Source: a virus | Direction: 5' to 3' (one strand) | DNA: 64,000 nucleotides | Virus record (IMG/VR): IMGVR_UViG_3300046781_000054 | Coordinates: 28,059 to 92,058 of that record | In this document: in pieces, positions 1 to 64,000 of the stretch | Layout of the letters: every line of letters starts with the position of its first letter | How positions within the stretch are numbered: position 1 is the first letter of the stretch | Program-made: the position numbers and the translations under genes | The notes under the pieces: model-generated | The model's input: only the letters and a program-made list of their open reading frames with translations | What the model was told of the DNA's origin: nothing | Databases searched by the model: none

Positions 1-66
1 GGTTCGCTGCGGTGTGGCCGGGGTGGTTTTCTTGGCCGGGGTCTTTTTCGCGGTGCGTGTGCTCAC
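1..66 (-). CDS. 5' part of a hypothetical protein running off the window (MSTRTAKKTPAKKTTP...)
   Basis: GTG at 64-66 with GGAGC RBS upstream; Lys/Thr/Pro-rich N-terminus. Confidence 0.4.
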   Translation of the reverse strand, partial: MSTRTAKKTPAKKTTPATPQRT

Positions 67-167
67 GGTCGAGCTCCGATCGAGGGTGTGGCGGGGTGGT
101 GCTCCGTCGGTTGTGGGGGTGGGTGATGAGGAGTGCTGTGGTGATGCCGAGGGCGAGGGCGATGCCG

Positions 168-620
168 TCAGGCCACGTCACTGGCTCGGCCGAGGGCGTC
201 GTCCAGGTCCCACAGGTCGATGCTGTGGTTGCCGTGGTCACGGGCGCGGTCGGCGAGGTCCCGCGCGGCGCTCAGGCGGCTCTCGGCGGCGTCGCGTTCG
301 GCGCGGACCGCAGCCAACTCGGCGAGGAGAGTGGGCACGTCGGTGCGGGCGTGGGCGGTGAACTCGGCGTCGGCCTTGACCTGCTCCCAGTCCTCCTCGG
401 CGGTCCACTCCGTGTGGGTGGGGTCGTTGTCGAGGGGCTCCTCGTCGAAACGGGCGATGCCTCGGCGGGCCTGGTAGCCGTGACCCGTGTCTTTGAGGTC
501 GGCGGCGATCTCGAGGAGGCCTCCCCCGCCGAACTCGTACGTGCCCCACGGGCCCGGCGTTGCTGCGTCGACGCGGGTGGTGATCGCGGTTTCGTGCTGC
601 GGTGAAAGGCGCTCGGTCAT
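168..620 (-). CDS. Phage hypothetical protein (ATPGPW...DAEF-AHAR, ead/Ea22-like family)
   Basis: Typical ATPGPW and DAEFxAHART motifs; ATGA overlap with upstream gene. Confidence 0.75.
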   Translation of the reverse strand: MTERLSPQHETAITTRVDAATPGPWGTYEFGGGGLLEIAADLKDTGHGYQARRGIARFDEEPLDNDPTHTEWTAEEDWEQVKADAEFTAHARTDVPTLLAELAAVRAERDAAESRLSAARDLADRARDHGNHSIDLWDLDDALGRASDVA

Positions 621-856
621 CGCTGGGTCTCCTGCTTCTCGCGGAGGGCGGCGGTGACGCCGATCTGGTGGAGGTAGCCGTCGGCGTAGCCCTGGGCGTA
701 GAGCGGGTCGTGGTCGTCGGCCATGGCGGCGCGGGCCATGGCGCGGCGGGCGGGCAGCTTCTCCAGGGCGGCGTACTCGCCGTCGGTGTAGCCGGTGTTG
801 TACGAGTTGTCGCCGGGCTCGTCGGTCGGGACGGGGGCGATGGTCTGGATGGTCAT
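617..856 (-). CDS. Hypothetical protein (YxxGYxDG repeats)
   Basis: GC3-biased codons, operon context. Confidence 0.75.
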   Translation of the reverse strand: MTIQTIAPVPTDEPGDNSYNTGYTDGEYAALEKLPARRAMARAAMADDHDPLYAQGYADGYLHQIGVTAALREKQETQR

Positions 857-877
857 GGCGTCGAGTTCCGTTCCGGG

Positions 878-1159
878 TCAGTGGGTGTGGATGGGGGCGC
901 CGTCGGATTCCAGGGCGAGGGCGTGGACGTGAATGGGGGTGCCGGTAATGAAGTCGGTGCTGGTGTGGAGGGTCCAGAGGCGGACACCGGGGCCTGCGTC
1001 CTGGCTGGTGGTGGTGCCGCCGAGTTCGGTCTGCCAGGCGGTGAGTTCATCGAAGCTGGCGGTGAAGACGTGTACGGCGTCGTCTTGGGCGGTGATGCGG
1101 GCGTGGGGCAGGTTGTGGTGATCGGCGGCGACTTCGACCCTGTCGGCGGTGGTGAGCAT
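878..1159 (-). CDS. Hypothetical protein
   Basis: ATG 1159 after GGGGAG RBS; codon bias. Confidence 0.65.
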   Translation of the reverse strand: MLTTADRVEVAADHHNLPHARITAQDDAVHVFTASFDELTAWQTELGGTTTSQDAGPGVRLWTLHTSTDFITGTPIHVHALALESDGAPIHTH

Positions 1160-1234
1160 GTGGGTCTCCCCCGGGGTGGGCACCCGGGAGCGGCGGCGTC
1201 GTGGTCCGGCCGCTCCCGGGGAGCTGGTGGTGGG

Positions 1235-1708
1235 TCAGGCGGTCTTGGTCATCGGTCCGAAGTCACGGACGATGAGCGGAGCCGACTCGCAGTGGCGGAC
1301 GATGCTCGACCCGGCCGCCGGGGTGTCCTCGTCGGCGCGCTTGATGTGCTGGAAATCCAAGATCCCGCCGAGGAACCTCCACGTGTCGCCGTACCGGTCC
1401 AGGTACTTGCCGTGGTCCGTGAACTCCTCGCCGTCGACATTCACGTAGACGTTCACCTCAGGCTCCGGCTCGTCGGTGATGTCGGTCCAAGTCCCGCCGC
1501 TGTTCCAGTCGTCGAAGGTGCGCGGGTTCGGCGTCCAGATCCACGCGTCGTCGGCGGTCCGGAGCCTGCCGTGCCAGCCGTAGGCGCGGGGCTCACCGGT
1601 TCGCGGGTCGGTAGTGACCTCGGTGCAGTAGAAGCGGAACCGCTCGTAGCCACCGGGCCAGCCAGCGCGTGCGGCATAGATGCGGCCGGTTTCGAAGAAG
1701 GAAGTCAT
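1235..1708 (-). CDS. Hypothetical phage protein
   Basis: GAGG RBS, codon bias, operon context. Confidence 0.75.
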   Translation of the reverse strand: MTSFFETGRIYAARAGWPGGYERFRFYCTEVTTDPRTGEPRAYGWHGRLRTADDAWIWTPNPRTFDDWNSGGTWTDITDEPEPEVNVYVNVDGEEFTDHGKYLDRYGDTWRFLGGILDFQHIKRADEDTPAAGSSIVRHCESAPLIVRDFGPMTKTA

Positions 1709-1724
1709 CAGGTGGTCCTCTGCC

Positions 1725-2087
1725 TCAGGTGATGGGGCGGGGGTGGTCGTGGCCGCAGGGCGGGCACTGGAGGGCGCTCAGGTTGCAGTCGGGGGCGTTG
1801 GGGGCGGTGACGACGACGCCAGGCTCGTGGGCGTCGAAGATGGCGCCGCAGCCGCAGCCCTCGGTGAGGCAGTCGCAGACGGCGATGTCGTGGGAGTCGG
1901 GGGCGGCCATGCCCGCGGTGTGGGCGGCTTCGTCCATGGCCTCGCGGTACGCCTGGCCGGTGCCGGCGTGGTCGGCGCGGTTCATCCAGTGGTCGAAGGC
2001 GTCGCGCTGGGCCTGCGTCAGCGACGTGTAGTCGGCGGCGATGGGGAGGGTGACGGTCTGGATCGGGGCGTGCGTCATCACGGCCAC
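1725..2087 (-). CDS. Hypothetical Cys-rich (zinc-binding) protein
   Basis: CDCxxxxCGC and CPPC motifs; first gene after promoter 2155-2183; start could be 2078. Confidence 0.7.
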   Translation of the reverse strand: MAVMTHAPIQTVTLPIAADYTSLTQAQRDAFDHWMNRADHAGTGQAYREAMDEAAHTAGMAAPDSHDIAVCDCLTEGCGCGAIFDAHEPGVVVTAPNAPDCNLSALQCPPCGHDHPRPIT

Positions 2088-2154
2088 GGCGGGCTCCGTT
2101 CAGCGCGAACTGGGGGTTGCCGCAGGTCAGTTGTGGTGCGGCGACGATGGAACT

Positions 2155-2183
2155 ACCGTAACCCATAACGCATTGCATAGCAA
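2155..2183 (-). promoter_or_regulatory. Sigma70-type promoter TTGCTA-N17-TACGGT with operator CCATAACGCAT in the spacer
   Basis: Near-identical to the promoter-operator at 15566-15594. Confidence 0.7.
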
Positions 2184-2208
2184 TGGGTGCGCATGATGCG
2201 GGCATGAG

Positions 2209-2243
2209 AAAACCCCTCACCCGGGGTCCGGGGGTGAAGGGTC
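2209..2243 (-). terminator. Intrinsic terminator-like hairpin
   Basis: Imperfect stem followed by a U-tract on the minus strand, downstream of 2270-2488. Confidence 0.5.
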
Positions 2244-2269
2244 ACAGGTGATGCGGTCGAGCCGGCCGG

Positions 2270-2488
2270 TCAGTCTCCGAGCATGTGGCGGGCATGCAGC
2301 TCAAGCAGCTCGCTGTCGGAATACCAGCCCTTCACGGACGTCAGCCCTGCCTGCTTCGCCCACCGTCTCATGGTGGACTCCGGCACGTGGTACCCCGTGG
2401 GGACCAGCAGGGCGCAGAACTCCCCGATGGTGACGGAGTCCTGGCGCCCGTCGGGGGTGGCGGTCGGACTGAGTGCGGCTGTGGCCAT
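2270..2488 (-). CDS. Small MerR/Xis-like HTH DNA-binding protein
   Basis: VTIGE...ESTMRRWAKQAGL...WYSDSELL pattern; GGAGG RBS. Confidence 0.65.
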   Translation of the reverse strand: MATAALSPTATPDGRQDSVTIGEFCALLVPTGYHVPESTMRRWAKQAGLTSVKGWYSDSELLELHARHMLGD

Positions 2489-2614
2489 GGTGCGGCCTCC
2501 CAGATCGACGGCGTGCAGGTTCGCAGCTGACCGACGCCGATACGGGACCGGACCTGGCTGGCCCGGTGGTGGATTCAGTTGTGGACTTGCTACCTACGAC
2601 TCGTCACACGGGCA

Positions 2615-3166
2615 TCAGGTTGCACGTGCGGCGAGTCTTTCCTGGCGCTCGATGTGCTCGTGGGCCAGGTGTGCGAGCGTCCAGGTGGATGCCCGCCCGT
2701 CGGGGGTGCGGCAGTTGTGGTTGCGGCACACCGCGCGCTGGACGGCGTCGCGCCAGTGGAGGCCGACGGTGCCGCAGCCGGGGCAGCGGTGCCGGCGGAC
2801 GACTTGGGCGTCGCCCGTCATCGTCGCGTGCTCCAGGTACTGCCGGTAGATGATCGTGTCGCGGCGCCGCTTGGCCGTGTCGTCGTCCGTGGCGGTGTTG
2901 CGGACGCACCAGTCGTAGACCGCGGCCGCGGTGTGGGGCAGCGGTTCGAGGGTGCCGGGCGATTCGGCGTGCATGTAGTCGCGGATCTCGCGGACGGACG
3001 CGTCGATGTGGGAGACCGTGTCGATGTTGAGGGGTGCGGTGTTCTCGATGCTGCGGACGGGGGCGGTGCGGCCGGTGCGGCGGCCGGCGGGGAGTTCCAC
3101 GAAGTGCTGGACGAGCTTGGTGAGTTGCGAGGCTGCTTGTGCTGCTGCGCTGTCCGTGTTCTCCAT
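2615..3166 (-). CDS. Hypothetical zinc-finger protein (CPGC...CxxxxC)
   Basis: ATG 3166 after GGGGA RBS; C-terminal Cys pairs. Confidence 0.7.
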   Translation of the reverse strand: MENTDSAAAQAASQLTKLVQHFVELPAGRRTGRTAPVRSIENTAPLNIDTVSHIDASVREIRDYMHAESPGTLEPLPHTAAAVYDWCVRNTATDDDTAKRRRDTIIYRQYLEHATMTGDAQVVRRHRCPGCGTVGLHWRDAVQRAVCRNHNCRTPDGRASTWTLAHLAHEHIERQERLAARAT

Positions 3167-3403
3167 GGGCTTGTCCCCGTCCCCTGGCGGCCGCCCCCGG
3201 GTGCGCGGGGCGTCCGTACTGGGTGCGGGGCGCGCGCCGGGTGGGCCGGATTCTGTTACTCCCGGTGATTCCGGACGCCCCACTATGGCACTTGTGGGGC
3301 GGAAGTTGAACAGAATGTGGTAGATGATCAGCTCTGGGTGGCTGGTCTTCACATCTGACGTCCGGTCAAACGGTAAGAACCCCCGGCATATGCCGGGCGA
3401 TCT

Positions 3404-3817
3404 TCACTGGTCGGTCACCAATCCTGCCGCGCGCCGCGCCCCCTCCAGCAGTCCTGCCAGCTGTGTCTGCTGCGCCTCGTCGACGATGCCCTGCGCGCCC
3501 GCGCCGGCCGTGACCTTCGCGGCGATCCCCATGGCGACGTCGAACGCGGCCCGCGTCCGCGGGTCGGTCAGGCTCATGTGCTCCGCGTTGTAGGTGAGTT
3601 CGATCATCTCGGCGAGCGGCCGCAGGATCGCTTCGTCACCGCGGCCGGGGTCCGGGCCGGAGTCTGGGTGGTGGGGTTGTGCTGGGCTGGTCATGTCGTG
3701 TCCCCCGCTGCGAAAGGGCCGGCTGACGCGTGGTGTGAGTGGGATGATCCGGGCGCTGGTCGGGGCGCCGGAGTCGTTCCTTCCGTCCATCGGTGGGACG
3801 GGTTCGGCTGAGGGCAT
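3404..3817 (-). CDS. Hypothetical protein (start may be 3694)
   Basis: C-terminal helical part has coding-type codon bias; hairpin 3375-3404 follows. Confidence 0.55.
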   Translation of the reverse strand: MPSAEPVPPMDGRNDSGAPTSARIIPLTPRVSRPFRSGGHDMTSPAQPHHPDSGPDPGRGDEAILRPLAEMIELTYNAEHMSLTDPRTRAAFDVAMGIAAKVTAGAGAQGIVDEAQQTQLAGLLEGARRAAGLVTDQ

Positions 3818-4378
3818 GGGGCGTCTCCGCTCCTCTGGCAGGGAGTGGGAAGGGTCCTCGTCACGCCGGTGTCGCAGGTCACCGGCCCCTTTCTCGCGGG
3901 CGCGGCTGCCAGTCCACACGCGCGAGGCTGCCACTGTGGCAGGAGAGGGGCCTGGCTCGGTAGACGCATCGGCGTTTTCACACCGAATCGTTGGCCAAAG
4001 GTGGCGGCTTTCGGCCTTGGCTGCTATCAGCCGGGGTGGTGACGGTGTGTCACACGCGGAAGGGTGCGGCCCGGGTGCGGGCGGCGGGGGCGGGCATGCC
4101 CGTCCGATGACGGGGATTGTAGGCCGGGACGCCGCCACGGGGGAAGGGGTGTGCCGTGGTGCACCAGCCCGGGGTCCGGGGGCTGGTGGGGCGCCGGGCT
4201 GCGAGGCCCGTGGGGGTCCCGGCGCCCCGCACCGCGGGGCCCGCGCGGCCACCCGCACGGCCCGTCTAGGGCATCGTAGATATATGCATGTTGGAAGCCT
4301 TGGGCAACGGATTCACTCCTCTGGGTGACTCATAAACCCTGTCAATAAGCGGGTTTTCGACTGGAGTTGACCGGAAAC

Positions 4379-4429
4379 GAAAAGAGGGCCCCGCTCCCCC
4401 ACCGGCTGGTGGTTCAGAGCGGGGCCCTC
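4379..4429 (-). terminator. Intrinsic terminator of parAB
   Basis: 13-bp stem GAGGGCCCCGCTC/GAGCGGGGCCCTC followed by a U-tract. Confidence 0.8.
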
Positions 4430-4445
4430 GCGTCGGTCAGACGGC

Positions 4446-5546
4446 CTAGGAGACCGTGGTGAGGAGTTCCTTGAGTTGTTCGTCGTTGCGCTCCGCGGCC
4501 TGCTTGAACAGGTAGGAGAGCAGCGTGAAGAACTCCGGGTCGGCAACACGTTCCCGAATCAGCCGTGCCACATACCCGGGCTGATCCCATGGGACGGGCC
4601 GAGCGTTCTGCTCCGCGGTCGTCTGCTCCTCAATCTCTGGAGCAGACGACAGCTCTTGCCCCTCCGCGTCCGGGGCAGGATGCTCGGTCCGCTGCTCGGG
4701 AAGCCCCTCCCCTGCTCCGCCAGCCGCTGCGGCGCCCGCGTTCAAAACGGCGTTTTGAACAGCACCGGCCCCCGCGTCGGGTTCCGACGCAGGCGCGGGG
4801 GACTCGGTCTTCAAAACGGCGTTTTGAGAAGCTGCCTTCTTACGAGGCTTCGGCGTCTTCGCCGCCGCCTTGATCGCCTCAACCTGGGCGCGCTGCTCCT
4901 CAGGCTTCTTGGATGCCAGACCGCGGACCTGACTCGGCTTGACCGCGCCGGCCTCCAGCTCGGCCCTCACCTCGTCGTCGAGCTTGAGGAGAGCGAGCCG
5001 GTGCGAGACGTACATCTGCGTCTTGCCGATGCGTCGTCCGACCTCTTCCTGGCTGCCGTGCTTCTCCACCATCCGCTTCAGGAACTCGGCCTCCTTGATG
5101 GGGTCGATCTGCTTGCGGTGGATGTTCTCGATGATGACGGCGTCGTCGAGCTGGTCGTCTTCGCCGAGCCGGTCCTGGACGCGGATGTCGATGCGGGTCC
5201 AGCCGAGCTGGCGGGCGGCTGCCAGGCGGCGGTTGCCGGTAACGACGATCCAGTCGGCGCCCTCAACAGCCTTGGCGAGCTCGGGCTTGGACATCACGTA
5301 GCGGGCGTGGGAGACGACCGCGAGCGGTTGCAGCTGTCCGACCTCGCGCATGGTGTCCATGAGTTCGGCGAACTCAGGGTCCGCGTCGGTGTAGTCGTCG
5401 GCCAGACGGGGGTTCTCCGGGTTGCCGGTGATGGTGTGCATGAGCACGGTGGTCGGCGGTGCGACCGGCTTGTCGTCCGGTGTAGCGGTGGTTGCCTTGT
5501 CGTCCTTGCCGAGCAGGCTTGTGAAGCTCTTTTGCCTGTTGGACAT
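4446..5546 (-). CDS. parB: ParB/Spo0J partition protein
   Basis: NPENPR, GQLQPL, GNRRLAAA, IENIHR motifs and HTH (SQEEVGRRIGKTQMYVSHRL); coupled to parA. Confidence 0.93.
   Translation of the reverse strand: MSNRQKSFTSLLGKDDKATTATPDDKPVAPPTTVLMHTITGNPENPRLADDYTDADPEFAELMDTMREVGQLQPLAVVSHARYVMSKPELAKAVEGADWIVVTGNRRLAAARQLGWTRIDIRVQDRLGEDDQLDDAVIIENIHRKQIDPIKEAEFLKRMVEKHGSQEEVGRRIGKTQMYVSHRLALLKLDDEVRAELEAGAVKPSQVRGLASKKPEEQRAQVEAIKAAAKTPKPRKKAASQNAVLKTESPAPASEPDAGAGAVQNAVLNAGAAAAGGAGEGLPEQRTEHPAPDAEGQELSSAPEIEEQTTAEQNARPVPWDQPGYVARLIRERVADPEFFTLLSYLFKQAAERNDEQLKELLTTVS
4740..4760. promoter_or_regulatory. Palindrome TTCAAAACG-G-CGTTTTGAA, parS candidate 1 (inside parB)
   Basis: Perfect inverted repeat; three copies at the par locus. 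Confidence 0.7.
4810..4828. promoter_or_regulatory. parS candidate 2 (inside parB)
   Basis: TTCAAAACGGCGTTTTGAG. Confidence 0.7.
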
Positions 5547-6277
5547 CAGCGGCCCTTCCTTCCGGCGCCGATCTCCAGGGCGAGCTTGTAGAAGTCCTCG
5601 CGGGCTTCCATCGCTACTCGGTTCTTCTTGTAGCGGGTGACGACGAGACCTTCGACCGCCGCCCTCGTGTGGATCTTGTAGTGTCGGATGACGGTCTTGG
5701 CGAGGTTCCAGCCGTTGCCGAGAACGTACGCTCTGGTGTCTTCAAGGTCTGCCGTGCCGTCGCGGGGGTCCCAGTTGTTGATGACGACCCAGTACTGCTT
5801 GCCGAGGGGGCGGACGACCTGCTCGATGGTGTCGCGGGTGGGGATGAAGCCGAGCGGCTCGGGTTCGATGGGGACGATGATGTCGTCGGCGACTGTGAGC
5901 ACGGCGCGCATGGCGTCGGCGGCGGCGCTCTTGCCGAACGGGTCGCCTGCTTGCTCTTGTTCGTCCTCGGGGAGGTCCATCCACCCGGGGGTGTCGATGA
6001 ACGCGTGCTTGATCTTCTTGGACTTCTTCAGCTCGGGGAAGAAGTCGAGGTCCTTGCGTGTCTTGGTCTGCACGAACGAGAACGGCAGGTCGTCGCCTAC
6101 CTGCTCGGACCACCACGTGGCCGACCCCTGCGGGTCGCTGGATACCGCGACGACGTAGTCGGGGTCGTCGGCGGGGGACTCGCCGAGCACTTCGGCGGTG
6201 GTGGCGGATGTGTTCACGGTGAGGGTCGACTTGCCGACCCCGCCCTTGCGGTTAACGACCGCAGTGATGCGTGCCAT
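5546..6277 (-). CDS. parA: ParA partition ATPase
   Basis: Deviant Walker A KGGVGKST, DPQGS, IDTPG; start at ATG 6277. Confidence 0.95.
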   Translation of the reverse strand: MARITAVVNRKGGVGKSTLTVNTSATTAEVLGESPADDPDYVVAVSSDPQGSATWWSEQVGDDLPFSFVQTKTRKDLDFFPELKKSKKIKHAFIDTPGWMDLPEDEQEQAGDPFGKSAAADAMRAVLTVADDIIVPIEPEPLGFIPTRDTIEQVVRPLGKQYWVVINNWDPRDGTADLEDTRAYVLGNGWNLAKTVIRHYKIHTRAAVEGLVVTRYKKNRVAMEAREDFYKLALEIGAGRKGR

Positions 6278-6403
6278 GGGTTGTTGCTCCGTAGGTTCCG
6301 TATGATTCCCGGCCCTTTGTGAGGCCGGTACTTCGGACCGGGACAGCATGGCACGGCAGGCAGGGGAGGGACTGGACGGGGCACGGTGCGTCGCTCATGC
6401 GGG

Positions 6404-6422
6404 TTCAAAACGCCGTTTTGAA
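6404..6422. promoter_or_regulatory. parS candidate 3 (upstream of parA)
   Basis: TTCAAAACGCCGTTTTGAA, reverse complement of copy 1. Confidence 0.7.
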
Positions 6423-6423
6423 G

Positions 6424-6597
6424 TCAGCCGTCGTCGTCTTCGCCCGCGGGGGCGAGCCGGTCCCACAGTTGCGTGAGCGTCAGGCCGCCCTCGTAGGCCG
6501 GTTCCTGGAACAGGCCCTGGTACGGGATGCGCGGCAGCTGCGGGCGCGGGCGGATGGTGGTGACGGGCCGGCGGGGTGGTGCAGCGGGTGTGGTCAT
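6424..6597 (-). CDS. Small hypothetical protein (57 aa)
   Basis: ATG 6597 after GGAG RBS; below the ORF-track length cutoff. Confidence 0.45.
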   Translation of the reverse strand: MTTPAAPPRRPVTTIRPRPQLPRIPYQGLFQEPAYEGGLTLTQLWDRLAPAGEDDDG

Positions 6598-6612
6598 CGT
6601 CGGCTCCAGGGA

Positions 6613-6798
6613 TCAGGCGGCGAACGTGTAGGCGGGGCGCAGGGCGCGGATGTGGGTGTCGAGCCAGGCCCGTTCGGATTCCTCCTGGGCACGGTGCCAG
6701 GCTTCGCGTTCCTCGTCGGTGAGGCTGCGCGGGTCGACGTCCAGGTCCTCAAGCACGGTGGTGGCTCCGTCCGGTTGGTGCAGTGGATCGGTGATCAC
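6613..6798 (-). CDS. Small hypothetical protein
   Basis: Codon bias; start uncertain. Confidence 0.5.
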   Translation of the reverse strand: MITDPLHQPDGATTVLEDLDVDPRSLTDEEREAWHRAQEESERAWLDTHIRALRPAYTFAA

Positions 6799-6836
6799 AG
6801 TGCCTGAGATTTAGGGAACTGTTCCCTCCGCTCCGC

Positions 6837-7619
6837 TCAGGCGACGTCGAAGGCGCGTCGTGCGGGAGCCGGCCCGTTCTTCTCCTCGCCGCGCTTGAAC
6901 GCGAGGGCGGCCTGGCGGGCGCGTTCGCTCTCCTTGTGGCGTTGGGCCGCCTCGTCGGGTGTCTCCAGCTGGCGGACGGTGGTGTCGCCGGGTAGACGGT
7001 GGGCGCGCAGGGCGGCGTCCTGGCGGGCGATCGCGGCGATGAGGTAGGGGTCGGTGGGTCCGTGTTCGGGCCGGTGGTCGAGGTGGGCCTGGAGGGCGTG
7101 CTGGTAGCCGGGTGAGGCGGTCGCGCGGGTCTTCGGTTCCGGCAGAACCGGTGCCGCTGCCGAGACGTCGGGCCGCTCGTCCGCTGCGGGCGTGGCGCCT
7201 GGCGGGAGGATCCGCAGAGCGCGGACCACGCTCTGCCCGGTCTTCTCCCAGATTCGGGCGAGGATCTGCCGCTGGAACATCCGTAGCTGTGTCGCGTACG
7301 CGGCGGAGAGGGGCTGCAGGTACAGGATGCCGGTGTCGTGGGTGAAGCGGGTCGCGTACACCTTGTCTGCAAGCTCGGGGGCGATCTGCGGCCACTGGTC
7401 GAGGATGCTGCCGCCTTCCTCGGGTGGTTCCCAGCCGCGTTCGTCCATCATCTGTCCGATGACTGCGGACAGGCCTTGCGGGTCGCGGCGGCCGGTGCGC
7501 TGCACGGTCTTCCGGGTGGGCTTCTTCGCCTTGGTGGTCGGCTGGGTTTTTGCGTGGGCGCGGGCGGCGGCGAGTGCGGCGCGGGCCAGGTCGGCGCCGG
7601 AGGGTGTGGGTTCGCTCAT
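6837..7619 (-). CDS. dciA: DciA (DUF721)-family helicase-loader-like protein with C-terminal extension
   Basis: DLARAALAAAR...RDPQGL...RGW...W-PQIA...SAAYATQLR...ILARI pattern of actinobacterial DciA; ATGA overlap with rep stop. Confidence 0.8.
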   Translation of the reverse strand: MSEPTPSGADLARAALAAARAHAKTQPTTKAKKPTRKTVQRTGRRDPQGLSAVIGQMMDERGWEPPEEGGSILDQWPQIAPELADKVYATRFTHDTGILYLQPLSAAYATQLRMFQRQILARIWEKTGQSVVRALRILPPGATPAADERPDVSAAAPVLPEPKTRATASPGYQHALQAHLDHRPEHGPTDPYLIAAIARQDAALRAHRLPGDTTVRQLETPDEAAQRHKESERARQAALAFKRGEEKNGPAPARRAFDVA

Positions 7620-8908
7620 GCAGGGCTCCCGTTGAGGAAGGCGAGGATGTCGGCCTCGGCGCCCGACTCGCTGCTGGCGGCGTCGGGGGTGTGGTTGAGG
7701 TTGTCCCAGCCTCGCGCCCGGCACGTGGCCTCGTAGGCGGCCTCTCCCTGCCGCAGCGCGGCCATGAGGTCGAGTCGGACACCGACGGGGGCAGTGAACG
7801 CGCCGGCGGCCGGGTTCTCCAGCTCAAACCGTTCGGCAGCAGCGGCCTGCAGGTCGGCGTGCTTCTGCTGGGCCTCGAGGGCGGTGGAGATGTAGGCGGC
7901 AGGGTTGCGGGGCCGCCAGTTGCCGCCGGGGTGCATTCCGTGGAGGTATTCGGCGATGCCGTACGCGTCGAGGCCGCGGTCGATGAGCGGCCGCAGCGCG
8001 AAGGCGAGTCGGCGCAGGCCCTCCGTCTGGGTCCAGTTCACCAGGGGCCTCACCTGCCGGGCGACCGTCACGTCCTTGGCGACCTGGAGGGGGCTGCGCC
8101 TCCCGCTGCTGCGGTTCTTCTTCGACGACTGGGTGGGGGACTGGCTGCTGCGCGCCGCCTGCGGGGTGTAGTTGCTCTTTTCCCCACCCTCTACCTTCAG
8201 CTTTCCCTCTTCTCTAACCAGGGTGAGGGAAGGGGTGACACGGCCCCCATCGGCACCCGAGTTATCCACAGGGGTCGTTTGGGCCGGGATCCGGGGTCGC
8301 TGGTCGACGATGATGCGGGCCTCGTAGCCCTCACCGACGACCTGGTGCCCCATCGCGTGGTCGTACACGGGCGGGGTGACCGCCCCGTACACGGTGGCGG
8401 TGCCTGCGTAGCCGCCCAGGCCGAGCGTGCGGCGGATGTTGGCGCGGGTGCCGTGCTCGACCCACACGAGGGCCCCGAGCTCGCGGAGGTAGGCGATGTG
8501 GCGCTGCAACTGGCGCAGGGACAGGCCGAGTCGGGCGGCGGTGTCGTGCTGGGCGTAGCGGACATGCCCGGTGTCGTAGTCCATGCGGTCGGCGAGGTCG
8601 TGGGCGACGCGTTGCGTGGTGGCGTTCGCGCGGGGGTGCAGGCCGGCTGCGATCAGCCATTCCACCGCGCGACGCCACCGCCGCGGGCCGCTGCGGCGCG
8701 ACTTGGTGGCGTGCACCTCCTGGCAGGCGCCGCGCACGAGAGCGACCTGACCTGCACTGTAATAGATCTTCTGTTCGAATTCGATGTTGGGGGCGTGTGT
8801 GTCGTAAGGGGGTTTGGTGCACTGGGTGTCACCCGGGCGCGGGAACATTCGTGAGGAATGGGGCGTGACGGGGCGCTCAAGCTGACAACTGGGGTGCGCG
8901 TACTGCAC
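7616..8908 (-). CDS. rep: Replication initiator protein (N-terminal winged HTH)
   Basis: HTH (TAARLGLSLRQLQRHIAYLRELGAL), internal DnaA box, position beside dciA/parAB; start GTG 8908 or ATG 8848. Confidence 0.7.
   Translation of the reverse strand: MQYAHPSCQLERPVTPHSSRMFPRPGDTQCTKPPYDTHAPNIEFEQKIYYSAGQVALVRGACQEVHATKSRRSGPRRWRRAVEWLIAAGLHPRANATTQRVAHDLADRMDYDTGHVRYAQHDTAARLGLSLRQLQRHIAYLRELGALVWVEHGTRANIRRTLGLGGYAGTATVYGAVTPPVYDHAMGHQVVGEGYEARIIVDQRPRIPAQTTPVDNSGADGGRVTPSLTLVREEGKLKVEGGEKSNYTPQAARSSQSPTQSSKKNRSSGRRSPLQVAKDVTVARQVRPLVNWTQTEGLRRLAFALRPLIDRGLDAYGIAEYLHGMHPGGNWRPRNPAAYISTALEAQQKHADLQAAAAERFELENPAAGAFTAPVGVRLDLMAALRQGEAAYEATCRARGWDNLNHTPDAASSESGAEADILAFLNGSPA
8165..8275. other. 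Candidate replication origin inside rep
   Basis: Perfect DnaA box TTATCCACA at 8262-8270 next to a pyrimidine-rich, lower-GC tract at 8171-8220. Confidence 0.55.
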
Positions 8909-8939
8909 TATGTACCTGCCTGGTTCCGATGGATCAGGG

Positions 8940-9160
8940 CATGAAAAGGCCCCGCTTCGGTGGTGCTGGTTCGGTGAGAACCTGAAAGATCGCTCAGCGG
9001 GTTGGCACCCGGTGGGCCTTAGCTCGTCCCTGGCAGGACGGGCCGTGATGTGAAGGCCGTGAGGCCGGACAGTGGGTGACACCACTGAACGGGCGTAAGC
9101 GGCCAGGCGGTTGAGGAAGACGCTCCCCGGCAAGGGAGCGGCAGGACCTCCCGCCGTAGA
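8940..9160 (-). promoter_or_regulatory. Structured rep leader / attenuator candidate
   Basis: Tandem short hairpins and a closing stem AAGGCCC/GGGCCTTTT just before rep. Confidence 0.5.
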
Positions 9161-9166
9161 TACGGG

Positions 9167-9379
9167 CTACGTCATCTGATCTCCCTCAATGGGCGAGGTC
9201 TGCCCCTGTGCCTGCTTGGCCAGGAAGTTGATGTGCTTGTCGATCGCACCCATCAGAAGGTCGATCTCCCACTGCAAGGCGGGGCTCATCCGGGTGTGGC
9301 AGCAGATGGTTGAGGCCACCGTCTCCCGCAACTCCTCGCGGGTCATCGGCACGTTGGACCCGGGGAGAAGGGCGCTCAT
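9167..9379 (-). CDS. Hypothetical protein
   Basis: ATGA coupling to upstream gene. Confidence 0.65.
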   Translation of the reverse strand: MSALLPGSNVPMTREELRETVASTICCHTRMSPALQWEIDLLMGAIDKHINFLAKQAQGQTSPIEGDQMT

Positions 9380-9813
9380 CGCTCGCCCCCCGACCGCCGT
9401 GCGTTTACCCGGGCCCGCTCGTACCGCTCATGGGCCTCAAGGAACGCCGCCTCCGAGCCACCCATGTCCGGGTGCGCGGCCCGCATAGCCGCCTTCAACT
9501 GGCCCAAGTCCGGCGCGGGCGCGTAGACCTCAAGCACGGGCGGCTGGAGGTACAGACGTGCATCCGCCTCCCACCACCCGGCCGACTTCCGCCAGATCTC
9601 GCCAGCAGCCTCGATCTCGTGCCGATCGATGTAGCCGACGTCGCCACGGCCTTCCGAGCGGATGTAGTAGATGCGCTTCGGCGTCTTCCTGGTGACGCGG
9701 AAGGTAATGACCGTCTTCGGCACGTAGAAGCGACTGTCGTCGCCTTCGTGGTGCTCGGCCTGGATGGCATACAGGTACTCCACGGCGAGGAGGTCCCCGC
9801 CCTGGGTGCTCAT
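9376..9813 (-). CDS. Hypothetical protein with C-terminal J-domain-like segment
   Basis: LKAAMRAAHPDMGGSEAAFLEAHERYE (HPD motif); start likely ATG 9813. Confidence 0.7.
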   Translation of the reverse strand: MSTQGGDLLAVEYLYAIQAEHHEGDDSRFYVPKTVITFRVTRKTPKRIYYIRSEGRGDVGYIDRHEIEAAGEIWRKSAGWWEADARLYLQPPVLEVYAPAPDLGQLKAAMRAAHPDMGGSEAAFLEAHERYERARVNARRSGGER

Positions 9814-9970
9814 GCGACGGTCGGGGTAGTGGTGACAGGGCCCTCGCTCAACGCCGAACATGTGATGTTCACGGCGGAGACTGAGGTCCCACTGTCTGAT
9901 CGCCCGGATGTCCGGGTACGCTTCGCCATAGAGCTGGCACCTTCATTCGTTCGCACGGTGTGGTGTCGGC

Positions 9971-10033
9971 GGGCCCCGCGTCCAGATGCTTCCAACATCA
10001 GGACTGCCGTTGAATCGGCGAGCGGGGCCTTTT
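9971..10033 (+). ncRNA. Branched stem-loop with U-tract, candidate 3' end of an antisense RNA
   Basis: Stem GGGCCCCGC/GCGGGGCCT-TTT enclosing hairpins GATG-CTTCCAA-CATC and GCCG-TTGAAT-CGGC. Confidence 0.45.
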
Positions 10034-10090
10034 GACTTGTCTGGGAGACCGGCCGACCGCACATCTGAGTAGCCGTCTGGTCCATAGCGC

Positions 10091-10121
10091 AGTCTATCGG
10101 TTGGGGCTGACAATGTTCCCC
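10091..10121 (-). promoter_or_regulatory. Element-specific promoter GGGGAACA-N17-TAGACT
   Basis: Member of the 8-copy motif family; best -10 match. Confidence 0.7.
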
Positions 10122-10164
10122 GTGACTCGCGATCGTGTCGTACGTCCCGCGCGGCACCCTTGAC

Positions 10165-10593
10165 TCACCCCTCATCGTGGCCCCGCCCCTCCGACTCACC
10201 GTCAGCCGGATGCTCCGACAAGGCCGTTGCCATCGACCGGGCCACCATTCCCGCCATCGCCGAATGGCCGGCCGCCGCCAACTCCCCGCGGAGCCGCTCC
10301 AGCTGGTCCCGGTAGAAGTACGGGCGGGCCGCCAGCCTGGCCGTGTACATCCCCACAACGAACGCCCGCTCCCACACCTCCTGCACCACCACCGGATCCG
10401 CCTCCGGGAACAAATCCATCGGCAGCTTCGACGGCCGGCCCGCCGTCTCCAGCTCGGCGGCCGCGATCAGCCCCGCCAGATGCTGGGCCGTCATCACCGC
10501 CCGCCCCGACAGGCTCAGGTCCGTCCGTGACGTCTCGAACGCCGCCAGGTCCTGCTCGGCGGCCGCGGTCTCGGGAGTGTGGAACGTGGTCAC
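10165..10593 (-). CDS. Hypothetical protein
   Basis: GTGA coupling with the whiB-like gene; GGAGG RBS. Confidence 0.75.
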   Translation of the reverse strand: MTTFHTPETAAAEQDLAAFETSRTDLSLSGRAVMTAQHLAGLIAAAELETAGRPSKLPMDLFPEADPVVVQEVWERAFVVGMYTARLAARPYFYRDQLERLRGELAAAGHSAMAGMVARSMATALSEHPADGESEGRGHDEG

Positions 10594-11423
10594 GCGGCAG
10601 CCTCCACAGGCGTGGTCGGAACAGACGGAGAGGGGAACACAGTCACCGAACCGCCCGGGCGGGCCTCGGCGTCGAACAGATCCAGCTCAAGCTGGCCGGC
10701 GATCGCAGCGAACTTCGACGGCTTCGGACGCACACCCCGCGTCCGCGACGGGCCGGCCGGACGCGTCGGCTCGTCCTCCCGCACCCGCGACAGCGCGGGC
10801 ACCGTGCCGTCATCCCGGCGCACCACCCACCCCGGCGCCAGCAGCCCCCGCGCGGCCGCCTTGTCGATCAGCTCGTTCCGCGTCGCGGTCTTCGACAGAC
10901 CGAGCTTGTCCAGGAGCCGGGACCGCTGCCAGTTCGTCGTCCGCAGCGTCAAACCGGTCACCCGGGCTATCACCCGCACATCCGCGTACTTCACGACCGC
11001 CCGCAGCACCTTCTGTGTCTGCTCCGTCGCGAAGTACTCATCCGGGGCCTCCCGCGGCACCTGCCTGCTCCGCGCCGCAATGACCTCCCTCGACCGGTCC
11101 AGGGCGCGCATCCCGCCGAGGATGCCCTCCCGCTCGATCAACTGCCCGTCCGCGCCCACCGCCCGGCCGACCGCCAGGCACTGCACCATCACCGGACACG
11201 ACACACAGACGTCGATGGCGGCCTCCTCGCGGGCCCGGCGCACCGCCTGCGGCTCACCTCCGTCCCCGGACTGTGCAGTCCACGCATCCACCGACAGGCC
11301 CGGATTCCCCGCCGCACGCCGCGGATCATCCACATCGGGGGCGCACCCGCGGTACCGGTAGTGCGGATGCCAGGTCAACGCCTCATACGGCGACTTCGGC
11401 AACATCGTCTTGCTCGGGCTCAC
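10590..11423 (-). CDS. whiB: WhiB-family Fe-S transcription factor fused to a LuxR/sigma4-like HTH
   Basis: C-x(n)-CVSCPVMVQC...GILGG; downstream IARVTGLTLRTT...LLDKLGL...RNELI...RGLL; start GTG 11423. Confidence 0.8.
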   Translation of the reverse strand: MSPSKTMLPKSPYEALTWHPHYRYRGCAPDVDDPRRAAGNPGLSVDAWTAQSGDGGEPQAVRRAREEAAIDVCVSCPVMVQCLAVGRAVGADGQLIEREGILGGMRALDRSREVIAARSRQVPREAPDEYFATEQTQKVLRAVVKYADVRVIARVTGLTLRTTNWQRSRLLDKLGLSKTATRNELIDKAAARGLLAPGWVVRRDDGTVPALSRVREDEPTRPAGPSRTRGVRPKPSKFAAIAGQLELDLFDAEARPGGSVTVFPSPSVPTTPVEAAA

Positions 11424-11665
11424 TGGTGGCCCCCTTCCTGCACAGTGGACTGGCTCGTAGACGGGACCGGCCCGCCCGCCATAGCGGCGGCACGGGCCAG
11501 CTGAAGTTCGCGTTGATGGTCGGCGTGGACAACGTGGTCGACGAGCCGGCGCCCGGCCCGCTCCGCCCTCAGGTCCTGCTCGAGCGCGCCGACACGACGC
11601 ACCAGCCAGACGACAGCCCAGCCCGCGGCGAGGACCGTGAGACTGGCACGTATTCGGTGGGACAC
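11420..11665 (-). CDS. Small membrane-anchored hypothetical protein
   Basis: N-terminal hydrophobic helix; GTGA coupling. Confidence 0.6.
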   Translation of the reverse strand: MSHRIRASLTVLAAGWAVVWLVRRVGALEQDLRAERAGRRLVDHVVHADHQRELQLARAAAMAGGPVPSTSQSTVQEGGHQ

Positions 11666-11707
11666 GGGTCCTCACCACCTCTCTATCTGGGGAAGGGAAT
11701 TCGGGGG

Positions 11708-12037
11708 TCACTGCTGCGGCTTGGACGCCTTCAAGAACTCCTCGAAGGCGATCAGTTCCGCCTCGTGCACGACCGGCTCGCCCGCGTCAGCCGCTGCCTG
11801 CAACTGGGCGCGGTGGGCTGCCTCCCACGCGACCTCGCCCTCGAGAGCCGCCTCGTCGGCGCGCAGTCGGTCGATTGCCTGCTCCACGCTTCCCGGATAC
11901 ACATCCGTCGGGAGTACTCCGCGGGCCCGGGCACGACGCCGGCGCCACGCGGCGAACGCACCGACCAGCCACACCCCGCACAGGATGAAGACGGTGCCGA
12001 GGGCGATGAGCCAGTTGTAGAAGGTGTCTTCGTTCAC
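11708..12037 (-). CDS. Membrane-anchored hypothetical protein
   Basis: GTG 12037 after GAGG RBS; TM helix. Confidence 0.65.
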   Translation of the reverse strand: MNEDTFYNWLIALGTVFILCGVWLVGAFAAWRRRRARARGVLPTDVYPGSVEQAIDRLRADEAALEGEVAWEAAHRAQLQAAADAGEPVVHEAELIAFEEFLKASKPQQ

Positions 12038-12146
12038 GGCGGACCTCGTTTCAGGCAAGGGGGAATCCCCGACTGGCGAACTGGTGAGGTGAAGCGGGTC
12101 CGGTGGGGCGGACGGGCGGGGCACTCAGACGTCCCCGCCAGGGGTG

Positions 12147-13490
12147 TTACGCGGCCGAGGCCAGAGCGTCCTGCAGAAACGGCACCCCGGTGGCGGCGGC
12201 CACGACGTGCGCGGCCAGGAGGGGCGGAACAGCGTTACCGATCTGCTCGTACGCCTTGGTCTTCGTGCCCTGCCACGGATAGTCCTCGGGGAAGGACTGG
12301 AGGATCGACCCCTCCGGGACGGTCAACATGCGGCTCTTGTCGCCGTCCGTGAACACGTACTCGTTACGAGCGTGCCCGAACGCCAAGGTTGCGGCCGGCT
12401 CGGACATCGTGCGTACCGTGGCGTTGGCGCGGGCGTTGTGCTTGAGAACCCACTGCCCACCGGATTTGCTGGTAAGTGCGGGTGCGGGTGCGGTGTGCGG
12501 GTCAATCGTCTGCCGCGAACCGTCAGGCTGCTGATTCCGATTCGTGTGCAACGTCCACGACCGGGCCCTCGCCGTCAAAGCCTGCGACGGCTCATCCACC
12601 GGGAACTCGTTGCCGCCCTGCGTCTTGCGCTCACCGCGAGTGTTCACGATGAGGCTCGGGACCAGGCCGAGCGCGTCGGCCATCGTCACGTACTGCGGAC
12701 GAGCCTCACCGAACAGATCCTCGGCCTCGATCTCCTTGCTGTGCGTCGGCGCCGGCGGGCCCATGGGACGCACGGCCGAAGCCAGGAGCACCGCACGCCT
12801 ACGGGTCTGCGGCACTCCGTAGTCCGCCGCGTTCAAGACGCCCGACCACACGAACCAGCCCAGCCTGCGCAGCTCCTCGCCGTACACCTTCCACAGCGGC
12901 AGCACACCCGGCACCTGCTCGAACGCCGCCCACTCCAACGGGATCCCGGCGGACGTGTCGCCGGTGGTCAGCTCCCACAGGTAACGAGCCGGCTCCAGCA
13001 CCAGCACCGTCACGAACGCGTCCTCCCGCGCCGCCGCCTCCACCTGGGCGACCGTCCAAGGCCGCTTGCCCTTCGCTACACGCTCGGCGTTGTCCGCCTC
13101 CTGCTGCGCCAACGCGACCGGGAAGATCCGCTCCCGCAACTCCTCGCGGCAGTCGTCGCCGCGCAGCATCCGCTGGATCCCGTCGGCGAGCAGGCCCATG
13201 ACCCGCATGCCGAACTGCTTGCCGGCCGTGGAGAACTTCGTGCACGGCGGCGAGAACAGCAGTCCCCACACCTGGCCCACGAGCGGCGTCAGGACGAACG
13301 AGGAGACGTCCACCCGGACCGTCGTGTGCCCGGCAGCCCTACGCGTCTCACAGGCCGCCGCATCCCACTCCAGACCCACATCCGTCAGGCCCAGCCAGCG
13401 GCGTATGCCTTCCGACCAGCCGCCCGGGCCAGCGCACCCGTCGAGGATGAGGCCCTTCTGCTGCGGCGCCCACCCGGCGAACACGGCCAT
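12147..13490 (-). CDS. DNA (cytosine-5) methyltransferase, orphan
   Basis: Motif I CAGPGG, IV SPPC, VI FEQV, VIII YGVPQTRRR, IX QSFP, X QIGNAVPP; start ATG 13490. Confidence 0.92.
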   Translation of the reverse strand: MAVFAGWAPQQKGLILDGCAGPGGWSEGIRRWLGLTDVGLEWDAAACETRRAAGHTTVRVDVSSFVLTPLVGQVWGLLFSPPCTKFSTAGKQFGMRVMGLLADGIQRMLRGDDCREELRERIFPVALAQQEADNAERVAKGKRPWTVAQVEAAAREDAFVTVLVLEPARYLWELTTGDTSAGIPLEWAAFEQVPGVLPLWKVYGEELRRLGWFVWSGVLNAADYGVPQTRRRAVLLASAVRPMGPPAPTHSKEIEAEDLFGEARPQYVTMADALGLVPSLIVNTRGERKTQGGNEFPVDEPSQALTARARSWTLHTNRNQQPDGSRQTIDPHTAPAPALTSKSGGQWVLKHNARANATVRTMSEPAATLAFGHARNEYVFTDGDKSRMLTVPEGSILQSFPEDYPWQGTKTKAYEQIGNAVPPLLAAHVVAAATGVPFLQDALASAA

Positions 13491-14452
13491 CAGGCGGCGC
13501 TCCCCTCGGGTGTCTTGGTGGGCTGCAGTTCGGTGATCCGGGCCTCGAGCAGTGCGTCGAACGTGGTCCAGTTGCTCTCGGGCGGCGGACCCTGCACGCT
13601 CCGTTCGGACACCGCGTTCTTCTTGCCGTCCAAGCGGATCTGCAGCAGCGCCGTCGGGTTGTCCCAGCAGTTCCGGTACTGCGCGATCAGGCGCGCCAGA
13701 GGATCCTCGTCGGGCGCCGAAGTCGGCGGAGCCTGGTGAGCGTGCTCGCGGGCCTGCTCCGGCTCCGTACGGGCCGGTGCCGACTGGCCGCCCTGTTCCG
13801 CTGCCTCTCCGCCTCCGGACTCCAGGATCTCCAGGTCGGATGACGTCCACAGATCCAGGGCCATCCCGAAGCGCATCCCCGCGTTACGGATCGCATCGCC
13901 GATGATCTCCTTCACGGCGTTCGCGCCGTCCTTACCGGTCGCGTCGCCGTACCCGATCCGCGTCATCCCGCACACCGTCATCCGGATCCACAGCCCGCGG
14001 TTCCCGTCGTACTGGGGAAGCCCGCTGCCATCCAACGCCAGCGGCAGCCAGTCCCAGAACGGATCCACGTTCAGCAGCCGGTTCGTGGCCTCGGCGTGCC
14101 CGATGTACTTCAGGCAGATGTGCGCCTCGGTGATTTTCTGGTTGTTGCAGCGCTGGCAGCGGATCTCGTTGTGGTTCTGGCACACCTTGGGCCAGCCCTG
14201 TGTCTGGCTGCACTTCTTGCACCAGGGCTGCGGCCGGTACCGCACTTCGCTGGTCGGGAACGGCTCCCGCAGCCGGTGCAGGGCCTCCATCTGCTCGGCC
14301 CGCGTGTAGCCGTACGTGCCGGAAGCGTTGGCCTTCTGCTCCTCCAGCCGCTCCAGACGGGCGACGAGGGCTTCCAGATCCGGGTTCGGGGTGTGCGAGG
14401 TCAGACCCTCCGCGATGCTGCTCTGTGCGGGGGCCTCAACGGCTTGCGCCAT
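13490..14452 (-). CDS. Rad52/Rad22 (Sak)-like ssDNA annealing protein with Cys/His insertion
   Basis: LREPFP...YIGHAEATNRL..VDPFWDW...TRIGYG...KEIIGDAIRNAGMRFGMALDLW. Confidence 0.8.
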   Translation of the reverse strand: MAQAVEAPAQSSIAEGLTSHTPNPDLEALVARLERLEEQKANASGTYGYTRAEQMEALHRLREPFPTSEVRYRPQPWCKKCSQTQGWPKVCQNHNEIRCQRCNNQKITEAHICLKYIGHAEATNRLLNVDPFWDWLPLALDGSGLPQYDGNRGLWIRMTVCGMTRIGYGDATGKDGANAVKEIIGDAIRNAGMRFGMALDLWTSSDLEILESGGGEAAEQGGQSAPARTEPEQAREHAHQAPPTSAPDEDPLARLIAQYRNCWDNPTALLQIRLDGKKNAVSERSVQGPPPESNWTTFDALLEARITELQPTKTPEGSAA

Positions 14453-14525
14453 GAGGGTTTCTCCTATGGGGTTATGCAGGGTGCGGGGCGGCCCACCAAT
14501 CCGGGGGCCGGCATCCCGCCCCCGA

Positions 14526-15485
14526 TCAGTCGGTTCCGGCCGTCAGGCCGTACTCCTCGTCAAACAGCTCTTCCAAGCCCAACTCGTTCGCGAGCCAGCC
14601 CGTACCGATCGTCTGCGGCGACACCCGGTACTTCAGCGTCTGCTGCAACTCGGCCGCCTTCACCCGCACCGACGCGAACAGTTCCGCATCCACATACGGG
14701 CTCAACAGCTTCCGCTCGTACGTCGACCCGGGCGCTGCCTTCGGCACCGGCCACGGCTCCCACTCACCGGCGAGAACCTTCCGCAGACCCTCCTCAACGA
14801 TCCGCCGCAACTCCGAGTCCGTGTTGTCCAGCCCCGCCAGAATCGCAGCATGCAACTGCGGCGGCACCGGCATGTTCATCAGAGCCAGATCACTCTTCGG
14901 CACCTCGTAGGCGACACCGAACTCCTCGCACAGCAGCGCCGTCGCCATCTTCGGCACCGTCGCCTTCGCCTCGTACCCCAGCCGCCGGCCGATCTCCGCG
15001 ACCTGATCCCGCATCCGAGCCAGCAGCTCCATGTCGACGGGCACGTTCAGGTTCACGCGTTCCACGGCGGAATTGCGGGGGCTGCGCGGAATCTCGACCG
15101 GCTCGGCCTCACCGTCCAGGACAGCCCTGAACCGGTCGTTGAGGGCCTTGCCCAGCAACGCGGACACGCTCTTGCCCGGCTGCTTGGCCGCGCTCTGCAG
15201 AGCTGCACGCAGCGGCTCCGGCATCCCGATCGCCAGGTTCTGCGTCGTGTCCTCACTCAGATCGCCGGCGCGCTCGTCGTGCTGCAGCATCCGGAACCCG
15301 AACGGGGAACGCAGCTCCTCCAGCGTCGCGGCAACCTCGGGCAGTTGCCCCTCGACGGCGTCAGCGGCCAGCTTCAGGTGCTCGCGGACGGTCTCAACAC
15401 TCTTGCTGCGGCGGGGCACGGGGCGGGTCCTCTCGGCGGAGCGCCCGGTGCGGCGGTGCGGCGGGCGCGTGGGGGTATTGGCCAC
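14526..15485 (-). CDS. Putative repressor with four tandem ribbon-helix-helix-like units
   Basis: Four beta-helix-helix repeats (NLAIGMPEPL, NLNVPVDMEL, LMNMPVPPQL, LLSPYVDAEL); GTG 15485 after GGAGG (or ATG 15500). Confidence 0.65.
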   Translation of the reverse strand: MANTPTRPPHRRTGRSAERTRPVPRRSKSVETVREHLKLAADAVEGQLPEVAATLEELRSPFGFRMLQHDERAGDLSEDTTQNLAIGMPEPLRAALQSAAKQPGKSVSALLGKALNDRFRAVLDGEAEPVEIPRSPRNSAVERVNLNVPVDMELLARMRDQVAEIGRRLGYEAKATVPKMATALLCEEFGVAYEVPKSDLALMNMPVPPQLHAAILAGLDNTDSELRRIVEEGLRKVLAGEWEPWPVPKAAPGSTYERKLLSPYVDAELFASVRVKAAELQQTLKYRVSPQTIGTGWLANELGLEELFDEEYGLTAGTD

Positions 15486-15496
15486 GCCATCATCCT

Positions 15497-15509
15497 CCAT
15501 AACGCATTG
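15497..15509. promoter_or_regulatory. Operator copy CCATAACGCATTG
   Basis: Identical to 2163-2175; abuts the RBS of the RHH gene. Confidence 0.65.
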
Positions 15510-15565
15510 GTGGACCAGAGGCGGCTGGTGCCGTCCCGGTGGTCACGACGATACGCACAAACCCC

Positions 15566-15594
15566 TTGCTTGTCCATGCGTTATGGATTACGTT
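15566..15594 (+). promoter_or_regulatory. Promoter TTGCTT-N17-TACGTT with operator ATGCGTTATGG in the spacer
   Basis: Same architecture as 2155-2183; upstream of the WYL gene. Confidence 0.7.
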
Positions 15595-15628
15595 CTAAGT
15601 ATTCCAACTAGCAAGCGGGGGCACCCAC

Positions 15629-16054
15629 ATGAAGCACACCCACAGCCAGCCGGCCACCAAAACCCTCGCCGACCTGTACCGCGCCATCGACCACCGCCGG
15701 GCAGTCACCATCACCTACCTCAAGCCCGGCGAGACCGAGCCCACCGTCCGCACCATCGAGATCGCCGAACTCCGCACCGCCAGCGTCAAGGTGCGCAAGG
15801 GAGAACTGACCGGCGGCGGCATCGTCATCGTCGCCATGTGCCGGCTCCGCGGAGAGCGCCGCGAGTTCCACCTCTCCGGCCTGATCTCGTACACCGTCCA
15901 CCGCATCGGCTACGTGCTGACCATGCCGCCCAACACCACCTACGAAGCCCCCGTACCCGCGCCCGTCGACGACGTCCAGGCCCTGTTCTTTCACGAGCTG
16001 GCCCGCGACCGCGACGACGCCGACTACCGGCCCCGCGTACGTCTGGCGGCCTGA
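15629..16054 (+). CDS. Stand-alone WYL-domain protein
   Basis: AIDHRRAVTITY...RTIE...AMCRLRGERREFHLSGL; no HTH. Confidence 0.8.
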   Translation: MKHTHSQPATKTLADLYRAIDHRRAVTITYLKPGETEPTVRTIEIAELRTASVKVRKGELTGGGIVIVAMCRLRGERREFHLSGLISYTVHRIGYVLTMPPNTTYEAPVPAPVDDVQALFFHELARDRDDADYRPRVRLAA

Positions 16055-16196
16055 CCAGGGCCCACAACGAAGAAAGCCACCGACTCCGCATGGAGTTGGT
16101 GGCCAATCCTGATGGGCGCACGCCCGATTCGACGGAAGTCTAACCCGGGAACGCGCCACCGATCAAGAAACTCTCCAAACTGGGGGAACGCTCAGC

Positions 16197-17129
16197 ATGC
16201 AGCAGTACGCCGTCAGATGCGGATGCGGCCGAACCATGAACCTGTACGGGCGCGCCGGCCGCAATGCCTTCCGCTGCGGATGCGGCACACGCGTACAGGT
16301 GGTGGCGGCGCCCGTCACCACCCGGATCTGCACGTTCGGAGAATGTCGCACCCTGGCGACCACCAAGGAACCGCTGCGTTTCTGTCCCGAGCACGAGGAG
16401 CAAGCATCAACTCTGCTCGCCCACACCGCTGGCGCCGTCAAAGTGCGGGAACTGGAGATAGGCCTGACCCAGGGCGAGACGACATGGGCCCGCAGGTACG
16501 GATCCAGGATCCGGCGAGGCCCGCAGGACACGGCGCACGCCCCGACCGTCTACTTTGCCCGCAAAGAACACCTCATCAAGATCGGGACCACGACAAACCT
16601 GTATGTCCGGATGGCGACTCTATACACACAGGCCCTGGCAACAGAGCCCGGCGGCATCGTCCGTGAACGTCAGCTGCACCGCCGCTTTGGGCACCTGCTA
16701 GCCCCTGGGCGAGGACGCGAATGGTTCCACCCGGAGCCCGAACTGATGGAGTACATCAACGAACTCCGTACCGCATCCGGAATCCCGCCGGTCGGCAGCC
16801 CAGCGCCGCCCATAGGTCAATACGTAGAGATTGACACCTACCTGGCAGAGACCACCGAACAACGCCCTGTCCGGACACTCACGCAGAACGGAGAACCCCT
16901 GGCCGGTCGAATGGTCATGGAGAAGCTTGCCCGATCCCACCCTCGCTCGCAGGTGCACGCCGCCGTTACAGGTACGTGGCAGACCCGCAGACTTGCCGTG
17001 GCAGCCTGCACCCCGTCCAGGGAGATTGGTGCCGGATCAGGAGGTCTGGTTACCGCCTCCACGGTGCCCAGCCGAGACCTGTGTAACCGGCTTCCCTGCC
17101 TTGCCCGCTGGGACACGTTGACCGACTAA
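16197..17129 (+). CDS. GIY-YIG/T5orf172-like nuclease-domain protein with N-terminal Cys motifs
   Basis: VYF...IKIGTTTNL..RM...ERQLHRRF...EWF; less GC3-biased codons. Confidence 0.75.
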   Translation: MQQYAVRCGCGRTMNLYGRAGRNAFRCGCGTRVQVVAAPVTTRICTFGECRTLATTKEPLRFCPEHEEQASTLLAHTAGAVKVRELEIGLTQGETTWARRYGSRIRRGPQDTAHAPTVYFARKEHLIKIGTTTNLYVRMATLYTQALATEPGGIVRERQLHRRFGHLLAPGRGREWFHPEPELMEYINELRTASGIPPVGSPAPPIGQYVEIDTYLAETTEQRPVRTLTQNGEPLAGRMVMEKLARSHPRSQVHAAVTGTWQTRRLAVAACTPSREIGAGSGGLVTASTVPSRDLCNRLPCLARWDTLTD

Positions 17130-17185
17130 CCCAGACCGCCGCCACGGGGGAAGCCCCAGTTCAGGATCGCGCGAGAATCGATGCC

Positions 17186-17374
17186 ATGACCCGTCAGGAA
17201 GCCCTCACCGAGCAGCCATCCGGCCCCCGCCGGCGCGTCTGGTGCCGCGGCTGCCGCAAGGAACTGACCGACCCCGACAGCCGAACCCGCGGCTACGGCC
17301 CCGAATGCGATCCCGACACCCGCGCCGGCCACGAACGGCGCGACGCCGACCAAGACCCCATCCCCGGACTGTAG
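17186..17374 (+). CDS. Small zinc-finger protein (DUF6011-like)
   Basis: CRGCRKELTDPDSRTRGYGPEC. Confidence 0.75.
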   Translation: MTRQEALTEQPSGPRRRVWCRGCRKELTDPDSRTRGYGPECDPDTRAGHERRDADQDPIPGL

Positions 17375-17409
17375 CGCGGGCCTCGGTGTACGTCGGGGCG
17401 CTGCGGATG

Positions 17410-18129
17410 TCAGGTGGTGTCGTCGTCTTCGGATTCGTCGGCGCCCGGGTCGGGGTTCATCTTGTCCCAGGCCCATCCTGCGCCGAGCAGGAGCGGGCTG
17501 ACGACAAGCATGGCACCGCCGGCGTCCTCCAGGAGTTCCTTGGCCATCTCGCTCTCGACCTGGGCCTGTACCAGCACGGTGAAGACGAGGATGGCCCAGA
17601 AGGCGATGAACAGCTTCTTCTGCGCGGCCCAGGACAGGCCGGCGGGCTGGGAGGAGGCGAACGTGCGCGCGGTGTCGGCGAGCGTGTCGAGGAGTTCCTC
17701 ATCCAGGTCGCCGGTGGTGTCGTCGACGTGGGCGGTGGCCTCGTCGACAACCCGTCGGGCCCACTCGCGCTGTTCGGCCGGCAGGGCGTCGAACGGGGAG
17801 GCGAGGACAGCGTCAACGTTCAGGCGGGAGACGTCCAGACGGAAGCCGTCGGTGTATCCGGCTGCCATGGCGCTCGCGGAGAAGGCCCTGGCAGCCTGGA
17901 CGAACTGTTCGTTGCGTGCGGCGATGGCCGGGGCCATGGTGCGGGCGAACTGCTCGGCGTACCGGTTCGCGGTGCGCCGGGAGTGGCTGTGGACCGCGGC
18001 GGCGAACTCCTCGCTCTGGCGGCGCATGCGCTCCAGGGCGGGGCTGTCGATGATGGCGTCGGCCAGGCGGCGGGCCATCTCCTGGACGGGATCGGATCTG
18101 TAGGGCTGGGACATGCGGTACATCCTCAC
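17410..18129 (-). CDS. Hypothetical membrane protein (two C-terminal TM helices)
   Basis: Codon bias, hydrophobic segments. Confidence 0.75.
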   Translation of the reverse strand: MRMYRMSQPYRSDPVQEMARRLADAIIDSPALERMRRQSEEFAAAVHSHSRRTANRYAEQFARTMAPAIAARNEQFVQAARAFSASAMAAGYTDGFRLDVSRLNVDAVLASPFDALPAEQREWARRVVDEATAHVDDTTGDLDEELLDTLADTARTFASSQPAGLSWAAQKKLFIAFWAILVFTVLVQAQVESEMAKELLEDAGGAMLVVSPLLLGAGWAWDKMNPDPGADESEDDDTT

Positions 18130-18180
18130 GGAAGGCGGGCCCCGGCCGGAAGCCGATCACTGAATCTCGCGGCTCAACAC

Positions 18181-18382
18181 GGGGTGCCGTTAACGAGCGG
18201 CTCCCCAAGTGACAAGTAGCTCTGCGTGATTGGCGGGAGCGCCAGTGAGCTGCATCGTTCACGGAGCGGAGTCGTAGCTCCGGAGGTCCGGTCCAGACCT
18301 CTCCTCGGATCAAGATCACGAAGCGCTGACCTGGTCTTTTTCGCTACTTGTCACTTCGTTCGCTGTTCGTTAGCGGCACCCC
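18181..18382 (+). ncRNA. Candidate ~200-nt structured ncRNA (long rod topped by a multi-hairpin junction)
   Basis: 21-bp outer stem with three G-U pairs, 14-bp perfect stem 18207-18220/18343-18356, four inner hairpins. Confidence 0.6.
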
Positions 18383-18486
18383 AACACGCAGGGGGATGGC
18401 GCTCCAGCGCACTCGCCACATCCGTCGTAGCGTGCAGTCAGAAGCACCCCGGGGGGCACGGATCCCCTCTTCAGCCCCATGATCAC

Positions 18487-18613
18487 AATTCTTACGAACC
18501 CTCACACGCCCCTACCCACCAGGAGAAGCAGCGCGCGCATCGCCCCGCACTCTTCCCCGGACAGAACCCACCACCGCGCCTGGACGGTCGGGCCTTGAGG
18601 GTTCGTAATAATT
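18487..18613. repeat. 18-bp inverted repeat pair AATT(C/A)TTACGAACCCTCA
   Basis: Arms at 18487-18504 and 18596-18613, 1 mismatch, just upstream of the recombinase-like gene. Confidence 0.75.
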
Positions 18614-18648
18614 GATCTCCCGTATGATCACCGGGCACTATAAGAGCC

Positions 18649-19500
18649 ATGAACCCCCGCGACCTGCTCGAAGCCTGGCTCACCGGTGGCACCCTGCGCC
18701 CCTCCACCGTCGGCCGCTACCAGCCGCAGGTCGACTCCTGGCTCACCTGGTGCGAGACCACCGGCACCGACCCCTACAACGTCACCATCCACGATGTCGC
18801 CGCCTGGTCCGCCGAACGCCTCGCCCCCCACCTCGACGGCCGCAGCTTCAACGGACCCGCCGACCTCGCCTGGCTCACCGAGAACGCACCCGACATCGCC
18901 GGCACCCACGACGGCTACATCACCGCCCTCACCGGCTACTACAAAGCCGCCCACGACCGTCGCCTCATCACCGGCCCACCCGACCTCGGCGAACTCCGCT
19001 CCGGCATCGACCGCGACGCGAACACCCCCAAGAAGCTCGACCCACGGGAGAAGGCCGCCCTGATGGCGTGCATCGGCATGTGGGGTCCCGACCAGGCCCG
19101 CCACTACCGCCGCGACCGCCTCCTCGCCTACCTGCTGCTGGAGCGGATGCGCCCCGGCGAGATCGTCCGCCTCGACGCCCGCCACCTCCAGGAGCAGTCC
19201 GACGGCGGCTACGAGGTCCGCGCCCCCGACTACGAGTTCGAGGCCCTCGGCAAGCAGTTCACCCTGGACCCGCTCACCGGCGCCGCCCTGCGCGACTACC
19301 TGCCCCACCGACCCACACCCGCACCCGGCGCCTACGAGCTGATCCTCGGCCAGGGCGGTCGGCCGCTGAACTCCCGCCAGCCCAACGTCATCGTCCGCGG
19401 CATCTGCGACATGCACCCCCTCCTCGCCACCCGCGAACCACCCGTCACCGCCGACACCATCGCCCACACCGGGCTCTGGGACACCCCCGAAGGCAGCTGA
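18649..19500 (+). CDS. Tyrosine-recombinase-like protein lacking the C-terminal catalytic residues
   Basis: Core-binding (SAM-like) N-terminus, RDRLL...RMRPGEIVRL; ends at TADTIAH with no HxxR/H/Y. Confidence 0.7.
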   Translation: MNPRDLLEAWLTGGTLRPSTVGRYQPQVDSWLTWCETTGTDPYNVTIHDVAAWSAERLAPHLDGRSFNGPADLAWLTENAPDIAGTHDGYITALTGYYKAAHDRRLITGPPDLGELRSGIDRDANTPKKLDPREKAALMACIGMWGPDQARHYRRDRLLAYLLLERMRPGEIVRLDARHLQEQSDGGYEVRAPDYEFEALGKQFTLDPLTGAALRDYLPHRPTPAPGAYELILGQGGRPLNSRQPNVIVRGICDMHPLLATREPPVTADTIAHTGLWDTPEGS

Positions 19501-19597
19501 CTACAGCACGCGGCGTACTCCCTGACCGATTCACCTCATCGGTGGAGTCCGGTGTTCCGCAGGAACCTTGTTGGCCCGCTTCCATGTTGGTCAGGGT

Positions 19598-19745
19598 TGC
19601 CCGGGACGGCCCGCAGATACCAAGGTTGCGCGGCTAACAGCCCCTCAGACACTCTCTGAGTCCTGGGCATTCGCCCACCTGCACAGCGGAGCTTCCACCC
19701 GACAGATGCCTGGCCGGGCGTCGGGCGGAGCCCCCTGCGCGGATC
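19598..19745 (+). promoter_or_regulatory. Structured 5' leader / ncRNA candidate
   Basis: 10-bp stem 19598-19607/19660-19669 closing three hairpins; second hairpin domain ~19680-19740. Confidence 0.45.
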
Positions 19746-19771
19746 TCACACGATGACGAGGGAGACCTGCC

Positions 19772-19939
19772 ATGAACGGTAGCAACGACGAACACCTGGA
19801 CAAGCCCGGAAAGCGGCCCGCCCGCCTGTGGCGGCGCCTGCGGACCTGGCAGTTGCAGCAGCAGCTGGCCCGCGGGCTGGCGTACGGCGTCGGCTCGGGG
19901 GCGGTGAGCCTGCTCCTGCTGTGGGTGCAGTCCCGGTAG
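19772..19939 (+). CDS. Small membrane protein (55 aa)
   Basis: GAGGGAG RBS; basic segment then C-terminal TM helix (GLAYGVGSGAVSLLLLWV). Confidence 0.65.
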   Translation: MNGSNDEHLDKPGKRPARLWRRLRTWQLQQQLARGLAYGVGSGAVSLLLLWVQSR

Positions 19940-20085
19940 GCGGCGCGGACAGGGTGGGCGGTGCTGGTCAGTGCTGCGCCAGCACCGCCCACCTGGGCCG
20001 CACGCGGATCGTTAGCCGCCGATCCAACGCACGGTCGGCGTGGCACGGATAGGATCCCGGCCACGCCTACAAGGGGGACACCGCA

Positions 20086-20325
20086 ATGCCGCGCGCCAAG
20101 ACCACCCAGCCCGACGCGTCGGAGACCTCCGCGGTCGATCCGGGCTTGCAGAAGCTCATCGCCGTGTTCGCCATGGGCATCGTCGGAACCGTGGTCGGCA
20201 CCGCCCTGTACGGGTCCGACAAGCACAGTGAGCGGGCGTTCCGTCTCGTGGAGTGGTTGAGGCGGAGGCCGGACCTGGAGGCGGAGCCTGACGGACGCCG
20301 GACGCCGCGGGCGAAGCGCCGCTGA
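20086..20325 (+). CDS. Small membrane protein
   Basis: AAGGGG RBS; central TM helix. Confidence 0.65.
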   Translation: MPRAKTTQPDASETSAVDPGLQKLIAVFAMGIVGTVVGTALYGSDKHSERAFRLVEWLRRRPDLEAEPDGRRTPRAKRR

Positions 20326-20332
20326 ACTCGCG

Positions 20333-21424
20333 TCAGACGAACTTGTCGACGAGGTGGTCGTACACCGCGACCGCGGCCGCCGCGTGCGCAGCCTTGCGGG
20401 CCCCAGAGTCGCGCCGGCGGATGTATCGCAGCGTGGTCTCGATCGCGGCATGATCGGCGTACTCCTGAATCTCCTCCACGGGCACCTTCGCGTCGTGCAT
20501 GTGGGTCAGCTTGGAGGCGCGCAGCACGTGCGGAGTCAGGTCGCGGCCGGACAGGACGAGGGCCTGCTTGCCGAGGCGGGTGAGCAGGTAGTCGACATCG
20601 TGGCGGGACATCGCCTTGTCGGCGTCGTTGAGGAGGAGCGGGCCTTCGGTGCGGCCGACGGTGGCGACGTCGATGAGCTGGGCGAGCCGATCCGGGAGCG
20701 TCCAGACGCGGCCCTTGCCGCCCTTCCTGCGCAGGTCCAACAGGCGTACGCCGTCATAGTCCTTGAGCTGGCCGAGGGTGGCGGCGCAGCACTCGGAGAC
20801 GCGGCCGGCGAGCGTGTAGATGAGGACCGGGACGACGGCTTCCCGCGCGGTGGCGGCGGCTTCGATGACGCGTTGCAGTTCGGGGACTTCAAGGATGGGT
20901 GTGGCGGTGGTTTCGTCGTGGGGGTCGACCTTGGGCCGGTCGTGCTTGGTGACCGGGGAGACGACGGTGTGGTCCTTGGTCTTCCACTTGGCGTACTCGG
21001 ACAGTGCGGTGAGGACGGACAGGCGGCGGTTGATGGTGCGCGGCGCTTTACCTTTGGCTTTCTGGACTTTGGTCCAGGTCTCGATGATGCCGGGGGTGAT
21101 GGCGCCGACGAAGAAGCGGTCGTGGCCGCCCAACTCCCGTGCGACGCCTGCCCAGAGGCGGATGTCGTCGGCGTAGGCCTGCTTGCTGGTGGTGGCGGGG
21201 ACGGCTTCGGAGCCGAGCCATGAGGTGATGAGGAGGAAGGTGTCGCGGTCGCAGAGTTCAGCGAGGAGTTCGAGGCGCCAGCGGCGTTCGCCGAGGCGTC
21301 GGGTGCGGGGGTTGCGGGGTGCAACGGTGCCGAGGATGTCGCGGAGGTAGTAGAAGGCTTCCTCGGCGGCGCCAGGCTGGGCAAGTTCGGCGCGGGGTCT
21401 CGCGGAGAGGTCGTGCTCGGTCAC
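20333..21424 (-). CDS. Tyrosine recombinase (XerC/D-like resolvase or integrase), complete active site
   Basis: R (AGRVSE), K (RKGGK), HVLR, H (ADHAA), Y (TTLRY). Confidence 0.9.
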   Translation of the reverse strand: MTEHDLSARPRAELAQPGAAEEAFYYLRDILGTVAPRNPRTRRLGERRWRLELLAELCDRDTFLLITSWLGSEAVPATTSKQAYADDIRLWAGVARELGGHDRFFVGAITPGIIETWTKVQKAKGKAPRTINRRLSVLTALSEYAKWKTKDHTVVSPVTKHDRPKVDPHDETTATPILEVPELQRVIEAAATAREAVVPVLIYTLAGRVSECCAATLGQLKDYDGVRLLDLRRKGGKGRVWTLPDRLAQLIDVATVGRTEGPLLLNDADKAMSRHDVDYLLTRLGKQALVLSGRDLTPHVLRASKLTHMHDAKVPVEEIQEYADHAAIETTLRYIRRRDSGARKAAHAAAAVAVYDHLVDKFV

Positions 21425-21735
21425 GGACGCCAGCCCGGGTGATAGTTCGGGTGTGTCTCGAACCGGCTGCCCAGCTTCCTGGCGGTGAACAGCAGGCCGT
21501 CGATGTACGCCCGCGCCTTACCCATGAGGACGGCCGCGTCCAACTCGTCGAGGATCTCCTCTTGGACGTCGATGCTCGCAACGGCTTGTTCGGCTTGCTT
21601 CAGGGGAAGCTTGTGGGCTTCGGCCCGCTGTTCGGCGAATCGCTTCCGGAGGAAGGTGGTGAGGTCGTCCACGTTGGATGGCCCGGACGCGGCGATGATG
21701 CCGCTGATGACGCGTGCCTCAAGGTCTGCGTTCAT
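21421..21735 (-). CDS. Hypothetical protein with DUF6221-like C-terminus (HPNYHPGWRP)
   Basis: GTGA coupling to the recombinase. Confidence 0.7.
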   Translation of the reverse strand: MNADLEARVISGIIAASGPSNVDDLTTFLRKRFAEQRAEAHKLPLKQAEQAVASIDVQEEILDELDAAVLMGKARAYIDGLLFTARKLGSRFETHPNYHPGWRP

Positions 21736-21764
21736 GATCCCATCCTAGTCGTTCTTAACCCACG

Positions 21765-22427
21765 TTAAGCGGGTGCCGGTGCGGTCTTCTCCCGGATGCG
21801 GCGGACGATGGTCGGACGGGCCACGCCGAACGAAGTGGCGAGGCTGCCGATCGACTCGCCGTCCCGGTGGCGGCGGCGGATCTCCTCGTCGGGCAGGTCC
21901 ATCCTGCGGTGTCCAAGCGGGACCTTGGCGCCGCCCTCGGCCAGGCGGCGGGAGATCAGGGCGGGAGCGACATCGAGGTCTGCCGCGATCTGCTGGATCT
22001 CCTGCCGCTCGTCGCGGTAGCGGCGGACGATCTCCTGTGTAGGGACCGGGAGTTCAATGCGGCGCGTGGTGCGGCGCTTCACGTCGTGGCGCTTCATCAC
22101 GTTGATGATCGTGGTTTTGCTGCACCCGTACCGTTCGCCGATGACACGTGTCGGCTCCCCTGCCCGGTAGCTGGCGATGACCTCTGCTGCGGGCAGGGTG
22201 CGCACGAGGGGTTCGTCGGCCGGAGGCAGTGTGTGGCGTCCTGATGTGGCGCCGCGGGCGACTCGGGAGACCTGGGCACGGCTGAGTCCGGTAGCGCGGA
22301 CGATCTCGGCTTGCCTTACGCCATCTCGGACGGCGGCGCGGATGGCGTCGTGCAGCGCACTGGTGGTTGGACGGTTGGCGGCCCGGCGAACTTCCTTGAG
22401 TGCGTCCGGAGTTGGGGCGTGGGTCAT
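21765..22427 (-). CDS. Protein with four tandem HTH motifs; probably leaderless
   Basis: Four Hin/TrpR-like HTH repeats; ATG 22427 lies 6 nt after the -10 of the motif promoter. Confidence 0.75.
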   Translation of the reverse strand: MTHAPTPDALKEVRRAANRPTTSALHDAIRAAVRDGVRQAEIVRATGLSRAQVSRVARGATSGRHTLPPADEPLVRTLPAAEVIASYRAGEPTRVIGERYGCSKTTIINVMKRHDVKRRTTRRIELPVPTQEIVRRYRDERQEIQQIAADLDVAPALISRRLAEGGAKVPLGHRRMDLPDEEIRRRHRDGESIGSLATSFGVARPTIVRRIREKTAPAPA

Positions 22428-22433
22428 GCGAAT

Positions 22434-22471
22434 AGCGTGGCACGGTTCCGCAGAAGTGTTCCCCCCGCTCC
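22434..22471 (-). promoter_or_regulatory. Element-specific promoter GGAGCGGGGGGAACA-N17-CACGCT
   Basis: 8-copy motif family. Confidence 0.65.
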
Positions 22472-22499
22472 ACCCGAGGGAGCACCCCGCGGAAATGAC

Positions 22500-22703
22500 T
22501 GTGGCCCCTCCGCCAAGAGGGGCCACTACGCAGTCCGACCGTTCCACCGCACCTGGCCAGAACCATCAGTGAGGAGAGAGTAGCAGGGCGCACTGACAGT
22601 CGGCTGCCTCCGGCGCCCCAGTCTTGAAAGGGCGTCAGATTCTTCGTCAGGAGCGATTCTCCGCTCGGACCCGATCAAGCGGACGGACGTTGCCCCACTT
22701 TCC
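22500..22703 (-). ncRNA. Candidate ~200-nt sRNA
   Basis: Own promoter (TTGGCA-N17-AATCCT), terminal hairpin 22501-22527, no convincing ORF, CU-rich loop. Confidence 0.45.
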
Positions 22704-22704
22704 G

Positions 22705-22761
22705 AATCCAAGGATTTCTTGGATTTCAAGCATTGCCAAGACATTCAAGGATGGCTAAGTT
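22705..22761. promoter_or_regulatory. Back-to-back promoters with palindrome AATCCAAG-GATTT-CTTGGATT
   Basis: Plus: TTGCCA-N17-TAAGTT; minus: TTGGCA-N17-AATCCT. Confidence 0.6.
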
Positions 22762-22793
22762 GGGATCCAACGAAGACTGACAGGAGGCCCGCG

Positions 22794-23027
22794 ATGGCCA
22801 CGTACAACGTTCCGCTCACCGGGTGGGCGAATATCACGGTCACCGTCGAGACCGACGAGACCGACCCCGAGAAGATCGTCGAACTCGCCCAGTACGAGGC
22901 CGGGGTGTCGCTCTGCCACCACTGCGCCAGCAGCACCAACAACTCGCTGGACATCGGCGACGAGTGGACGCCGAGCCGCGACGTGAAGACCGGTGCGCCC
23001 GACATCTACAAGGAGACCAGCAAGTGA
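22794..23027 (+). CDS. Hypothetical protein (CHHC)
   Basis: AGGAGG RBS, ATG 22794. Confidence 0.75.
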   Translation: MATYNVPLTGWANITVTVETDETDPEKIVELAQYEAGVSLCHHCASSTNNSLDIGDEWTPSRDVKTGAPDIYKETSK

Positions 23028-23326
23028 GCACCTCGGCTCAGCCCACCGGCCGCTGCTACTGCGGCTGCGGCAAGACCGTCGGCTACGGCCGGTACTTCGC
23101 CGCCGGGCACGACAAGACCGCCGAGGCCGCGTTCCTCGCCATCCACCACGACGCATCCGTCGCGCAGATGCTCCACGCGCACGGCTACGGGCCCGACGAC
23201 GACAAGTCGGTTACCAAGGCGGCCGTGGACAAGGGGCTTTGGCTGGACTGCCCGCTCGGCTGCGGGTACCGGGGCGCGCGGGAGAGCATCAACAACCACG
23301 TCAACCGGCACCACCGCGAGAATTGA
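23024..23326 (+). CDS. Zinc-binding hypothetical protein (CYCGCG...F..GHD; C-terminal CxxxC/HxxxH)
   Basis: GTGA coupling, AGGAG RBS. Confidence 0.75.
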   Translation: MSTSAQPTGRCYCGCGKTVGYGRYFAAGHDKTAEAAFLAIHHDASVAQMLHAHGYGPDDDKSVTKAAVDKGLWLDCPLGCGYRGARESINNHVNRHHREN

Positions 23327-23337
23327 GGACAACGCCC

Positions 23338-23547
23338 ATGCCCAACGAGGACAGCATGTTCGCCGTTTCGAAGATCGCCGATGGTGCCATTGAGTCCGGC
23401 ACCATCGACCCCACCGACCCGATGTACGTCCACACACTGATCGTGTGGGCCCTCAAGAAGATCGGCATGTCACCGGAGGAAGCCGCCAGGTACGCAACCG
23501 CCCACCAAGAGCAGGCCGTCGAAGCCCACCTGACCGCCGAGAAGTGA
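23338..23547 (+). CDS. Hypothetical protein
   Basis: GAGG RBS, ATG 23338. Confidence 0.65.
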   Translation: MPNEDSMFAVSKIADGAIESGTIDPTDPMYVHTLIVWALKKIGMSPEEAARYATAHQEQAVEAHLTAEK

Positions 23548-23554
23548 GGACGTC

Positions 23555-24307
23555 TTGCCGTTCTGGAAGAAGAAGCCCACGAAGTCACGGGACGATGAGC
23601 TGCGGGCGGCCCTGTACGCAGCGAACCCGGCGCTAGCCGCCGAGGTCGACCGGGGTCGCGAACGCCGTGCCGCGTCCGACGAGCTGCACGCTCACGAGAT
23701 TAGCCCCGACGATGCCGCGCTCATCCGCATGATGGGCGGCTCCCAGTGGGGCGACGATGCGTCCTTGACGCTGCCGTCTGGGAAGACCATCACCGGTAGC
23801 GAAGCGCGGCGTTGGCTCAACTCGGACACTGCCGCTGCTCCGTCTGGTAAGCGGGAGTTACGCTCGCCCGCATTCCGTAAGGCCACTCTGGACGAGTACG
23901 TCGCATGGCTGCGGCTTTACCTGGATCAGGGCGGTAGGCCCACCCACTACTACGACTACCCGTTCAGGGGTGAACGGTGGCTGATCGCCGAGCAGGACTT
24001 CACCACCGGCGGCGAGTGCGGCACGTTCTCTGCCGAGATCATCGTCCCTGAGGGCGTCGAGTATCTCGGCGGCGGGCGCGGCCACAACGAGCTCTACTTC
24101 ATGGACGGCGCTCGCCACATCGGCCACGTCGTCCCCGTCTTCGACGACCCCGTCTTCCGCGCCCTTTCCAAGGACGTCCCCATTTTCATCGCGGCGAAGA
24201 AGGCCGAGCGTGCGCAATGGGAGCGGGAACACAAAGCAATGGCCGAGGAGTCTGTCCGGCGCTCGCGGCAGAGCGACTTGGGCCGCTACCTTCGGCCGTC
24301 GGACTGA
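23555..24307 (+). CDS. Hypothetical protein
   Basis: GAGG RBS, TTG start, codon bias. Confidence 0.7.
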   Translation: MPFWKKKPTKSRDDELRAALYAANPALAAEVDRGRERRAASDELHAHEISPDDAALIRMMGGSQWGDDASLTLPSGKTITGSEARRWLNSDTAAAPSGKRELRSPAFRKATLDEYVAWLRLYLDQGGRPTHYYDYPFRGERWLIAEQDFTTGGECGTFSAEIIVPEGVEYLGGGRGHNELYFMDGARHIGHVVPVFDDPVFRALSKDVPIFIAAKKAERAQWEREHKAMAEESVRRSRQSDLGRYLRPSD

Positions 24308-24323
24308 TCCACGCGCATGTAGT

Positions 24324-24357
24324 GGTGCCCCGCCTGAGAGAAGCAGGCGGGGGCACC
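24324..24357. terminator. Bidirectional terminator-like hairpin between convergent operons
   Basis: GGTGCCCCGCCTG/CAGGCGGGGGCACC. Confidence 0.7.
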
Positions 24358-24379
24358 GTCATGCAGCCTACGCGGCCCC

Positions 24380-26035
24380 TCACGCGCCAACGGCGGCCCA
24401 CGGCCCGGCAAAGTCCGTCGCAGTGTTCGACGCCGGGGTGATCGTCGACGGGAGGGACGTCCGGCCCGTCCCGTTGATCGCGAACCGGTACCCGGCCGCC
24501 GACAGGCCCAGACTCGCCGCCACCCCCACCCCCGTCCACCCCGACGCGCGCGTCAACGTCGGCGGCACCGACCCGTTGAACAGCAGCCCCACCCAGTAGA
24601 ACGCCCCGCCCGTCAGCGCCTGTGCCGTGACCGTGGTGGTCTTCAGCCCCGCCGACGTGACGTCCGAGTCCACGGTCGCCGACGCCAGCAGCGTCCCCGC
24701 GCTGTTGTACAGGCCCACGAGGTTCTGCCCCGCCGTCGGCGACGACCCCTGATTGCCCACCCACCAGTACAGCTTCGTCACGTTCACCGCGGCGGCAATG
24801 TTCACCCGCACCAGATACAGGGATCCCGCCGTCACTTGGGTCGAGTTCACGGCCAGGGCCGGGTCGTAGCACCAGGCGGCCGCCCCATGCGAAGCCGGTG
24901 AATCACTGCCGAGCGCGTACCCGCTGACGGCCAGGTTCCCGCTGATGGTGCCGCCCGCCACGGGCAGGGCGCCGATGTCAGCCGCCGTCAGGGCGTCGCC
25001 GCCACCGGTCGCGTGGCTCGTCTTGTGCGTCGTCGGCGTGCGCGAGTTCGTCGTGGACGGGTCGGTGGACCGCAGCGCGATCGTGGCTCCGGCACCGGCA
25101 GCACCCAGCGGGGTCGCGGTCGCCGGGTCCCCGGCCGGCCCCTGCGCTCCGGTGTCACCCTTGTCGCCCTTCGGGCCCTGAGCTCCGGCCGGTCCCGGGT
25201 CGCCTTGCGGGCCGGTCGCCCCGGTGGCGCCAGCCGTGCCGGCCGGGCCCTGAGATCCTGTATCGCCCTTGGGTCCTTGGGCTCCGGTCAGACCGGTGTC
25301 GCCCTTCGGCCCGGTCGCGCCCGTGGCGCCGGTCGCTCCGTCCGCACCAGCCGGGCCCTGGGCGCCAGTGTCGCCCTTCGGGCCTGCGGCTCCTGACGCG
25401 CCGTCCGCGCCTGCGGGTCCCGTCGCGCCGGTGTCACCCTTGGCTCCTGCCGGACCCTCACCACCCGCCGGACCTGCGGCGCCCTGCGGTCCCGCCGGGC
25501 CTGCGGGCCCTTGGGCGCCAGCCGCTCCGGGATCGCCCTTCGGGCCCTTCTGCGCGGCCAGGAACGCCGCCTCGTCCCCCGTGTTGCCCAGGGCCAGCCA
25601 CAGCGCGTACGTCGACTGACCGTCCGTGCCATCGGTCCCGTCAGTCCCGTCGCTGCCTGGGGCGGCCGCCACGTAGACGACAGCCGTCTGCCCCGTCACC
25701 ACGCCCGGGAGTTCGACGCGGATGTCGCCCAGCCAGTACGGGCCACCCGACTCCGGCACCAGGACGTACGTGGTGTTCGGGACGCCCGCGAGGGTGCGGC
25801 CCTCGGTGACCACCCACAGGGTGTCCCCGCCGGGTGAGGCGATGCCCGGGTTCGGCACCAGGTCGCACGTCCAGGCGCCGTCCGTGCCCGGTGTGATGCG
25901 CAGCGGGCGGACAACTTCGCCTTCCACGTCGGCGACGTAACCCACCGCTGGCGTGCCGGTGCCGTCGACCAGAGCCGCGGTCACCTCCACGCGTTCCGGG
26001 TGTGATCCGATCAGCTTGCCAGTCACGGTGGTCAC
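24380..26035 (-). CDS. Collagen-like (Gly-X-Y) fibre / minor tail protein
   Basis: Long GPKGDTGA repeats, HKTSHATGGGDAL motif, beta-rich C-terminal domain. Confidence 0.85.
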   Translation of the reverse strand: MTTVTGKLIGSHPERVEVTAALVDGTGTPAVGYVADVEGEVVRPLRITPGTDGAWTCDLVPNPGIASPGGDTLWVVTEGRTLAGVPNTTYVLVPESGGPYWLGDIRVELPGVVTGQTAVVYVAAAPGSDGTDGTDGTDGQSTYALWLALGNTGDEAAFLAAQKGPKGDPGAAGAQGPAGPAGPQGAAGPAGGEGPAGAKGDTGATGPAGADGASGAAGPKGDTGAQGPAGADGATGATGATGPKGDTGLTGAQGPKGDTGSQGPAGTAGATGATGPQGDPGPAGAQGPKGDKGDTGAQGPAGDPATATPLGAAGAGATIALRSTDPSTTNSRTPTTHKTSHATGGGDALTAADIGALPVAGGTISGNLAVSGYALGSDSPASHGAAAWCYDPALAVNSTQVTAGSLYLVRVNIAAAVNVTKLYWWVGNQGSSPTAGQNLVGLYNSAGTLLASATVDSDVTSAGLKTTTVTAQALTGGAFYWVGLLFNGSVPPTLTRASGWTGVGVAASLGLSAAGYRFAINGTGRTSLPSTITPASNTATDFAGPWAAVGA

Positions 26036-26062
26036 GGTCGTGCTCCCTAGTGTCAGGCCGGG

Positions 26063-26371
26063 TCAGCCACTGCTGCTGGGGGTTGGAGTGGGGACGGTCG
26101 AGCAGATCTTGTCGGCTGCTGCGCGCACCGAAGCGGTGATCTTGCGGTCAGGTTCGTCGCGCAGTAGCGCCCACAGGGCGCAGGTGAGTTGCTGCTGGTC
26201 GGTGCGCTGAGAGGCGCCGGTGGTCTGTGCGGTGCGCAGTGTCGAGTAACGGTCCTGGGAGGCGGAGTTCTGCCAGACCAGCAGGGCAGCCACGAGGACT
26301 GCGGCGACACCGATGACGGCGATCAGCGGGGTGGTGTCGTGGCGTGGCTTGCGCGGGAAGGAGATGGCCAT
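26063..26371 (-). CDS. Membrane protein (lysis-region accessory)
   Basis: N-terminal TM helix, two Cys. Confidence 0.7.
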   Translation of the reverse strand: MAISFPRKPRHDTTPLIAVIGVAAVLVAALLVWQNSASQDRYSTLRTAQTTGASQRTDQQQLTCALWALLRDEPDRKITASVRAAADKICSTVPTPTPSSSG

Positions 26372-26382
26372 GGGGCTGCCTT

Positions 26383-27048
26383 TCAGGGAAGGACCAGGCG
26401 CAGCAAGCCCGGGAGTTCAGAGGCGGATTCGGACGGGCTGGACGTCGGGGTGGGGCCGGTCGTCTCTGTGCTGGTGATGCGGCGGCACACGAGTGCGTCC
26501 GGGTCGTTGGGGTCGGGCTCGAGGCGGTAGCCGTCGGGGCAGGTCTGGCCGTCCTTACCGTCGGACCCGTCCTTGCCGTCGCTGCCGTTGCTTCCGTCCT
26601 GGCCGCTCTGGCCGTTCTGCCCCGCCGCGCCGGAGGGCCCGGGAACCGTGGAGTCCGCACCCGGCTGCCCGTCCTCACCGTCCCGTCCCGGCTGCCCGGA
26701 CGCGCCCGGAGACCCCGGGGAGCCGGAGGGGCCGGGCGGTCCCGGCACCGTGGACGTCGGCCCCGGAGAACCGGGGGTGCCGTTCTGCCCGGGCTCCCCC
26801 GTCGCATCCCGGCCCGGCTTTCCCTCCGGCCCGGTCACCGGCGTCCCGCCCAGCTCCCGGACCTGCGCGGCCAACGCGTCCCGCTGCTCGGACGCCTGCG
26901 CCAGATCATGCGAGAGGGTCCGCAGCGTGATCAGCACATAGCCGAGGAGGGCCACGCACGCCAGCACGCCGACCGCCCACACCAGATCGGTGCGGCGCCG
27001 GCGCTGCCGGAACGTGCGCGCCTCCCGCTGCTCCCTCTGCCTACTCAT
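26383..27048 (-). CDS. Membrane-anchored collagen-like protein
   Basis: TM helix, coiled coil, Gly-X-Y repeats, CPDGY...C. Confidence 0.8.
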   Translation of the reverse strand: MSRQREQREARTFRQRRRRTDLVWAVGVLACVALLGYVLITLRTLSHDLAQASEQRDALAAQVRELGGTPVTGPEGKPGRDATGEPGQNGTPGSPGPTSTVPGPPGPSGSPGSPGASGQPGRDGEDGQPGADSTVPGPSGAAGQNGQSGQDGSNGSDGKDGSDGKDGQTCPDGYRLEPDPNDPDALVCRRITSTETTGPTPTSSPSESASELPGLLRLVLP

Positions 27049-27389
27049 TTCGATCCCTTGCTCGCCAGGTAGACCTGCAGCAGGGTCAGCAGCAGCGGCA
27101 CGACGAGCGCGGTCAAGATGAGACGCTTGTCGGACGCCCTGCGGGTCTCTGCCTCGCGCTGCTCCTGCTGACGCCGCTCGGCCTCTCGGGCCCCGGCCTC
27201 CTCGAGGCTGGTGATCCGCGCCGAGAGGTTCGTGATCCGCTCGTCCCGGGCGTGCATCTGCAGCTCGAGGAGGCTCGTGTCGACCTTCGTGTCCAGACGT
27301 GCCGTGATGGCGCGCATGTCCTCTTTGAGGTCGACGAATCCGGCGTCGAGGCGGCGAGCCAGTTCACCATTGGTCGGCTCGTCGCTCAT
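27045..27389 (-). CDS. Coiled-coil membrane protein (lysis cassette)
   Basis: EPTNGEL N-terminus, C-terminal TM helix. Confidence 0.75.
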   Translation of the reverse strand: MSDEPTNGELARRLDAGFVDLKEDMRAITARLDTKVDTSLLELQMHARDERITNLSARITSLEEAGAREAERRQQEQREAETRRASDKRLILTALVVPLLLTLLQVYLASKGSK

Positions 27390-27432
27390 GGTGGTGTCCC
27401 CTGTTCAGTCGCAGTACCGAGATAGGCAGCCG

Positions 27433-27804
27433 TCAGGCTGTCTTCTCCAGCGGGCTGGACTGCTCGGTGGACAGGGCCGGAACGGGCGCGGTGACCTCGC
27501 GGTGCAGAATCAGCGCAACCAGGCCCTCAACGGCGAACATCCACAGCGCCTGCGTCTCGGCGGGCATGTCGAGGCCGAACGCGAGGAACAGGGCGAGGAC
27601 GCCCTGGCCCAGGTTCACGATGGCCGCGCCGACGGCGCCGGTCTTCAGAACGATCGCGGTGGCGACGGCGACGATGAGGGACAGGACAGCCATGATGGCG
27701 CCCTGCTGCGCGTCGGAGACCTCGAGGCCGTACGCGGCCGCGAGCTTGAGGACGATGGAGACGAACGCCAGGGTGTAGACGGGCTCTCTACCAAGCAACT
27801 TCAC
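27433..27804 (-). CDS. Holin
   Basis: Four TM helices, GREP N-terminus, directly after endolysin; GTG 27804. Confidence 0.75.
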   Translation of the reverse strand: MKLLGREPVYTLAFVSIVLKLAAAYGLEVSDAQQGAIMAVLSLIVAVATAIVLKTGAVGAAIVNLGQGVLALFLAFGLDMPAETQALWMFAVEGLVALILHREVTAPVPALSTEQSSPLEKTA

Positions 27805-27857
27805 GGGATTCTCGATTCTCGGAGAGCCGCCGGGCGTATCCCGGCGGTCATGTCGGG

Positions 27858-29243
27858 TCAGACCTTCGGGATCTTCAGAGCGGCCCACGTTTTGGGGCCC
27901 GGGATGCCGTCGGCGTCGCCCTTGAGGTCGGCGCGGGACAGTTGGAACGCGCGGACGGCGGCCTTGTCGGCATTGGTCCAGTTCGGCCCCGGGCCGGTCT
28001 TATAGCTCTGACCGAAGCCGAGCGCGACGAGGCGGCGGCCCATCGCGGTGACGATCGGCGAGTAGCGGCCACCGTGGAAGAACGCGGCACCGGGGAACGG
28101 CTCGTAGGCGGGCGCGGCCGTCGCGGACAGCTTCAGGACCTGCCCGACCTTGATCTCGTCGGCGTCCTTCAGACCGTTCGCGGAGACGAGCTTGGCGACG
28201 GTCGTGCCGTGGGCCTTGGCGATGCTGGTGAGCGTGTCGCCCTTCTTCACCGTGTACGTGCCCGTGCTGCTGCTCGTGCCGCCGCTGGACGCCTGAGTCG
28301 TCAGGTGGGCCAGGCGGCCGAGGACGTCCGCCGCATAGTCCCCGCCTGTGGTCACCGAATCCGGCGACTTCCCCGCCTTGATGGCGTCCTTCACACCGGT
28401 GAGGCCCGCGTTGTACGCGGCGACCGCCGGCCCCCAGCCGCCGAGCGCCTTGTAGTTGGCGGCGAGGAGCGTCGCGGCGTCCTCGGCCTGCTGACGCACG
28501 TTCTGGTCGTAGCCGTCGGGGATCGTCCACCAGCGGTCGTCGCGCTGCCAGACACCGTGCCCGTGGCCGCCGTCACCGACCTTGTTGGTCAGGTTCGTCT
28601 CCCGGGAGCCGACCGCGATCAGCAGGTTCGCGGGCAGGCCGTGGGTCTTCTCCACGGTGGGGATGAACGACCAGGTTTTCAGGGCGACGGTCTGCTGCTT
28701 GAGCATGGTGGCGGCCGTCTCGCGGGACTTCGGAACGATGCTGGAGCCTCCGACGAGCGCCTTGGCGCGCTTCACGATCTCCGGGAGCTGGGCCACGATC
28801 TTCGGGCCGGGGCATGCAGTGTGGCCACCCCAGTCGGCACCGCCCATGGCGTGGTAGCCGAGGCCCTTACCGCTGGGCGACTTGGCGACCTGCAGCGGCA
28901 CGTCGTGCACCTTGTGCGCCCAGGCGAGGACCTGCGCGTTGCGGTCGAGCTGTGCGTCGGTGAGGGTGTCGCCGCCCTTGCCCTCGTTCTCCACCGACAG
29001 CCAGGTCCGATTGCCACTGGACTGCGCCCACGCGCGATCGGCCGTGCTCACCCACTGGTAGAGCAGGCCGGTCTTGCCGGTGCCGAAGTGGGATGACGCC
29101 TGCGCCTTCGGGTTGCGGAACCAGGAGTCCGTGCCTGCCAGCGTGCCCGCCATGATGTGGACGACGACGCCGCGGACTTCCTGCTGGCCGCCCTTGGTGC
29201 AGTTCGGGACGGGACGGTACGTCGCCCCAGACATGAGCGCCAT
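27858..29243 (-). CDS. Endolysin: amidase_2 + lysozyme-like (SLT) domain + LysM + peptidoglycan-binding domain
   Basis: VVVHI...SSHF...RAWA...SVENEG...HTACPG; RETN...AAYNAG; YTVKKGDTL; ADGIPGPKTW. Confidence 0.92.
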   Translation of the reverse strand: MALMSGATYRPVPNCTKGGQQEVRGVVVHIMAGTLAGTDSWFRNPKAQASSHFGTGKTGLLYQWVSTADRAWAQSSGNRTWLSVENEGKGGDTLTDAQLDRNAQVLAWAHKVHDVPLQVAKSPSGKGLGYHAMGGADWGGHTACPGPKIVAQLPEIVKRAKALVGGSSIVPKSRETAATMLKQQTVALKTWSFIPTVEKTHGLPANLLIAVGSRETNLTNKVGDGGHGHGVWQRDDRWWTIPDGYDQNVRQQAEDAATLLAANYKALGGWGPAVAAYNAGLTGVKDAIKAGKSPDSVTTGGDYAADVLGRLAHLTTQASSGGTSSSTGTYTVKKGDTLTSIAKAHGTTVAKLVSANGLKDADEIKVGQVLKLSATAAPAYEPFPGAAFFHGGRYSPIVTAMGRRLVALGFGQSYKTGPGPNWTNADKAAVRAFQLSRADLKGDADGIPGPKTWAALKIPKV

Positions 29244-29488
29244 CAGACGTCACCGTCCTCGGCGTCGTCGCTGGCGGCCATGCCCTGGACCTGGTCCTCG
29301 GGGGCGGTGTCGGCGACGGGCAGGTTCTGCATGCCTGCCGCGTCTTCGAGGGTGATCTCGCCGACCTTGGCGCCGGTGAGGTCGAAGACCGGCACGACGC
29401 CGTTGTCGTTCTCTGCGACGGTGATGCGCTGTGCGTCACCGGCCTGATCCTGTCCCTCGGTGTCGTCGACGGGACGAGGGTCTCCCAT
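29243..29488 (-). CDS. Small acidic protein coupled to endolysin
   Basis: AGGAG RBS; TGATG overlap. Confidence 0.7.
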   Translation of the reverse strand: MGDPRPVDDTEGQDQAGDAQRITVAENDNGVVPVFDLTGAKVGEITLEDAAGMQNLPVADTAPEDQVQGMAASDDAEDGDV

Positions 29489-29600
29489 GACGTGCTCCTG
29501 CGTTCTCCCCGCGCCCAGAGCTGGCTGTCGTGGCGGGCCACTGCTTGTGGCCGTCCCTCGGGGAGTGGAGCAGGAGGATGGAGGGTCATCCTGTGATCTC

Positions 29601-29644
29601 AGAGTACGGGCGGCAGGGGCCAGGTGTTGCCCCTGCCGCCGTAC
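29601..29644 (-). promoter_or_regulatory. Terminator-like hairpin overlapping a variant promoter (GGGGCAACA-N18-TACTCT) upstream of lysis genes
   Basis: 16-bp inverted repeat 29604-29620/29629-29644. Confidence 0.55.
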
Positions 29645-29650
29645 GTGCGG

Positions 29651-29986
29651 CTACTCCTCTTCGGGCTGCGGGTCGAGCTTTGCCGCGGTGAGGATCTTGC
29701 AGTCGTGGTGGCAGACGCTGCAGTTCACCCGGATGTACGCGGGTTTGCCGTTGTTGGAGTAGAAATTGGGCTGGGTGCTGACGATGTTCTGGATCGTGCA
29801 GTCCTCGGTGAGGCACGCGAAGGTGATCGAGTACCAGGTGGCCGGTTCCCAGGTGATGGTGTCGCCCGGGCCGGGCGCCTCCGGGGGCGGTTCGGGCGTT
29901 GTGGGCGGCGGCTCAGTCGGAGAGGGCGGAGGTTCCTCCGGGACGGTCCCCTCACCCGAGCCAGGTTCGAAATCTGATGCACTCAT
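29651..29986 (-). CDS. Small Pro-rich/Cys protein (tail-fibre associated)
   Basis: ATGA coupling to the fibre gene; CxxxxC and CxxC. Confidence 0.65.
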   Translation of the reverse strand: MSASDFEPGSGEGTVPEEPPPSPTEPPPTTPEPPPEAPGPGDTITWEPATWYSITFACLTEDCTIQNIVSTQPNFYSNNGKPAYIRVNCSVCHHDCKILTAAKLDPQPEEE

Positions 29987-32616
29987 GCGCCGGTCACCTG
30001 CCAGTTCACAGTAGTAGCGGTCGTGTTCTCTCGGTTGACCCATACGAGCGCCGACGAGGACGTCGTAGATGACATAGCGACACCAGTGACGCCGGCAGCC
30101 GATGGGGTTGCGTTGACGCGTGAGCCGGGCACGGTGGTCGCGGCGGTGGCGTAGCCGCGGAATGTGGTGCCTGCCAGCGTTGGGAAGGTCACCAGGGCGC
30201 TGGTGGGTGTGTTGGCGGCGCTGGGCGTGATACTCACGGAGCCGAACGCCATATTCCCGGCGGTCAGGATGCCGGTGAAGGCGACGTTGCCGTCCTTGTC
30301 GATGCGGAACTTTTCCACGCCGTTCTGCATGGCTCTCAGCAGGTAGCCGGTATGCGCGGCGAGAGCTTCGATGTAGAGGGCGCTGTTGTTGGAGGCGACG
30401 GGCAGGACTTGCAGGCGGCCGCCGTTGAGGGTGGCGAGGAGGGCTTCCACGATGAAAGACGTGTCCTGCGAGGGCGCGTCGGTGTTCTTGTAGTAGAGGC
30501 CTGCGGTGGTGGGGAAGAGACCTAGACGCCCGCCGATGATGGTGGCGGGGCTTCCGGTACGGAGGCGTTCGATGATGGCGGCGTCCCGGGCCAGATACTG
30601 GCGCCAGGCCATGTCGGTGTAGGAGCCGGATGTGAACTGCCCAGAGATCAATTCGAGGTTGGCGTCACCGATCGAGGGTTCTGTTACCTGCACGAAAGCC
30701 CTGTTGCTCTGGCCGGCATTCGAAAGAGAAATGTTGGGGTAGACGGCGTTCGGGTTCAGGGAGAGGAGCGCGCCGGAGGTTCCCTTGACGATGAAGGCGG
30801 CCCCGGACAGGTCTCCGACCGGGTTGCCGGACGCATCGTAGAAGATGATTCTGTTGGCGTTGCCCTCGTTGACCGTGATGCGCTGCCCGCTGGCTGCGGT
30901 CTGGATGACAGCCCCGGTGATCGTCATGCCGTTGATCGCGGTCGCGGACAGGGCTGCCGCCGTAATCGACCCGGCCATGATCTTGTCGGCGGTGATGGCG
31001 TTCGCTGCGATCTTGTCCGCAGTGACGGCCAGCGCATCGAGTTTCGCGGTCGTCACCGCGCCCGCGGCCAGCTTGTCGGTGTTCACCGCGCCGGACGCGA
31101 TCGTCGCCGTCTGCACCGCGCCCGCGATCAGCTTCGGCGTGCTGATCGCCCCATCAGCGATGTTCACGGTCTGCACGGCGCCAGTCTCGATGACCTCCAC
31201 TGTGACCATGTTGACCTCGGCGGTGCCCGTGCCTCCGTTGTAGTTCGCGTAGAAGAGCGGACTGATGAACCGGGCATTGGCATGCAGCGCACCGGGAGTG
31301 TTCGGGGAGGGGGCCGCGGTGGAGGTTCCGTTGCCGGTCGCGTAGCCCTTCAGGTATCCGGTGAACCGCTGGAACCCGGCGCCCGCGGTCAGGTTCTGGG
31401 AGGCGACGGCCACGTAGTGCTGCGAGCTGGCGGCGGACGCTCCAGTCGTGTTGACGAGGGTCGTCCCGTCCGCTGCGATGCCTGCGACACCGCAGAACAC
31501 GCGCTGCTGGGCGGTATCGCTGCCCGCAACGGTCTGCCGCACCGTGAAGCTGATCCGGTAGAGGACGTTGGGGTCGAACGGAATCAGGATGTCGGGCCGC
31601 CACGCTGCGGTCACGCCGCCGACGGCCCGCATGACGTAGCTGCCGGACTGCGCATCCGTCACCGCCACCGATGTCAGACCGGGTATTGCCACGGCGGTCG
31701 TGGTGCTCGTGCCCAGAGAGCGCCACTTCGCCGCTTCGGCGCCGGTGTCGTACAGCTTCTGCACGACGGATGCCGCGGTCGTGACCGACAACTGGCTGGT
31801 CGTCACCGACCCGGCGACAACCCGGTCGCCATTCAGCGTGCCGACAGCGATCCGGTCGCCCTGGATCGAGTTCGCCACCATTTTCGGAGTGGTGATCGCC
31901 CCGTCTGCGATCTTTGTCGACCCGACCGCACCAGTGGCGATCTTCGCTTGGGTGACGGCGTCGTCGGCGAGGATCAGAGAGTTGACCGCCCCCGCCTGGA
32001 TCTTCAGGTTGGTGACGGCGCCTGCCGCGATTTTCGCCTCGGTGACTGCGTCCGACGCCAGCTTCAGGGCGGTGATGGTGCCGTCCAGGACGTCGTTGGC
32101 GACGACCGGCGCCTTGCTGACAGGGCCGACCTGGTCCGATGGTGTGGACGCGGTGCCGGAGGTGTTGCGGGCCACCAGCCGCACGTACACGGGATCGTCG
32201 GTGGGGACGACAACAGTGGCGCCCTGCGCCGTCTCGATCGTGGACCGCAGCGTCTCCGGGAGCGGCGTGAACCCTGCCGCAGTGGAGGCGTGGACCTCGA
32301 TGCGGGACCAGTCCAGCGGCAGGACCGCCCCGTTCGCGAACAGGCCGTCCCAGGTGGCCTGCACGCCCCCGAGGTACGGCGCGACGGCCGGGGCCGAAGG
32401 CTGCGGCGGCGGGGGCCCGTTGACGGCCTGCACACCGACCGTGCCGTCGCCCTGGGCCCCGACGATCGCCCGCAGGCTTCCGGTGCTGTCGTTCACCTGG
32501 AGGGCGGCGTTCTCGATGCTGCCGCCGTGCGCGTACCGGGACCCCCGCTGTAGCTGTTCCACGGCGCGGCGCAGGCGGGCGACTTCCTCGGCCAGAGCAC
32601 TGTTGGTGGGCATCAC
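29983..32616 (-). CDS. Tail fibre / receptor-binding minor tail protein
   Basis: FnIII-like N-terminal part, 10-aa VTxxKIAxGA repeats, carbohydrate-binding-like insert. Confidence 0.85.
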   Translation of the reverse strand: MMPTNSALAEEVARLRRAVEQLQRGSRYAHGGSIENAALQVNDSTGSLRAIVGAQGDGTVGVQAVNGPPPPQPSAPAVAPYLGGVQATWDGLFANGAVLPLDWSRIEVHASTAAGFTPLPETLRSTIETAQGATVVVPTDDPVYVRLVARNTSGTASTPSDQVGPVSKAPVVANDVLDGTITALKLASDAVTEAKIAAGAVTNLKIQAGAVNSLILADDAVTQAKIATGAVGSTKIADGAITTPKMVANSIQGDRIAVGTLNGDRVVAGSVTTSQLSVTTAASVVQKLYDTGAEAAKWRSLGTSTTTAVAIPGLTSVAVTDAQSGSYVMRAVGGVTAAWRPDILIPFDPNVLYRISFTVRQTVAGSDTAQQRVFCGVAGIAADGTTLVNTTGASAASSQHYVAVASQNLTAGAGFQRFTGYLKGYATGNGTSTAAPSPNTPGALHANARFISPLFYANYNGGTGTAEVNMVTVEVIETGAVQTVNIADGAISTPKLIAGAVQTATIASGAVNTDKLAAGAVTTAKLDALAVTADKIAANAITADKIMAGSITAAALSATAINGMTITGAVIQTAASGQRITVNEGNANRIIFYDASGNPVGDLSGAAFIVKGTSGALLSLNPNAVYPNISLSNAGQSNRAFVQVTEPSIGDANLELISGQFTSGSYTDMAWRQYLARDAAIIERLRTGSPATIIGGRLGLFPTTAGLYYKNTDAPSQDTSFIVEALLATLNGGRLQVLPVASNNSALYIEALAAHTGYLLRAMQNGVEKFRIDKDGNVAFTGILTAGNMAFGSVSITPSAANTPTSALVTFPTLAGTTFRGYATAATTVPGSRVNATPSAAGVTGVAMSSTTSSSALVWVNRENTTATTVNWQVTGA

Positions 32617-33710
32617 ACGTCCTCGGGGCTGCCGTAGTGGAAGGAGTCGGCGCGACGCAGCGTCAGGACTGCCTGGTCGGGGCTGTCGCCGGGCTTAAAG
32701 GAATCAGCGGTGATCCGAGACCAGCCGGTCCACGACACCCACTCGTTGTTGACGGTGACTGGGACGTCGTCGCCGATCTGCCAGGAACCGAGCGGCGCAG
32801 ACGGGTGGTCGCGGACGGTGATGGTCTGCACATCGCCCATGACCTGCCGGTAGCGGCGCTCCGCGGTCGCGCGGCGGCCGAGGGCGTCATTGCCGTTGAT
32901 GGTGGGCAGCGCCAGCGGCGACTCGATGCGCAGGTGCCCGTCGCGGGCGGGGCTGACGGCGAACCGGCGTGCGGTTCCTTCGCCGTCGCCGGTGGCGACA
33001 ATGACGTTGGCGAAGTCGTCCCCGGAGTACGTGACAGGGGTAGAGGAGACGATGTTGACGCCGGTCGAGAACGAGATGTCCTTGCGGCGGGTACCGAGGC
33101 GGGGGAAGCCGAGCTTGATGCGACGCCGGATGGTGCCGTTGGCCTGCCAGGAGCAAGCGTTGGTGTACTGCGGAGCCCCGTCTTCGGAGACGAGGTCGTC
33201 GACCTGGTCGCCAAGGTTCGGGGATTCGTACCAGAACGACGCCCACGGCTCGGCTGGCGTGCCCGCCTTCGCGGTCGAGTTCGTGGAGTCGACGGTGACG
33301 CCGAGGTTCCCGTCGGGCTGCTCCTGCGCGTACGCCCAGATGTCCCGGATGATGACGCACGGGTCCTGGTAAACGTAGGGGCCGCGGCCGGCGAGGTTGC
33401 CGTGTTCGTCGATCCGCCGGTTTAGGTACGACGACCAGCCCGCGCCTTCCATGCGGAACTCAGAGCCTTCGGGTTCAACGGACCAGATAAGGCCGCCCCA
33501 GCGCAGAATCCCGGCGGCTTCCGCGTAGATGAGGGCGATGCCCGGCATGAGGGAGTCGACGTTGGCTCTCACCCAGCGGGGTGCGAGGGTCGCGGAGAAG
33601 CTGCCGGGCCCGTTGAGTTCGCTGGAGAACTCCACCTGCGACAGGGGCAGCGCAGAGTGGAGTATCTCGCCGGTGAGGGCGTGCTGGGTGAAGTACCGCC
33701 ACCGGGCCAT
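32613..33710 (-). CDS. Minor tail protein (baseplate hub/Tal-like)
   Basis: Position; ELNGPGSFS and WQIGDDV motifs. Confidence 0.8.
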   Translation of the reverse strand: MARWRYFTQHALTGEILHSALPLSQVEFSSELNGPGSFSATLAPRWVRANVDSLMPGIALIYAEAAGILRWGGLIWSVEPEGSEFRMEGAGWSSYLNRRIDEHGNLAGRGPYVYQDPCVIIRDIWAYAQEQPDGNLGVTVDSTNSTAKAGTPAEPWASFWYESPNLGDQVDDLVSEDGAPQYTNACSWQANGTIRRRIKLGFPRLGTRRKDISFSTGVNIVSSTPVTYSGDDFANVIVATGDGEGTARRFAVSPARDGHLRIESPLALPTINGNDALGRRATAERRYRQVMGDVQTITVRDHPSAPLGSWQIGDDVPVTVNNEWVSWTGWSRITADSFKPGDSPDQAVLTLRRADSFHYGSPEDV

Positions 33711-34655
33711 CTACAGGGCGCCTTCAGTGAACTCGATGTCGATGTTGAACGTGGTGGTCGCGTCGACGCCGATCTTCGCGGCGTTCGAGGAGCGGGTGCG
33801 CATCCTCGATTTGAAGGCCTGCGTGGTGCCGCGCATTGCAGCGCCGGACGTGGTGGTCAGGTCGATCGTCTCGACCATCTGGACGGTGTTGCGTCGGGCG
33901 GCGGTGCCCTGGTTGTCGTCGATGCCGACCCACTGCGCGGCTTCGTAGGTGCCGAGCATGAACCGGAAGTTTCCCCAGGCGTTGCCGTCGACGAGGCGGA
34001 TCCCGCACACGGTGAACACGACCTTCGCGTTGGCCGCCCAGGTGGGGATGGGAATGTTCTGCATGGTCAGGTTGGGGAAGGTCTGCCACGTCTCGGAGGT
34101 GCCGGAGATCTGCACCAGCGGGTCCTGCGCGTAGTACGGGTACAGGGAGCGTTCCTTGCGCGGGTTGGCGACCTTCCGCAGATCCTTGATCATGGCGTTG
34201 GTGATGGTCGCCGTCGATGAGGGGATGTCAATGCGGGCCAGCGGGATCGCCGAGTAGCCGTTCGGCACCGTGGTGGCGCTGGAGGAGACGTTGGAGATGA
34301 CGTCGAAGAAGGCAGCCGTGTCAGGGGTCTTGTTGCCCTCGTAGTTGGGGTCCTGGACACGGGCGACGAGCATGTCAGAGCGTCCGGTGCCGCCCGTCGC
34401 GGCGATGCTGACGGAGTCGGTGCCGACGTTGTAGACGTTGTAGGCGCCCTGCCCGGCCGCGTACACACCATTGATGACCGCCGACCCGGCGCCGATCTGA
34501 ACGCCGGCCCCCGGAGTGGAGAGTGCGGACGGCTTCAGGTAACCGCCCTGGGTAATGCCCTGGTTGCCTTGCGCCAGATCCTGGATCATCAGGCGCATCT
34601 GCTGTGCGGTGTGGGCGCCGCCGGTGACGGCGAACGGCGTCGTGATCAGTGCCAT
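33711..34655 (-). CDS. Minor tail protein
   Basis: GRSDMLVARV...IPLARIDIP...ITNAMIKDLR. Confidence 0.8.
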   Translation of the reverse strand: MALITTPFAVTGGAHTAQQMRLMIQDLAQGNQGITQGGYLKPSALSTPGAGVQIGAGSAVINGVYAAGQGAYNVYNVGTDSVSIAATGGTGRSDMLVARVQDPNYEGNKTPDTAAFFDVISNVSSSATTVPNGYSAIPLARIDIPSSTATITNAMIKDLRKVANPRKERSLYPYYAQDPLVQISGTSETWQTFPNLTMQNIPIPTWAANAKVVFTVCGIRLVDGNAWGNFRFMLGTYEAAQWVGIDDNQGTAARRNTVQMVETIDLTTTSGAAMRGTTQAFKSRMRTRSSNAAKIGVDATTTFNIDIEFTEGAL

Positions 34656-34667
34656 GCTCGGGGCCTC

Positions 34668-35567
34668 CTACAGGGCCTTGTAGGCGGGCCACCAGGTGAC
34701 GGCCAGCGTGGATGTGAGGGTGTTGTCCGTCGCCGACCAGCGGATCTCGTTCACGCCCGGGGTGAGGACGAACTGGTCGATGCGCGAAGTCGGGGTGAGG
34801 GGGGCGGAGCCGCCGTTCTCGCGGAGCACGGTCCGCCAGCCGGGCCGGGTGTCGATCTCGACCCACTCCCCCGCAACGAGCGTCGTCTGCACCGTCAGGA
34901 CCCGACCCGACGTGACGTGCGTGATCTTCGGGTTGGCGCACGGCCCGTTGACGCGGATCACCGGCCATGTCGGGGCTGTGCCCGTGACGGTGAGGTAGCC
35001 GGGCCGGCCGACGGCGGAGGCGTCACCGGCGATCGTGAACGGCATCTGCAGCGGGAACGTGACGCCGCCCTGGGTGAGGGAGCCGAGCGGCATCGACGTC
35101 GAGTCGGGCAGGTCGGTGTAGTACAGGTGGTCCTGGGCCTGGAACTCGATGTCGACCGGTCCGTAGCCGTGGATGATCGTGGAGGCGTCGGGTTCGAACT
35201 TGCGGAGACGGCCGCGGATCACCCGGCTGGGGCGTCCCGGGAACTTCAGGCGTAGGTCCATGGTCGTGCCGCCCTGTGCCCGGACCTGGGCGGTGTCCGC
35301 CCTGTCCTGCAGCAGCGCCCAGGTGTCGAGGACTGTGGCCGCGCTGGCCGTGGCTGCCTTGACGGCTGCATCGATGCGCAGGGTGCGGCCGGCGTAGTAG
35401 TCGGCGCCCAGCCAGGTGCCGTCCTCTCCGGGAGGCTCGACATCGCTGCTGCGCACCGTCGGCTGGCCCAGACCCTCGATCGTCTTGATGTCGACGGTCG
35501 TGCCGCGGCCAATGAGGACACCGCCGAGTTCGTGCTGGTAGTCGACCAGGTCGACGGGTGTACTCAT
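34668..35567 (-). CDS. Distal tail protein (Dit-like)
   Basis: Directly after tape measure; GTAPTWPVIRVNGP...LTPGVNEI. Confidence 0.85.
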   Translation of the reverse strand: MSTPVDLVDYQHELGGVLIGRGTTVDIKTIEGLGQPTVRSSDVEPPGEDGTWLGADYYAGRTLRIDAAVKAATASAATVLDTWALLQDRADTAQVRAQGGTTMDLRLKFPGRPSRVIRGRLRKFEPDASTIIHGYGPVDIEFQAQDHLYYTDLPDSTSMPLGSLTQGGVTFPLQMPFTIAGDASAVGRPGYLTVTGTAPTWPVIRVNGPCANPKITHVTSGRVLTVQTTLVAGEWVEIDTRPGWRTVLRENGGSAPLTPTSRIDQFVLTPGVNEIRWSATDNTLTSTLAVTWWPAYKAL

Positions 35568-38500
35568 CGGGCTCCCACTCCCCCGCGGGCCAGCCGGCGC
35601 AGCTGGTAGGCGTTGTCGGCGTCGATACGGCGGGCGGTCGCCGCGGCGTCACCGCCGGAGGTGACGTGCCAGGTCTGGTTGCCGACCATCGGCGCGTCCT
35701 GGCGGATGATGACGACCCGACCGGCGGAGGCGTCGGTGAGGCCGACACCGAACCGGGAGGCGACGTCGGACAGGACGGGCAGGGCGCTGCGGCGCTTGTT
35801 CTGGCCGAGCGGGATGAACGCTTCCCCGCCGGTGGAGGGCTCGGCGAAGGTGACGGCGCCGCCCGCAGTGGAGTAGATCCCAGAACGGATGCCGCCGTTG
35901 GCGTACGCCAAGCCCTTGTTGGCCTTGACGAGGTCGGCGAGGAAGCGGGTCGAGCGACCGCCGAGGGATGCCTTGATCTCCTTGCTGGCCTTGTTGGCGA
36001 CGGCGATGATCTCGTCCTCGCCGAGCCCGGTGGTGCCCGCGACCGCGTGGATGCCAGTCTTCGACGTGGTGATCGCGGCGATGATGGCGACGAGTTCTTC
36101 GACCTGGTCGCCGGTGAGCGCATTGTTCGCGGTCTTCGCCGCGCTGTTGGCGCTCGAGGCTTTCTTGTTGTCCTTCACCGCGGCGGCGGCCAGTTGCTGG
36201 GCGGCTTCGTCGTTCTGCGCGGCCAACTGCTTGGCGAGGTCGCCGTAGCCGCGGGAGGCGAGCGTGGCGAGGTTGTCGGAGAACGTCTTGTTCAGCTTGT
36301 TCGCGGCACCCAACTGCCGCGTGTAGTCGGTGAGGGACGCCTTTGCGGTCGTCTGCAGGTCCCGCAGGGCCTTGGCCATGTCGTTGACGTACTTGGTGCT
36401 GCCCGTGGCCATCTTGTGGGCGAGCTTCTCGCCCTCCTTGCCCATCGAGGCGAGGGCTTCGGCGACGTCCCCGCCGACCCGGTCGGCGACCATTTCCAGG
36501 TCCTTGTTCCAGGCGGTCGTCGCCTTCGCCGCAGACTTGATCTTCTTCTCGACTGCGGTCACATCGAAGTACTCGACTTCCTTCGTGGTGACCTTGCCGT
36601 TCTTCCCCTTGACCTTGACCTTCTTGGTCTTGTTCCCGGCCGCTCCGGCGTCGGAGGCGGAGTACAGGGAGCCGGTCTGCGGGTCGTAGCGCCAGTCGGT
36701 GACGTCGCCGTCGGCGTTCCACTGAATGTCCTTGGGGTCGCCGCCCAGGCGCCGCACGATCTCCTCGGTGATGGCGCGGGAGCGGGGCCGCTTCGAGAGC
36801 GCGAAGGGGACGTAGCCCTCGCCCTGGGTCTCCGGCTCGCCCCACACCCGCCACGATCCGGCGGGAGCAATCTGCGCGATGTGGTTCTCGGCGCCGCCCG
36901 CGAAAGGCTGGACGCCGCCGCGCTGCCGCGTCGTGCCGGATCGAAGGCCGCCGTCGGCGTAGTAGTCGGCGATTCCTCCCTTCGCGTAGGGAAGCTGCCG
37001 CACCCCGGAGCCGGGCTTGCCCACACTCTTGTAGGTGTAGACGGTGGAGATGTTGACCGACCGGTCGCGGAGGCTGTTGATGGCGCCGCGCAGGCCGTCC
37101 ACGCCGGCCCGCTGGGAGCCGGTCGGCACGGAGATGATGACGCTCTTGCCCTTGGTATTGCGGATCTTGAAGCCGAGGTCTTCAAGGCTCTTGCGCGCCG
37201 TGCCGGTCAGGGCGCCCATGGTGATGGTCCTGCCCTTGGTGGTGGCGACCTTCTTCTTGACCTCTTCGAGCTGGCTGATGGCCGACTTCGTCTCGGCGCT
37301 GACCTTGACGTTCTTGCCCTTGACGTTGCTCATCTGGGAGATGAGGCTGTCGAGTTTGCCGCGGGCGTCCTTCGTGGACGCGGTGACCTTGTACTCGCGA
37401 GTGCCGGGAATCAGCTTGATCTTGTAGCCGAGGTCTTCGAGCTTCTTCTTCGCGTCCCCGCTGAGTGCGTCGACCTTGATGGTCGTCTTGTCGGGGTACT
37501 GCTCCAGCTCGGCCTGCACGGCCAGGAGCTCGGCGAGGGTGGAGTCGACGCCCTTGGTCTGCAGGAGGATCGACACCTGGCCTGGTATCAGGCCGAGCGA
37601 GTCGGCAACCTTGGCTGCGTCCTTGGCGCTGATGTCGTACTTGCCCGCCAGATCGATGACCGCGTCACGCGACTTCTGCATTTCGGCTCGCGCGGCGGCT
37701 AGGGAAGTAGGCAGATCCTTGCCCTGCGATTGCGCGAAGTCGTAGGCGGCGATGGCCGCGTTGGATGCGCCGTCGGCGATGGTGTTGAACGTGTTGAAGA
37801 GGGCCTGGCCGTTTTTCGTGCTGGTGTCCAACTGGCCGTTTGCCTTGACCAAAGCGTTCCCGAATCCATCGGTCTTGGCGATGCCGTCCTTGATGGACTC
37901 GTTGGCGTTGGTGATGGCCTCGTTCACGCGGGCCTGCGCGGCCTGCAGGCTGACGGAGCCGCCGGACAGCAGGTCGAGGGCGTCGCGCAGGGCGCGGGTG
38001 CGGGAGTCGGCGTCGGCAGTTTTGTCGGCGAGGGCAGAGACCGCGTCCTTGAGGCGGCCGTAGGCGGTCGCACCGTCACCGGTGCCCTTGGTCGCGGCGT
38101 CGAGTTCCTTAGCGTTCTTCGCCGCGGTCTTCGCATCCCCCGACATGCCCTGCAACGCTTTCGCGGCCTGCTGGTAGGCCATGGCGCGGGCAGCTACGGC
38201 GTCACGGTCTTTGTCCCCGCGGCCCATGCCCTCGAACTGGCTCTGCTGCTCCTTGGCGAGGCCCTGGAGTTTCTTGACGAGGCCGTCGATGCCCTGGCCC
38301 TGGCCGAGGTAGGCGTCGGTGACGTCCGAAAGGCTGTAGCCGACGCCGCCCATGACGTCCATGAGCTTGCCGTTGACGCTCGACAGCTTCGTCGCGGAGA
38401 TCGTCTGTGCGGCCTGCTGGCGTACCGACTCGTCGATGACCCCGTTGGACTGGCGCAGCGCGGTGGTGAGACCGTCGATGTTGGCCTTGTGCTCAGCAGC

Positions 38501-40834
38501 CTTCTGTGCGGCGGCCTGCTGTGAGGAGGCCAGCAGGCCAAGGCCGACGGTCGCACCGGCCAGGGCGACGCCCCAGGGGCCGCCGAGCGCGCCCACGAGG
38601 CCGGAGCCGAGGGAGCGGGTGGCCGATCCGGCGGCCGCACCGATCCCGCGCAGCGTTCCCGCGAAGCCGGTTGCGCCAGTCTGCGCGGTACGGAACGCAT
38701 CCCCCATGCGCGCGATCGCCGGGACGCGCGCCTGGAGTACGGCGAATGCGGCACCGTAGCGGGTCAGGGACTGGCCGGCGGAGGCGGCCAGCGACCGCTG
38801 GACCGCCATCTGGTCGCCGAGGGAGCGGAACGCGCCGGTGACGCGGCCGGACACGGTGGTCGCCAGGTTGCTCATCGGGCCCTGGATGCGGCGGATAAGG
38901 AGCGCGGCGAGGACGAACTGCTGCATCGGGCCGGGAAGCGCACCGAATGCGGAGACGAGGCCGCCGACGACGTGTCCGATGGGGCCGAGGACGCCGGACA
39001 GGATGCTGACGGCGCTGGTGGCCAGGTCGAGGGCCGTGACGACCAGGTCGAGGCTGGAGGCGACGCCGGATCCTCCGCTGGTGAGGTCACCGAGTGCGTC
39101 GACGACGGGTTCGACGCCGTCGGCGAGGTTTCCCAGGACGTCGATGGCCATCTGCCCGGTGGACAGCAGCAGGTGCAGGAACGCGGCGAGCGCGTCACCG
39201 CCGAGGTCTTTGAACCCGGAGGCCATGTCGGAGACGGCGTCACGGATTCCGCCGAACTCCTCGCGGGCTGCTGCGGCCAGGTCGGGGCCGAACAGCGTGG
39301 CGGCGTCGTTGAAGTACTTGAAGAAGTGTTCGATCTTTGGTGTGGCGGAGGCGAGCCCGGAGGTGATGCCGCGGGTGACGTACTCGATGCTGGGCGCCAT
39401 CCCCTGGTAGATCGTCAGGCCGGTCTGCTTGGCCTGGGTCTTGAGTTGCAGGTAGGCGCCGGCGAGGCCCTTGCCCTTTGCGGCGGCGATCTCCGAGGCG
39501 GCGCCGGTTTGAGAGACGGCGCCCATGAGCGCATCGAAGGAGTCGACACCCTGGTGGGCGAGCGCGATCGCACCGGCCATCGCGGGCTTGCCCATGCTCT
39601 TCTTCACCGCGGCGGCGAAGTCTTGCTGTGTCATGTGGTGCTGGGCCTTGGACAGGCCGTCGATGACGTAGCGGAGGCCCTTGAAGTTGCCCTGCGCGTC
39701 GAACGCCTCGATGTTCATGGCCTTGAGGCCTTCGACCATCTGCGGGGTCGGCGAGGCAAGGTTGGCGAGCATGCCGCGCAGCGTCGTACCGGCGGTCTGG
39801 CCGAGGATGCCGGCCTTGCCGAGCATGCCGACCGCGGCCGCCGCCTCCTGCATGTTGACGCCCATGCCGTGCGCGACCGGACCGGCGTACTTCATCGCGT
39901 AGTAGATGTCGATGATGTCGCCGGAGGCGGCGTTCGCGGTCGCGGCGAGGGTGTCGGCCGCGGTGGTCGCCTGGTCGGCGCCCATGCCGAACTGGTCCAT
40001 CATGTCGCCCAGATATTTGGCGCTGTCGGCGGCGTTGACCTGGGCGGCGGAGGCGAGGGTGAGGGACGCGCCGGTCGCGGAGATCGCCTGGTCGGTGCGG
40101 AAGCCTGCCTTCGCCAGTTCGACCATGGCCTCGGCCGCGTCCGCCGCGGTCGCCCCGGGGAGCTTGAGGTCGTTGCCGAGCTGGTTCGCGGTCGCGCCGG
40201 CGCGCAGCATCTGCATCTGGGTGGCGCCGGTCGTCGCCCCGAACGCGTTCATGGCCTGCTGGTACTCGCCGCCCAGCTTCATGACCTCGGCGCCGCCGAT
40301 GGCGAACGCCCCGCCTGTCAGCAGGGTGGCCAGCCCGGCGAGCTGTCGGCGGGCGTTGGAGGACTCGCCGGCGAAGCGCCGCAGTCCGCGGACCCCGTCG
40401 GGGCCGAGGCTGTTCATGCGGGTGCCTGCGCGCTGTGCTGCGGCGGCCAGGCGGAGCAGGTCGCGGACGGCGGTGTCGATCTGCCCGGACATGCGGGCCA
40501 GCTGGCGGCCGGTGGTGCGGGAGTTGTCGCCGAGACTGTTGACGTGCCGGTTCGCGGTGCGGGCGGCGTCGCCGTAGCGGCCGAGCTGGCGGGCGGCGGT
40601 GCGGGCACCGGAGCCGAGGGTGTCCAGGCGGCGGCCGGTGGTGCGCGCTTCGCGTCCGAGTGTGCGGATGTGGCGGGAGGCGGTGTTAGCGGCATTGCCG
40701 AGCTCGCGGACTTCGGTCTTGGCGGTGCGGGCCGCGCTGCCGAGCGTGCGAGCGTGCTTCGCGGAGGCTTTGAGGGCTTGGGCGAGGTCATTGCCGTGCC
40801 CGCGAATGTCGACACTGAGGTTCCAGTTCGCCAC
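35564..40834 (-). CDS. Tape measure protein (1756 aa)
   Basis: TP901-family core (AGTTLRGMLANL), YAxGG and WGEPETQGEGYVP motifs. Confidence 0.95.
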   Translation of the reverse strand: MANWNLSVDIRGHGNDLAQALKASAKHARTLGSAARTAKTEVRELGNAANTASRHIRTLGREARTTGRRLDTLGSGARTAARQLGRYGDAARTANRHVNSLGDNSRTTGRQLARMSGQIDTAVRDLLRLAAAAQRAGTRMNSLGPDGVRGLRRFAGESSNARRQLAGLATLLTGGAFAIGGAEVMKLGGEYQQAMNAFGATTGATQMQMLRAGATANQLGNDLKLPGATAADAAEAMVELAKAGFRTDQAISATGASLTLASAAQVNAADSAKYLGDMMDQFGMGADQATTAADTLAATANAASGDIIDIYYAMKYAGPVAHGMGVNMQEAAAAVGMLGKAGILGQTAGTTLRGMLANLASPTPQMVEGLKAMNIEAFDAQGNFKGLRYVIDGLSKAQHHMTQQDFAAAVKKSMGKPAMAGAIALAHQGVDSFDALMGAVSQTGAASEIAAAKGKGLAGAYLQLKTQAKQTGLTIYQGMAPSIEYVTRGITSGLASATPKIEHFFKYFNDAATLFGPDLAAAAREEFGGIRDAVSDMASGFKDLGGDALAAFLHLLLSTGQMAIDVLGNLADGVEPVVDALGDLTSGGSGVASSLDLVVTALDLATSAVSILSGVLGPIGHVVGGLVSAFGALPGPMQQFVLAALLIRRIQGPMSNLATTVSGRVTGAFRSLGDQMAVQRSLAASAGQSLTRYGAAFAVLQARVPAIARMGDAFRTAQTGATGFAGTLRGIGAAAGSATRSLGSGLVGALGGPWGVALAGATVGLGLLASSQQAAAQKAAEHKANIDGLTTALRQSNGVIDESVRQQAAQTISATKLSSVNGKLMDVMGGVGYSLSDVTDAYLGQGQGIDGLVKKLQGLAKEQQSQFEGMGRGDKDRDAVAARAMAYQQAAKALQGMSGDAKTAAKNAKELDAATKGTGDGATAYGRLKDAVSALADKTADADSRTRALRDALDLLSGGSVSLQAAQARVNEAITNANESIKDGIAKTDGFGNALVKANGQLDTSTKNGQALFNTFNTIADGASNAAIAAYDFAQSQGKDLPTSLAAARAEMQKSRDAVIDLAGKYDISAKDAAKVADSLGLIPGQVSILLQTKGVDSTLAELLAVQAELEQYPDKTTIKVDALSGDAKKKLEDLGYKIKLIPGTREYKVTASTKDARGKLDSLISQMSNVKGKNVKVSAETKSAISQLEEVKKKVATTKGRTITMGALTGTARKSLEDLGFKIRNTKGKSVIISVPTGSQRAGVDGLRGAINSLRDRSVNISTVYTYKSVGKPGSGVRQLPYAKGGIADYYADGGLRSGTTRQRGGVQPFAGGAENHIAQIAPAGSWRVWGEPETQGEGYVPFALSKRPRSRAITEEIVRRLGGDPKDIQWNADGDVTDWRYDPQTGSLYSASDAGAAGNKTKKVKVKGKNGKVTTKEVEYFDVTAVEKKIKSAAKATTAWNKDLEMVADRVGGDVAEALASMGKEGEKLAHKMATGSTKYVNDMAKALRDLQTTAKASLTDYTRQLGAANKLNKTFSDNLATLASRGYGDLAKQLAAQNDEAAQQLAAAAVKDNKKASSANSAAKTANNALTGDQVEELVAIIAAITTSKTGIHAVAGTTGLGEDEIIAVANKASKEIKASLGGRSTRFLADLVKANKGLAYANGGIRSGIYSTAGGAVTFAEPSTGGEAFIPLGQNKRRSALPVLSDVASRFGVGLTDASAGRVVIIRQDAPMVGNQTWHVTSGGDAAATARRIDADNAYQLRRLARGGVGAR

Positions 40835-40862
40835 GTCCCGCCCTTCCCTTCGTGTCGTTCGT

Positions 40863-41249
40863 CTACGGAGTGCTGGTGCCGAGGTCCTGCATGACCTCCC
40901 GTGCCGCGATCACAGACGGCGGCAGCAGAAGGACTTTCATGCCGGCGCCGGCAGGGCCTTCGGGGATCTCCTTCTGCTTGAGGGCGATCTCCTCGCAGCC
41001 CATGCACTTGTGGCTGACGGCGATGTACGCGTCGACGTACTCGCCGTTGTCGTCCGCCCACTCGGACTCGCGGGTGCCGCACTGCGGGCACACGCCGCGC
41101 ATGTAGTCGGCGTAGGCGAGCGCCTTGTCGCGGTCGAGTGGGGTCCAGCGGCCGTCACCGACGCCCCGGAACCAGCTGTGCGGGATGCGGTACTCGCGGC
41201 ACAGGTCGAGTTCGCGGCGTAGTCGGGCATCGGTGGTCAGCCTTTTCCC
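40863..41249 (-). CDS. Tail assembly chaperone, -1 frameshift extension (gpT-like)
   Basis: Entered via GGGAAAA at 41243-41249, reading GKRLTTDAR...; no RBS of its own. Confidence 0.8.
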   Translation of the reverse strand, partial: GKRLTTDARLRRELDLCREYRIPHSWFRGVGDGRWTPLDRDKALAYADYMRGVCPQCGTRESEWADDNGEYVDAYIAVSHKCMGCEEIALKQKEIPEGPAGAGMKVLLLPPSVIAAREVMQDLGTSTP

Positions 41250-41794
41250 AGGTCCATGCGGACGTTGGTCTGCACGCTGAACGCGGTGTTGAACAGGGCG
41301 GACGCTTCGCCCTCGGCCCACTCCGACAGGTACGTCTTGGCGTCGTCGACGGTGATGCCGTCCAGGGAGGACTGGGCCACGAGTTCGGGGCCGAGGGCTT
41401 CGACGTTGAAGGCGTAGCCCTCGTCGGCCTGTTCCTCGGTCGGGGGGTGGCGGCGCTGGAGGTCTTCGAAGTCGGCGCGGCGCAGCGCCTGGAAGGTGAG
41501 GCGGATCGCGATGTCATCGAAGGCGGCCTGCGCCGTCTCGAGGTCGCTCTTCGCCGTGTCGAGGTCGGCGGTCAGGGCCTGGCTGCCGGGGTCGGTCTTG
41601 AGGTCGCTCTCCACTCGCCGCACAACAAAGCGGGCCTCGTCGAGGGCCTTCTTGACATCCGGGTCGTCGCAGATCGTCAGGACGGACGTGGGCCGGTTGC
41701 GGTTGCGGAGCTTCTCGCGGGTCGCCGTCCAGTGCGCGTCGGCGGCCACGGCGTCGGCGGGCGGCTCAGGAGTCGTCGTCTGCTTGCTGGTCAT
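41237..41794 (-). CDS. Tail assembly chaperone (gpG-like)
   Basis: Between major tail and tape measure; ends CTG GGA AAA GGC TGA. Confidence 0.85.
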   Translation of the reverse strand: MTSKQTTTPEPPADAVAADAHWTATREKLRNRNRPTSVLTICDDPDVKKALDEARFVVRRVESDLKTDPGSQALTADLDTAKSDLETAQAAFDDIAIRLTFQALRRADFEDLQRRHPPTEEQADEGYAFNVEALGPELVAQSSLDGITVDDAKTYLSEWAEGEASALFNTAFSVQTNVRMDLGKG

Positions 41795-41906
41795 CGGTGG
41801 GGTCCTCCGTCAGGGGAAGGGACCCGGCCGGGCGCCGCACGGCGCCCCTTCCCGAACGCTGTCGGGCCCGGCCGGGAGCTGGGAGAAAGGGGTGAGCGGG
41901 GGTGGG

Positions 41907-42713
41907 TCAGCCGCCGGGCGTGGTCGTGGTGACCGCGACGGCGGGGCTGGTACCGCCGGTGAACGTTCCGGTGGCGGTCATCTGCGGGACGTTCGCACCG
42001 TCGTAGGCGCCGCCGAACGTGACCGTGACCGGCGTGCCGGGCAGCGGGCCGCCCGCGCAGGTGACATCGCCCGGCGCGACGTTCGACAGGGCCTCCAGCG
42101 CCGTCTGAACCGCGGACGCGGTCGCGTTGTACGCGATCGCGCTGGTGGTCTGGCTGTTGAACGTCAGCGTGAACGTGCCACCGGTCGGCGTGCCCGTGAT
42201 GGTGACGGTCTGGACCTCGTCGGTGCCAGCAACCGGGACCGGGGCGCCCTGCAACGGCCGCTCCGTGATGGAGCAGGTCGCCATGAATTTGGCAGCCTCG
42301 TTGTCCGCCGTGTACTGCGGGGACTGCGTCGCGACACGGATCGGGAAGACGTCCATGCTGTTGTTGCCGGGGATGTCGCCCTTGCGGAGGATGACGACGT
42401 AGGCGTTGGTGCCCTTGGCGAACATCTCCTCGAGGTCGGCGTCCTCCTCGTCCTCGTAGAACGTGAACGACGACTGGTCGGCCTTGTCGCTGCCGGGGAT
42501 CGTCGAGTCGTAGGTGTCCGCCATGTCCGGCGTCTCGATCTCGTTGTTCGTGACGGTCCAGCCGTCCATCGCCGCGATGTACGCGGAGAACTCGGTGCCC
42601 GCGGACAGTTCACCGCGGGTGGGCAGCAGCGTGTCGGAGGCGATCGCTGGCACGAAGTAGAACCGCGATGTGCCGCGGCGCATGTACTTCTTCGGCTTGC
42701 TGAGAAGCGGCAT
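41907..42713 (-). CDS. Major tail (tube) protein with C-terminal accessory domain
   Basis: Position and tube-like N-domain; EVQTVT...GGTFTLTF domain. Confidence 0.85.
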   Translation of the reverse strand: MPLLSKPKKYMRRGTSRFYFVPAIASDTLLPTRGELSAGTEFSAYIAAMDGWTVTNNEIETPDMADTYDSTIPGSDKADQSSFTFYEDEEDADLEEMFAKGTNAYVVILRKGDIPGNNSMDVFPIRVATQSPQYTADNEAAKFMATCSITERPLQGAPVPVAGTDEVQTVTITGTPTGGTFTLTFNSQTTSAIAYNATASAVQTALEALSNVAPGDVTCAGGPLPGTPVTVTFGGAYDGANVPQMTATGTFTGGTSPAVAVTTTTPGG

Positions 42714-42850
42714 TTCTGGGCCCCTTGGTCCCGGGGCCTTCGAGGTCTATGGGACCCGGCCCCTACACGTGTGGTGTGTGGGTGGCGGCCACCGAAGTGG
42801 TGGCGTCCGCGTGGGGTCCCGCCGCGGTGCGGTGATGCCTGACCCGTGGG

Positions 42851-43300
42851 TCAGGCGGATTGCAGGTCGAATGCGAACCTGCTGGCACTGGACATGATTC
42901 CATCTGGTGCGTCTGGTGTTCCCCCTGCTTCGATGTCCGGGCGGCGGGCGAGGATCCGGCCGCCGGGGACCGTGAGCGGGTGCAGCCACTGCCGGGTAAC
43001 CGGGTCGCGGCCGAGGAAGACTTCGCGGGCCGTGTCGGCGAGCCACTCCATCTGGTCCTGCGTTCCGTAGGAGTCCGGGTCGGACAGGTCCCGGCCGGAC
43101 ACGGAGCGGACCTGGTAGATGAGGGTGGCGTCCTCGTTGAGGTCGCTGTAGTAGGCGCCGGACGTCTGCCGGTCGATGTAGTCGAGGATGTAGTAGTGGC
43201 TCGGGCTGCCCTCGGGCATGGCGCCGCGGCCGACTGGTTTCCCGGATGCGGTCTCCAGCAGGGTGGCGAGCGCGTTGGTGACTTCCCGTGTGCTGATCAC
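42851..43300 (-). CDS. Tail terminator / head-tail completion protein
   Basis: GTGA coupling, position before major tail. Confidence 0.7.
   Translation of the reverse strand: MISTREVTNALATLLETASGKPVGRGAMPEGSPSHYYILDYIDRQTSGAYYSDLNEDATLIYQVRSVSGRDLSDPDSYGTQDQMEWLADTAREVFLGRDPVTRQWLHPLTVPGGRILARRPDIEAGGTPDAPDGIMSSASRFAFDLQSA
42894..42925 (-). promoter_or_regulatory. Element-specific promoter GGGGGAACA-N17-AATCAT upstream of major tail gene
   Basis: 8-copy motif family; embedded in the 3' end of the preceding CDS. Confidence 0.6.
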
Positions 43301-43683
43301 CGCAGGATCTCCGTGAGCGCGAGCCGCATCTGGCTCATCAGCGTGTTCTCGATGAAGCCGAGAGCGGGCTGGACGTGCGGGAACGGCGGCTGGTTGTAAT
43401 TGCGGCCGATGCTGTCCGTGCCCACGAAACCGAACTCCAGGCGCCGCCCGTACGGGAGGTCGGTGCCGAGGGTGCAGATCGCCCCGTGCGGGATGCGGCG
43501 GGTCTGCGTCTGCCAGGAGTTGCGGTAGGCGCCGGTGATGACGTTCGGACCAGGCCGGCCGGAGGCGTTGCCGCGGATGCGGGCCTGGCCGAGCGTTCCG
43601 GTGTGGGCGACTCCGCGTTCGATGGCGGGCCCGATCCGGGTGGCGGCGTGCTCGAGGCGGTCGGCGAGTTCCTCCGGTGTCAC
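43297..43683 (-). CDS. HK97 gp10-like neck protein
   Basis: TGAYRNSW...YGRRLEFG...QPPFPHVQPA. Confidence 0.85.
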   Translation of the reverse strand: MTPEELADRLEHAATRIGPAIERGVAHTGTLGQARIRGNASGRPGPNVITGAYRNSWQTQTRRIPHGAICTLGTDLPYGRRLEFGFVGTDSIGRNYNQPPFPHVQPALGFIENTLMSQMRLALTEILR

Positions 43684-44129
43684 GGCGTCCCCTCCTCTGC
43701 CTGGTTCTGGTCGAGGGGCGTGATCCGTACGACTTCGGTGGTGGCGGCCCGGCCGGGGTCCTGCACGATCCAGGACCGGCCGAGGAGTGCAGTGTTCGTC
43801 GGGTTGTGGACTTCGAGGACGGTGACGACGGCATCTTTCGGGGCGACGGGCGCCTCGAGCGGCGTCAGCAACCGGTAGCGGGACTTGGTCTCCTGCGTCC
43901 ACGGCTGTAGCACGTTCGGGGTCGCGGAGATCTCCGACTGTGCGGTGCCGCCCTGCACTGCTCCGGGGCCCTCGTAGAGGATGTCGGAGTCGGGTCGGGT
44001 GAGGTTGCCGGTGCCCGGGTCGAGGGTCGGGCGGCCGGTGGCGCGGAGTTCGATGCGGACGGTGTCGACGAGGAGATTCGTGCCGATCCACTGTGTGACT
44101 CCGGCGAGGGCGCCGTCGAGCCCGGTCAT
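43680..44129 (-). CDS. Head-to-tail stopper (DUF6093-like)
   Basis: DTVRIE...DPGTG...LYEGPGAVQ; ATG 44129. Confidence 0.75.
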   Translation of the reverse strand: MTGLDGALAGVTQWIGTNLLVDTVRIELRATGRPTLDPGTGNLTRPDSDILYEGPGAVQGGTAQSEISATPNVLQPWTQETKSRYRLLTPLEAPVAPKDAVVTVLEVHNPTNTALLGRSWIVQDPGRAATTEVVRITPLDQNQAEEGTP

Positions 44130-44512
44130 CGGATGTCCCCTCCCCTGGCCCACTCGGACAGTTGCCGCAGGATCGCCGCGGTCACCTCGTGCTTGCCGCC
44201 GTCCAGGTCGGGCCGGTCGAGGGCGGCGCGCTCGAGGGCGGCGGGGTCGATCCCTGCGAGGAAGTTGGCCATCGTCTCGCCGGGCGGCTCGGTGGTGGCG
44301 ACGGCGACGCGCGCGAGGCCTTCCCACACCACCGTGTCCTGTTCCCGGGTGTGGAGGATCAGGGAGGGCAGGCCGTCGCGGATGTTGTGCTCGAGCTGGT
44401 AGGCGATGACGTGCTCTTCGATGTGTTGGCCGTCGATCGCGATGCGGGCGCCGAAGGGCTGCGCCTCGATACGGACGCCGTGCGCCTGAGGTGTAGTGGG
44501 TTGCTCGGTCAC
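44126..44512 (-). CDS. Hypothetical protein
   Basis: Coupled starts and stops. Confidence 0.7.
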   Translation of the reverse strand: MTEQPTTPQAHGVRIEAQPFGARIAIDGQHIEEHVIAYQLEHNIRDGLPSLILHTREQDTVVWEGLARVAVATTEPPGETMANFLAGIDPAALERAALDRPDLDGGKHEVTAAILRQLSEWARGGDIR

Positions 44513-44781
44513 CGCTCCTCCTGGCTGATCTCCGCACGCATGCGGGTGAGCTGGAAGTCGAGGAGCCCCATGATTCGGTGGTGGGGCGTCTGGCCTCCCC
44601 CGTCAGGGAGGAGCATGAGGACCTGGGTGATTCCGTCGCCGTCCCCGTCGTAGCGCTGGACGGTGGCGAGGACAGCCCACTCTGTCAGGACGCCGTCAGA
44701 GCCTTCGAGTCTGCCGACCTCTTTGATCGCCTCTTCGAGGCGCGCATAGGCAGCCTTCTCTTCAGAGCTTTGGTCAGCCAT
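44509..44781 (-). CDS. Hypothetical protein
   Basis: GGAGG RBS, ATG 44781. Confidence 0.7.
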   Translation of the reverse strand: MADQSSEEKAAYARLEEAIKEVGRLEGSDGVLTEWAVLATVQRYDGDGDGITQVLMLLPDGGGQTPHHRIMGLLDFQLTRMRAEISQEER

Positions 44782-44953
44782 GTCGGTCCTCCTCAGCAAG
44801 TTCACGACCGTCCAGGGAGTTGTGGACACAGATCCAGTTGATGGACCCGTCCTCTGCCTTCTCGGGCCGTTCTTGGGGACCGCAGACGCACTCGGTGCCG
44901 ACCGCTTCGTGTTCGATCAGGTCGTTGATCGGTGTGACGTGCAGGGTCGTCAT
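44774..44953 (-). CDS. Small His/Cys protein (HVTPINDLIEH...CVCGP...VHNSLDGRE)
   Basis: ATGA coupling; motif typical of actinophage small proteins. Confidence 0.65.
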   Translation of the reverse strand: MTTLHVTPINDLIEHEAVGTECVCGPQERPEKAEDGSINWICVHNSLDGRELAEEDRHG

Positions 44954-45798
44954 ACCGAGTCTCCTGAGGCGAGGTTGGGGCGGTCGTTCAGGTCGGGGCG
45001 CGGTACCCACTGCCGTACGCAGCCGTGGTGGGCGGTGGGGAAGGCGGCCGCCTCCTCGGCCGAGCGGATGGTGCCGTCCGCGTGGTCGGTGTCCGCGTGA
45101 TTCGTGAATCCACACTCGGGCCCGTCGATGCACTCGAACCACAGCGCATCCAGCTCAAGACGGCCGGTGTTGATCGCGGCGGTGTTCGCGGTGACGACGC
45201 CCTGCCACGAGAGGGCCGACTTCGCCCACGCGTCGACGGGGTGTCGGGCTTGGTTGGAGTAGATGACCGTGCCGAGCGGGTGGTCGGCGATCAGGCGGGC
45301 CGAGTCGATGTGGTCCTCGGTGTAGTTGACGGTGATCTCGCGGGCCGCTGCCTGTGCCGCGCGCGCGAACGCCTGGGCGCGGCGGACGGCTTCCTGGATG
45401 CGCTGCATGAGGTCGCTGTAGAACGTGGCGGTGATGCCGGTGACGGCGGCCTGGTGGTCGGCGGTCCAGGTGAACAGGGCGGCGGCGCGGTGGGCGCGCT
45501 CGAGGGCGCGGATCGCGCCGTCGCGGTAGGCGATCGGCAGGTCGGTGGCCGCCCACCGTTCAGCGAACGCGCGGGCCTGCCGGTCGAACTCGGCGACCTG
45601 CCCGTTGAAAGCGACCGTGGCGGTGCGGATACGCTGCGTGGCGCCGGGCCCGCGGTGGATGCGTTCCAGGGCGCGCACGAGGGTGTCCTGCGCGGTGCTG
45701 AGCCGTCCCCAGGTGCGGGTGAGCTGGTAGACGCCGGTGGCGATGAGCGCGAGGAGTTCTTCACGTCCGTCGACGGTCCGCTGCACGGGGGTGCTCAT
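44950..45798 (-). CDS. Minor capsid / MuF-like head morphogenesis protein
   Basis: C-terminal DGPEC...HHGCVR (HPxCxR-like) motif. Confidence 0.65.
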   Translation of the reverse strand: MSTPVQRTVDGREELLALIATGVYQLTRTWGRLSTAQDTLVRALERIHRGPGATQRIRTATVAFNGQVAEFDRQARAFAERWAATDLPIAYRDGAIRALERAHRAAALFTWTADHQAAVTGITATFYSDLMQRIQEAVRRAQAFARAAQAAAREITVNYTEDHIDSARLIADHPLGTVIYSNQARHPVDAWAKSALSWQGVVTANTAAINTGRLELDALWFECIDGPECGFTNHADTDHADGTIRSAEEAAAFPTAHHGCVRQWVPRPDLNDRPNLASGDSV

Positions 45799-46139
45799 CG
45801 GCGGGGCCTGGCAACGAGTTGGATGACACCGAGTGTTCCGTCGCTGTCCGAGCTGTCGTCGTCCTGAGGTTCATCCGGAGCGGGCGGCTGCCCCGACTCC
45901 AGGATCGTCAACTGCCGCTCGTAGGCCTTGATGTTCTCCGTGTAGGTGACGCCGACGACGGAGGACACGTTCACGGCTGCGGGTTGGGCGCGCAGGTCAG
46001 CGAGGCGGGAGCGGATGACGGAGATGGCGACGGCCCGCGCGGTACGGAGTCGGGTGTAGCGGGTCTCAAGGTCGGCGACGTCCGTGGAGGCGCCGAGCTC
46101 GTCGAGGAGCCAGGCGCGGGTGGCGCTGTCCATGGCCAT
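45795..46139 (-). CDS. Head-to-tail adaptor
   Basis: Position and size. Confidence 0.65.
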   Translation of the reverse strand: MAMDSATRAWLLDELGASTDVADLETRYTRLRTARAVAISVIRSRLADLRAQPAAVNVSSVVGVTYTENIKAYERQLTILESGQPPAPDEPQDDDSSDSDGTLGVIQLVARPRR

Positions 46140-46231
46140 GGGGGCTGTCCTCCGTCGCAGGGGGTTGGAAGGGTGGCGGGTGCGGGCCCGCCGTGTGGCG
46201 CCCCACCACGGGGGCGGGCCCGCACGCGCTC

Positions 46232-46543
46232 TCAGTCGCCGCCGTTGCCCTCGTCGGCGGCGTCCCGGCCCCGGGCCGGCTTGCTGGCCGCGCTCTTGCG
46301 AGGTGCGGCGGTCTTCTTGGCCGCCGAGGCGGCCTTGCCATCGGTCTTCGCCTCGTCGGCGGCTTCCGTGGTGCTGCCGCTATCGGAGGTGTCGGCGAGC
46401 GTAGGCACCTCGCCGTTCTCCCAGCACGCCGGGTTGGTCACGAGCGCCGCGTATTCGGGTGCGGGCTCTTCTCCGGCGTGCAGGAGGACATCGCGGTGCT
46501 TGACCGGGTCGCGGACGAACACGGATCGCACGAGTCGGGGCAT
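46232..46543 (-). CDS. Small capsid-associated protein
   Basis: ATG 46543 directly after MCP; GEEP.PE.A..VTNP..W motif. Confidence 0.7.
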   Translation of the reverse strand: MPRLVRSVFVRDPVKHRDVLLHAGEEPAPEYAALVTNPACWENGEVPTLADTSDSGSTTEAADEAKTDGKAASAAKKTAAPRKSAASKPARGRDAADEGNGGD

Positions 46544-46548
46544 GGCGA

Positions 46549-47604
46549 TCAGTCCTCGTCCAAGACGGTGGCGCTGATGTGGAAGTTGTTCACGTACAGC
46601 ACCGGCATCGCGACGGCGTTGGCCGTGGTGGAGAACTGCACCGGGTTGGACTTCTTCTCGTAGGAGACGTAGATACCCGGCTCCTGCGCGGCCTCGAGGC
46701 CCGGGTTGTCTCCGGAGTCGAGGTTGTCCTGCTCTGCGGTGATGCCGTACTGGGTCTGCGCCCACTGGTCCGGGCTCGGGGGGATCATGGCCCACAGGCC
46801 CTCGGGGGTGACGCGCTTGAAGACGTCGTCGTCCCACACCTGCTCGTCGTAGAGCTCGACCGGGGGCAGGTTCCAGCGGGCGCGCACGGAGTTGACGTCC
46901 GGCGGGGCCAGCGTGGTGGAGGGGGTGGTCTCCGGGCTGGAGGAGTTCCAGAACGCGGTGCGGTACTCCAGGTTGGAGGCCAGCACGGACAGGGCCCGCT
47001 CGCTGGTGATGACGCGGGCGGGCTTGGGGGCGCCGATGCTCTTGAGGTAGCGGATCCACGCCATCTCGTCGGTGAGCGGCTTCGCGCCGTCCTGGTCCCA
47101 CGGGATCGCGGCGACGGGCTTGTTCTCGGCGGGCACGTTCCAGTCGACGTCGAGGCCGACGCCGGGCAGGTTGACGATGCCGGTGGTGAGGAGTTCACCG
47201 GCCGCCAGCTCCATCGCGATCTTGATGGAGGTGAAGTGGCGGTCGAGGTCGCTGTACAGCTGGTCGATGAAGTCCTGGTCGTCCGCGCCGCGCTTGGCGG
47301 TGTGGAGGATCAGGGAGAGCTCGCCCATTTCGAGGGTCTGGCCGACCGGGGGCAGCATGCCCTCGTTGACGACGCGCTCAGCCTGGCGCTTGGCCAGCGC
47401 GTGCGGCGCGTCGAAGGCCCGGAACTTCGCGGCGTTGACACGCCGCTTGTTCGACTCGATGCGGAACTTCGGGCCGTAGATCTTCCGCTCCGGGATGACG
47501 CTCTGCGTGAGCGCGTACGTGTTCGGAGTGGGCAGACCGTTGATGTAGGCGTTGATGTCTTCCGGCGTGACGTTCCGCAGGAGACGGTCGAGAGTGGAGC
47601 TCAT
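46549..47604 (-). CDS. Major capsid protein
   Basis: 351 aa, lambda gpE-like features (LPPVG; E..AGELLTTG; C-terminal AMPVL). Confidence 0.85.
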   Translation of the reverse strand: MSSTLDRLLRNVTPEDINAYINGLPTPNTYALTQSVIPERKIYGPKFRIESNKRRVNAAKFRAFDAPHALAKRQAERVVNEGMLPPVGQTLEMGELSLILHTAKRGADDQDFIDQLYSDLDRHFTSIKIAMELAAGELLTTGIVNLPGVGLDVDWNVPAENKPVAAIPWDQDGAKPLTDEMAWIRYLKSIGAPKPARVITSERALSVLASNLEYRTAFWNSSSPETTPSTTLAPPDVNSVRARWNLPPVELYDEQVWDDDVFKRVTPEGLWAMIPPSPDQWAQTQYGITAEQDNLDSGDNPGLEAAQEPGIYVSYEKKSNPVQFSTTANAVAMPVLYVNNFHISATVLDED

Positions 47605-47619
47605 GGTCGGTCTCCTGTC

Positions 47620-48366
47620 TTACCGGTAGTGGATGGTGACGCCGGGCGCGACGCTGGTGACGTCGGTCGGGTCGAAGGGGATCGGACACTTGTCGGCGTA
47701 GACCTCGCCGAACCACAGCAGCGCCCCGGACGTCTTGGTGGAGCCGGGCGCGAACATCGACTCGGTGGCGAGGAAGCCCTGAAGGACCTCGGTGCCGTCG
47801 GATGCGGTGGCGGCGCCGCCCGCAGTCGTGGTGGTGACGGTGACGGCGGGGCTGGTGCCGCCGGTCAGGCCGGACGCGGACGCGGTCATCTGCGGCTGGT
47901 CGTCGCCCATGAAGCGGCCCACGAAGGTGACCTGGACGGCGGTGCCGGGGTGCGGGCCGCCGGATACGGACACGTCACCGACGTTGATGTTCGACAGCGC
48001 CTCGAGGGCTGCCTTCACCTGCGCCGCGGTGGCGTTGTAGGGGATGCCGGCGGTGGTCTGCCCGGACCAGGTCAGCGTGTAGGTGCCGCCGGTCGGGGTG
48101 CCGGTCACGGTGACCGTCTGGACCTCGGACGTCGGCCCCGAGTAGGGGGCGAACATGCCGGTCGCGGTGACCTTGCCGAGCGGCAGGCCGGACTTGAGGA
48201 CGTTGCGGGGCTGCAGCAGGTTGCCGGCCTCGTAGTGGACGCCCGCGACGAACTTCGTCAGGTCCAGCCGGATCGTGTTGGTGTCGTTGGTTCCCACGAG
48301 GGAGGCGAGCCACGGCCGTTCGGCGGTGGCTTCCTCGCTCGTACGCATGGGCTGGAAGTCGTTCAC
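47620..48366 (-). CDS. Head decoration protein with inserted accessory domain
   Basis: LKSGLPLGKVTATG.FAPY...DGTEVL.GFL split by an EVQTVT domain. Confidence 0.8.
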   Translation of the reverse strand: MNDFQPMRTSEEATAERPWLASLVGTNDTNTIRLDLTKFVAGVHYEAGNLLQPRNVLKSGLPLGKVTATGMFAPYSGPTSEVQTVTVTGTPTGGTYTLTWSGQTTAGIPYNATAAQVKAALEALSNINVGDVSVSGGPHPGTAVQVTFVGRFMGDDQPQMTASASGLTGGTSPAVTVTTTTAGGAATASDGTEVLQGFLATESMFAPGSTKTSGALLWFGEVYADKCPIPFDPTDVTSVAPGVTIHYR

Positions 48367-48467
48367 GGCCCTCTCCTTGGGGTGATGACGGTGCTGAAAG
48401 GCGGCACCGTTTCCGGCGCGTCCACGTGGGAGAGGTCGTGGTCCCAGGTCGTGCGGATGGTGCAGGG

Positions 48468-49265
48468 TCAGGCGTCGGCGGCGATCTTTCCGCGGCGCTT
48501 GAGCATGGCGAGGCCCCGCTCGCCGGGCTTGGGCTGGTTGGCGCCCGGGCGGGGGATGCCGGTGCCGGGCATCCCGGACGGTGCTGGCGGGACGGCGCCC
48601 GGGGCGGGGCTCTGGGCGCCGCCGAACATCTCGGCGCGGCGGCCCTTGAGTTCCTCGGCCGCGGTGGTGATGTCGTCGTCGGACGCGTCGTCAGTGACCC
48701 GGATCAGGGCGGCGGCGTCATCGAGGTCGGCGCCGGTCGCGCCGAGGGACACCAGGACGGCCCGGACTTTGGTGTCGCGTTCGCGCTGGGCGGCGGCGGC
48801 CTCGCGCTGCTCGGCCTGGGTGACGCGGGCGGCCAGGTCGTTCTCCTGCTGGGCGAGGGCTTCGGCGCGGCGCTCGTCCTCGCTGAGCTTGGCCTTGCGG
48901 GCCTCGTCGGCCTGCTTGAACATCTTGCCGAAGGCGGACGGGTCGAACGTGTCGAGGTTGAAGTCCTGAATGCCGGCGGCTTCGGCTATCTCGCGGATCG
49001 CGGCGTGCCGTCCGGCGCGGCGTTCCTTGGCCATGTTCTGGCCGAACCGCTCCTGGGTGATGATGACGCCGTTCTCGTCGCGGAGGGGTTCGACGGCGGG
49101 CGGGTTCTTCTGCGCCTGCGCGGCCACATCCGCCGGGGACGGCTGGGCAGGCGGCTGCGGGTCGCCGCCGTCGTTGTAGAACACCGGGGAGAAGACACCG
49201 GTGGGGTACGGGTGGGCCCAGCCGGCGTGGCCGGCACGGGCGGAGTGCTGCGCGGGGCGACGCAT
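48468..49265 (-). CDS. Capsid scaffolding protein
   Basis: GGAGG RBS, ATG 49265; charged coiled coil between portal and capsid. Confidence 0.8.
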   Translation of the reverse strand: MRRPAQHSARAGHAGWAHPYPTGVFSPVFYNDGGDPQPPAQPSPADVAAQAQKNPPAVEPLRDENGVIITQERFGQNMAKERRAGRHAAIREIAEAAGIQDFNLDTFDPSAFGKMFKQADEARKAKLSEDERRAEALAQQENDLAARVTQAEQREAAAAQRERDTKVRAVLVSLGATGADLDDAAALIRVTDDASDDDITTAAEELKGRRAEMFGGAQSPAPGAVPPAPSGMPGTGIPRPGANQPKPGERGLAMLKRRGKIAADA

Positions 49266-49302
49266 CTGTCCAAGTCCTCCCAGACTCGTAGTGCAACTTC
49301 CA

Positions 49303-49359
49303 GGCCCCGCGCCTAGATCCAAGTTCAGCACAGATCTCACGATGTGTTCCCCCCGCTCC
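49303..49359 (-). promoter_or_regulatory. Late promoter plus conserved leader AGGCGCGGGGCC (scaffold/capsid)
   Basis: GGAGCGGGGGGAACA-N17-TGAACT-N7-AGGCGCGGGGCC. Confidence 0.75.
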
Positions 49360-51214
49360 CCTGCGCCGGGTCTTCCTCCGTCGCGGGGGAGGCGGTCGGG
49401 TCGGTTGCGGGCAGGTTCGGGGTGGGCGGTGTCGGGTCGGGGTTGACGTCAATGCCGAGGAAGTCGCCGACCGCACCGGTATCACCGGTGGCGTCGGCGA
49501 GGGCGCGGGCCTGCTCGAACTGGCGGGACTGGATCCGTTCGATCTCTTCGCCGATGTCGTCGACGGGGAACCCGACGGTGGTGAGCATGCGGATGGCGGT
49601 CTCCAGCGACATGACGCCGTCCTTGACGGCGGCGCGCACCATGTCCAGGGTGGCGGCCTTGTCGGTGGGCTTGTAGGTGCCCCACACGAGGTCGACGTCG
49701 ACGACCGGCCCGGTCCAGTCGGGGTGCTGGCCGGCCTGGTAGAGGCGCTGCACCATCTTGAACAGCAGCTGGTACTTGTGGTCGCGGGCCAGGTGCAGGG
49801 AGTCGAGCAGCGGGTCCATCGGCCCGTAGGACAGTTCGATGGAGAACCCGGACGGCGCCTTGGTCGGGTCGAGGGTGCCGAGCGCGACGGCGGGCATCCG
49901 CCCGTTCACGGAGAGCCGGTCGAGGAGTTCGGCGGTCTTGTTGCGGAGCTCGGCGAGCATCGGGGACGTGTCGAGGGGGATGAGGTTGCCGCCCTGGCCG
50001 AGTTCGAGCATCAGTCCCGGTTCGATGTGCATGCGCCGCTCGCCGCGCCGTGTTTTGTTCTCCGGGTTGATGACGCCGATCATCGGTGATCCGGTCGTCG
50101 CGGAGGCGAGGCTGGAGTCGGTGTCCGTTCCGGCGATCTCGTCGAACAGTTGCATCAGCAGCGACAGTGACGACTCGCCCCAGTGCCCGTCCTCCGGGAC
50201 CGTGTTGGGGACGTGGACGACGGGGAGGAAGTCCAGCTGCAGGTCCAGGTGGTCGAGGACTTCGCCGTCGGGCCGGGTGATGAACCGCGCGTACCGGTAG
50301 TCGAGGTTGTAGACGTCCTGATCGGCTTTGATGTCGTCCAGGTCCCACTCGGCGTCGGTGAGGTAGCAGGTGAGGGTGGACGGGGTGTCGTTCCACGGGT
50401 ACTGGCGGCTGATCTGCCAGGTCTCCGGGGTGTAGACGTCACCGCCGGTCAGGAGGGGGGTCTGGCCGTCGTCGGCGAGGGCGGGCACCCGGGCGGGCCG
50501 GTCGCCTGCTTCGGACAGGGTTCGGGTGCCGATGGGGGCGAGCTGGTAGGTGATGCGGCGCAGCTTGCCCTTGGTGCCGGTCTTCGGGTCGGGGTCGATC
50601 TCCCACGCGAAGTGCACGGTGGTCGGGTAGTCCGCGGAGTCGCCTGCAGCGTCGGGCAGGTCGGGGAAGTAGAAGCCGGGGTCGACGACGGACAGGCGGG
50701 GCCGCTGCTTGTCGGCGTCCCAGGCCAGCGTGTACACGCCGTCGCCCTCGCGGACGGTCTTACGTTCGTTTTGCTGCAGGCGCAGCGTGAACAGTTCCTT
50801 GCGGGCCCAGTCCCGTAGCCGTTCCTGGACCGCGGCGGCGTGCACGGCGTCGGCATCCGGGGTGGAGCCGTCGGCGGGTTCGGCGTCCTCGGCTCCCTTG
50901 GCGGTGATGGTCTGCTCGCGGCCGAGCAGGTGGGAGGTGAGGGCGGCGATCCACATGGCGGGGTCGCCGAACTCGCGGCGTTCGTCTGCGGTGGTGCCGT
51001 CCTGCAGAGAGGCGATCTCCCAGGCCTGGTTGTGGGCGTAGGCGGCGCACAGCGTGTAGGAGGCCAGCCTGCGGCGGTCGTGTTCGGGGACCCAGGTGCG
51101 CATGGCGGCGGGGAACGCTTCGCGGTTGGGCTTCTTGTACGCCGGATCGGCGAAGACCCGCTTGTAGTTCAGCGGACTCCACCGGTCGACGATGAGGCGA
51201 GGAAGACCCACCAC
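49337..51214 (-). CDS. Portal protein
   Basis: After terL; GDGVY, LPVVHVPN..HWGES, APSGFSI motifs. Confidence 0.88.
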   Translation of the reverse strand: MVGLPRLIVDRWSPLNYKRVFADPAYKKPNREAFPAAMRTWVPEHDRRRLASYTLCAAYAHNQAWEIASLQDGTTADERREFGDPAMWIAALTSHLLGREQTITAKGAEDAEPADGSTPDADAVHAAAVQERLRDWARKELFTLRLQQNERKTVREGDGVYTLAWDADKQRPRLSVVDPGFYFPDLPDAAGDSADYPTTVHFAWEIDPDPKTGTKGKLRRITYQLAPIGTRTLSEAGDRPARVPALADDGQTPLLTGGDVYTPETWQISRQYPWNDTPSTLTCYLTDAEWDLDDIKADQDVYNLDYRYARFITRPDGEVLDHLDLQLDFLPVVHVPNTVPEDGHWGESSLSLLMQLFDEIAGTDTDSSLASATTGSPMIGVINPENKTRRGERRMHIEPGLMLELGQGGNLIPLDTSPMLAELRNKTAELLDRLSVNGRMPAVALGTLDPTKAPSGFSIELSYGPMDPLLDSLHLARDHKYQLLFKMVQRLYQAGQHPDWTGPVVDVDLVWGTYKPTDKAATLDMVRAAVKDGVMSLETAIRMLTTVGFPVDDIGEEIERIQSRQFEQARALADATGDTGAVGDFLGIDVNPDPTPPTPNLPATDPTASPATEEDPAQGSGGNTS

Positions 51215-51237
51215 TGTTCCCTTCTGGAACTCTGTTC

Positions 51238-51286
51238 GGCCCCGCGCCTTTGATCAGGATAGGAGCAGCGGACCCGGGTGTTCCCC
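51238..51286 (-). promoter_or_regulatory. Late promoter plus conserved leader (portal)
   Basis: GGGGAACA-N17-TATCCT-N6-AGGCGCGGGGCC. Confidence 0.75.
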
Positions 51287-51296
51287 GGTGATGGGG

Positions 51297-52877
51297 TTAG
51301 CGGCGGCCGCGGGGGGTGCGGCGTTCGTAGGTGCCGTAGATGCCGTCGTCGCCGTCGAGTTCGGCGAGTTCGGTCAGGGCATGCACGCAGGAGTCCATGC
51401 GGTCCGGGGAGTCCAGGCCCGGCATCCAGGTGACCATCTGCCGTTCCAGGGCGTGGAAGACACCAACGTGGTGGACACGCTGCTGCTCATAGAGTTGGGC
51501 GATCGGCTCGGCCCGCAGCCGTTTTCCCTGCTTGGCGTTGACGGGGATGATCCGCGGCATCAGCCGGCCGTGGGTGACACCGCGGCGTTCGAGTTCCCGC
51601 CACGCCTGGGTGAGGACCTGGCTGGTCATGTCGCCGCCGTAGTTGGACTCCACGACGATCGCGTCGGCCTGCCATTCCAGGGCGAGGAGGCAGGCGGTGG
51701 TGCCCCATTCGTCGGCCCCCATGGCACCGGATTTGTCGTCCAAGACGTAGAACTCGTCCCGGATCTCGGGGTGCGTGTGCTCAGGCCCTGCGCTCTGGAC
51801 GCGGGCGGAGGCGGCGGCGGTGATGCCGACCTCGTCGTGGCCGCTGGTCGAGCCGCCGGCCGGGTCGACGGCGACGACGATGCGGTCCAGGTCGATGCCG
51901 CGCAGGGCCGCCGTGGATAGGCGGTTGGAGTCGATCCACGTCTGTTTCCACACGCCGCCCTCCAAGGGTCTGGGCTGCTGCTGGTAGAGGGACCACCACA
52001 CGCGTTCGCCGACGGACTTGCGGATGCGGGCGTAGTCGTCGGCGTTGTACCGGGACGGCCACAGGGCTTCGCCGGGCTGGCGGCCCAGCGGGTCGTCGGC
52101 GGTCAGTGCGATGGCGGGCAGGTCGATGACGATCCAGTCCTCCGGTTCTTCCTTCAGGAGCCGTCCGGACAGGTCGTCGTCGTCCCAGCGGGTGTTGACG
52201 AGGAGGCAGGATCCCTGCGGTTCGAGGCGGGTGAGGAGGACGGACTGCCACCAGTCCCAGACGCGTTCACGCTGGGTGGGTGATCCGGCGTCCTCGGAGC
52301 CCTTGAAGGGGTCGTCGACGACGGCGACGTGCGCGCCGCGGCCGGTGAGCGCGCCGCCGACACCGGCGGTGACCATGCCTCCTTCGTGGCCGTCGATGTC
52401 GAACCGGTTGGCGGCCTGGGAGCCGTACTTGAGGCTGATGCCGAGGGTTCCCGCGTTCTCGGTGATGGTGTTGCGGACCCAGCGGCCGTGGTCGTCGGCG
52501 AGGTGGGCGGCGTAGGAGGCGAGCATGAACCGGTGTTCGGGCTGTCGGCGCAGGTACCAGGCGGGCCCCCAGCGTGAGGTACGACGTGACTTCCCGGCGC
52601 GGGGCGGCATTGTGACCATCGCTCGGATGCGTTCCCCCGCGGCGATTCGTTGGTAGATCCGGTCGATGATGTCGAGGTGCGGGGCCTGCATCTCCCGCCC
52701 GCCGGTCAGCACGGTGGACAGGGCACCGGGGCTGCGGTCCATGGCCATGACGCGTTCGACGTGGGCCAGGCGCAGCCGCAGGTCGGGGGTGGCCCGGCGT
52801 GCGATGCGGCGGCGTTCCACGAGCGGCAGGGTCCGGTACCGGTCGAGGGCTTCCGCCTCGGGGTCAGTTGCTGTCAT
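51297..52877 (-). CDS. terL: Terminase large subunit
   Basis: MPPRAGKS Walker A, VVDDPFK, TRW, VAVDPA, ESNYGG, SPDRMD. Confidence 0.95.
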   Translation of the reverse strand: MTATDPEAEALDRYRTLPLVERRRIARRATPDLRLRLAHVERVMAMDRSPGALSTVLTGGREMQAPHLDIIDRIYQRIAAGERIRAMVTMPPRAGKSRRTSRWGPAWYLRRQPEHRFMLASYAAHLADDHGRWVRNTITENAGTLGISLKYGSQAANRFDIDGHEGGMVTAGVGGALTGRGAHVAVVDDPFKGSEDAGSPTQRERVWDWWQSVLLTRLEPQGSCLLVNTRWDDDDLSGRLLKEEPEDWIVIDLPAIALTADDPLGRQPGEALWPSRYNADDYARIRKSVGERVWWSLYQQQPRPLEGGVWKQTWIDSNRLSTAALRGIDLDRIVVAVDPAGGSTSGHDEVGITAAASARVQSAGPEHTHPEIRDEFYVLDDKSGAMGADEWGTTACLLALEWQADAIVVESNYGGDMTSQVLTQAWRELERRGVTHGRLMPRIIPVNAKQGKRLRAEPIAQLYEQQRVHHVGVFHALERQMVTWMPGLDSPDRMDSCVHALTELAELDGDDGIYGTYERRTPRGRR

Positions 52878-53400
52878 CGGGCGTGTGGTCGGTCCTGTCC
52901 GGGAGCCGGAAGTCGGTGGCGGGACCGGGCTCCCCCGCAGTGTTCATGAGGGTGGTGAGTTCGGGGAGGGTGCCGCCGAGCGGGATGATGCCGCCGTCCG
53001 GGCCGGACAGTTCGGCCTTGGTCGGCATGTCGAGGCCGTTCAGTTTCGCCCGGCGGTCCATGAGGCGCAGGACGGTGTCGACGGCCCGCATGTCGAGTTC
53101 CTCGCCGACGACGTTGCCGTCGCGGTCGAGGACGGGGCTGGGTTCGGTGGCGTGCGGCCACGCGGCCCGCAGGAGCGCGTCGAGGCGTTCGTTCTCCTGC
53201 TGCCGGTACACGGACACTTCGGCGGCTTCCTCGTCGCGGTTCAGCTCGAGGGCGCGCAGGAGGTCCTTGGAGGCGTCACCGCGGCTGGAGTAGCCGAGCT
53301 CTTCGGCGATCTTCTCGAACGTGGCGCCGGCGACGCGCATGCGGATCAGCTTGGCGCGGCGTTCGGCGGTGAGGGCTCGTTGGGCTTTGGAGGGTGGCAT
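52864..53400 (-). CDS. terS: Terminase small subunit
   Basis: N-terminal HTH (GATFEKIAEELGY), RRAKLNGLD, ELSGPDGG; overlaps terL start. Confidence 0.85.
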   Translation of the reverse strand: MPPSKAQRALTAERRAKLIRMRVAGATFEKIAEELGYSSRGDASKDLLRALELNRDEEAAEVSVYRQQENERLDALLRAAWPHATEPSPVLDRDGNVVGEELDMRAVDTVLRLMDRRAKLNGLDMPTKAELSGPDGGIIPLGGTLPELTTLMNTAGEPGPATDFRLPDRTDHTPDDSN

Positions 53401-53435
53401 GGCGGTCGGGGCTCCCGCTGTGTCGTTGTGGTCCA

Positions 53436-53485
53436 GGCCCCGCGCCTGTCACAGATGATCGCCGATTTTCGGTTGGGTGTTCCCC
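53436..53485 (-). promoter_or_regulatory. Late promoter plus conserved leader (terS)
   Basis: GGGGAACA-N17-GATCAT-N7-AGGCGCGGGGCC. Confidence 0.75.
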
Positions 53486-53515
53486 TGGTGGCGGGTGGGC
53501 TGCACCATGCGCCGT

Positions 53516-53941
53516 ATGGGACACATGGGCAGGGTTGGGGCCGCTGTGATGTTGGTGGCCGTGTTGGGGCTGGGTGCGGTCGGCTGTGGGGGCGGTGACG
53601 GCGGGGGTTCGGGTGCGAAGCCGTCGGCGACCGTCTCGAAGCGGGTGGTGCCGCGGGATGCGTTGGAGGCGTACGAGCGGGCCACCGTGTCGGGGTGTGA
53701 GGGGGCGGAGAACTGTCAGGCGTTCATGTCGCGGAAGCTTGCGGCGGCGGAGAGGGTGCGGGCGGCGATGAAGGCGAAGGACGCGGACCGGTATGCGGAG
53801 CCGATCGGGTTCGTGGATGAAGCGGACCGGCAGGCCAACCACTACGGGCGGGGGAATCTGGCGGCGAAGGGCAACATGCTGGCGGTCAGTACGCCGTTGC
53901 AGCGGATGGTGGCGTGGTTCCGGGAGCATCCGGAGGGCTGA
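53516..53941 (+). CDS. Lipoprotein
   Basis: Signal peptide with lipobox AVGC; start between 53507 and 53525. Confidence 0.75.
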   Translation: MGHMGRVGAAVMLVAVLGLGAVGCGGGDGGGSGAKPSATVSKRVVPRDALEAYERATVSGCEGAENCQAFMSRKLAAAERVRAAMKAKDADRYAEPIGFVDEADRQANHYGRGNLAAKGNMLAVSTPLQRMVAWFREHPEG

Positions 53942-53958
53942 CCCTTGGCGGGCGTGAA

Positions 53959-53998
53959 GCAGCCCCACGACCCGGGGGGGGTGGGGTCGCGGGGCTGC
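53959..53998 (+). terminator. Hairpin after the lipoprotein gene
   Basis: GCAGCCCC-ACGACCC/GGGTCG-CGGGGCTGC. Confidence 0.55.
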
Positions 53999-54209
53999 GG
54001 GCTCGGGCGCGGGCCCGGGGGTTCGGGGCTTAGCGCCGGTTTTCGTTCCGATGTTCCTCAACCCCCGGGTTGGAGCCGGGACCCGAGCGGTCTGTGGCAC
54101 GGCCAGGGGGTTGAGGGGCGCGGGGACGCTGCTCTCCCCCGAGGCCGTGCACGACCATCGTGGGGCACGATCCGCGGTTTGTCTCAGGCGGTATCCCCCT
54201 GCTCCCCGG

Positions 54210-54875
54210 TCACGCCCAGGGCGGGCGGCCGCCGTTCATCCACGCCGCGGTGTCGTTGCCGTCGAAGAGGACGACGCCGAGCGCGCGGGCGGCTTCGTGT
54301 GCCTCCGTGGTGTAGCCGCTCGTGGTGACGATCGCGGCGTTCGTGCATCCGGCCTGGGTCGCGGCGCCCGCGGTGGTGCGGACTGTTTCCCCGCCGACCT
54401 TGTTCTTCGGGCTGTAGCGCTTGCACTGGATCAGCCAGCGGGTGCCGTTGGTGAGGTGGACGAGTCCGTCGCATCCGCGGTCGCGGGTCTGGCCTGTGCG
54501 GGAGGCGTGGGCGACGAGGGGGCTCTGTTGGGCGCGTTCGACGACGGCGTCCTCGAAGCGGTCGTGGTGCATGGTCTGGAGGCGTCCGAGGGTGGCCTGG
54601 CGGGGTATCGCGGACCGCTTGGGGATGCGGGCGGCGATCTGGTCGACGTGGTGGAAGAACGGGGCGAGGCGTCCGGGCCGGAACGAGGTCACGACTGCGA
54701 GGACGGCCAGGACGAAGACGATGATGAGGGCGGCGATGGTCTGGGCGGGCCAGGTGACGTAGGAGAAGTAGCCGATGAGGAGGGTGAGTCCGATACCGCT
54801 CCAGGTGATGCGGGGTAAGACGGCACGCCGTCGGCGGCTGGGGGCGGTGCGGATGTGCTGCTGCTGGATGGTCAT
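54210..54875 (-). CDS. Membrane-anchored Mrr-like (PD-(D/E)xK) endonuclease
   Basis: Two TM helices; FEDAV...DRGCDG...IQCKRY...VTTSGYT..A. Confidence 0.85.
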   Translation of the reverse strand: MTIQQQHIRTAPSRRRRAVLPRITWSGIGLTLLIGYFSYVTWPAQTIAALIIVFVLAVLAVVTSFRPGRLAPFFHHVDQIAARIPKRSAIPRQATLGRLQTMHHDRFEDAVVERAQQSPLVAHASRTGQTRDRGCDGLVHLTNGTRWLIQCKRYSPKNKVGGETVRTTAGAATQAGCTNAAIVTTSGYTTEAHEAARALGVVLFDGNDTAAWMNGGRPPWA

Positions 54876-54890
54876 GGGTTCCCCCGAGGT

Positions 54891-55382
54891 CTAGTTGTGG
54901 ATGTTGGTCTTGCCGAGCCACTTTTGGTGGACGTGGGTGGTGTTGAAGGTGGTGGGCCCGCCCGTGCCGCGTCCTGCGGAGGGCAGTTTGAGGGCGAGGA
55001 TGATGACGGCGAGCCAGAACAGGCCGCCGCTGGTGACGCCGGCGAGGCCGGTCATGGCTTGGCCGACGCCGTAGCCGACGCCTGCGGCGAAGGCGCCCCC
55101 GCCGACTCCGGCGCCGATCATGCGCTGGGCCATCGGGTCGAGGAGCGGTTGCGGGGTGAGGTCGCGGGCGGGCAGTGCCTGCATGGGCTGCACGTACTGC
55201 TTGGGGACGGCGACCATGACGCGCGGGTCTTCGGCGGAGGGGACGTAGACGACGGCGGGGCGTTCGTCGTATAGCTCGATCGCGTTGTTGGTGGGGCGGG
55301 TGGCGGGTGTGTTGGGGGGGTGGGTGGGCTGCCCGGCCGTGGTGGCGTTGGGCTGCTGGTACGGCGCGGGCAGACGGTTCAC
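54891..55382 (-). CDS. Small membrane protein of the transfer/spread region (Spd-like)
   Basis: Gly-rich TM pair; AGGAG RBS. Confidence 0.7.
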   Translation of the reverse strand: MNRLPAPYQQPNATTAGQPTHPPNTPATRPTNNAIELYDERPAVVYVPSAEDPRVMVAVPKQYVQPMQALPARDLTPQPLLDPMAQRMIGAGVGGGAFAAGVGYGVGQAMTGLAGVTSGGLFWLAVIILALKLPSAGRGTGGPTTFNTTHVHQKWLGKTNIHN

Positions 55383-55408
55383 GGGGCGGGGTCTCCTGTC
55401 GTGGTGGG

Positions 55409-57715
55409 TTAGTTGGTGGGGGTGATCTGGTAGGTGCCGCGGCTGACGACTTGGACGATTCCGGCTTCTCGGAGTTCGGCCATGGCGTTGTTGACGCTGG
55501 CCGGGGCCGCGTCGATGTGCTTGCGGACATCCTTGAGGGGGCGGGGTTCACCGTCGGCGAGGACGCCGAGGATGCGATCCTTGATGGTTCCGGCCGACGG
55601 CTCGTCGTCGTCCTCGTCGTCGACACCGATCAGTTCGCGGGCGGTCGCGGTGTCCTCGCTGGCGGGCTCGTCGTCGCCGGCGAGGAGTTGCTCGGCGAAG
55701 GCGAGCCACTTCGCGTATGACTTCTGGAAGACAGCGTCCTCTTCGGGGGTGAGCCTCGGGATGGGGCGGGATTCCATGAGGGCGATCAGCCCGGGGTAAG
55801 TCTTGTTTTCCTTGCGGGCGAACCAGGTGCGGGCAGTGAAGAGGCTGCCGCCCTGGATGATGTTGGCCATGCCTGCGGTGATGGGCCCGTTCTTGGCCTC
55901 CTTGCCTTGGAACGCGGCATCGATGGTGCTGCCGCCGCCGATGTTGAAGTAGCGCGGGATCGGCTCGGGGTACACGCCGGGCGGCAGGACTCCGTCTGTG
56001 GCCATGTGCTTGGTGGTGCTGCTGTTCGTCCTCCCCAACCAGACGGTGCCGTTCTTCGCGTTGGCGCGGATGCGGTCTTTGTCGCCGAGGTCGGCCAGGT
56101 GAATGGACTGGGCGGCGAAGCGAATGCCCTTGCCGAGCTTGCGGCCGGTGGACTGGTTGTCACCGACAAGGCCGGTCACCCACTTCCGGAAGTCGCGCGG
56201 GACGGTGGCGTCGGCGGACAGGATGCGGTTCAGCTCGTCGAGGGTGTCGTTGGCGATGCGCCAGGGCTTGAGCGGCTCGAAGCTGCCCCATCCGTTTGCG
56301 GCGCTGATCTTCTCCCGGTATTTGCCGAGGTCGTTGGAGGCGGCGATGGTTGCGGCGACTGCGGCGATGCCCTTTCCGAAGTGGTAGATCCGTCCGTCGG
56401 CTTCGGGGATGGACATGCCGTCCTGGGCGTCTGCGGCGATCGACACGATTCCGTTGATGCGTTCGGCGGCCAGGATGGTCAGCAGGGTGACGGACTTGCC
56501 TGCGCCAGGGGCGCCGACCATGAGGTCGGTGACAGCACCCATAGCCGGGTCGTACAGCGGGATGCGCGCCTGGCGGCCGTCGGGGCGCAGTCCAATGGCG
56601 ATGGTGCCGTCCGCGTCCATGGTGAGGTCTTCGATGGTGGCTTCGCGGACGTTCAGCAGTGGGTGAGTCTTGTAGATGGAGATGAGGCCATCGCCAAGGC
56701 CGTCTGTTTCCACCATCACGAGGGAGGCGTCGGCGACTTTGAGGGCGCGGGTGATGAGTTTCTGGTTGAGCTGGATGATCTGGTCTTCTGGTGCGCTGAC
56801 GCGGTAGGCGACCCGGTTGGTGTCGGCCCGGAACGCGTTGAGGATCATGCCTTCGGTGGGGCCGCCCTTGCGGGCGAGCTTTTCGTGCCACCAGCGTTCG
56901 GCGGGGTGCGCGGCCTGCTGCTGGACCTGGTCGAGGGTCGGCTTTGCGGTGAGGAGCTTGCGGCCGGGGCCGGAGTCCTTGATGAGCTGGAGTTCGACGG
57001 TGCCGGGGGGCAGGTCGAAGATGGCGGCGAGCGCGTCCGCGGACAGGGTGGGGGCTTCGTCGCCGGTTTCGGCGATGACGATGCCCCAGAAGTCGGGCAG
57101 GAGCTCCCCGGTGGCGGGGTTGGTCAGCTGGACGACGCCGGTGAGTCGGCTGGTGCCGGTCTTCTTCGACGTCTCCCACTGTCCGGTGCGGTAGTCGGCG
57201 TAGGAGGCGGGCACGGCCGGGGTCGTCTGCTGGTCCTGGTCGTGGAGGGGGGCCGGGGCGAGGGCGGGCAGCTGCTCGGGGGTCAGGTTGGCGGCGTGGG
57301 TGAGGGGTGTCGTGTACGTCATGACGCCGCCCCAGACCGGGCCGAGTGCGTACTCCCACCAGGAGCTGCCGGGGGTGAGGAGGGCGGCGAGGTAGGTGCC
57401 GGATGCGGTGAGGGCGGGTGCGAGTCGTTGCGCGGACTTGAGCAGCCGCCAGCCGAGCGGCTCAGCGTCCCACTTCTTCGACAGCCACCAGGCGCCGCCG
57501 ATGCCGGTGAGTCCGGCGGCGATGTGCGCGGGCCAGTAGTCGGTCTGCGGGCCGATCGTGATGCCGAGGGTGGCAGCACCGTAGGTGAGCCGCTCGAGGG
57601 CCTTGCGGCGGCGCAAGGAGCGTGCGGACACGATCCGCGGCGCGCGGGCGGTCGGCTGCTGCGCGGGGGCGAGAAGCAGCGGGCTGGTGGGCTGGAGGTC
57701 GGTGGCCACGGCCAT
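55409..57715 (-). CDS. traB: TraB-like FtsK/SpoIIIE conjugative DNA translocase
   Basis: N-terminal TMs, Walker A GAPGAGKS, Walker B LDE, GRKLG...AAQ, C-terminal wHTH. Confidence 0.85.
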   Translation of the reverse strand: MAVATDLQPTSPLLLAPAQQPTARAPRIVSARSLRRRKALERLTYGAATLGITIGPQTDYWPAHIAAGLTGIGGAWWLSKKWDAEPLGWRLLKSAQRLAPALTASGTYLAALLTPGSSWWEYALGPVWGGVMTYTTPLTHAANLTPEQLPALAPAPLHDQDQQTTPAVPASYADYRTGQWETSKKTGTSRLTGVVQLTNPATGELLPDFWGIVIAETGDEAPTLSADALAAIFDLPPGTVELQLIKDSGPGRKLLTAKPTLDQVQQQAAHPAERWWHEKLARKGGPTEGMILNAFRADTNRVAYRVSAPEDQIIQLNQKLITRALKVADASLVMVETDGLGDGLISIYKTHPLLNVREATIEDLTMDADGTIAIGLRPDGRQARIPLYDPAMGAVTDLMVGAPGAGKSVTLLTILAAERINGIVSIAADAQDGMSIPEADGRIYHFGKGIAAVAATIAASNDLGKYREKISAANGWGSFEPLKPWRIANDTLDELNRILSADATVPRDFRKWVTGLVGDNQSTGRKLGKGIRFAAQSIHLADLGDKDRIRANAKNGTVWLGRTNSSTTKHMATDGVLPPGVYPEPIPRYFNIGGGSTIDAAFQGKEAKNGPITAGMANIIQGGSLFTARTWFARKENKTYPGLIALMESRPIPRLTPEEDAVFQKSYAKWLAFAEQLLAGDDEPASEDTATARELIGVDDEDDDEPSAGTIKDRILGVLADGEPRPLKDVRKHIDAAPASVNNAMAELREAGIVQVVSRGTYQITPTN

Positions 57716-57733
57716 GTCCTTTCGTGTGGCGGG

Positions 57734-58240
57734 TTAGCGGGAGGCGGGGGTGAAACCGGGCTTGGGCTGCTCGTACGGGGAGGCGTTGACGGCTTCGTAG
57801 ATGCCGCCGTACTCGGTGTCGTGGGCGTCCTTGACGCCCTGGGCGTCGGCTTCCATCTGGTCGGCGGCCTGGGCGACTTCACCGGAGGCGTCGGCGACCC
57901 GCTCGAACGCGGCAGCAACCTCGTGGGCCTGGGCCTGGAAGCGTCCGTCGACACCGGCCGGGGCGAGCTGTTCGGCGAGGCGGCGGGCCCTTTCGGCGTC
58001 CTTGCGCATGAGCCGCTGCAGCAGGTTCAGCTGCTCCTTGAGGATCGCGGCGGCCGCGGCGAGGGCGAGGATGCGCAGGCCGAGACTGAGGAAGTTGAGG
58101 ATGCCGCCGATGGCGCCTCCCCAGGACCACTTCTCGGGGGCTTGTTCCTGGGTGGCGGGCAGGTTGGTGCCGGTGGCGGCCTGGACTTCGGCGCTGGTCT
58201 GTACGGAGGTGGGTTCGATGGTGTTGGGGTCGTCGCTCAC
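57734..58240 (-). CDS. Transfer-region helical protein
   Basis: GTG 58240 after GAGGAG RBS; long amphipathic helices. Confidence 0.75.
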   Translation of the reverse strand: MSDDPNTIEPTSVQTSAEVQAATGTNLPATQEQAPEKWSWGGAIGGILNFLSLGLRILALAAAAAILKEQLNLLQRLMRKDAERARRLAEQLAPAGVDGRFQAQAHEVAAAFERVADASGEVAQAADQMEADAQGVKDAHDTEYGGIYEAVNASPYEQPKPGFTPASR

Positions 58241-58251
58241 AGCGCTGCTCC

Positions 58252-60753
58252 TCAGGTGCGGTTGTGGACGGGGGCGGACGGGGTGAGCAGACCGGCGTCG
58301 GCGGTGGCGTCGGCGATGGGCCGGTAGGCGTCGTTGAGGTCGTTGTCTGCGGTCTCCGACATTTCGGCTGCCTCGAGGCTGGAGATCTCCATCTCGTCGG
58401 ACATGGCGGCGAGGAGTTCCATGGACTCGGACAGGCGGGCCATGGAGCCGGTGAACAGGGCGCCGATCAGGTTGTTCTCCACGGCGAGTTCCTCGGCGAA
58501 CGCTTCCAGGGTGGAGGCGAGGCTGCGGGCCCGGTCGGAGAGTTTCGAGCACTTGGCGTGGGTCTTGAACGCGTCGTCCTTGAAGTCGCCGTACTCGTCG
58601 AGGGCGTCGTCGAGGGTGATTTCGGTGGCGTGCTGGGGGTCCATGTGGCGGGACTGCGCGGTGACGGCGCCGGCGCGGCGGGCGGCCTGGTGGCGGGCCT
58701 TGACCAGGCGGGGGTCCTGCGACGGAACGGGGGCGGGTGCGGGAGGCATGGGAATCGGCTCCTTCGGGCGGGTGGTGCCGGGGCGTGCGGTGTGCGGTTC
58801 GGGCGCGGGAGGCAGGGCGTCGACGCCGCGGGTGATGGCTCCGGCCGGGGTGCCGCCGCCGTTGTCGGTGGTGGTCGGCTGGTCGTCGCGTTCGACGGTC
58901 CAGGTGGTGGGGCCGGTGCTGGCGGCGTTCTCGAAAGGCGACTTGCGTGCGCCGCGCGGGCCCGGGCCGGACGTCGGACCGGTACCACCGTCGGTCGGGG
59001 TGTCGTCGGCGGTGGTCGCGTCGCCAAAGCGGTCGCCCTTGAAGTCGTCCCCGCGGCGGTCCCAGGCGGCTCGGGCGCGGTCGCGGGCCCTTCGCCAGGA
59101 GTCCTTACGGCCCGGCCCGGTCGAGGCGCCTTTCGGGGCTTTCGGGGGCGTGGTCGTGCCTGGGCCCTTGGTGGTCTTGGTCGTGTCGTCTGCGGCGGCG
59201 GTCTTCTTCTCGCGCTTCTTGTCGTTCTTCCACAGCGGGGGCACGCCGCGGTCGGTGCCGCGCTTGGTCCACCGGTCGTCGGCCGACCGGGCGGTGTCGC
59301 CTTTGACGGCGTCCCACAGCTTGGTGCGCCCGGCATTGGCTGCGGCGGTCGTCTCCTTCGCGCGGCGGGCGTCGTCCTTCTTCTGCTGCCTGGCGTCGGC
59401 CCTGGCTGCGCGCTGGTTCTGCTTGGCGTCGAACTTGCCCTGGCGGACCTGCTCGCGGCGGCCTTCCTTCGCGTCGGCGCGGGCGTTGCGGATGCGGTCC
59501 TTGGTTGCCTGGCGGGCCTGCTTGGGCGCGTACTTGTTGTCGCGGGCGGCCGCCTGGTCCTTGGCCTTGCCCTGGAGGCGGGCGGCCTGCCGGTCTGCCT
59601 TGCGCTGCAGGCGTCCGTCCTGGCGTGCCGCGGCCCGCTCCTTGCGGTTACGTCCGCCACCGCCGGGGGCGCCGGCGGACGGGCTGCCGTTCTTCTTGCT
59701 GGCGCCGTTCTTGCCGCCGTTCTTCTTGAGGCTGTAGCCGCCGGACTGCGACGTGCGGTGGGGGGACTTGGGGGGCTGCTTCTTCGAGGTGCCACTGCCC
59801 GAACCGCTGGTCTTCTTCTTCGCGCCGCCGGATCCGCTGCCGTTGCTGCGGTTCGTCTTGGACGTGCCACCACTGCCGCTGGTGTTCTTCTTCGCGCCGC
59901 CGCCGGGGCCGGCCGAACCGGAGCCCGTGCTGGTGCGGTTCTTCTTGCCACCGCTACCGCCGCGGCCACCGCCGAGAGTACTGCCGCCTCCGGTGCCGCG
60001 GGACGCCTTCGAGCCCGAACCCGTGCCGCTGGCGCCGCCCTTGCTGCCGCCGCGTCCACCGGTTCCTGCACCGGTGCTCCGGTTGCCCGTCGCGGCTGAG
60101 CCGCTACGGCCGCCGAGCGTCTTGCGCCCGTACTCCTGACCGGAAGGAACCTTGCTGGCGTTCTTGGCGCGCTGCTCGGCCGTCTTCCCGCCCAGGCTCT
60201 GCATGGCGGTGGCGTGCTTGTCGTGGGCCTTCTGCGCGTCCAGCTGGTGCTTGGCCGCGGCCTGCTCGGCGCTGTAGCCGTGCTCGGCCATGGCCAGCTG
60301 GTGCTTGAGGCGGGCTTCGCGCAGGGGTGCGTGTTCGGCGGCGCGGGCCATGCGGCGCTGGCGGATGTCTTCCGCCAGGGTCACGGAGCCGCGGAGCGCG
60401 GCGACGGCAACGGCGAGGGTCGCGGCCAGGGAGAGGGCACCCAGGCGCGGTCCGGCCGCCGGGCCGTCGTTGCGGAAGGTGTCGGGCAGGCCGGGTTCGG
60501 GGTTCTGCGTGGTGACGACGGGCGCGGTGAGGGTGGTGCCGGGCAGGGAGTCGATCAGGTCGAGGGGGCTGCGGCGGGCCCGGTCACCGGTTCCGTTTTC
60601 GGGCGGGATGGTGGGCTGTGGCGGGATGACCGGGCCAAGGCTGTCGTCAATCTGCGTGGGGGCGATGGGGGTGAGATTGAAGCCGGTTCGGCCGGTGCGG
60701 CGTCCGAAGCTGATGACGTTGTCGCTGCTGGTGTGGTCGTCGGTGCTGCTCAT
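58252..60753 (-). CDS. Large transfer-region protein (hydrophobic segment, Gly/Lys-rich disordered middle, helical C-domain)
   Basis: Codon bias, RBS, operon with traB. Confidence 0.8.
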   Translation of the reverse strand: MSSTDDHTSSDNVISFGRRTGRTGFNLTPIAPTQIDDSLGPVIPPQPTIPPENGTGDRARRSPLDLIDSLPGTTLTAPVVTTQNPEPGLPDTFRNDGPAAGPRLGALSLAATLAVAVAALRGSVTLAEDIRQRRMARAAEHAPLREARLKHQLAMAEHGYSAEQAAAKHQLDAQKAHDKHATAMQSLGGKTAEQRAKNASKVPSGQEYGRKTLGGRSGSAATGNRSTGAGTGGRGGSKGGASGTGSGSKASRGTGGGSTLGGGRGGSGGKKNRTSTGSGSAGPGGGAKKNTSGSGGTSKTNRSNGSGSGGAKKKTSGSGSGTSKKQPPKSPHRTSQSGGYSLKKNGGKNGASKKNGSPSAGAPGGGGRNRKERAAARQDGRLQRKADRQAARLQGKAKDQAAARDNKYAPKQARQATKDRIRNARADAKEGRREQVRQGKFDAKQNQRAARADARQQKKDDARRAKETTAAANAGRTKLWDAVKGDTARSADDRWTKRGTDRGVPPLWKNDKKREKKTAAADDTTKTTKGPGTTTPPKAPKGASTGPGRKDSWRRARDRARAAWDRRGDDFKGDRFGDATTADDTPTDGGTGPTSGPGPRGARKSPFENAASTGPTTWTVERDDQPTTTDNGGGTPAGAITRGVDALPPAPEPHTARPGTTRPKEPIPMPPAPAPVPSQDPRLVKARHQAARRAGAVTAQSRHMDPQHATEITLDDALDEYGDFKDDAFKTHAKCSKLSDRARSLASTLEAFAEELAVENNLIGALFTGSMARLSESMELLAAMSDEMEISSLEAAEMSETADNDLNDAYRPIADATADAGLLTPSAPVHNRT

Positions 60754-60876
60754 CTCGGCCCCCTTTCCGGGGTTGACAGTGGGTGATCGGGTCGGGCACT
60801 CTCACGCGCGCGCGTCGCGCGCGCTCATTGGGGCGCATCGTCACCTCGTTTTCGGGTGGGTGATGATGACGATTCG

Positions 60877-61101
60877 TCACTCCGTGTGAGGCGAGTTGTG
60901 GTGCTGGAAGAAGCTGTGGAGGTGTTGGGCGAGGGCGTCGTCGAGGGGCGGCTGGCCGTTCTTCACGGCGTTGCGGGCGAGCATCCGGCACGCGTCGAAC
61001 CAGACCGCGACACGCTGTTCCGGGGTGGTGGCCTTGGACTGCTTGTCGTTCCAGAAGTCGGCCTGGTTTCGGCGCCGGTTGGCTTCCGCTTGGGGGGTCA
61101 T
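60877..61101 (-). CDS. Hypothetical protein
   Basis: ATGA coupling. Confidence 0.7.
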   Translation of the reverse strand: MTPQAEANRRRNQADFWNDKQSKATTPEQRVAVWFDACRMLARNAVKNGQPPLDDALAQHLHSFFQHHNSPHTE

Positions 61102-61652
61102 CCGGTCTCCCCCATGTTGAAGACGTGGGCGAAGTCACCGAGCGGGTCGCTGCCGGCCGTGGCGCTGGTGTAGGCGTGCGGGTGGGGGGTGTTGTAGACG
61201 ACCTGCGGGGCGGCGGCTGGCGGCTGCGGGTATCCGGTTCGCGGGTCGGCCGCGAGGTGGTGGGCGGACTCGGTGAGGGTCTGCGCAGTCAAAGCGTGGG
61301 CCTTCTCCCTGGTCAGGGCCCTGCGCTGGTCTCGCTGCTCCTTCTTCGCGAGGGCCGCGGCCCGCCGGGCGGGCAGTTCGATGACTTCGCGGCGGTGGGT
61401 GCCTTCGATCGCTTCGAAGACGCCGGCGGCCTTCTCCAGAAGGGTGATGGCCTGCTGGAACTTCTTGTCGACCTTCTTGGCGCGACGGTTCGCGGAGCCG
61501 GGCTTGTCGCCGTCGATCTGGGTGGTGGCCAGGCGGTTCTTGATGATGAGGGCGATCTGCCGGAGCTCGCGGGCGTCGTTGATGAGGGTGTCGCGCTGGT
61601 CGCTGGTGAACGCGCGCATCCCGCTCGCTGTGGTGATCTCGTTCAGGTCCAT
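61098..61652 (-). CDS. Transfer-region protein (TraA-like)
   Basis: AAGGAG RBS; RRAKKV...LEKAA helical pattern. Confidence 0.65.
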   Translation of the reverse strand: MDLNEITTASGMRAFTSDQRDTLINDARELRQIALIIKNRLATTQIDGDKPGSANRRAKKVDKKFQQAITLLEKAAGVFEAIEGTHRREVIELPARRAAALAKKEQRDQRRALTREKAHALTAQTLTESAHHLAADPRTGYPQPPAAAPQVVYNTPHPHAYTSATAGSDPLGDFAHVFNMGETG

Positions 61653-61666
61653 GGGTCTGTTTCTCC

Positions 61667-62047
61667 TTACGCGGACTTCGTGTTGCGGGCTGCGGCGTAC
61701 AGGTCCTGGGCGGTCTTGAGGCGGTCCCAGGCCGTGGTCTGCTTCAGACCCAGTCGGGTCATCACGTCCTCGAGGGACACGGCCTTGGCGTCACCGGCCT
61801 TGTGCATCCAGGACAGAACGGCGTTGATCTGCCCGCGGCGCCAGTTCCTGCCAACGCGTCCCTGGAGGTCTGCCAGCCCGTCGAGTTCCTGCGCGGTCTC
61901 GCCTGCCTGGACTGCCAGCGTGTCCGCCAGTGCCAGCGGGAGGACTGCCAGCGCGGTCTCTACGCCGTGCCGGGTGCACAGTGGGAGGGGCTGGGTGGTG
62001 GCAGGCGCCGACTGGCAGTTGATGACGGTGCACTGGGTCGGGATCAC
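61667..62047 (-). CDS. Zinc-finger plus C-terminal HTH protein
   Basis: CxxxxC...LCxxH; SLEDVMTRLGLKQTTAWDRL. Confidence 0.65.
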   Translation of the reverse strand: MIPTQCTVINCQSAPATTQPLPLCTRHGVETALAVLPLALADTLAVQAGETAQELDGLADLQGRVGRNWRRGQINAVLSWMHKAGDAKAVSLEDVMTRLGLKQTTAWDRLKTAQDLYAAARNTKSA

Positions 62048-62463
62048 GGGGTGCCTTTCACTGGCAGATCGGGTTGGCAGTCAGGATGCGAGGCGGACGG
62101 GCTTTGCCAGGTCGGTGTGGCCGGCTTCGACGGCGAGGGTCCTGAGCTGCTGGGCTCGGGATCGGGAGACGTCGAGGGCCTTGCCGAGGGTGGCGTCGGA
62201 GGGTGCCTTGCCGTCCTGCTGCTTGAGGAGCTGGTAGACGTCGACGACGTGGTCGATGTCGACGGGGCTGGCACTGGTAGCAGGGCTGTGGCTGGTGTTG
62301 GCACGGTCGCTGTTGGCAGGGCTGGCAGTGGCTGGGCGGGGGTTGCTGGCAGATCGGTTGGCAGATCCGGTGGGGGTGTTGGCACTGGCACTGGCAGCCG
62401 GGGTGGCAGCCGGTGTGCTGGCAGTGGCGGGTCGGCTGGCAGGTGTCTGGTTGGCAGTGGCAG
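61848..62463. repeat. Cluster of ~23 TGGCA(G/C) short repeats
   Basis: 18 on plus (61998-62463) and 5 on minus (61848-61950), spanning two CDSs and the intergenic gap. Confidence 0.75.
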
Positions 62464-63715
62464 CTCGCATGGCCTGCGCGGCGCGGGTGGCGGCGGCTTC
62501 CTTCCGCTCGGCCTCGATGCGGGCGGCCTCTGCGGCGTCCTTGGCACGGCGGGCGGCGTCTGCGGCACGCTGCTGCTCGTCGGCGATACGGCGGGCGTTG
62601 GCGATCCGCTGCTGCTCCTGCTCGCGCTCGAACGCGGCCTGGGTCTGCTGGCGCTGGAAGTCGGCGGCTTCGTCGGCGTCCCGCTTGGTGCGGGCGATCT
62701 CGTCGAGGCGGGCCTGCGCCTCGGCGTCGGCGATCCGCTGCTGCCGGTCGGCGTCGGCCTTCTCCTGCGCCAGGGCGAGAGACTCCCGCTCGTTGGCGAT
62801 CCGGTCGGCGTCGGCCTTCGATGCGGCTTCGTCGTCGAGGCGCTTCTGCTCGCGGGCGTGGGCCTCCTGCTCGCGGCGGCGGGCGTTCTCGGCCTCTCGC
62901 TTCTCGTCGGCGATGCGCTGGGCTTCGGCGAGCTGCTTGGCGGCCTCTTCTTCGGGGAGGGCGAGGGCGTCGGTGATGGACAGGCCGTCCTTGGTGGCGA
63001 GGCGCAGGACGAGGAGCTTGTCGGCGGTGGCCTTGCGGCGCCAGCCGAGGCGTCCGAAGTCCTTGCGGAGCTGGCCGATGAAGATGCGGCGCTCCCGCTC
63101 GAGGCTGAGGACGTCGTCCCACTTGCGGATGGCCCACAGGCGCTGGCGGCGCCACAGGATGAACGTGCCGACCGGCTTGAGGAACCAGCAGGAGACCGGG
63201 GGGCCTTCCATGTGCTTGTCGGCGGTGATGTCGGCGATCCGGCCGACGGCGTGCCGGGCGGCTTCGACGGCGATGACGAACAGGAGGGGGATGACGCCGT
63301 GCATGCCCATGCCGAGCTTGTCGGGGTAGGCGGTGGCGGCGTTGAAGGCGATGGTGGCGGCGGTGAGGAGCCAGGCCCCGTAGCGGAGGACGGGGAAGGA
63401 CATGCGGAGCCAGGTGAGGAGCAGGTCGAGGGCGAGGAAGGCGATGATGCCGGCGTCGACGGCGACGGGGAATGCGCGGGCGAAGCCGCCGAAGTGCTTT
63501 TCGCGGGCGAGTTCGGTGACGGCGTCGTAGGAGCCGATGAAGCCGAGGGTGGCGATGGTGAGGACGCCGGCGCCGATGATGCCGATGAGGATCTTCTGGG
63601 GTTTGGTGAGGTTGAGTGCGGTCTTGGTGGGGGGTGTCCCCGGCGCGGTGGGCGCGAGGGTGCCGTCCGCGGGGGCGGGGCGGTGCGGCTCGTTGCCGGC
63701 CGGGGTGGCGTTCAT
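62081..63715 (-). CDS. DUF2637 / SpdB-like spread protein (TMs, coiled coil, C-terminal HTH)
   Basis: GFIGSYDAV.ELA...FPVAVDAGI...TIAFNA...HGVIPLLFVIAVEAAR. Confidence 0.85.
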   Translation of the reverse strand: MNATPAGNEPHRPAPADGTLAPTAPGTPPTKTALNLTKPQKILIGIIGAGVLTIATLGFIGSYDAVTELAREKHFGGFARAFPVAVDAGIIAFLALDLLLTWLRMSFPVLRYGAWLLTAATIAFNAATAYPDKLGMGMHGVIPLLFVIAVEAARHAVGRIADITADKHMEGPPVSCWFLKPVGTFILWRRQRLWAIRKWDDVLSLERERRIFIGQLRKDFGRLGWRRKATADKLLVLRLATKDGLSITDALALPEEEAAKQLAEAQRIADEKREAENARRREQEAHAREQKRLDDEAASKADADRIANERESLALAQEKADADRQQRIADAEAQARLDEIARTKRDADEAADFQRQQTQAAFEREQEQQRIANARRIADEQQRAADAARRAKDAAEAARIEAERKEAAATRAAQAMRAATANQTPASRPATASTPAATPAASASANTPTGSANRSASNPRPATASPANSDRANTSHSPATSASPVDIDHVVDVYQLLKQQDGKAPSDATLGKALDVSRSRAQQLRTLAVEAGHTDLAKPVRLAS

Positions 63716-63750
63716 GACGGGTCGTTGTCCTCTCTGAGCGGCGGGTCGGG

Positions 63751-63861
63751 TCAGGCGTCGTGGGCGTCGTCGGTCTGCGTCTGCCGGGTGGGCCAGTGGA
63801 CGGCGAGGAAGGTCGCGGCGATTCCGGCGAAGATGAACGTGATGGTGATGAGCAGTGCCAT
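63751..63861 (-). CDS. Small membrane peptide (36 aa)
   Basis: AAGGA RBS; single TM helix. Confidence 0.5.
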   Translation of the reverse strand: MALLITITFIFAGIAATFLAVHWPTRQTQTDDAHDA

Positions 63862-63884
63862 GAGGGTCGGTGTCCTTTCGGGGT

Positions 63885-64000
63885 TCAGGCGTTGATCGGG
63901 ATGGCGGGGTGCGGGGCGGTCTTGTTGGTCTCGGGGAGGTTGGCGCGGGCGGCGGTGAGGTAGCGGTCGGCGTCAGCGTCCGTGAGGTCGTAGCGGTGGC
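63885..64000 (-). CDS. 3' end of a hypothetical protein entering from beyond the window
   Basis: Open frame with GC3 bias ending TGA at 63885-63887. Confidence 0.45.
   Translation of the reverse strand, partial: HRYDLTDADADRYLTAARANLPETNKTAPHPAIPINA

Follow-up and report, generated by a model that had tools for sequence, protein, structure and literature searches.

The sites described here, judged from their sequence, very probably form a special class of genuine promoters. They lie in the final 64 kb, referred to as the window, of a pZL12-like Streptomyces plasmid-prophage of 92 kb. To our knowledge, the way in which Streptomyces phages and plasmid-prophages transcribe their late genes is essentially uncharted, and we did not find a description of such a promoter class in the literature. 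In our model, a box of ~14 nt would lie at -35, followed by an nAnnnT hexamer 18 nt past the box core and an RNA start predicted ~7 nt further on. Promoters of this design would head terS/terL, portal, scaffold-capsid, tail tube, the lysis cassette, a leaderless regulator gene, and a par-side operon. We see roughly even prospects for the wider reading that the class is family-wide in pZL12-like plasmid-prophages and that its box is read by an accessory protein together with principal-sigma polymerase.

A preliminary description of this DNA had reported the box TGTTCCCC, read on the plus strand, at 10114, 22457, 42917, 49345, 51279, and 53478, with variants TGTTCCCT at 6820 and TGTTGCCC at 29625. 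We recovered all of these, along with the eight -10-like hexamers at a spacing of 17 nt (18 nt at the lysis site), the extension to GGAGCGG(G/A)GGGAACA in three copies, and the overlap of sites with the preceding CDS at 49352 (in its last 15 nt) and 42924 (in its last 73 nt). The assignment of every promoter to the minus strand holds within the window and merely mirrors gene orientation; two further composite copies outside the window are on the plus strand, ahead of plus-strand genes (genome positions 9052 and 15864). A stray copy of TGTTCCCC lies on the opposite strand at 10632-10639. The window holds 7 matches to TGTTCCCC against 1.9 expected, a number reached in none of 100 shuffles. Compared with background, as the preliminary description had suggested doing, the composite GGG[GC]AAC-N17-19-nAnnnT is far above chance, with 11 copies in the 92-kb element against 2.2 expected; none of 200 order-2 Markov simulations reached 11. 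The stricter GGGGAAC-N18-nAnnnT is present in 7 copies in the element against 0.3 expected, and the 7-mer on its own is not enriched (38 versus 34 expected).

The boxes are also positioned with respect to genes. Eight of the 10 exact 8-mers are gene oriented and lie in upstream zones, which make up 8.4% of strand positions. De novo analysis of upstream sequence in six genomes returned AGGGGGAA, AGGGGCAA, GGGGGAAC, and GGGGAACA as the top 8-mers. Overall, 57 of 208 boxes fall in upstream zones against 8.4% expected (p ~9e-16, a value that is too strong because the relatives are not independent), and an nAnnnT hexamer follows at 17-19 nt in 40 of these 57 but in only 7 of the 151 boxes elsewhere.

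The 8-mer first described is only the core of a longer box of ~14 nt, aGCnGGGG(G/C)AAC(a)(c). Conservation reaches past the -35 hexamer, with C at -4 in 95% and G at -2 and -1, and the conserved stretch extends 6 nt upstream of it. Within the box, GGG and AAC are conserved, the base 3' of AAC alternates between A and C, and 17 nt after the original 8-mer corresponds to 18 nt after the 6-nt core GG[G/C]AAC. One locus, L041, shows by eye a CACGCC-like -35. The -10 resembles that of a housekeeping sigma: four of the five late classes retain A at -11 and T at -7, with GATCAT at terS (21/21), [ACG]ATCAT at the tail tube (84/89), and TAYNCT at portal and lysis. The scaffold class is exceptional, having T-n-n-n-C-T and, in relatives, no A at -11. 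We found no TTGACA-like -35 at 16-18 nt, GG(G/C)AAC occupying its place. A consensus scan detected no canonical TTGACA/TATAAT-type promoter in the late region (20001-54200) and a single, chance-level match in the window, at 15576-15548.

The terS, portal, scaffold, tail-tube, and lysis sites occupy the same places in relatives, and this synteny is kept despite portal identities down to 48-74%. The terS-side promoter (53455-53485, minus strand; box 53478-53485, -10 GATCAT 53455-53460) is followed by an invariant AGGCGCGGGGCC at the predicted +1 (53436-53447, minus strand). Among relatives picked through portal homology, its box is present in 21 of 21 distinct sequences (18 exact), with GATCAT 18 nt after GGGAAC. 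The portal promoter (51256-51286, minus strand; box 51279-51286, -10 TATCCT 51256-51261) has an exact box in 24 of 30 distinct relatives, a TAYNCT -10, and an invariant 12-mer at the predicted +1 (51238-51249, minus strand). At the scaffold promoter (49322-49359, minus strand), the extended box GGAGCGGGGGGAACA (49345-49359) sits within the final portal codons, the hexamer is TGAACT (49322-49327), and the 12-mer at the predicted +1 spans 49303-49314 (minus strand); of 28 distinct relatives, 25 have the exact box here. These three head and packaging promoters share an invariant GGCGCGGGGCC at the predicted RNA 5' end. In 384 kb of relatives, the +1 11-mer has 88 copies on the gene strand versus 3 on the other strand and always lies 7-8 nt past the -10. 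The complement of the scaffold 12-mer corresponds to codons 3-5 of the scaffold gene and is not strictly kept in relatives. RNA folding paired the 5' end of all three leaders over the start region, with weak z scores of -0.7, -2.7, and -1.3.

The tail-tube promoter (42894-42924, minus strand; box 42917-42924, -10 AATCAT 42894-42899) lies within the 3'-terminal part of the preceding gene. Of 89 distinct IMG/VR sequences, 84 have the 6-nt core exactly 18 nt before [ACG]ATCAT, and this gap is identical in 84 of 84 box-carrying promoters. Downstream is a conserved, structured leader of ~180 nt (42714-42893, minus strand; fold z = -4.4), a 20-nt exact core of which is found in >110 viral contigs; an Rfam scan of the window matched no family. 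The lysis promoter (29601-29632, minus strand) has the box GGGCAACA at 29625-29632 and -10 TACTCT at 29601-29606, with one extra nucleotide of spacing, and lies upstream of the endolysin gene. Five distinct relative genomes retain its box and TA[CG]NCT, G002 doing so at a neighboring box.

Three sites lie outside these late classes. The 4xHTH promoter (22428-22471, minus strand; extended box 22457-22471, -10 CACGCT 22434-22439) would be leaderless, as the ATG of its gene, at 22427, is 6 nt past the hexamer, at the predicted +1. A similar box and spacer recur in G004, and the other relatives, plasmids included, had no region alignable to this upstream sequence. Across the family genomes, we observed ATG or GTG 5-7 nt past the hexamer in eight cases, in seven of which the codon begins an ORF whose GC3 is that of real genes, and this geometry matches what leaderless mRNAs require. 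Other members of the class likewise stand before leaderless genes of the regulatory region, away from the late block. At the J-domain/rep promoter (10091-10121, minus strand; box 10114-10121, -10 TAGACT 10091-10096), the -10 is conserved as TAGRCT in G001, CP070261 (NZ_CP070261, carried by S. californicus FDAARGOS_1210), and G005, but the box is lost in all three, which have a GACAG-type -35 instead, and on this sequence evidence its membership in the class is doubtful. The par-side promoter (6797-6834, minus strand) carries the extended box GGAGCGGAGGGAACA at 6820-6834 and hexamer CACTGT at 6797-6802. Its box is kept in two of the three alignable lineages (G001, where an extended-box search located the orthologue, and G005, but not CP070261) and in both follows the DciA stop codon. 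The par-side and regulatory-region members are ill suited to a purely late switch, and parAB also has to function in the prophage state.

Checks of the gene labels confirmed TerL, tail tube (by Pfam), endolysin, ParA, ParB, DciA, portal (by phrog_64), the major head protein, and the scaffold, the gene 3' of the scaffold promoter encoding a head scaffolding protein; the terS label is based on position and an HTH-like N terminus only. The reported lack of a sigma factor gene extends from the window to the entire 92-kb element, in which searches with Sigma70_r2, TIGR02937, and Sigma70_ECF found no sigma region 2 or ECF gene and gave matches limited to the level of a region-4-like HTH.

How might these promoters be read? 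In the likeliest scenario, principal-sigma host RNA polymerase would recognize the -10, and the box, unsuited to unmodified sigma region 4, would be read by an accessory protein; a housekeeping-like -10 combined with a foreign box at -35 fits such a factor. Its source may be the repressor-controlled early operon, in a switch resembling sigma appropriation. The proposal that housekeeping polymerase works from a non-canonical -35 was sustained by the -10 type, the absence of a canonical late site, and the lack of a sigma gene. The need for a phage factor was not, as the same -35 core occurs in host ECF promoters and the cassette is found in phages without candidate regulators. These are two unrelated phages, G008 (37.8 kb, rated complete) and G007 (40 kb), with one scaffold-type cassette each: G008 lacks WhiB, GerE, and sigma region 2 genes, and G007 has a plain WhiB only, with no WhiB-LuxR, GerE, or sigma gene. 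Because both carry the cassette without the WhiB-LuxR fusion described below, the idea of a single co-switched lytic regulon is only partly upheld; loss of the rep box in three relatives and members outside the late block also speak against it. A search for a regulator common to the element and these two phages yielded only SSB, a lysis-region coiled-coil membrane protein, and tail pieces, none of which is regulatory.

We infer that the best candidate for reading the box is a 271-aa WhiB-LuxR/GerE fusion encoded at 10590-11405 (minus strand), downstream of the canonical-type match at 15576-15548, and present in 7 of 7 family genomes. Pfam identifies its WhiB part (Whib, 24.4 bits). In 29 homologues, the four cysteines expected of a Wbl Fe-S protein (C21, C67, C70, C76) and G97-G98 are invariant, and a G[IV][LW]GG turn and a LuxR-like block are conserved. 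A sequence-only PDB search gave no match; a profile search matched WhiB3, WhiB4, WhiB1, and WhiB7 chains. The AF2 model (pLDDT 81.6) matched GerE and VraR-CTD in a fold search (TMt ~0.8), as well as WhiB3/WhiB1 bound to sigmaA region 4. Wbl proteins, including those of phages, bind sigmaA region 4 (PMC13013590, PMC6954389), and WhiB1 has been compared to T4 AsiA (PMC6954389). Quite tentatively, the fusion may be a sigma-appropriation device in one polypeptide: its Wbl half would clamp region 4 of the principal sigma, its LuxR half would confer ECF-like -35 specificity (aGCnGGGGSAAC), and host polymerase would be directed to the middle/late program, with the conserved C-terminal LEAAA tail making the switch short-lived. 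LuxR-type domains usually bind repeats as dimers, whereas the box is not palindromic. Alternative readers are a stand-alone GerE-type protein, whose gene is outside the window (genome positions 20529-20894), and the 4xHTH protein (21765-22427, minus strand), which matches several HTH families and, weakly, Mor and late activators; the latter is a predicted target of the class as well as a second candidate regulator. A possible likeness of PhoP PHO-box units to the reverse complement of the box was discarded, as orientation and repeat period were wrong and a key position mismatched.

The box core could also be explained by a host ECF sigma of the sigma-E-like, cell-envelope stress type that reads the promoters directly, the phage mimicking an ECF -35 and having no need of its own specificity factor. 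Sigma-E targets in S. coelicolor follow the pattern GGGAAC/GGCAAC, 17 nt, CGTCTT, with the same two core variants (PMC6767563). The boxes do carry a GGAAC-type core, portal and lysis promoters of many relatives have CGTA 16-17 nt past AAC, the element has no sigma gene of its own, and the cassette occurs in phages without candidate regulators. The -10 nevertheless makes this reading somewhat unlikely: no CGTC(T) was found at 16-17 nt, the conserved hexamer being TA..CT or nATCAT rather than CGT; T-A and the final T are constant, unlike the G of CGT (CCTA, CTTA, CATA); and the terS, tail, and scaffold classes lack a CGTC-like element. The element also has no cognate ECF sigma gene, and lysogens would express lysis genes through basal ECF activity. 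We consider it unlikely that the sites are host promoters of the ordinary kind, working unassisted from a weak -35 typical of the family, with leaders timing expression after initiation. Such promoters would suit the ACA that GGAACA has in common with TTGACA, the conserved leader behind each late promoter (+1 11-mer, tail-tube, and lysis leaders), the strong structure of the tail-tube leader, the switching of the rep -35 between GGAACA and GACA-type, and the members ahead of non-late genes. They would not explain the 6 conserved nucleotides upstream of the hexamer, and conservation falls on GGG and AAC, the base beyond being A or C, rather than on the shared ACA.

L5-type stoperators of Cluster A mycobacteriophages are asymmetric, keep one orientation relative to transcription, and lie in or near intergenic gaps. 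The boxes share these properties, and at genome positions 9289 and 82942 GGGGAAC acts as the ribosome-binding site of an ATG 9-10 nt further on. That the boxes are oriented targets of a repressor or other DNA-binding protein, or a by-product of G-rich ribosome-binding sites and coding constraints, is nonetheless highly improbable. Stoperators are numerous and keep no set distance to a -10; here there are only ~10 copies, the 18-nt spacing to the -10-like hexamer is fixed (in all 84 box-carrying tail promoters), and the leaderless geometry suits a promoter; start codons lie at spread distances, from 37 to about 310 nt, and the box is conserved in intergenic context.

The result is a precise promoter model of two boxes, fixed spacing, and predicted +1 that is valid in >100 viral contigs. 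The element would have an early class of canonical promoters under repressor control, and a second, hybrid class that combines an ECF-like -35 with a housekeeping -10. If the fusion reads the box, phage Wbl proteins would gain a concrete function and sigma appropriation a new form; if a host ECF sigma does, prophage late genes would be tied to envelope stress. The cassette may also be of use as an inducible promoter part in engineering Streptomyces.

In P1 (Lpa), Mu (Mor/C), and P2/P4 (Ogr/Delta), late promoters lack a normal -35 and their box is read by an early activator. Like the element, these are temperate and have a late promoter family, and the 4xHTH protein is weakly Mor and late-activator-like; their boxes, however, are dyad symmetric and their activators unrelated, whereas the element has several promoters distributed over its late block, each followed by its own conserved leader. 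The architecture we found, a normal -10 with a foreign box as the -35, is that of the middle promoters of T4, in which a MotA box at -30 is paired with a sigma-70 -10 and read by sigma appropriation through AsiA/MotA, and the proposed switch would likewise act through a protein holding sigma region 4, as Wbl proteins do. Box, host, and proteins differ from those of T4, and in the element the sigma-binding and DNA-binding modules would reside in one polypeptide. WhiB7-type activation similarly joins a Wbl on sigmaA region 4 to a DNA-binding module, as the fusion would, its model matching Wbl-sigmaA4 complexes; WhiB7 uses an AT-hook next to the -35 on an AT-rich target, whereas the fusion has a four-helix LuxR/GerE domain and a putative G-rich target. 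S. coelicolor sigma-E promoters, GG(G/C)AAC-N17-CGTCTT, have an identical -35 core, including the G/C alternative, and similar spacing (PMC6767563), but the element differs in its nAnnnT -10 (TAYNCT, nATCAT), its upstream box extension (aGCn), and its lack of an ECF gene. Start-associated sequences of Cluster K mycobacteriophages are likewise short conserved elements heading many virion genes; they lie at or after the RNA start, by the ribosome-binding site, whereas the box lies at -35 and at a variable distance from the start codon.

The window covers bases 28059-92058 of a virus record of 92,058 bp. The source element is, judged by its sequence, a pZL12-like plasmid-prophage, since 31 Streptomyces plasmids (85-94 kb) and phage ZL12 share 72-84% identity with its packaging and head region. 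The window has a G+C content of 69%, contains no tRNA genes and carries most of its genes on the minus strand. The preliminary description had proposed a repeated promoter motif, an upstream box at -35 with a -10-like hexamer downstream, and its coordinates, variants, hexamers and spacings were all correct on re-checking; the motif is confirmed and extended here. We found 7 occurrences of TGTTCCCC where 1.9 were expected, 11 copies of GGG[GC]AAC-N17-19-nAnnnT in the whole element versus 2.2 expected (a count reached in none of 200 simulations), and 7 of GGGGAAC-N18-nAnnnT versus 0.3. As the bare 7-mer was not enriched in the element, what stands out is the pairing of the two boxes and where the pair is placed. 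Of the 10 exact 8-mers, eight fall, oriented with the gene, within upstream zones, which account for 8.4% of strand positions. A stray exact copy of GGGGAACA at 10632-10639 (+), antisense within the gene for a WhiB-LuxR fusion protein, is without a -10-like hexamer and is probably non-functional. The sites in the window do all lie on the minus strand, as first described, but this is not a property of the motif: two more composite copies outside the window stand on the plus strand ahead of plus-strand genes (genome positions 9052 and 15864), and the strand bias therefore reflects gene orientation.

Genes were also called in six genomes of the pZL12-like family (G000, G001, G002, G004, G005 and NZ_CP070261), in which the top over-represented 8-mers of gene-oriented upstream regions were AGGGGGAA, AGGGGCAA, CAGGGGGA, GGGGGAAC, GGGGAACA and GGGGCAAC. 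Upstream zones held 57 of 208 boxes (p ~ 9e-16, a value that overstates independence because the six genomes are related), and nAnnnT followed at 17-19 nt in 40 of these 57 versus 7 of the 151 boxes elsewhere.

Base frequencies were pooled with equal weight over the five late promoter classes (terS, portal, scaffold, tail tube and lysis), with positions relative to the core GG[G/C]AAC. Conserved upstream are A at -6 (60%), G at -5 (63%), C at -4 (95%), G at -2 (85%) and G at -1 (94%), and A and C tend to come after the core. Because conservation reaches beyond the 8-mer first reported, the box spans about 14 nt, aGCnGGGG(G/C)AAC(a)(c). The scaffold and tail classes show it as a pair of G-rich half-sites, the first GGGGAGC or GGGAAGC and the second GGGGAAC. 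The extended form GAGC(R)(R)GGG(G/C)AAC turns up again, in different relatives, at scaffold, par-side, 4xHTH, lysis, terS and leaderless promoters. Four of the five late classes keep A as the second base and T as the sixth base of the hexamer; the fifth, scaffold, has T-n-n-n-C-T instead.

In 36 viral contigs fetched by portal homology alone (48-74% protein identity), the terS, portal and scaffold promoters occupy the same three places. The terS box is present in 21 of 21 distinct sequences, with GATCAT 18 nt past the 6-nt core GGGAAC, a distance identical to the 17 nt first given, which was counted from the end of the 8-mer; exact boxes occur in 24 of 30 distinct sequences at the portal promoter, where the -10 is TAYNCT, and in 25 of 28 at the scaffold promoter. 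Among tail-tube relatives, fetched with a 20-nt piece of the conserved tail-tube leader, 84 of 89 distinct sequences have the 6-nt core exactly 18 nt ahead of [ACG]ATCAT. The lysis promoter shows a box and TA[CG]NCT in five distinct relative genomes (in G002 at a neighbouring box). On the par side, G001 and G005 keep the extended box immediately past the stop codon of DciA, and NZ_CP070261 does not. A search for alignable relatives of the 4xHTH promoter found none, and a similar box and spacer occur in G004 only. At the J-domain/rep site, the -10 TAGRCT is conserved while a GACAG-type -35 replaces the box in three relatives, making its membership of the class doubtful.

The predicted +1 of the terS, portal and scaffold promoters, 7-8 nt after the hexamer, coincides with an 11-mer, GGCGCGGGGCC (53436-53447, 51238-51249 and 49303-49314, all minus strand). 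Over 384 kb of relatives it is invariant in 88 copies on the gene strand, versus 3 copies on the opposite one, and the combination of box and 11-mer recurs in >120 viral stretches. The 11-mer surpasses either promoter box in conservation. Some relatives (L012, L014 and L015) have a reverse-complement copy of it upstream of the portal -10 as well, so that an inverted repeat brackets this hexamer. In a distant relative (L041), promoters at 2279 and 5644 (+) combine the 11-mer and a TAnnnT -10 with no GGGAAC; by eye, they share a CACGCC-like stretch at -35, a hint that the part specific to each lineage is the -35 box. Conserved leaders of other kinds follow the tail-tube and lysis promoters. The tail-tube leader (42714-42893, minus strand; ~180 nt) is very highly conserved, with a 20-nt exact core in >110 viral contigs and a strong predicted fold (z = -4.4), and matches no Rfam family.

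In eight cases across the family genomes, ATG or GTG lies 5-7 nt past the hexamer, precisely the geometry that leaderless mRNAs require; seven of these start codons open an ORF whose third-position G+C is high, as in real genes. The predicted start point thus gains independent support. The 4xHTH gene has its ATG at 22427, 6 nt past the hexamer. Outside the window, at genome position 15864 (+), a leaderless GGGGAAC-N18-GATCGT-N6-ATG precedes an ORF of 90 aa in the regulatory region, and G001 keeps it at 59176 (-). In G001 and G005, a second conserved leaderless pair, with the hexamer CAGACT, stands ahead of ORFs of 243-253 aa.

Scanning the late block revealed no canonical sigma-70-type site; the sole match in the window, at 15576-15548, precedes an early operon running from a ribbon-helix-helix gene to the WhiB-LuxR gene. 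Searches for sigma region 2 and ECF genes found none in the whole element, extending the earlier statement that no sigma factor gene is visible. Sigma-E promoters of S. coelicolor read GG(G/C)AAC-N17-CGTCTT (PMC6767563); their -35 equals the box core here, whereas their CGTC -10 differs from the conserved -10 letters here, which are of the housekeeping type. With an ECF-type core and housekeeping -10 letters, the promoter is, in its sequence, a hybrid of an ECF-like -35 box and a group-1-like -10. Most likely, an accessory factor would read the box and the principal sigma the -10. Wbl proteins, including phage ones, bind sigmaA region 4 (PMC13013590, PMC6954389), and WhiB1 has been likened to T4 AsiA (PMC6954389).

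One candidate for the accessory factor is the WhiB-LuxR fusion (271 aa; 10590-11405, minus strand), present in all seven family genomes, with four invariant cysteines, a Wbl turn and a conserved LuxR-like block. Its AF2 model (pLDDT 81.6) matches GerE and the VraR CTD (TMt ~ 0.8), as well as WhiB3 and WhiB1 bound to sigmaA region 4. All 29 aligned homologues share a conserved ...GQLxL...LEAAA end, a tail that may be a protease tag comparable to the Ala-Ala ends of other unstable Streptomyces regulators. Further candidates are a 121-aa GerE-type protein encoded outside the window, found in four of five distinct relative genomes (E < 1e-5; missing in G002), and the 4xHTH protein, which has weak Mor-like matches.

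Two unrelated small phages bear on this choice, each carrying one scaffold-type cassette (box and 11-mer) ahead of unrelated genes. In G008 (37.8 kb, rated complete), the cassette (L183, 1216-1368, minus strand) lies between genes, with a serine integrase gene nearby, and searches for WhiB, GerE and sigma region 2 genes found none. G007 (40 kb) has its cassette at 30724-30800, with two boxes back to back on opposite strands, and encodes a plain WhiB only, with no GerE or sigma region 2 gene. These cassettes count against a phage-encoded reader of the box: either host factors suffice, or the cassette genes respond to another element's activator. We therefore keep two rival explanations in play. 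That a host ECF sigma reads the promoters seems unlikely to us, and we give slightly less credence still to host polymerase acting unassisted, with control exerted through the leaders. The evidence speaks well for a special promoter class and only in part for a single lytic regulon that a phage factor would switch on as one. The class belongs among phage-specific promoters with a foreign -35 box, and the variant described here is new; a literature search turned up nothing like it.

The gene labels TerL, portal, head scaffolding protein, major head protein, tail tube protein, ParA, ParB, DciA and endolysin (amidase-LysM) hold on checking; that of terS draws only on position and an HTH-like N-terminus. 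The protein at the terS position (52864-53400, minus strand) matches phrog_645 (E = 3e-37), whose label, "Rnase E", probably misleads for a protein that bears an HTH and resembles a small terminase. A gene at 54210-54875 (minus strand), immediately upstream of those for packaging, encodes a protein that combines membrane segments at its N-terminus with a restriction endonuclease domain of the Mrr type (Pfam Mrr_cat, 74 bits).

Follow-up and report, generated by a model that had tools for sequence, protein, structure and literature searches.

A conserved GC-only motif at the predicted 5' ends of late transcripts in a Streptomyces phage-plasmid and its relatives

Results

A GC-only motif precedes the terS, portal and scaffold genes

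The window analyzed in this work is a stretch of 64,000 nucleotides (positions 28,059 to 92,058 of the IMG/VR record IMGVR_UViG_3300046781_000054) of a Streptomyces phage-plasmid, and coordinates are those of the window unless indicated otherwise. The minus strand carries the terS gene (52864-53400), whose product is predicted by protein analysis to combine an HTH at the N terminus with a small-terminase-like fold, the portal gene (49337-51214), identified by phrog_64 and by synteny with relatives, and the head scaffolding gene (48468-49265; phrog_2303). The terS product matched small terminases weakly in a fold search (E = 0.07), and a profile search against solved structures gave no match. 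A phage sigma factor was also considered, but the "sigma-70 family" annotation found in one relative corresponds to the terS HTH.

A motif of 11 bases, all of them G or C, coincides with the predicted start of the transcripts for packaging, portal and scaffold. Three exact copies of this motif, AGGCGCGGGGCC, were found against 0.05 expected by chance, and none of 100 shuffles reached that number. The 12-mer reported in a preliminary description of this DNA occurs in the whole 92,058-bp element in those three copies only, all of them on the sense strand and exactly where they had been located (53447-53436, 51249-51238 and 49314-49303, minus strand). Each copy is situated 6-7 nt downstream of a -10-like hexamer, and a GGGGAACAC box is present further upstream at the three loci. 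The motif follows a TAnnCT -10 box by 6-8 nt, a spacing from which it is predicted to make up the initial 11-13 nt of every late transcript. The earlier proposal that the 12-mer provides an invariant 5' arm at the predicted transcript start was borne out to this extent, with the position judged from the -10 spacing. The motif lies 13-40 nt before the start codon, its end being placed at 17-40 nt, and includes no ribosome-binding sequence, it is followed by a conserved TG, and its 3-4 copies per genome mark virion genes.

At the terS locus, the GGGGAACAC box (53477-53485), which is specific to the pZL12-like subgroup, is followed by the hexamer GATCAT (53455-53460), 7 nt before the 12-mer and identical to the hexamer that precedes terS in distant relatives. 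The motif copy (A-GGC-GCGGG-GCC-T, that is, the 12-mer and a closing T) spans 53435-53447, and a complementary segment, the anticore GCCCCGACCGCC, occupies 53401-53412 between the ribosome-binding site and the ATG. The portal promoter contains the GGGGAACAC box at 51286-51278 and the hexamer TATCCT at 51256-51261, and its copy of the 12-mer (51238-51249) shows the exact 11-mer in 33 of 33 loci retrieved with the portal protein. A predicted leader hairpin, GUUCC/GGAAC (51216-51230), then presents the ribosome-binding site in its loop, and its stems differ among relatives with the pairing kept. The scaffold promoter, with the GGGGAACAC box (49352-49344) within the 3' end of the portal gene and the hexamer TGAACT at 49322-49327, leads to a copy of the 12-mer (49303-49314) that 27 of 29 loci keep unchanged, an insertion variant and a displaced site accounting for the other two. 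Leader comparison pointed here to a hairpin GAGUC/GACUU (49272-49287) with the ribosome-binding site GGGAG in the loop, and the anticore GCCCCGCGC (49250-49258), which makes 9 perfect pairs with the motif, covers codons 3-6. All these features are on the minus strand.

The weak copy noted previously in front of the lysis cassette (29516-29507) is also present. It corresponds to the degenerate sequence GGGCGCGGGGAG in the lysis cassette leader (29505-29516, minus strand), which has no -10 box in front and is conserved in the relatives L001, L002, L171 and L172. An integrated relative carries a full promoter-type copy in front of a lysis-region gene.

The motif is more conserved than the promoter boxes and the downstream proteins

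A set of 113 relatives was defined by loci found through the portal protein alone, and it includes integrated prophages of Streptomyces, Kitasatospora and Actinacidiphila. The core GGCG(C/T)GGGGC was present before the portal gene in 111 of them, and a TAnnCT hexamer was observed 6-8 nt upstream of the core at 103 of 108 portal sites. The GGGAAC upstream box (GGGGAACAC) was found at 52 of 72 sites of the pZL12-like subgroup versus 1 of 59 distant sites and, since it is nearly missing at the latter, the core is independent of this box.

Three integrated relatives have the virion genes as the sole genes in common with the element, and no regulator common to the element and its integrated relatives was found. 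When the composite signal was searched for in five whole host genomes, 14 matches were obtained (control, 9), all but one inside prophages, and no host regulon for this signal was detected in them. The bare 9-mer core appeared elsewhere in the related genomes at about the control frequency. As judged by sequence comparison, the motif is more conserved than the promoter boxes or the proteins encoded downstream of it, and it is independent of the regulatory genes of each phage.

Other searches gave no further occurrences: the 14-mer matches found in IMG/VR outside the family were chance matches in coding sequence, and no Rfam model matched the whole window at gathering score.

Covariation of the flanks points to a probable local 5'-terminal hairpin

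The bases flanking the core can pair with each other at 83% of the sites, compared with 66% expected, and orthologous sites run through the series A-U / G.U / G-C and C-G / U.G / U-A. The flank covariation score was 0.198 versus 0.138 in shuffles, a value reached by 1 of 500. Within the core, the last base changed from C to T 19 times with retention of a G.U pair, the first G was never replaced by A, and the tolerated C to T changes retain G.U pairs on the sense strand only. The flank covariation and the sense-strand-only G.U pairs point to a probable 5'-terminal mini-hairpin, GGC / G(C/U)GGG loop / GCC, a local structure that had not been considered in the preliminary description. The three stem pairs are invariant, and hence no covariation signal can come from the stem itself; the closing pair is missing in 25 of 63 distinct sampled rows. 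Although predicted to be weak (-5 to -7.6 kcal/mol), the mini-hairpin had in the folding model a probability of 0.95-1.0 in the nascent RNA of 16-30 nt, including the first 16-30 nt of the terS transcript, and a long-range helix was predicted to take over in the full leader.

The element could alternatively act at the DNA level, with the duplex from +1 to +12 working as a downstream promoter element or operator, recognized by a protein or by RNA polymerase itself and controlling the initiation or promoter escape of late transcription. Such a site would fit the fixed spacing of 6-8 nt from the -10 box, the invariance of all motif positions, the conserved TG after the motif, and the perfect palindrome anticore-6 nt-core that one integrated relative shows in front of terS. 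However, distant relatives keep the core without the upstream box, neither a regulator in common with the integrated relatives nor a host regulon was found, and the tolerated changes are compatible with G.U pairing in the sense strand alone. Moreover, the inverted second copies lie at variable distances and accept 1-4-nt insertions, which are better tolerated by RNA helices than by protein dimers. A DNA site is a conceivable explanation of the motif, although a rather unlikely one.

The predicted pairing with gene starts is credible at scaffold and terS and at chance level at portal

It was previously proposed that the 12-mer folds over the start of the three genes by pairing with a different segment in each, and these segments were confirmed at 53412-53401 (terS), 51208-51195 (portal) and 49258-49250 (scaffold). 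The proposal was supported for scaffold and, through its invariant arm, for terS, but not for portal. Compared with windows of 50 nt taken as background from the same C-rich strand, the complementarity of the scaffold start to the 12-mer fell at the 1.2th percentile, that of terS at the 7th, and that of portal at the 69th; across relatives, the pairing gave z values of -2.5, -1.8 and -0.9, respectively, versus 150 composition-matched permutations of the 12-mer. The pairing at the portal start is therefore not above chance. The scaffold anticore preserves 8 pairs across relatives and its silent positions are frozen (Pro is CCC in 44 of 45 cases, and Ala is GCG in 35 of 35), and it is absent from the scaffold genes of distant relatives. 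The terS anticore GCCCCGACCGCC is invariant across 35 aligned relatives, with 9 conserved pairs, and distant relatives keep the segment but within the coding region. In the thermodynamic model, the accessibility of the start region hardly differed between the real and a permuted 12-mer; since a permuted G-rich 12-mer is nearly as effective in closing that region, the fold is not the explanation of the invariance.

These data bear on the model in which translation of the three genes is locked by the 12-mer as their common inhibitory arm; an antisense RNA or an RNA-binding protein would open this lock, which would serve as a second safety lock of the plasmid-state prophage. The conserved complementary arms at the terS and scaffold starts speak for this model, and a common reader is suggested by the invariant 5' arm. 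On the other side, the portal pairing is at chance level, the distant scaffold genes have no arm, and the element encodes no conserved complementary RNA, which, together with the lack of a regulator shared with integrated relatives, disfavors the postulated trans-acting RNA or protein, although a protein of the host or of the virion module might still play this part. Near-complements of the 12-mer occur in the element at chance frequency, and the best antisense candidate (26646-26657 of the genome), which looked intergenic, turned out to lie inside an ORF and is not conserved. Furthermore, plasmid prophages are not the only carriers of the motif, since integrated prophages with unrelated non-virion genes have the same core in front of the corresponding genes. 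With only virion genes common to the three prophages and no host regulon, a plasmid-state repressor or lock is unlikely, and we regard the lock model as a whole as quite improbable.

Three other candidates were discarded. The best duplex of the 12-mer with host rRNA (-24.9 kcal/mol) was within the permutation range (-21.8 +/- 1.7), and none was found in 16S; a resemblance between CGCGGGG and the initiator tRNA 5' end, as well as a G-quadruplex involving the ribosome-binding site, found no support.

Discussion

The motif is best explained as a cis element of the late (virion-gene) units in a large family of Streptomycetaceae temperate phages, probably acting as a 5'-terminal mini-hairpin of the sense strand that is subject to anticore capture and recognized by a sequence-specific reader, a reading to which we give a probability of roughly 40%. 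The hairpin would have a GGC/GCC stem that is closed by one covarying pair and carries a G(C/U)GGG loop, and it would form as soon as it is transcribed and cover the 5' end of the message. Later, at terS and also at the scaffold gene of the pZL12-like subgroup, the hairpin might be captured by the conserved anticore of the start region, and the resulting long-range helix would throttle translation. The near-total invariance of the motif implies, in addition, a sequence-specific reader, which could either belong to the general host machinery (RNA polymerase as it starts RNA synthesis, the ribosome or an RNase) or be encoded in the virion module, rather than being one of the plasmid or immunity regulators of the element.

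A plain protective hairpin would leave the invariance of both loop and stem unexplained.

In a more specific form of the mini-hairpin reading, the hairpin of 11-13 nt would be read directly by invariant host machinery, i.e. RNA polymerase at promoter exit, the ribosome or the degradosome, and would behave as a factor-independent "late-message tag" that moves with the virion module between otherwise unrelated Streptomyces phages, the translation of terS and scaffold being set by a kinetic switch from the hairpin to the start-closing helix. We consider this extended version unlikely.

The hairpin could also be a nascent-RNA site that modifies RNA polymerase in the manner of boxB, put or qut, conferring, with or without a factor, resistance to termination (e.g. 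by Rho) along the long late operons, whose mRNA strand is strongly C-rich. The motif lies directly after each late promoter, its stem of 4-5 bp and five-base loop come near boxB in size, and an action on the host polymerase would account for the invariance as well as for the missing co-inherited regulator. Nevertheless, a search of the sense strand of 41000-55000 gave no intrinsic terminators, the annotation of a complete relative lists no Q- or N-like gene, the loop is not GNRA-like, the motif is far smaller than put RNAs, and nut sites do not need an extreme 5' position. The qut-like DNA site, offered in the preliminary description as the alternative to an RNA lock, is disfavored as well by an initial region made of G and C only. 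A polymerase-modifying site appears to us very doubtful.

To our knowledge, the control of late genes in temperate phages and phage-plasmids of Streptomyces has hardly been studied. The preliminary description knew of no account of this arrangement, and our literature search likewise found no paper with the motif in a phage context and no relevant result on phage-plasmid late promoters. Across the family, the motif marks late transcription units with precision. Should the host machinery read it as an RNA tag, it would represent a compact new control element and possibly a portable expression leader for Streptomyces; should it be a DNA site, a conserved component of late promoters would have been identified.

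Several known systems offer partial parallels. The known 5'-terminal stabilizer hairpins of bacterial and phage mRNAs, such as those of the ompA and T7 gene 10 leaders, lengthen mRNA half-life and need structure and not a fixed sequence. The predicted hairpin would resemble them in lying 0-2 nt from the 5' end and in being common to highly expressed late messages, but both its loop and its stem are invariant. In the translational activation of Mu mom by Com and in anti-antisense control such as that of rpoS-DsrA, a start region closed by leader structure is opened by a sequence-specific trans factor; the proposed lock would be analogous in its closing leader structure, whereas no trans factor was found here and one of the three genes has no significant closing helix. 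The lambda nut boxB, HK022 put and lambda qut elements are promoter-proximal signals at several phage promoters, with put RNAs of about 70 nt. By analogy, the motif is promoter-proximal and repeated at several promoters, with a hairpin near boxB in size, but neither an N or Q gene nor a downstream terminator was identified, and the initial region has no -10-like pause element of the qut type.

The closest likenesses are found among sites of actinophages. The stoperators/operators of Cluster A mycobacteriophages resemble the motif in their asymmetry, their length of about 13 bp, their location in short intergenic gaps and their orientation along the direction of transcription; they number more than 20 per genome, are recognized by the immunity repressor and vary from one immunity group to another (PMC9283540), whereas the motif has 3-4 sites that do not co-vary with a repressor of each phage, being invariant across phages with unrelated regulatory regions. 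The SAS/ESAS of Cluster K mycobacteriophages are 13-bp sequences located 3-7 bp upstream of start codons that contain the ribosome-binding site AGGAG, and the 11-19 SAS per genome mark non-structural genes (PMC3203893). The motif shares with SAS (PMC3203893) that it is short, asymmetric, in one orientation, family-wide in actinophages before genes of different families, and missing from the host, for the motif as judged by the composite signal outside the prophages of five host genomes. In contrast to SAS, however, the motif carries no AGGAG and adjoins the -10 box, 13-40 nt before the start codon, and its 3-4 copies per genome mark the virion genes.

Distribution and promoter context of the motif

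The window contains three exact copies of the 12-mer AGGCGCGGGGCC, all on the - strand, upstream of terS (53447-53436), the portal gene (51249-51238) and the scaffold gene (49314-49303), and a search across the whole 92,058-bp element found no additional copy. Dinucleotide shuffles gave an expectation of 0.05 copies, and none of 100 shuffles contained three. The -10-like hexamers GATCAT, TATCCT and TGAACT lie 6-7 nt 5' of the three 12-mers, and at each site a GGGGAACAC box is located ~17 nt upstream of the hexamer. The genes that follow encode a small-terminase-like HTH protein (terS), the portal and the head scaffolding protein, with terL and a lambda-E-type capsid gene close by. The segments complementary to the 12-mer and a weak copy at the lysis cassette were found where the preliminary description had placed them. 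Two additional promoter-like sites of the type GGGGAACAC-N16-17-TAnnnT lack the 12-mer (42924-42880 and 22464-22425, - strand), one being 5' of a long structured leader before tail genes and the other directly 5' of an ATG; therefore, the upstream box is in wider use within the element than the core of the motif, GGCG(C/T)GGGGC.

The motif is a real and extremely conserved element directly after the -10 box at the heads of virion transcription units. GGCGCGGGGCC was present at the same three places in eight relatives whose surrounding intergenic DNA differs. When loci were collected by portal protein only (48-74% identity), which makes the ascertainment non-circular, the exact 11-mer was observed <=130 nt upstream of the portal gene in 33 of 33 loci; 27 of 29 also carry it after the gene, at the scaffold promoter, the remaining two having an insertion variant and a site at a displaced position. 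A profile scan with one genome per species added 80 loci, distributed among Streptomyces, Kitasatospora and Actinacidiphila; many of these are on large chromosomal contigs and are therefore integrated prophages. In all, a core-like motif was found at 111 of 113 portal loci, and a TAnnCT hexamer (TACCCT, TACGCT, TACTCT, TAAGCT and others) preceded the core by 6-8 nt in 103 of 108 unique contexts. Of 76 species, 64 have the 10-mer as GGCGCGGGGC and 9 as GGCGTGGGGC, with other changes in the remaining 3. Outside the family, a 14-mer version gave only chance matches within coding sequence in IMG/VR. In the pZL12-like subgroup, 52 of 72 sites carry the GGGAAC-type upstream box, versus 1 of 59 in the distant subgroup and a background of ~4%, and its near confinement to the former indicates that the constant part is the core plus the -10 box, the upstream box varying by phage.

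Association with the virion module

The window is part of a pZL12-like Streptomyces phage-plasmid; phage ZL12 shows 69% DNA identity to it, and identities of 67-75% were found for 43 plasmids 85-94 kb in size. When all 111 element ORFs were compared with the 80 kb around the portal gene in three integrated relatives, the homologues were virion genes only (27045-53400), even at E = 0.05. Chromosomal prophages of Streptomyces genomes G006, G008 and G009 (loci L281-L292) have the entire virion module in common with the phage-plasmid and no other genes, and one integrated prophage of this set shares the head genes alone. This sharing pattern is module-level mosaicism, and the motif accompanies the virion module in phages whose regulatory regions are unrelated. 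In several relatives (L003, H22, H27, H34 and H40), genes for HNH or LAGLIDADG homing endonucleases lie within or adjoining terL.

The motif had been proposed to act as a safety lock of a plasmid-state prophage, a rationale left unsupported by the presence of the core in integrated prophages with only virion genes in common. The annotation of one complete relative contains no sigma factor, RNA polymerase or Q-like gene, its regulators being WhiB-family, GntR and HTH proteins only. The composite signal TAnnCT-N6-8-GGCG(C/T)GGGG gave 14 matches in five whole host genomes, all but one inside prophages, versus 9 for the reversed control. The lineage-specific upstream box, the sharing of virion genes only, the annotation of the complete relative and the counts in host genomes together make it unlikely that the motif is read by an immunity repressor, by a plasmid-specific lock or within a host transcription-factor regulon.

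No conserved RNA complementary to the motif was found within the element, the host rRNA operon showed no special complementarity, and Rfam gave no match. The trans factor suggested to unlock translation lacks support. Within the shared module, only terS (52864-53400, - strand) codes for a DNA-binding protein; its product contains an HTH resembling sigma region 4 and matches small terminases weakly in structure, and nothing was found connecting terS with the motif. PHROG 645, a family that carries the label 'RNase E', was matched by the terS protein at E = 3e-37, and PGAP calls a homologue a sigma-70 family sigma factor. Neither label seems correct, since structure prediction and fold search point to a small terminase bearing an HTH at its N terminus.

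Probable local folding of the motif

The core reads GGC-GCGGG-GCC, and the bases flanking it on both sides covary. Over 215 promoter-type sites the flanks were A-T (148), C-G (12), G-C (5), T-A (3), T.G (7) and G.T (3), that is, paired in 83% of cases versus 66% expected by base frequencies, and orthologous sites run through A-U / G.U / G-C in one portal lineage and C-G / U.G / U-A in a distant scaffold-like gene. In a diverse 73-sequence alignment, the flank covariation score was 0.198, a value that 1 of 500 shuffles attained (shuffles: 0.138 +/- 0.017) and that is well above every slid control, although the closing pair is missing in 25 of 63 distinct rows. A C-to-T change at the last core base, which preserves pairing as G.U, was seen 19 times, whereas the first G never changed to A, the equivalent change on the opposite strand; this asymmetry points to folding on the sense strand, as RNA or as non-template DNA. 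There is thus evidence for sense-strand pairing. A DNA-level role of the motif at +1 to +12 may also be considered, as a less likely alternative.

As RNA, the mini-hairpin has a computed energy of -5 to -7.6 kcal/mol and is the dominant predicted fold of the first 16-30 nt (probability 0.95-1.0); when the complementary segment is present, a long-range helix is predicted to displace it at equilibrium. That the nascent hairpin modifies RNA polymerase appears quite improbable to us. In one integrated relative (locus L283; G006:C1, ~3507340-3507370), ~100 nt before terS, the perfect palindrome GCCCCGCGCC-ttgacc-GGCGCGGGGC places the complementary segment immediately 5' of the core, which forms the 3' arm of a perfect 10-bp hairpin.

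Possible pairing with the gene starts

The sense strand is C-rich, so the G-rich 12-mer easily finds partners, its mean duplex energy with any 50-nt window being -16 kcal/mol. Against this background, start-region pairing ranked at the 7th percentile for terS, the 1.2th for scaffold and the 69th for portal, with similar spreads in relatives, and comparison with 150 permuted 12-mers across 131 sites gave z values of -1.8, -2.5 and -0.9, respectively, the portal value being near -1 in the wider family too. By consensus folding, the motif forms 8 conserved pairs in scaffold, at codons 3-6, and 9 in terS, directly before the ATG; the portal gene offers a 6-bp helix only, with two wobble pairs. The proposed common translation lock over the start codons is supported for terS and scaffold but not for portal. 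No covariation was detected anywhere in these three long-range helices because both arms are invariant. The weight of the terS and scaffold arms comes from their constancy: silent positions of the scaffold arm are frozen (Pro is CCC in 44/45, Ala is GCG in 35/35), and 35 sequences have the same terS segment, GCGGGAGCCCC(G)ACCGCC, although the following coding sequence diverges completely. Distant relatives keep this segment, as GCCCC-A(A)-CCGC(GCC), about equally far from the core, where it lies inside codons 2-6. The model is limited by the distant scaffold genes, which have no arm of this kind. In partition-function models, start-region accessibility was nearly equal for the real and permuted 12-mers; therefore, the fold alone cannot explain the invariance.

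Other leader structures were also observed. The portal (51230-51216) and scaffold (49287-49272) leaders (- strand) each contain a small hairpin with the ribosome-binding site in the loop, and the stems vary among relatives with pairing kept (GUUCC/GGAAC, CGUCC/GGGCG, CAGCG/CGCUG; GAGUC/GACUU, GUCC/GGAC, CUCC/GGAG). Scaffold codon 2 (49262-49260, - strand) is CGT, an arginine codon rare in high-GC actinomycetes, in 39 of 45 relatives. The lysis-cassette leader (29560-29530, - strand; same place in relatives L171 and L172) carries a conserved hairpin, GGCCAC/GUGGCC, with the compensatory form GGCCGC/GCGGCC in one relative, and CCUCC-like runs upstream could pair with the ribosome-binding region.

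Proposed role and comparison with known systems

We propose that the motif forms a 5'-terminal hairpin of the late messages, which would protect their 5' end and, at terS and scaffold, could switch into a helix that closes the start and limits translation. General host machinery or a product of the virion module may contact the motif and so account for its invariance.

No published description of the motif in phages was found in the literature searched. The start-associated sequences of Cluster K (PMC3203893) and the stoperators of Cluster A (PMC9283540) are the nearest described cases, but the motif lacks their defining features. In parts of its possible working, it resembles 5' stabiliser hairpins, boxB and Com-mom.
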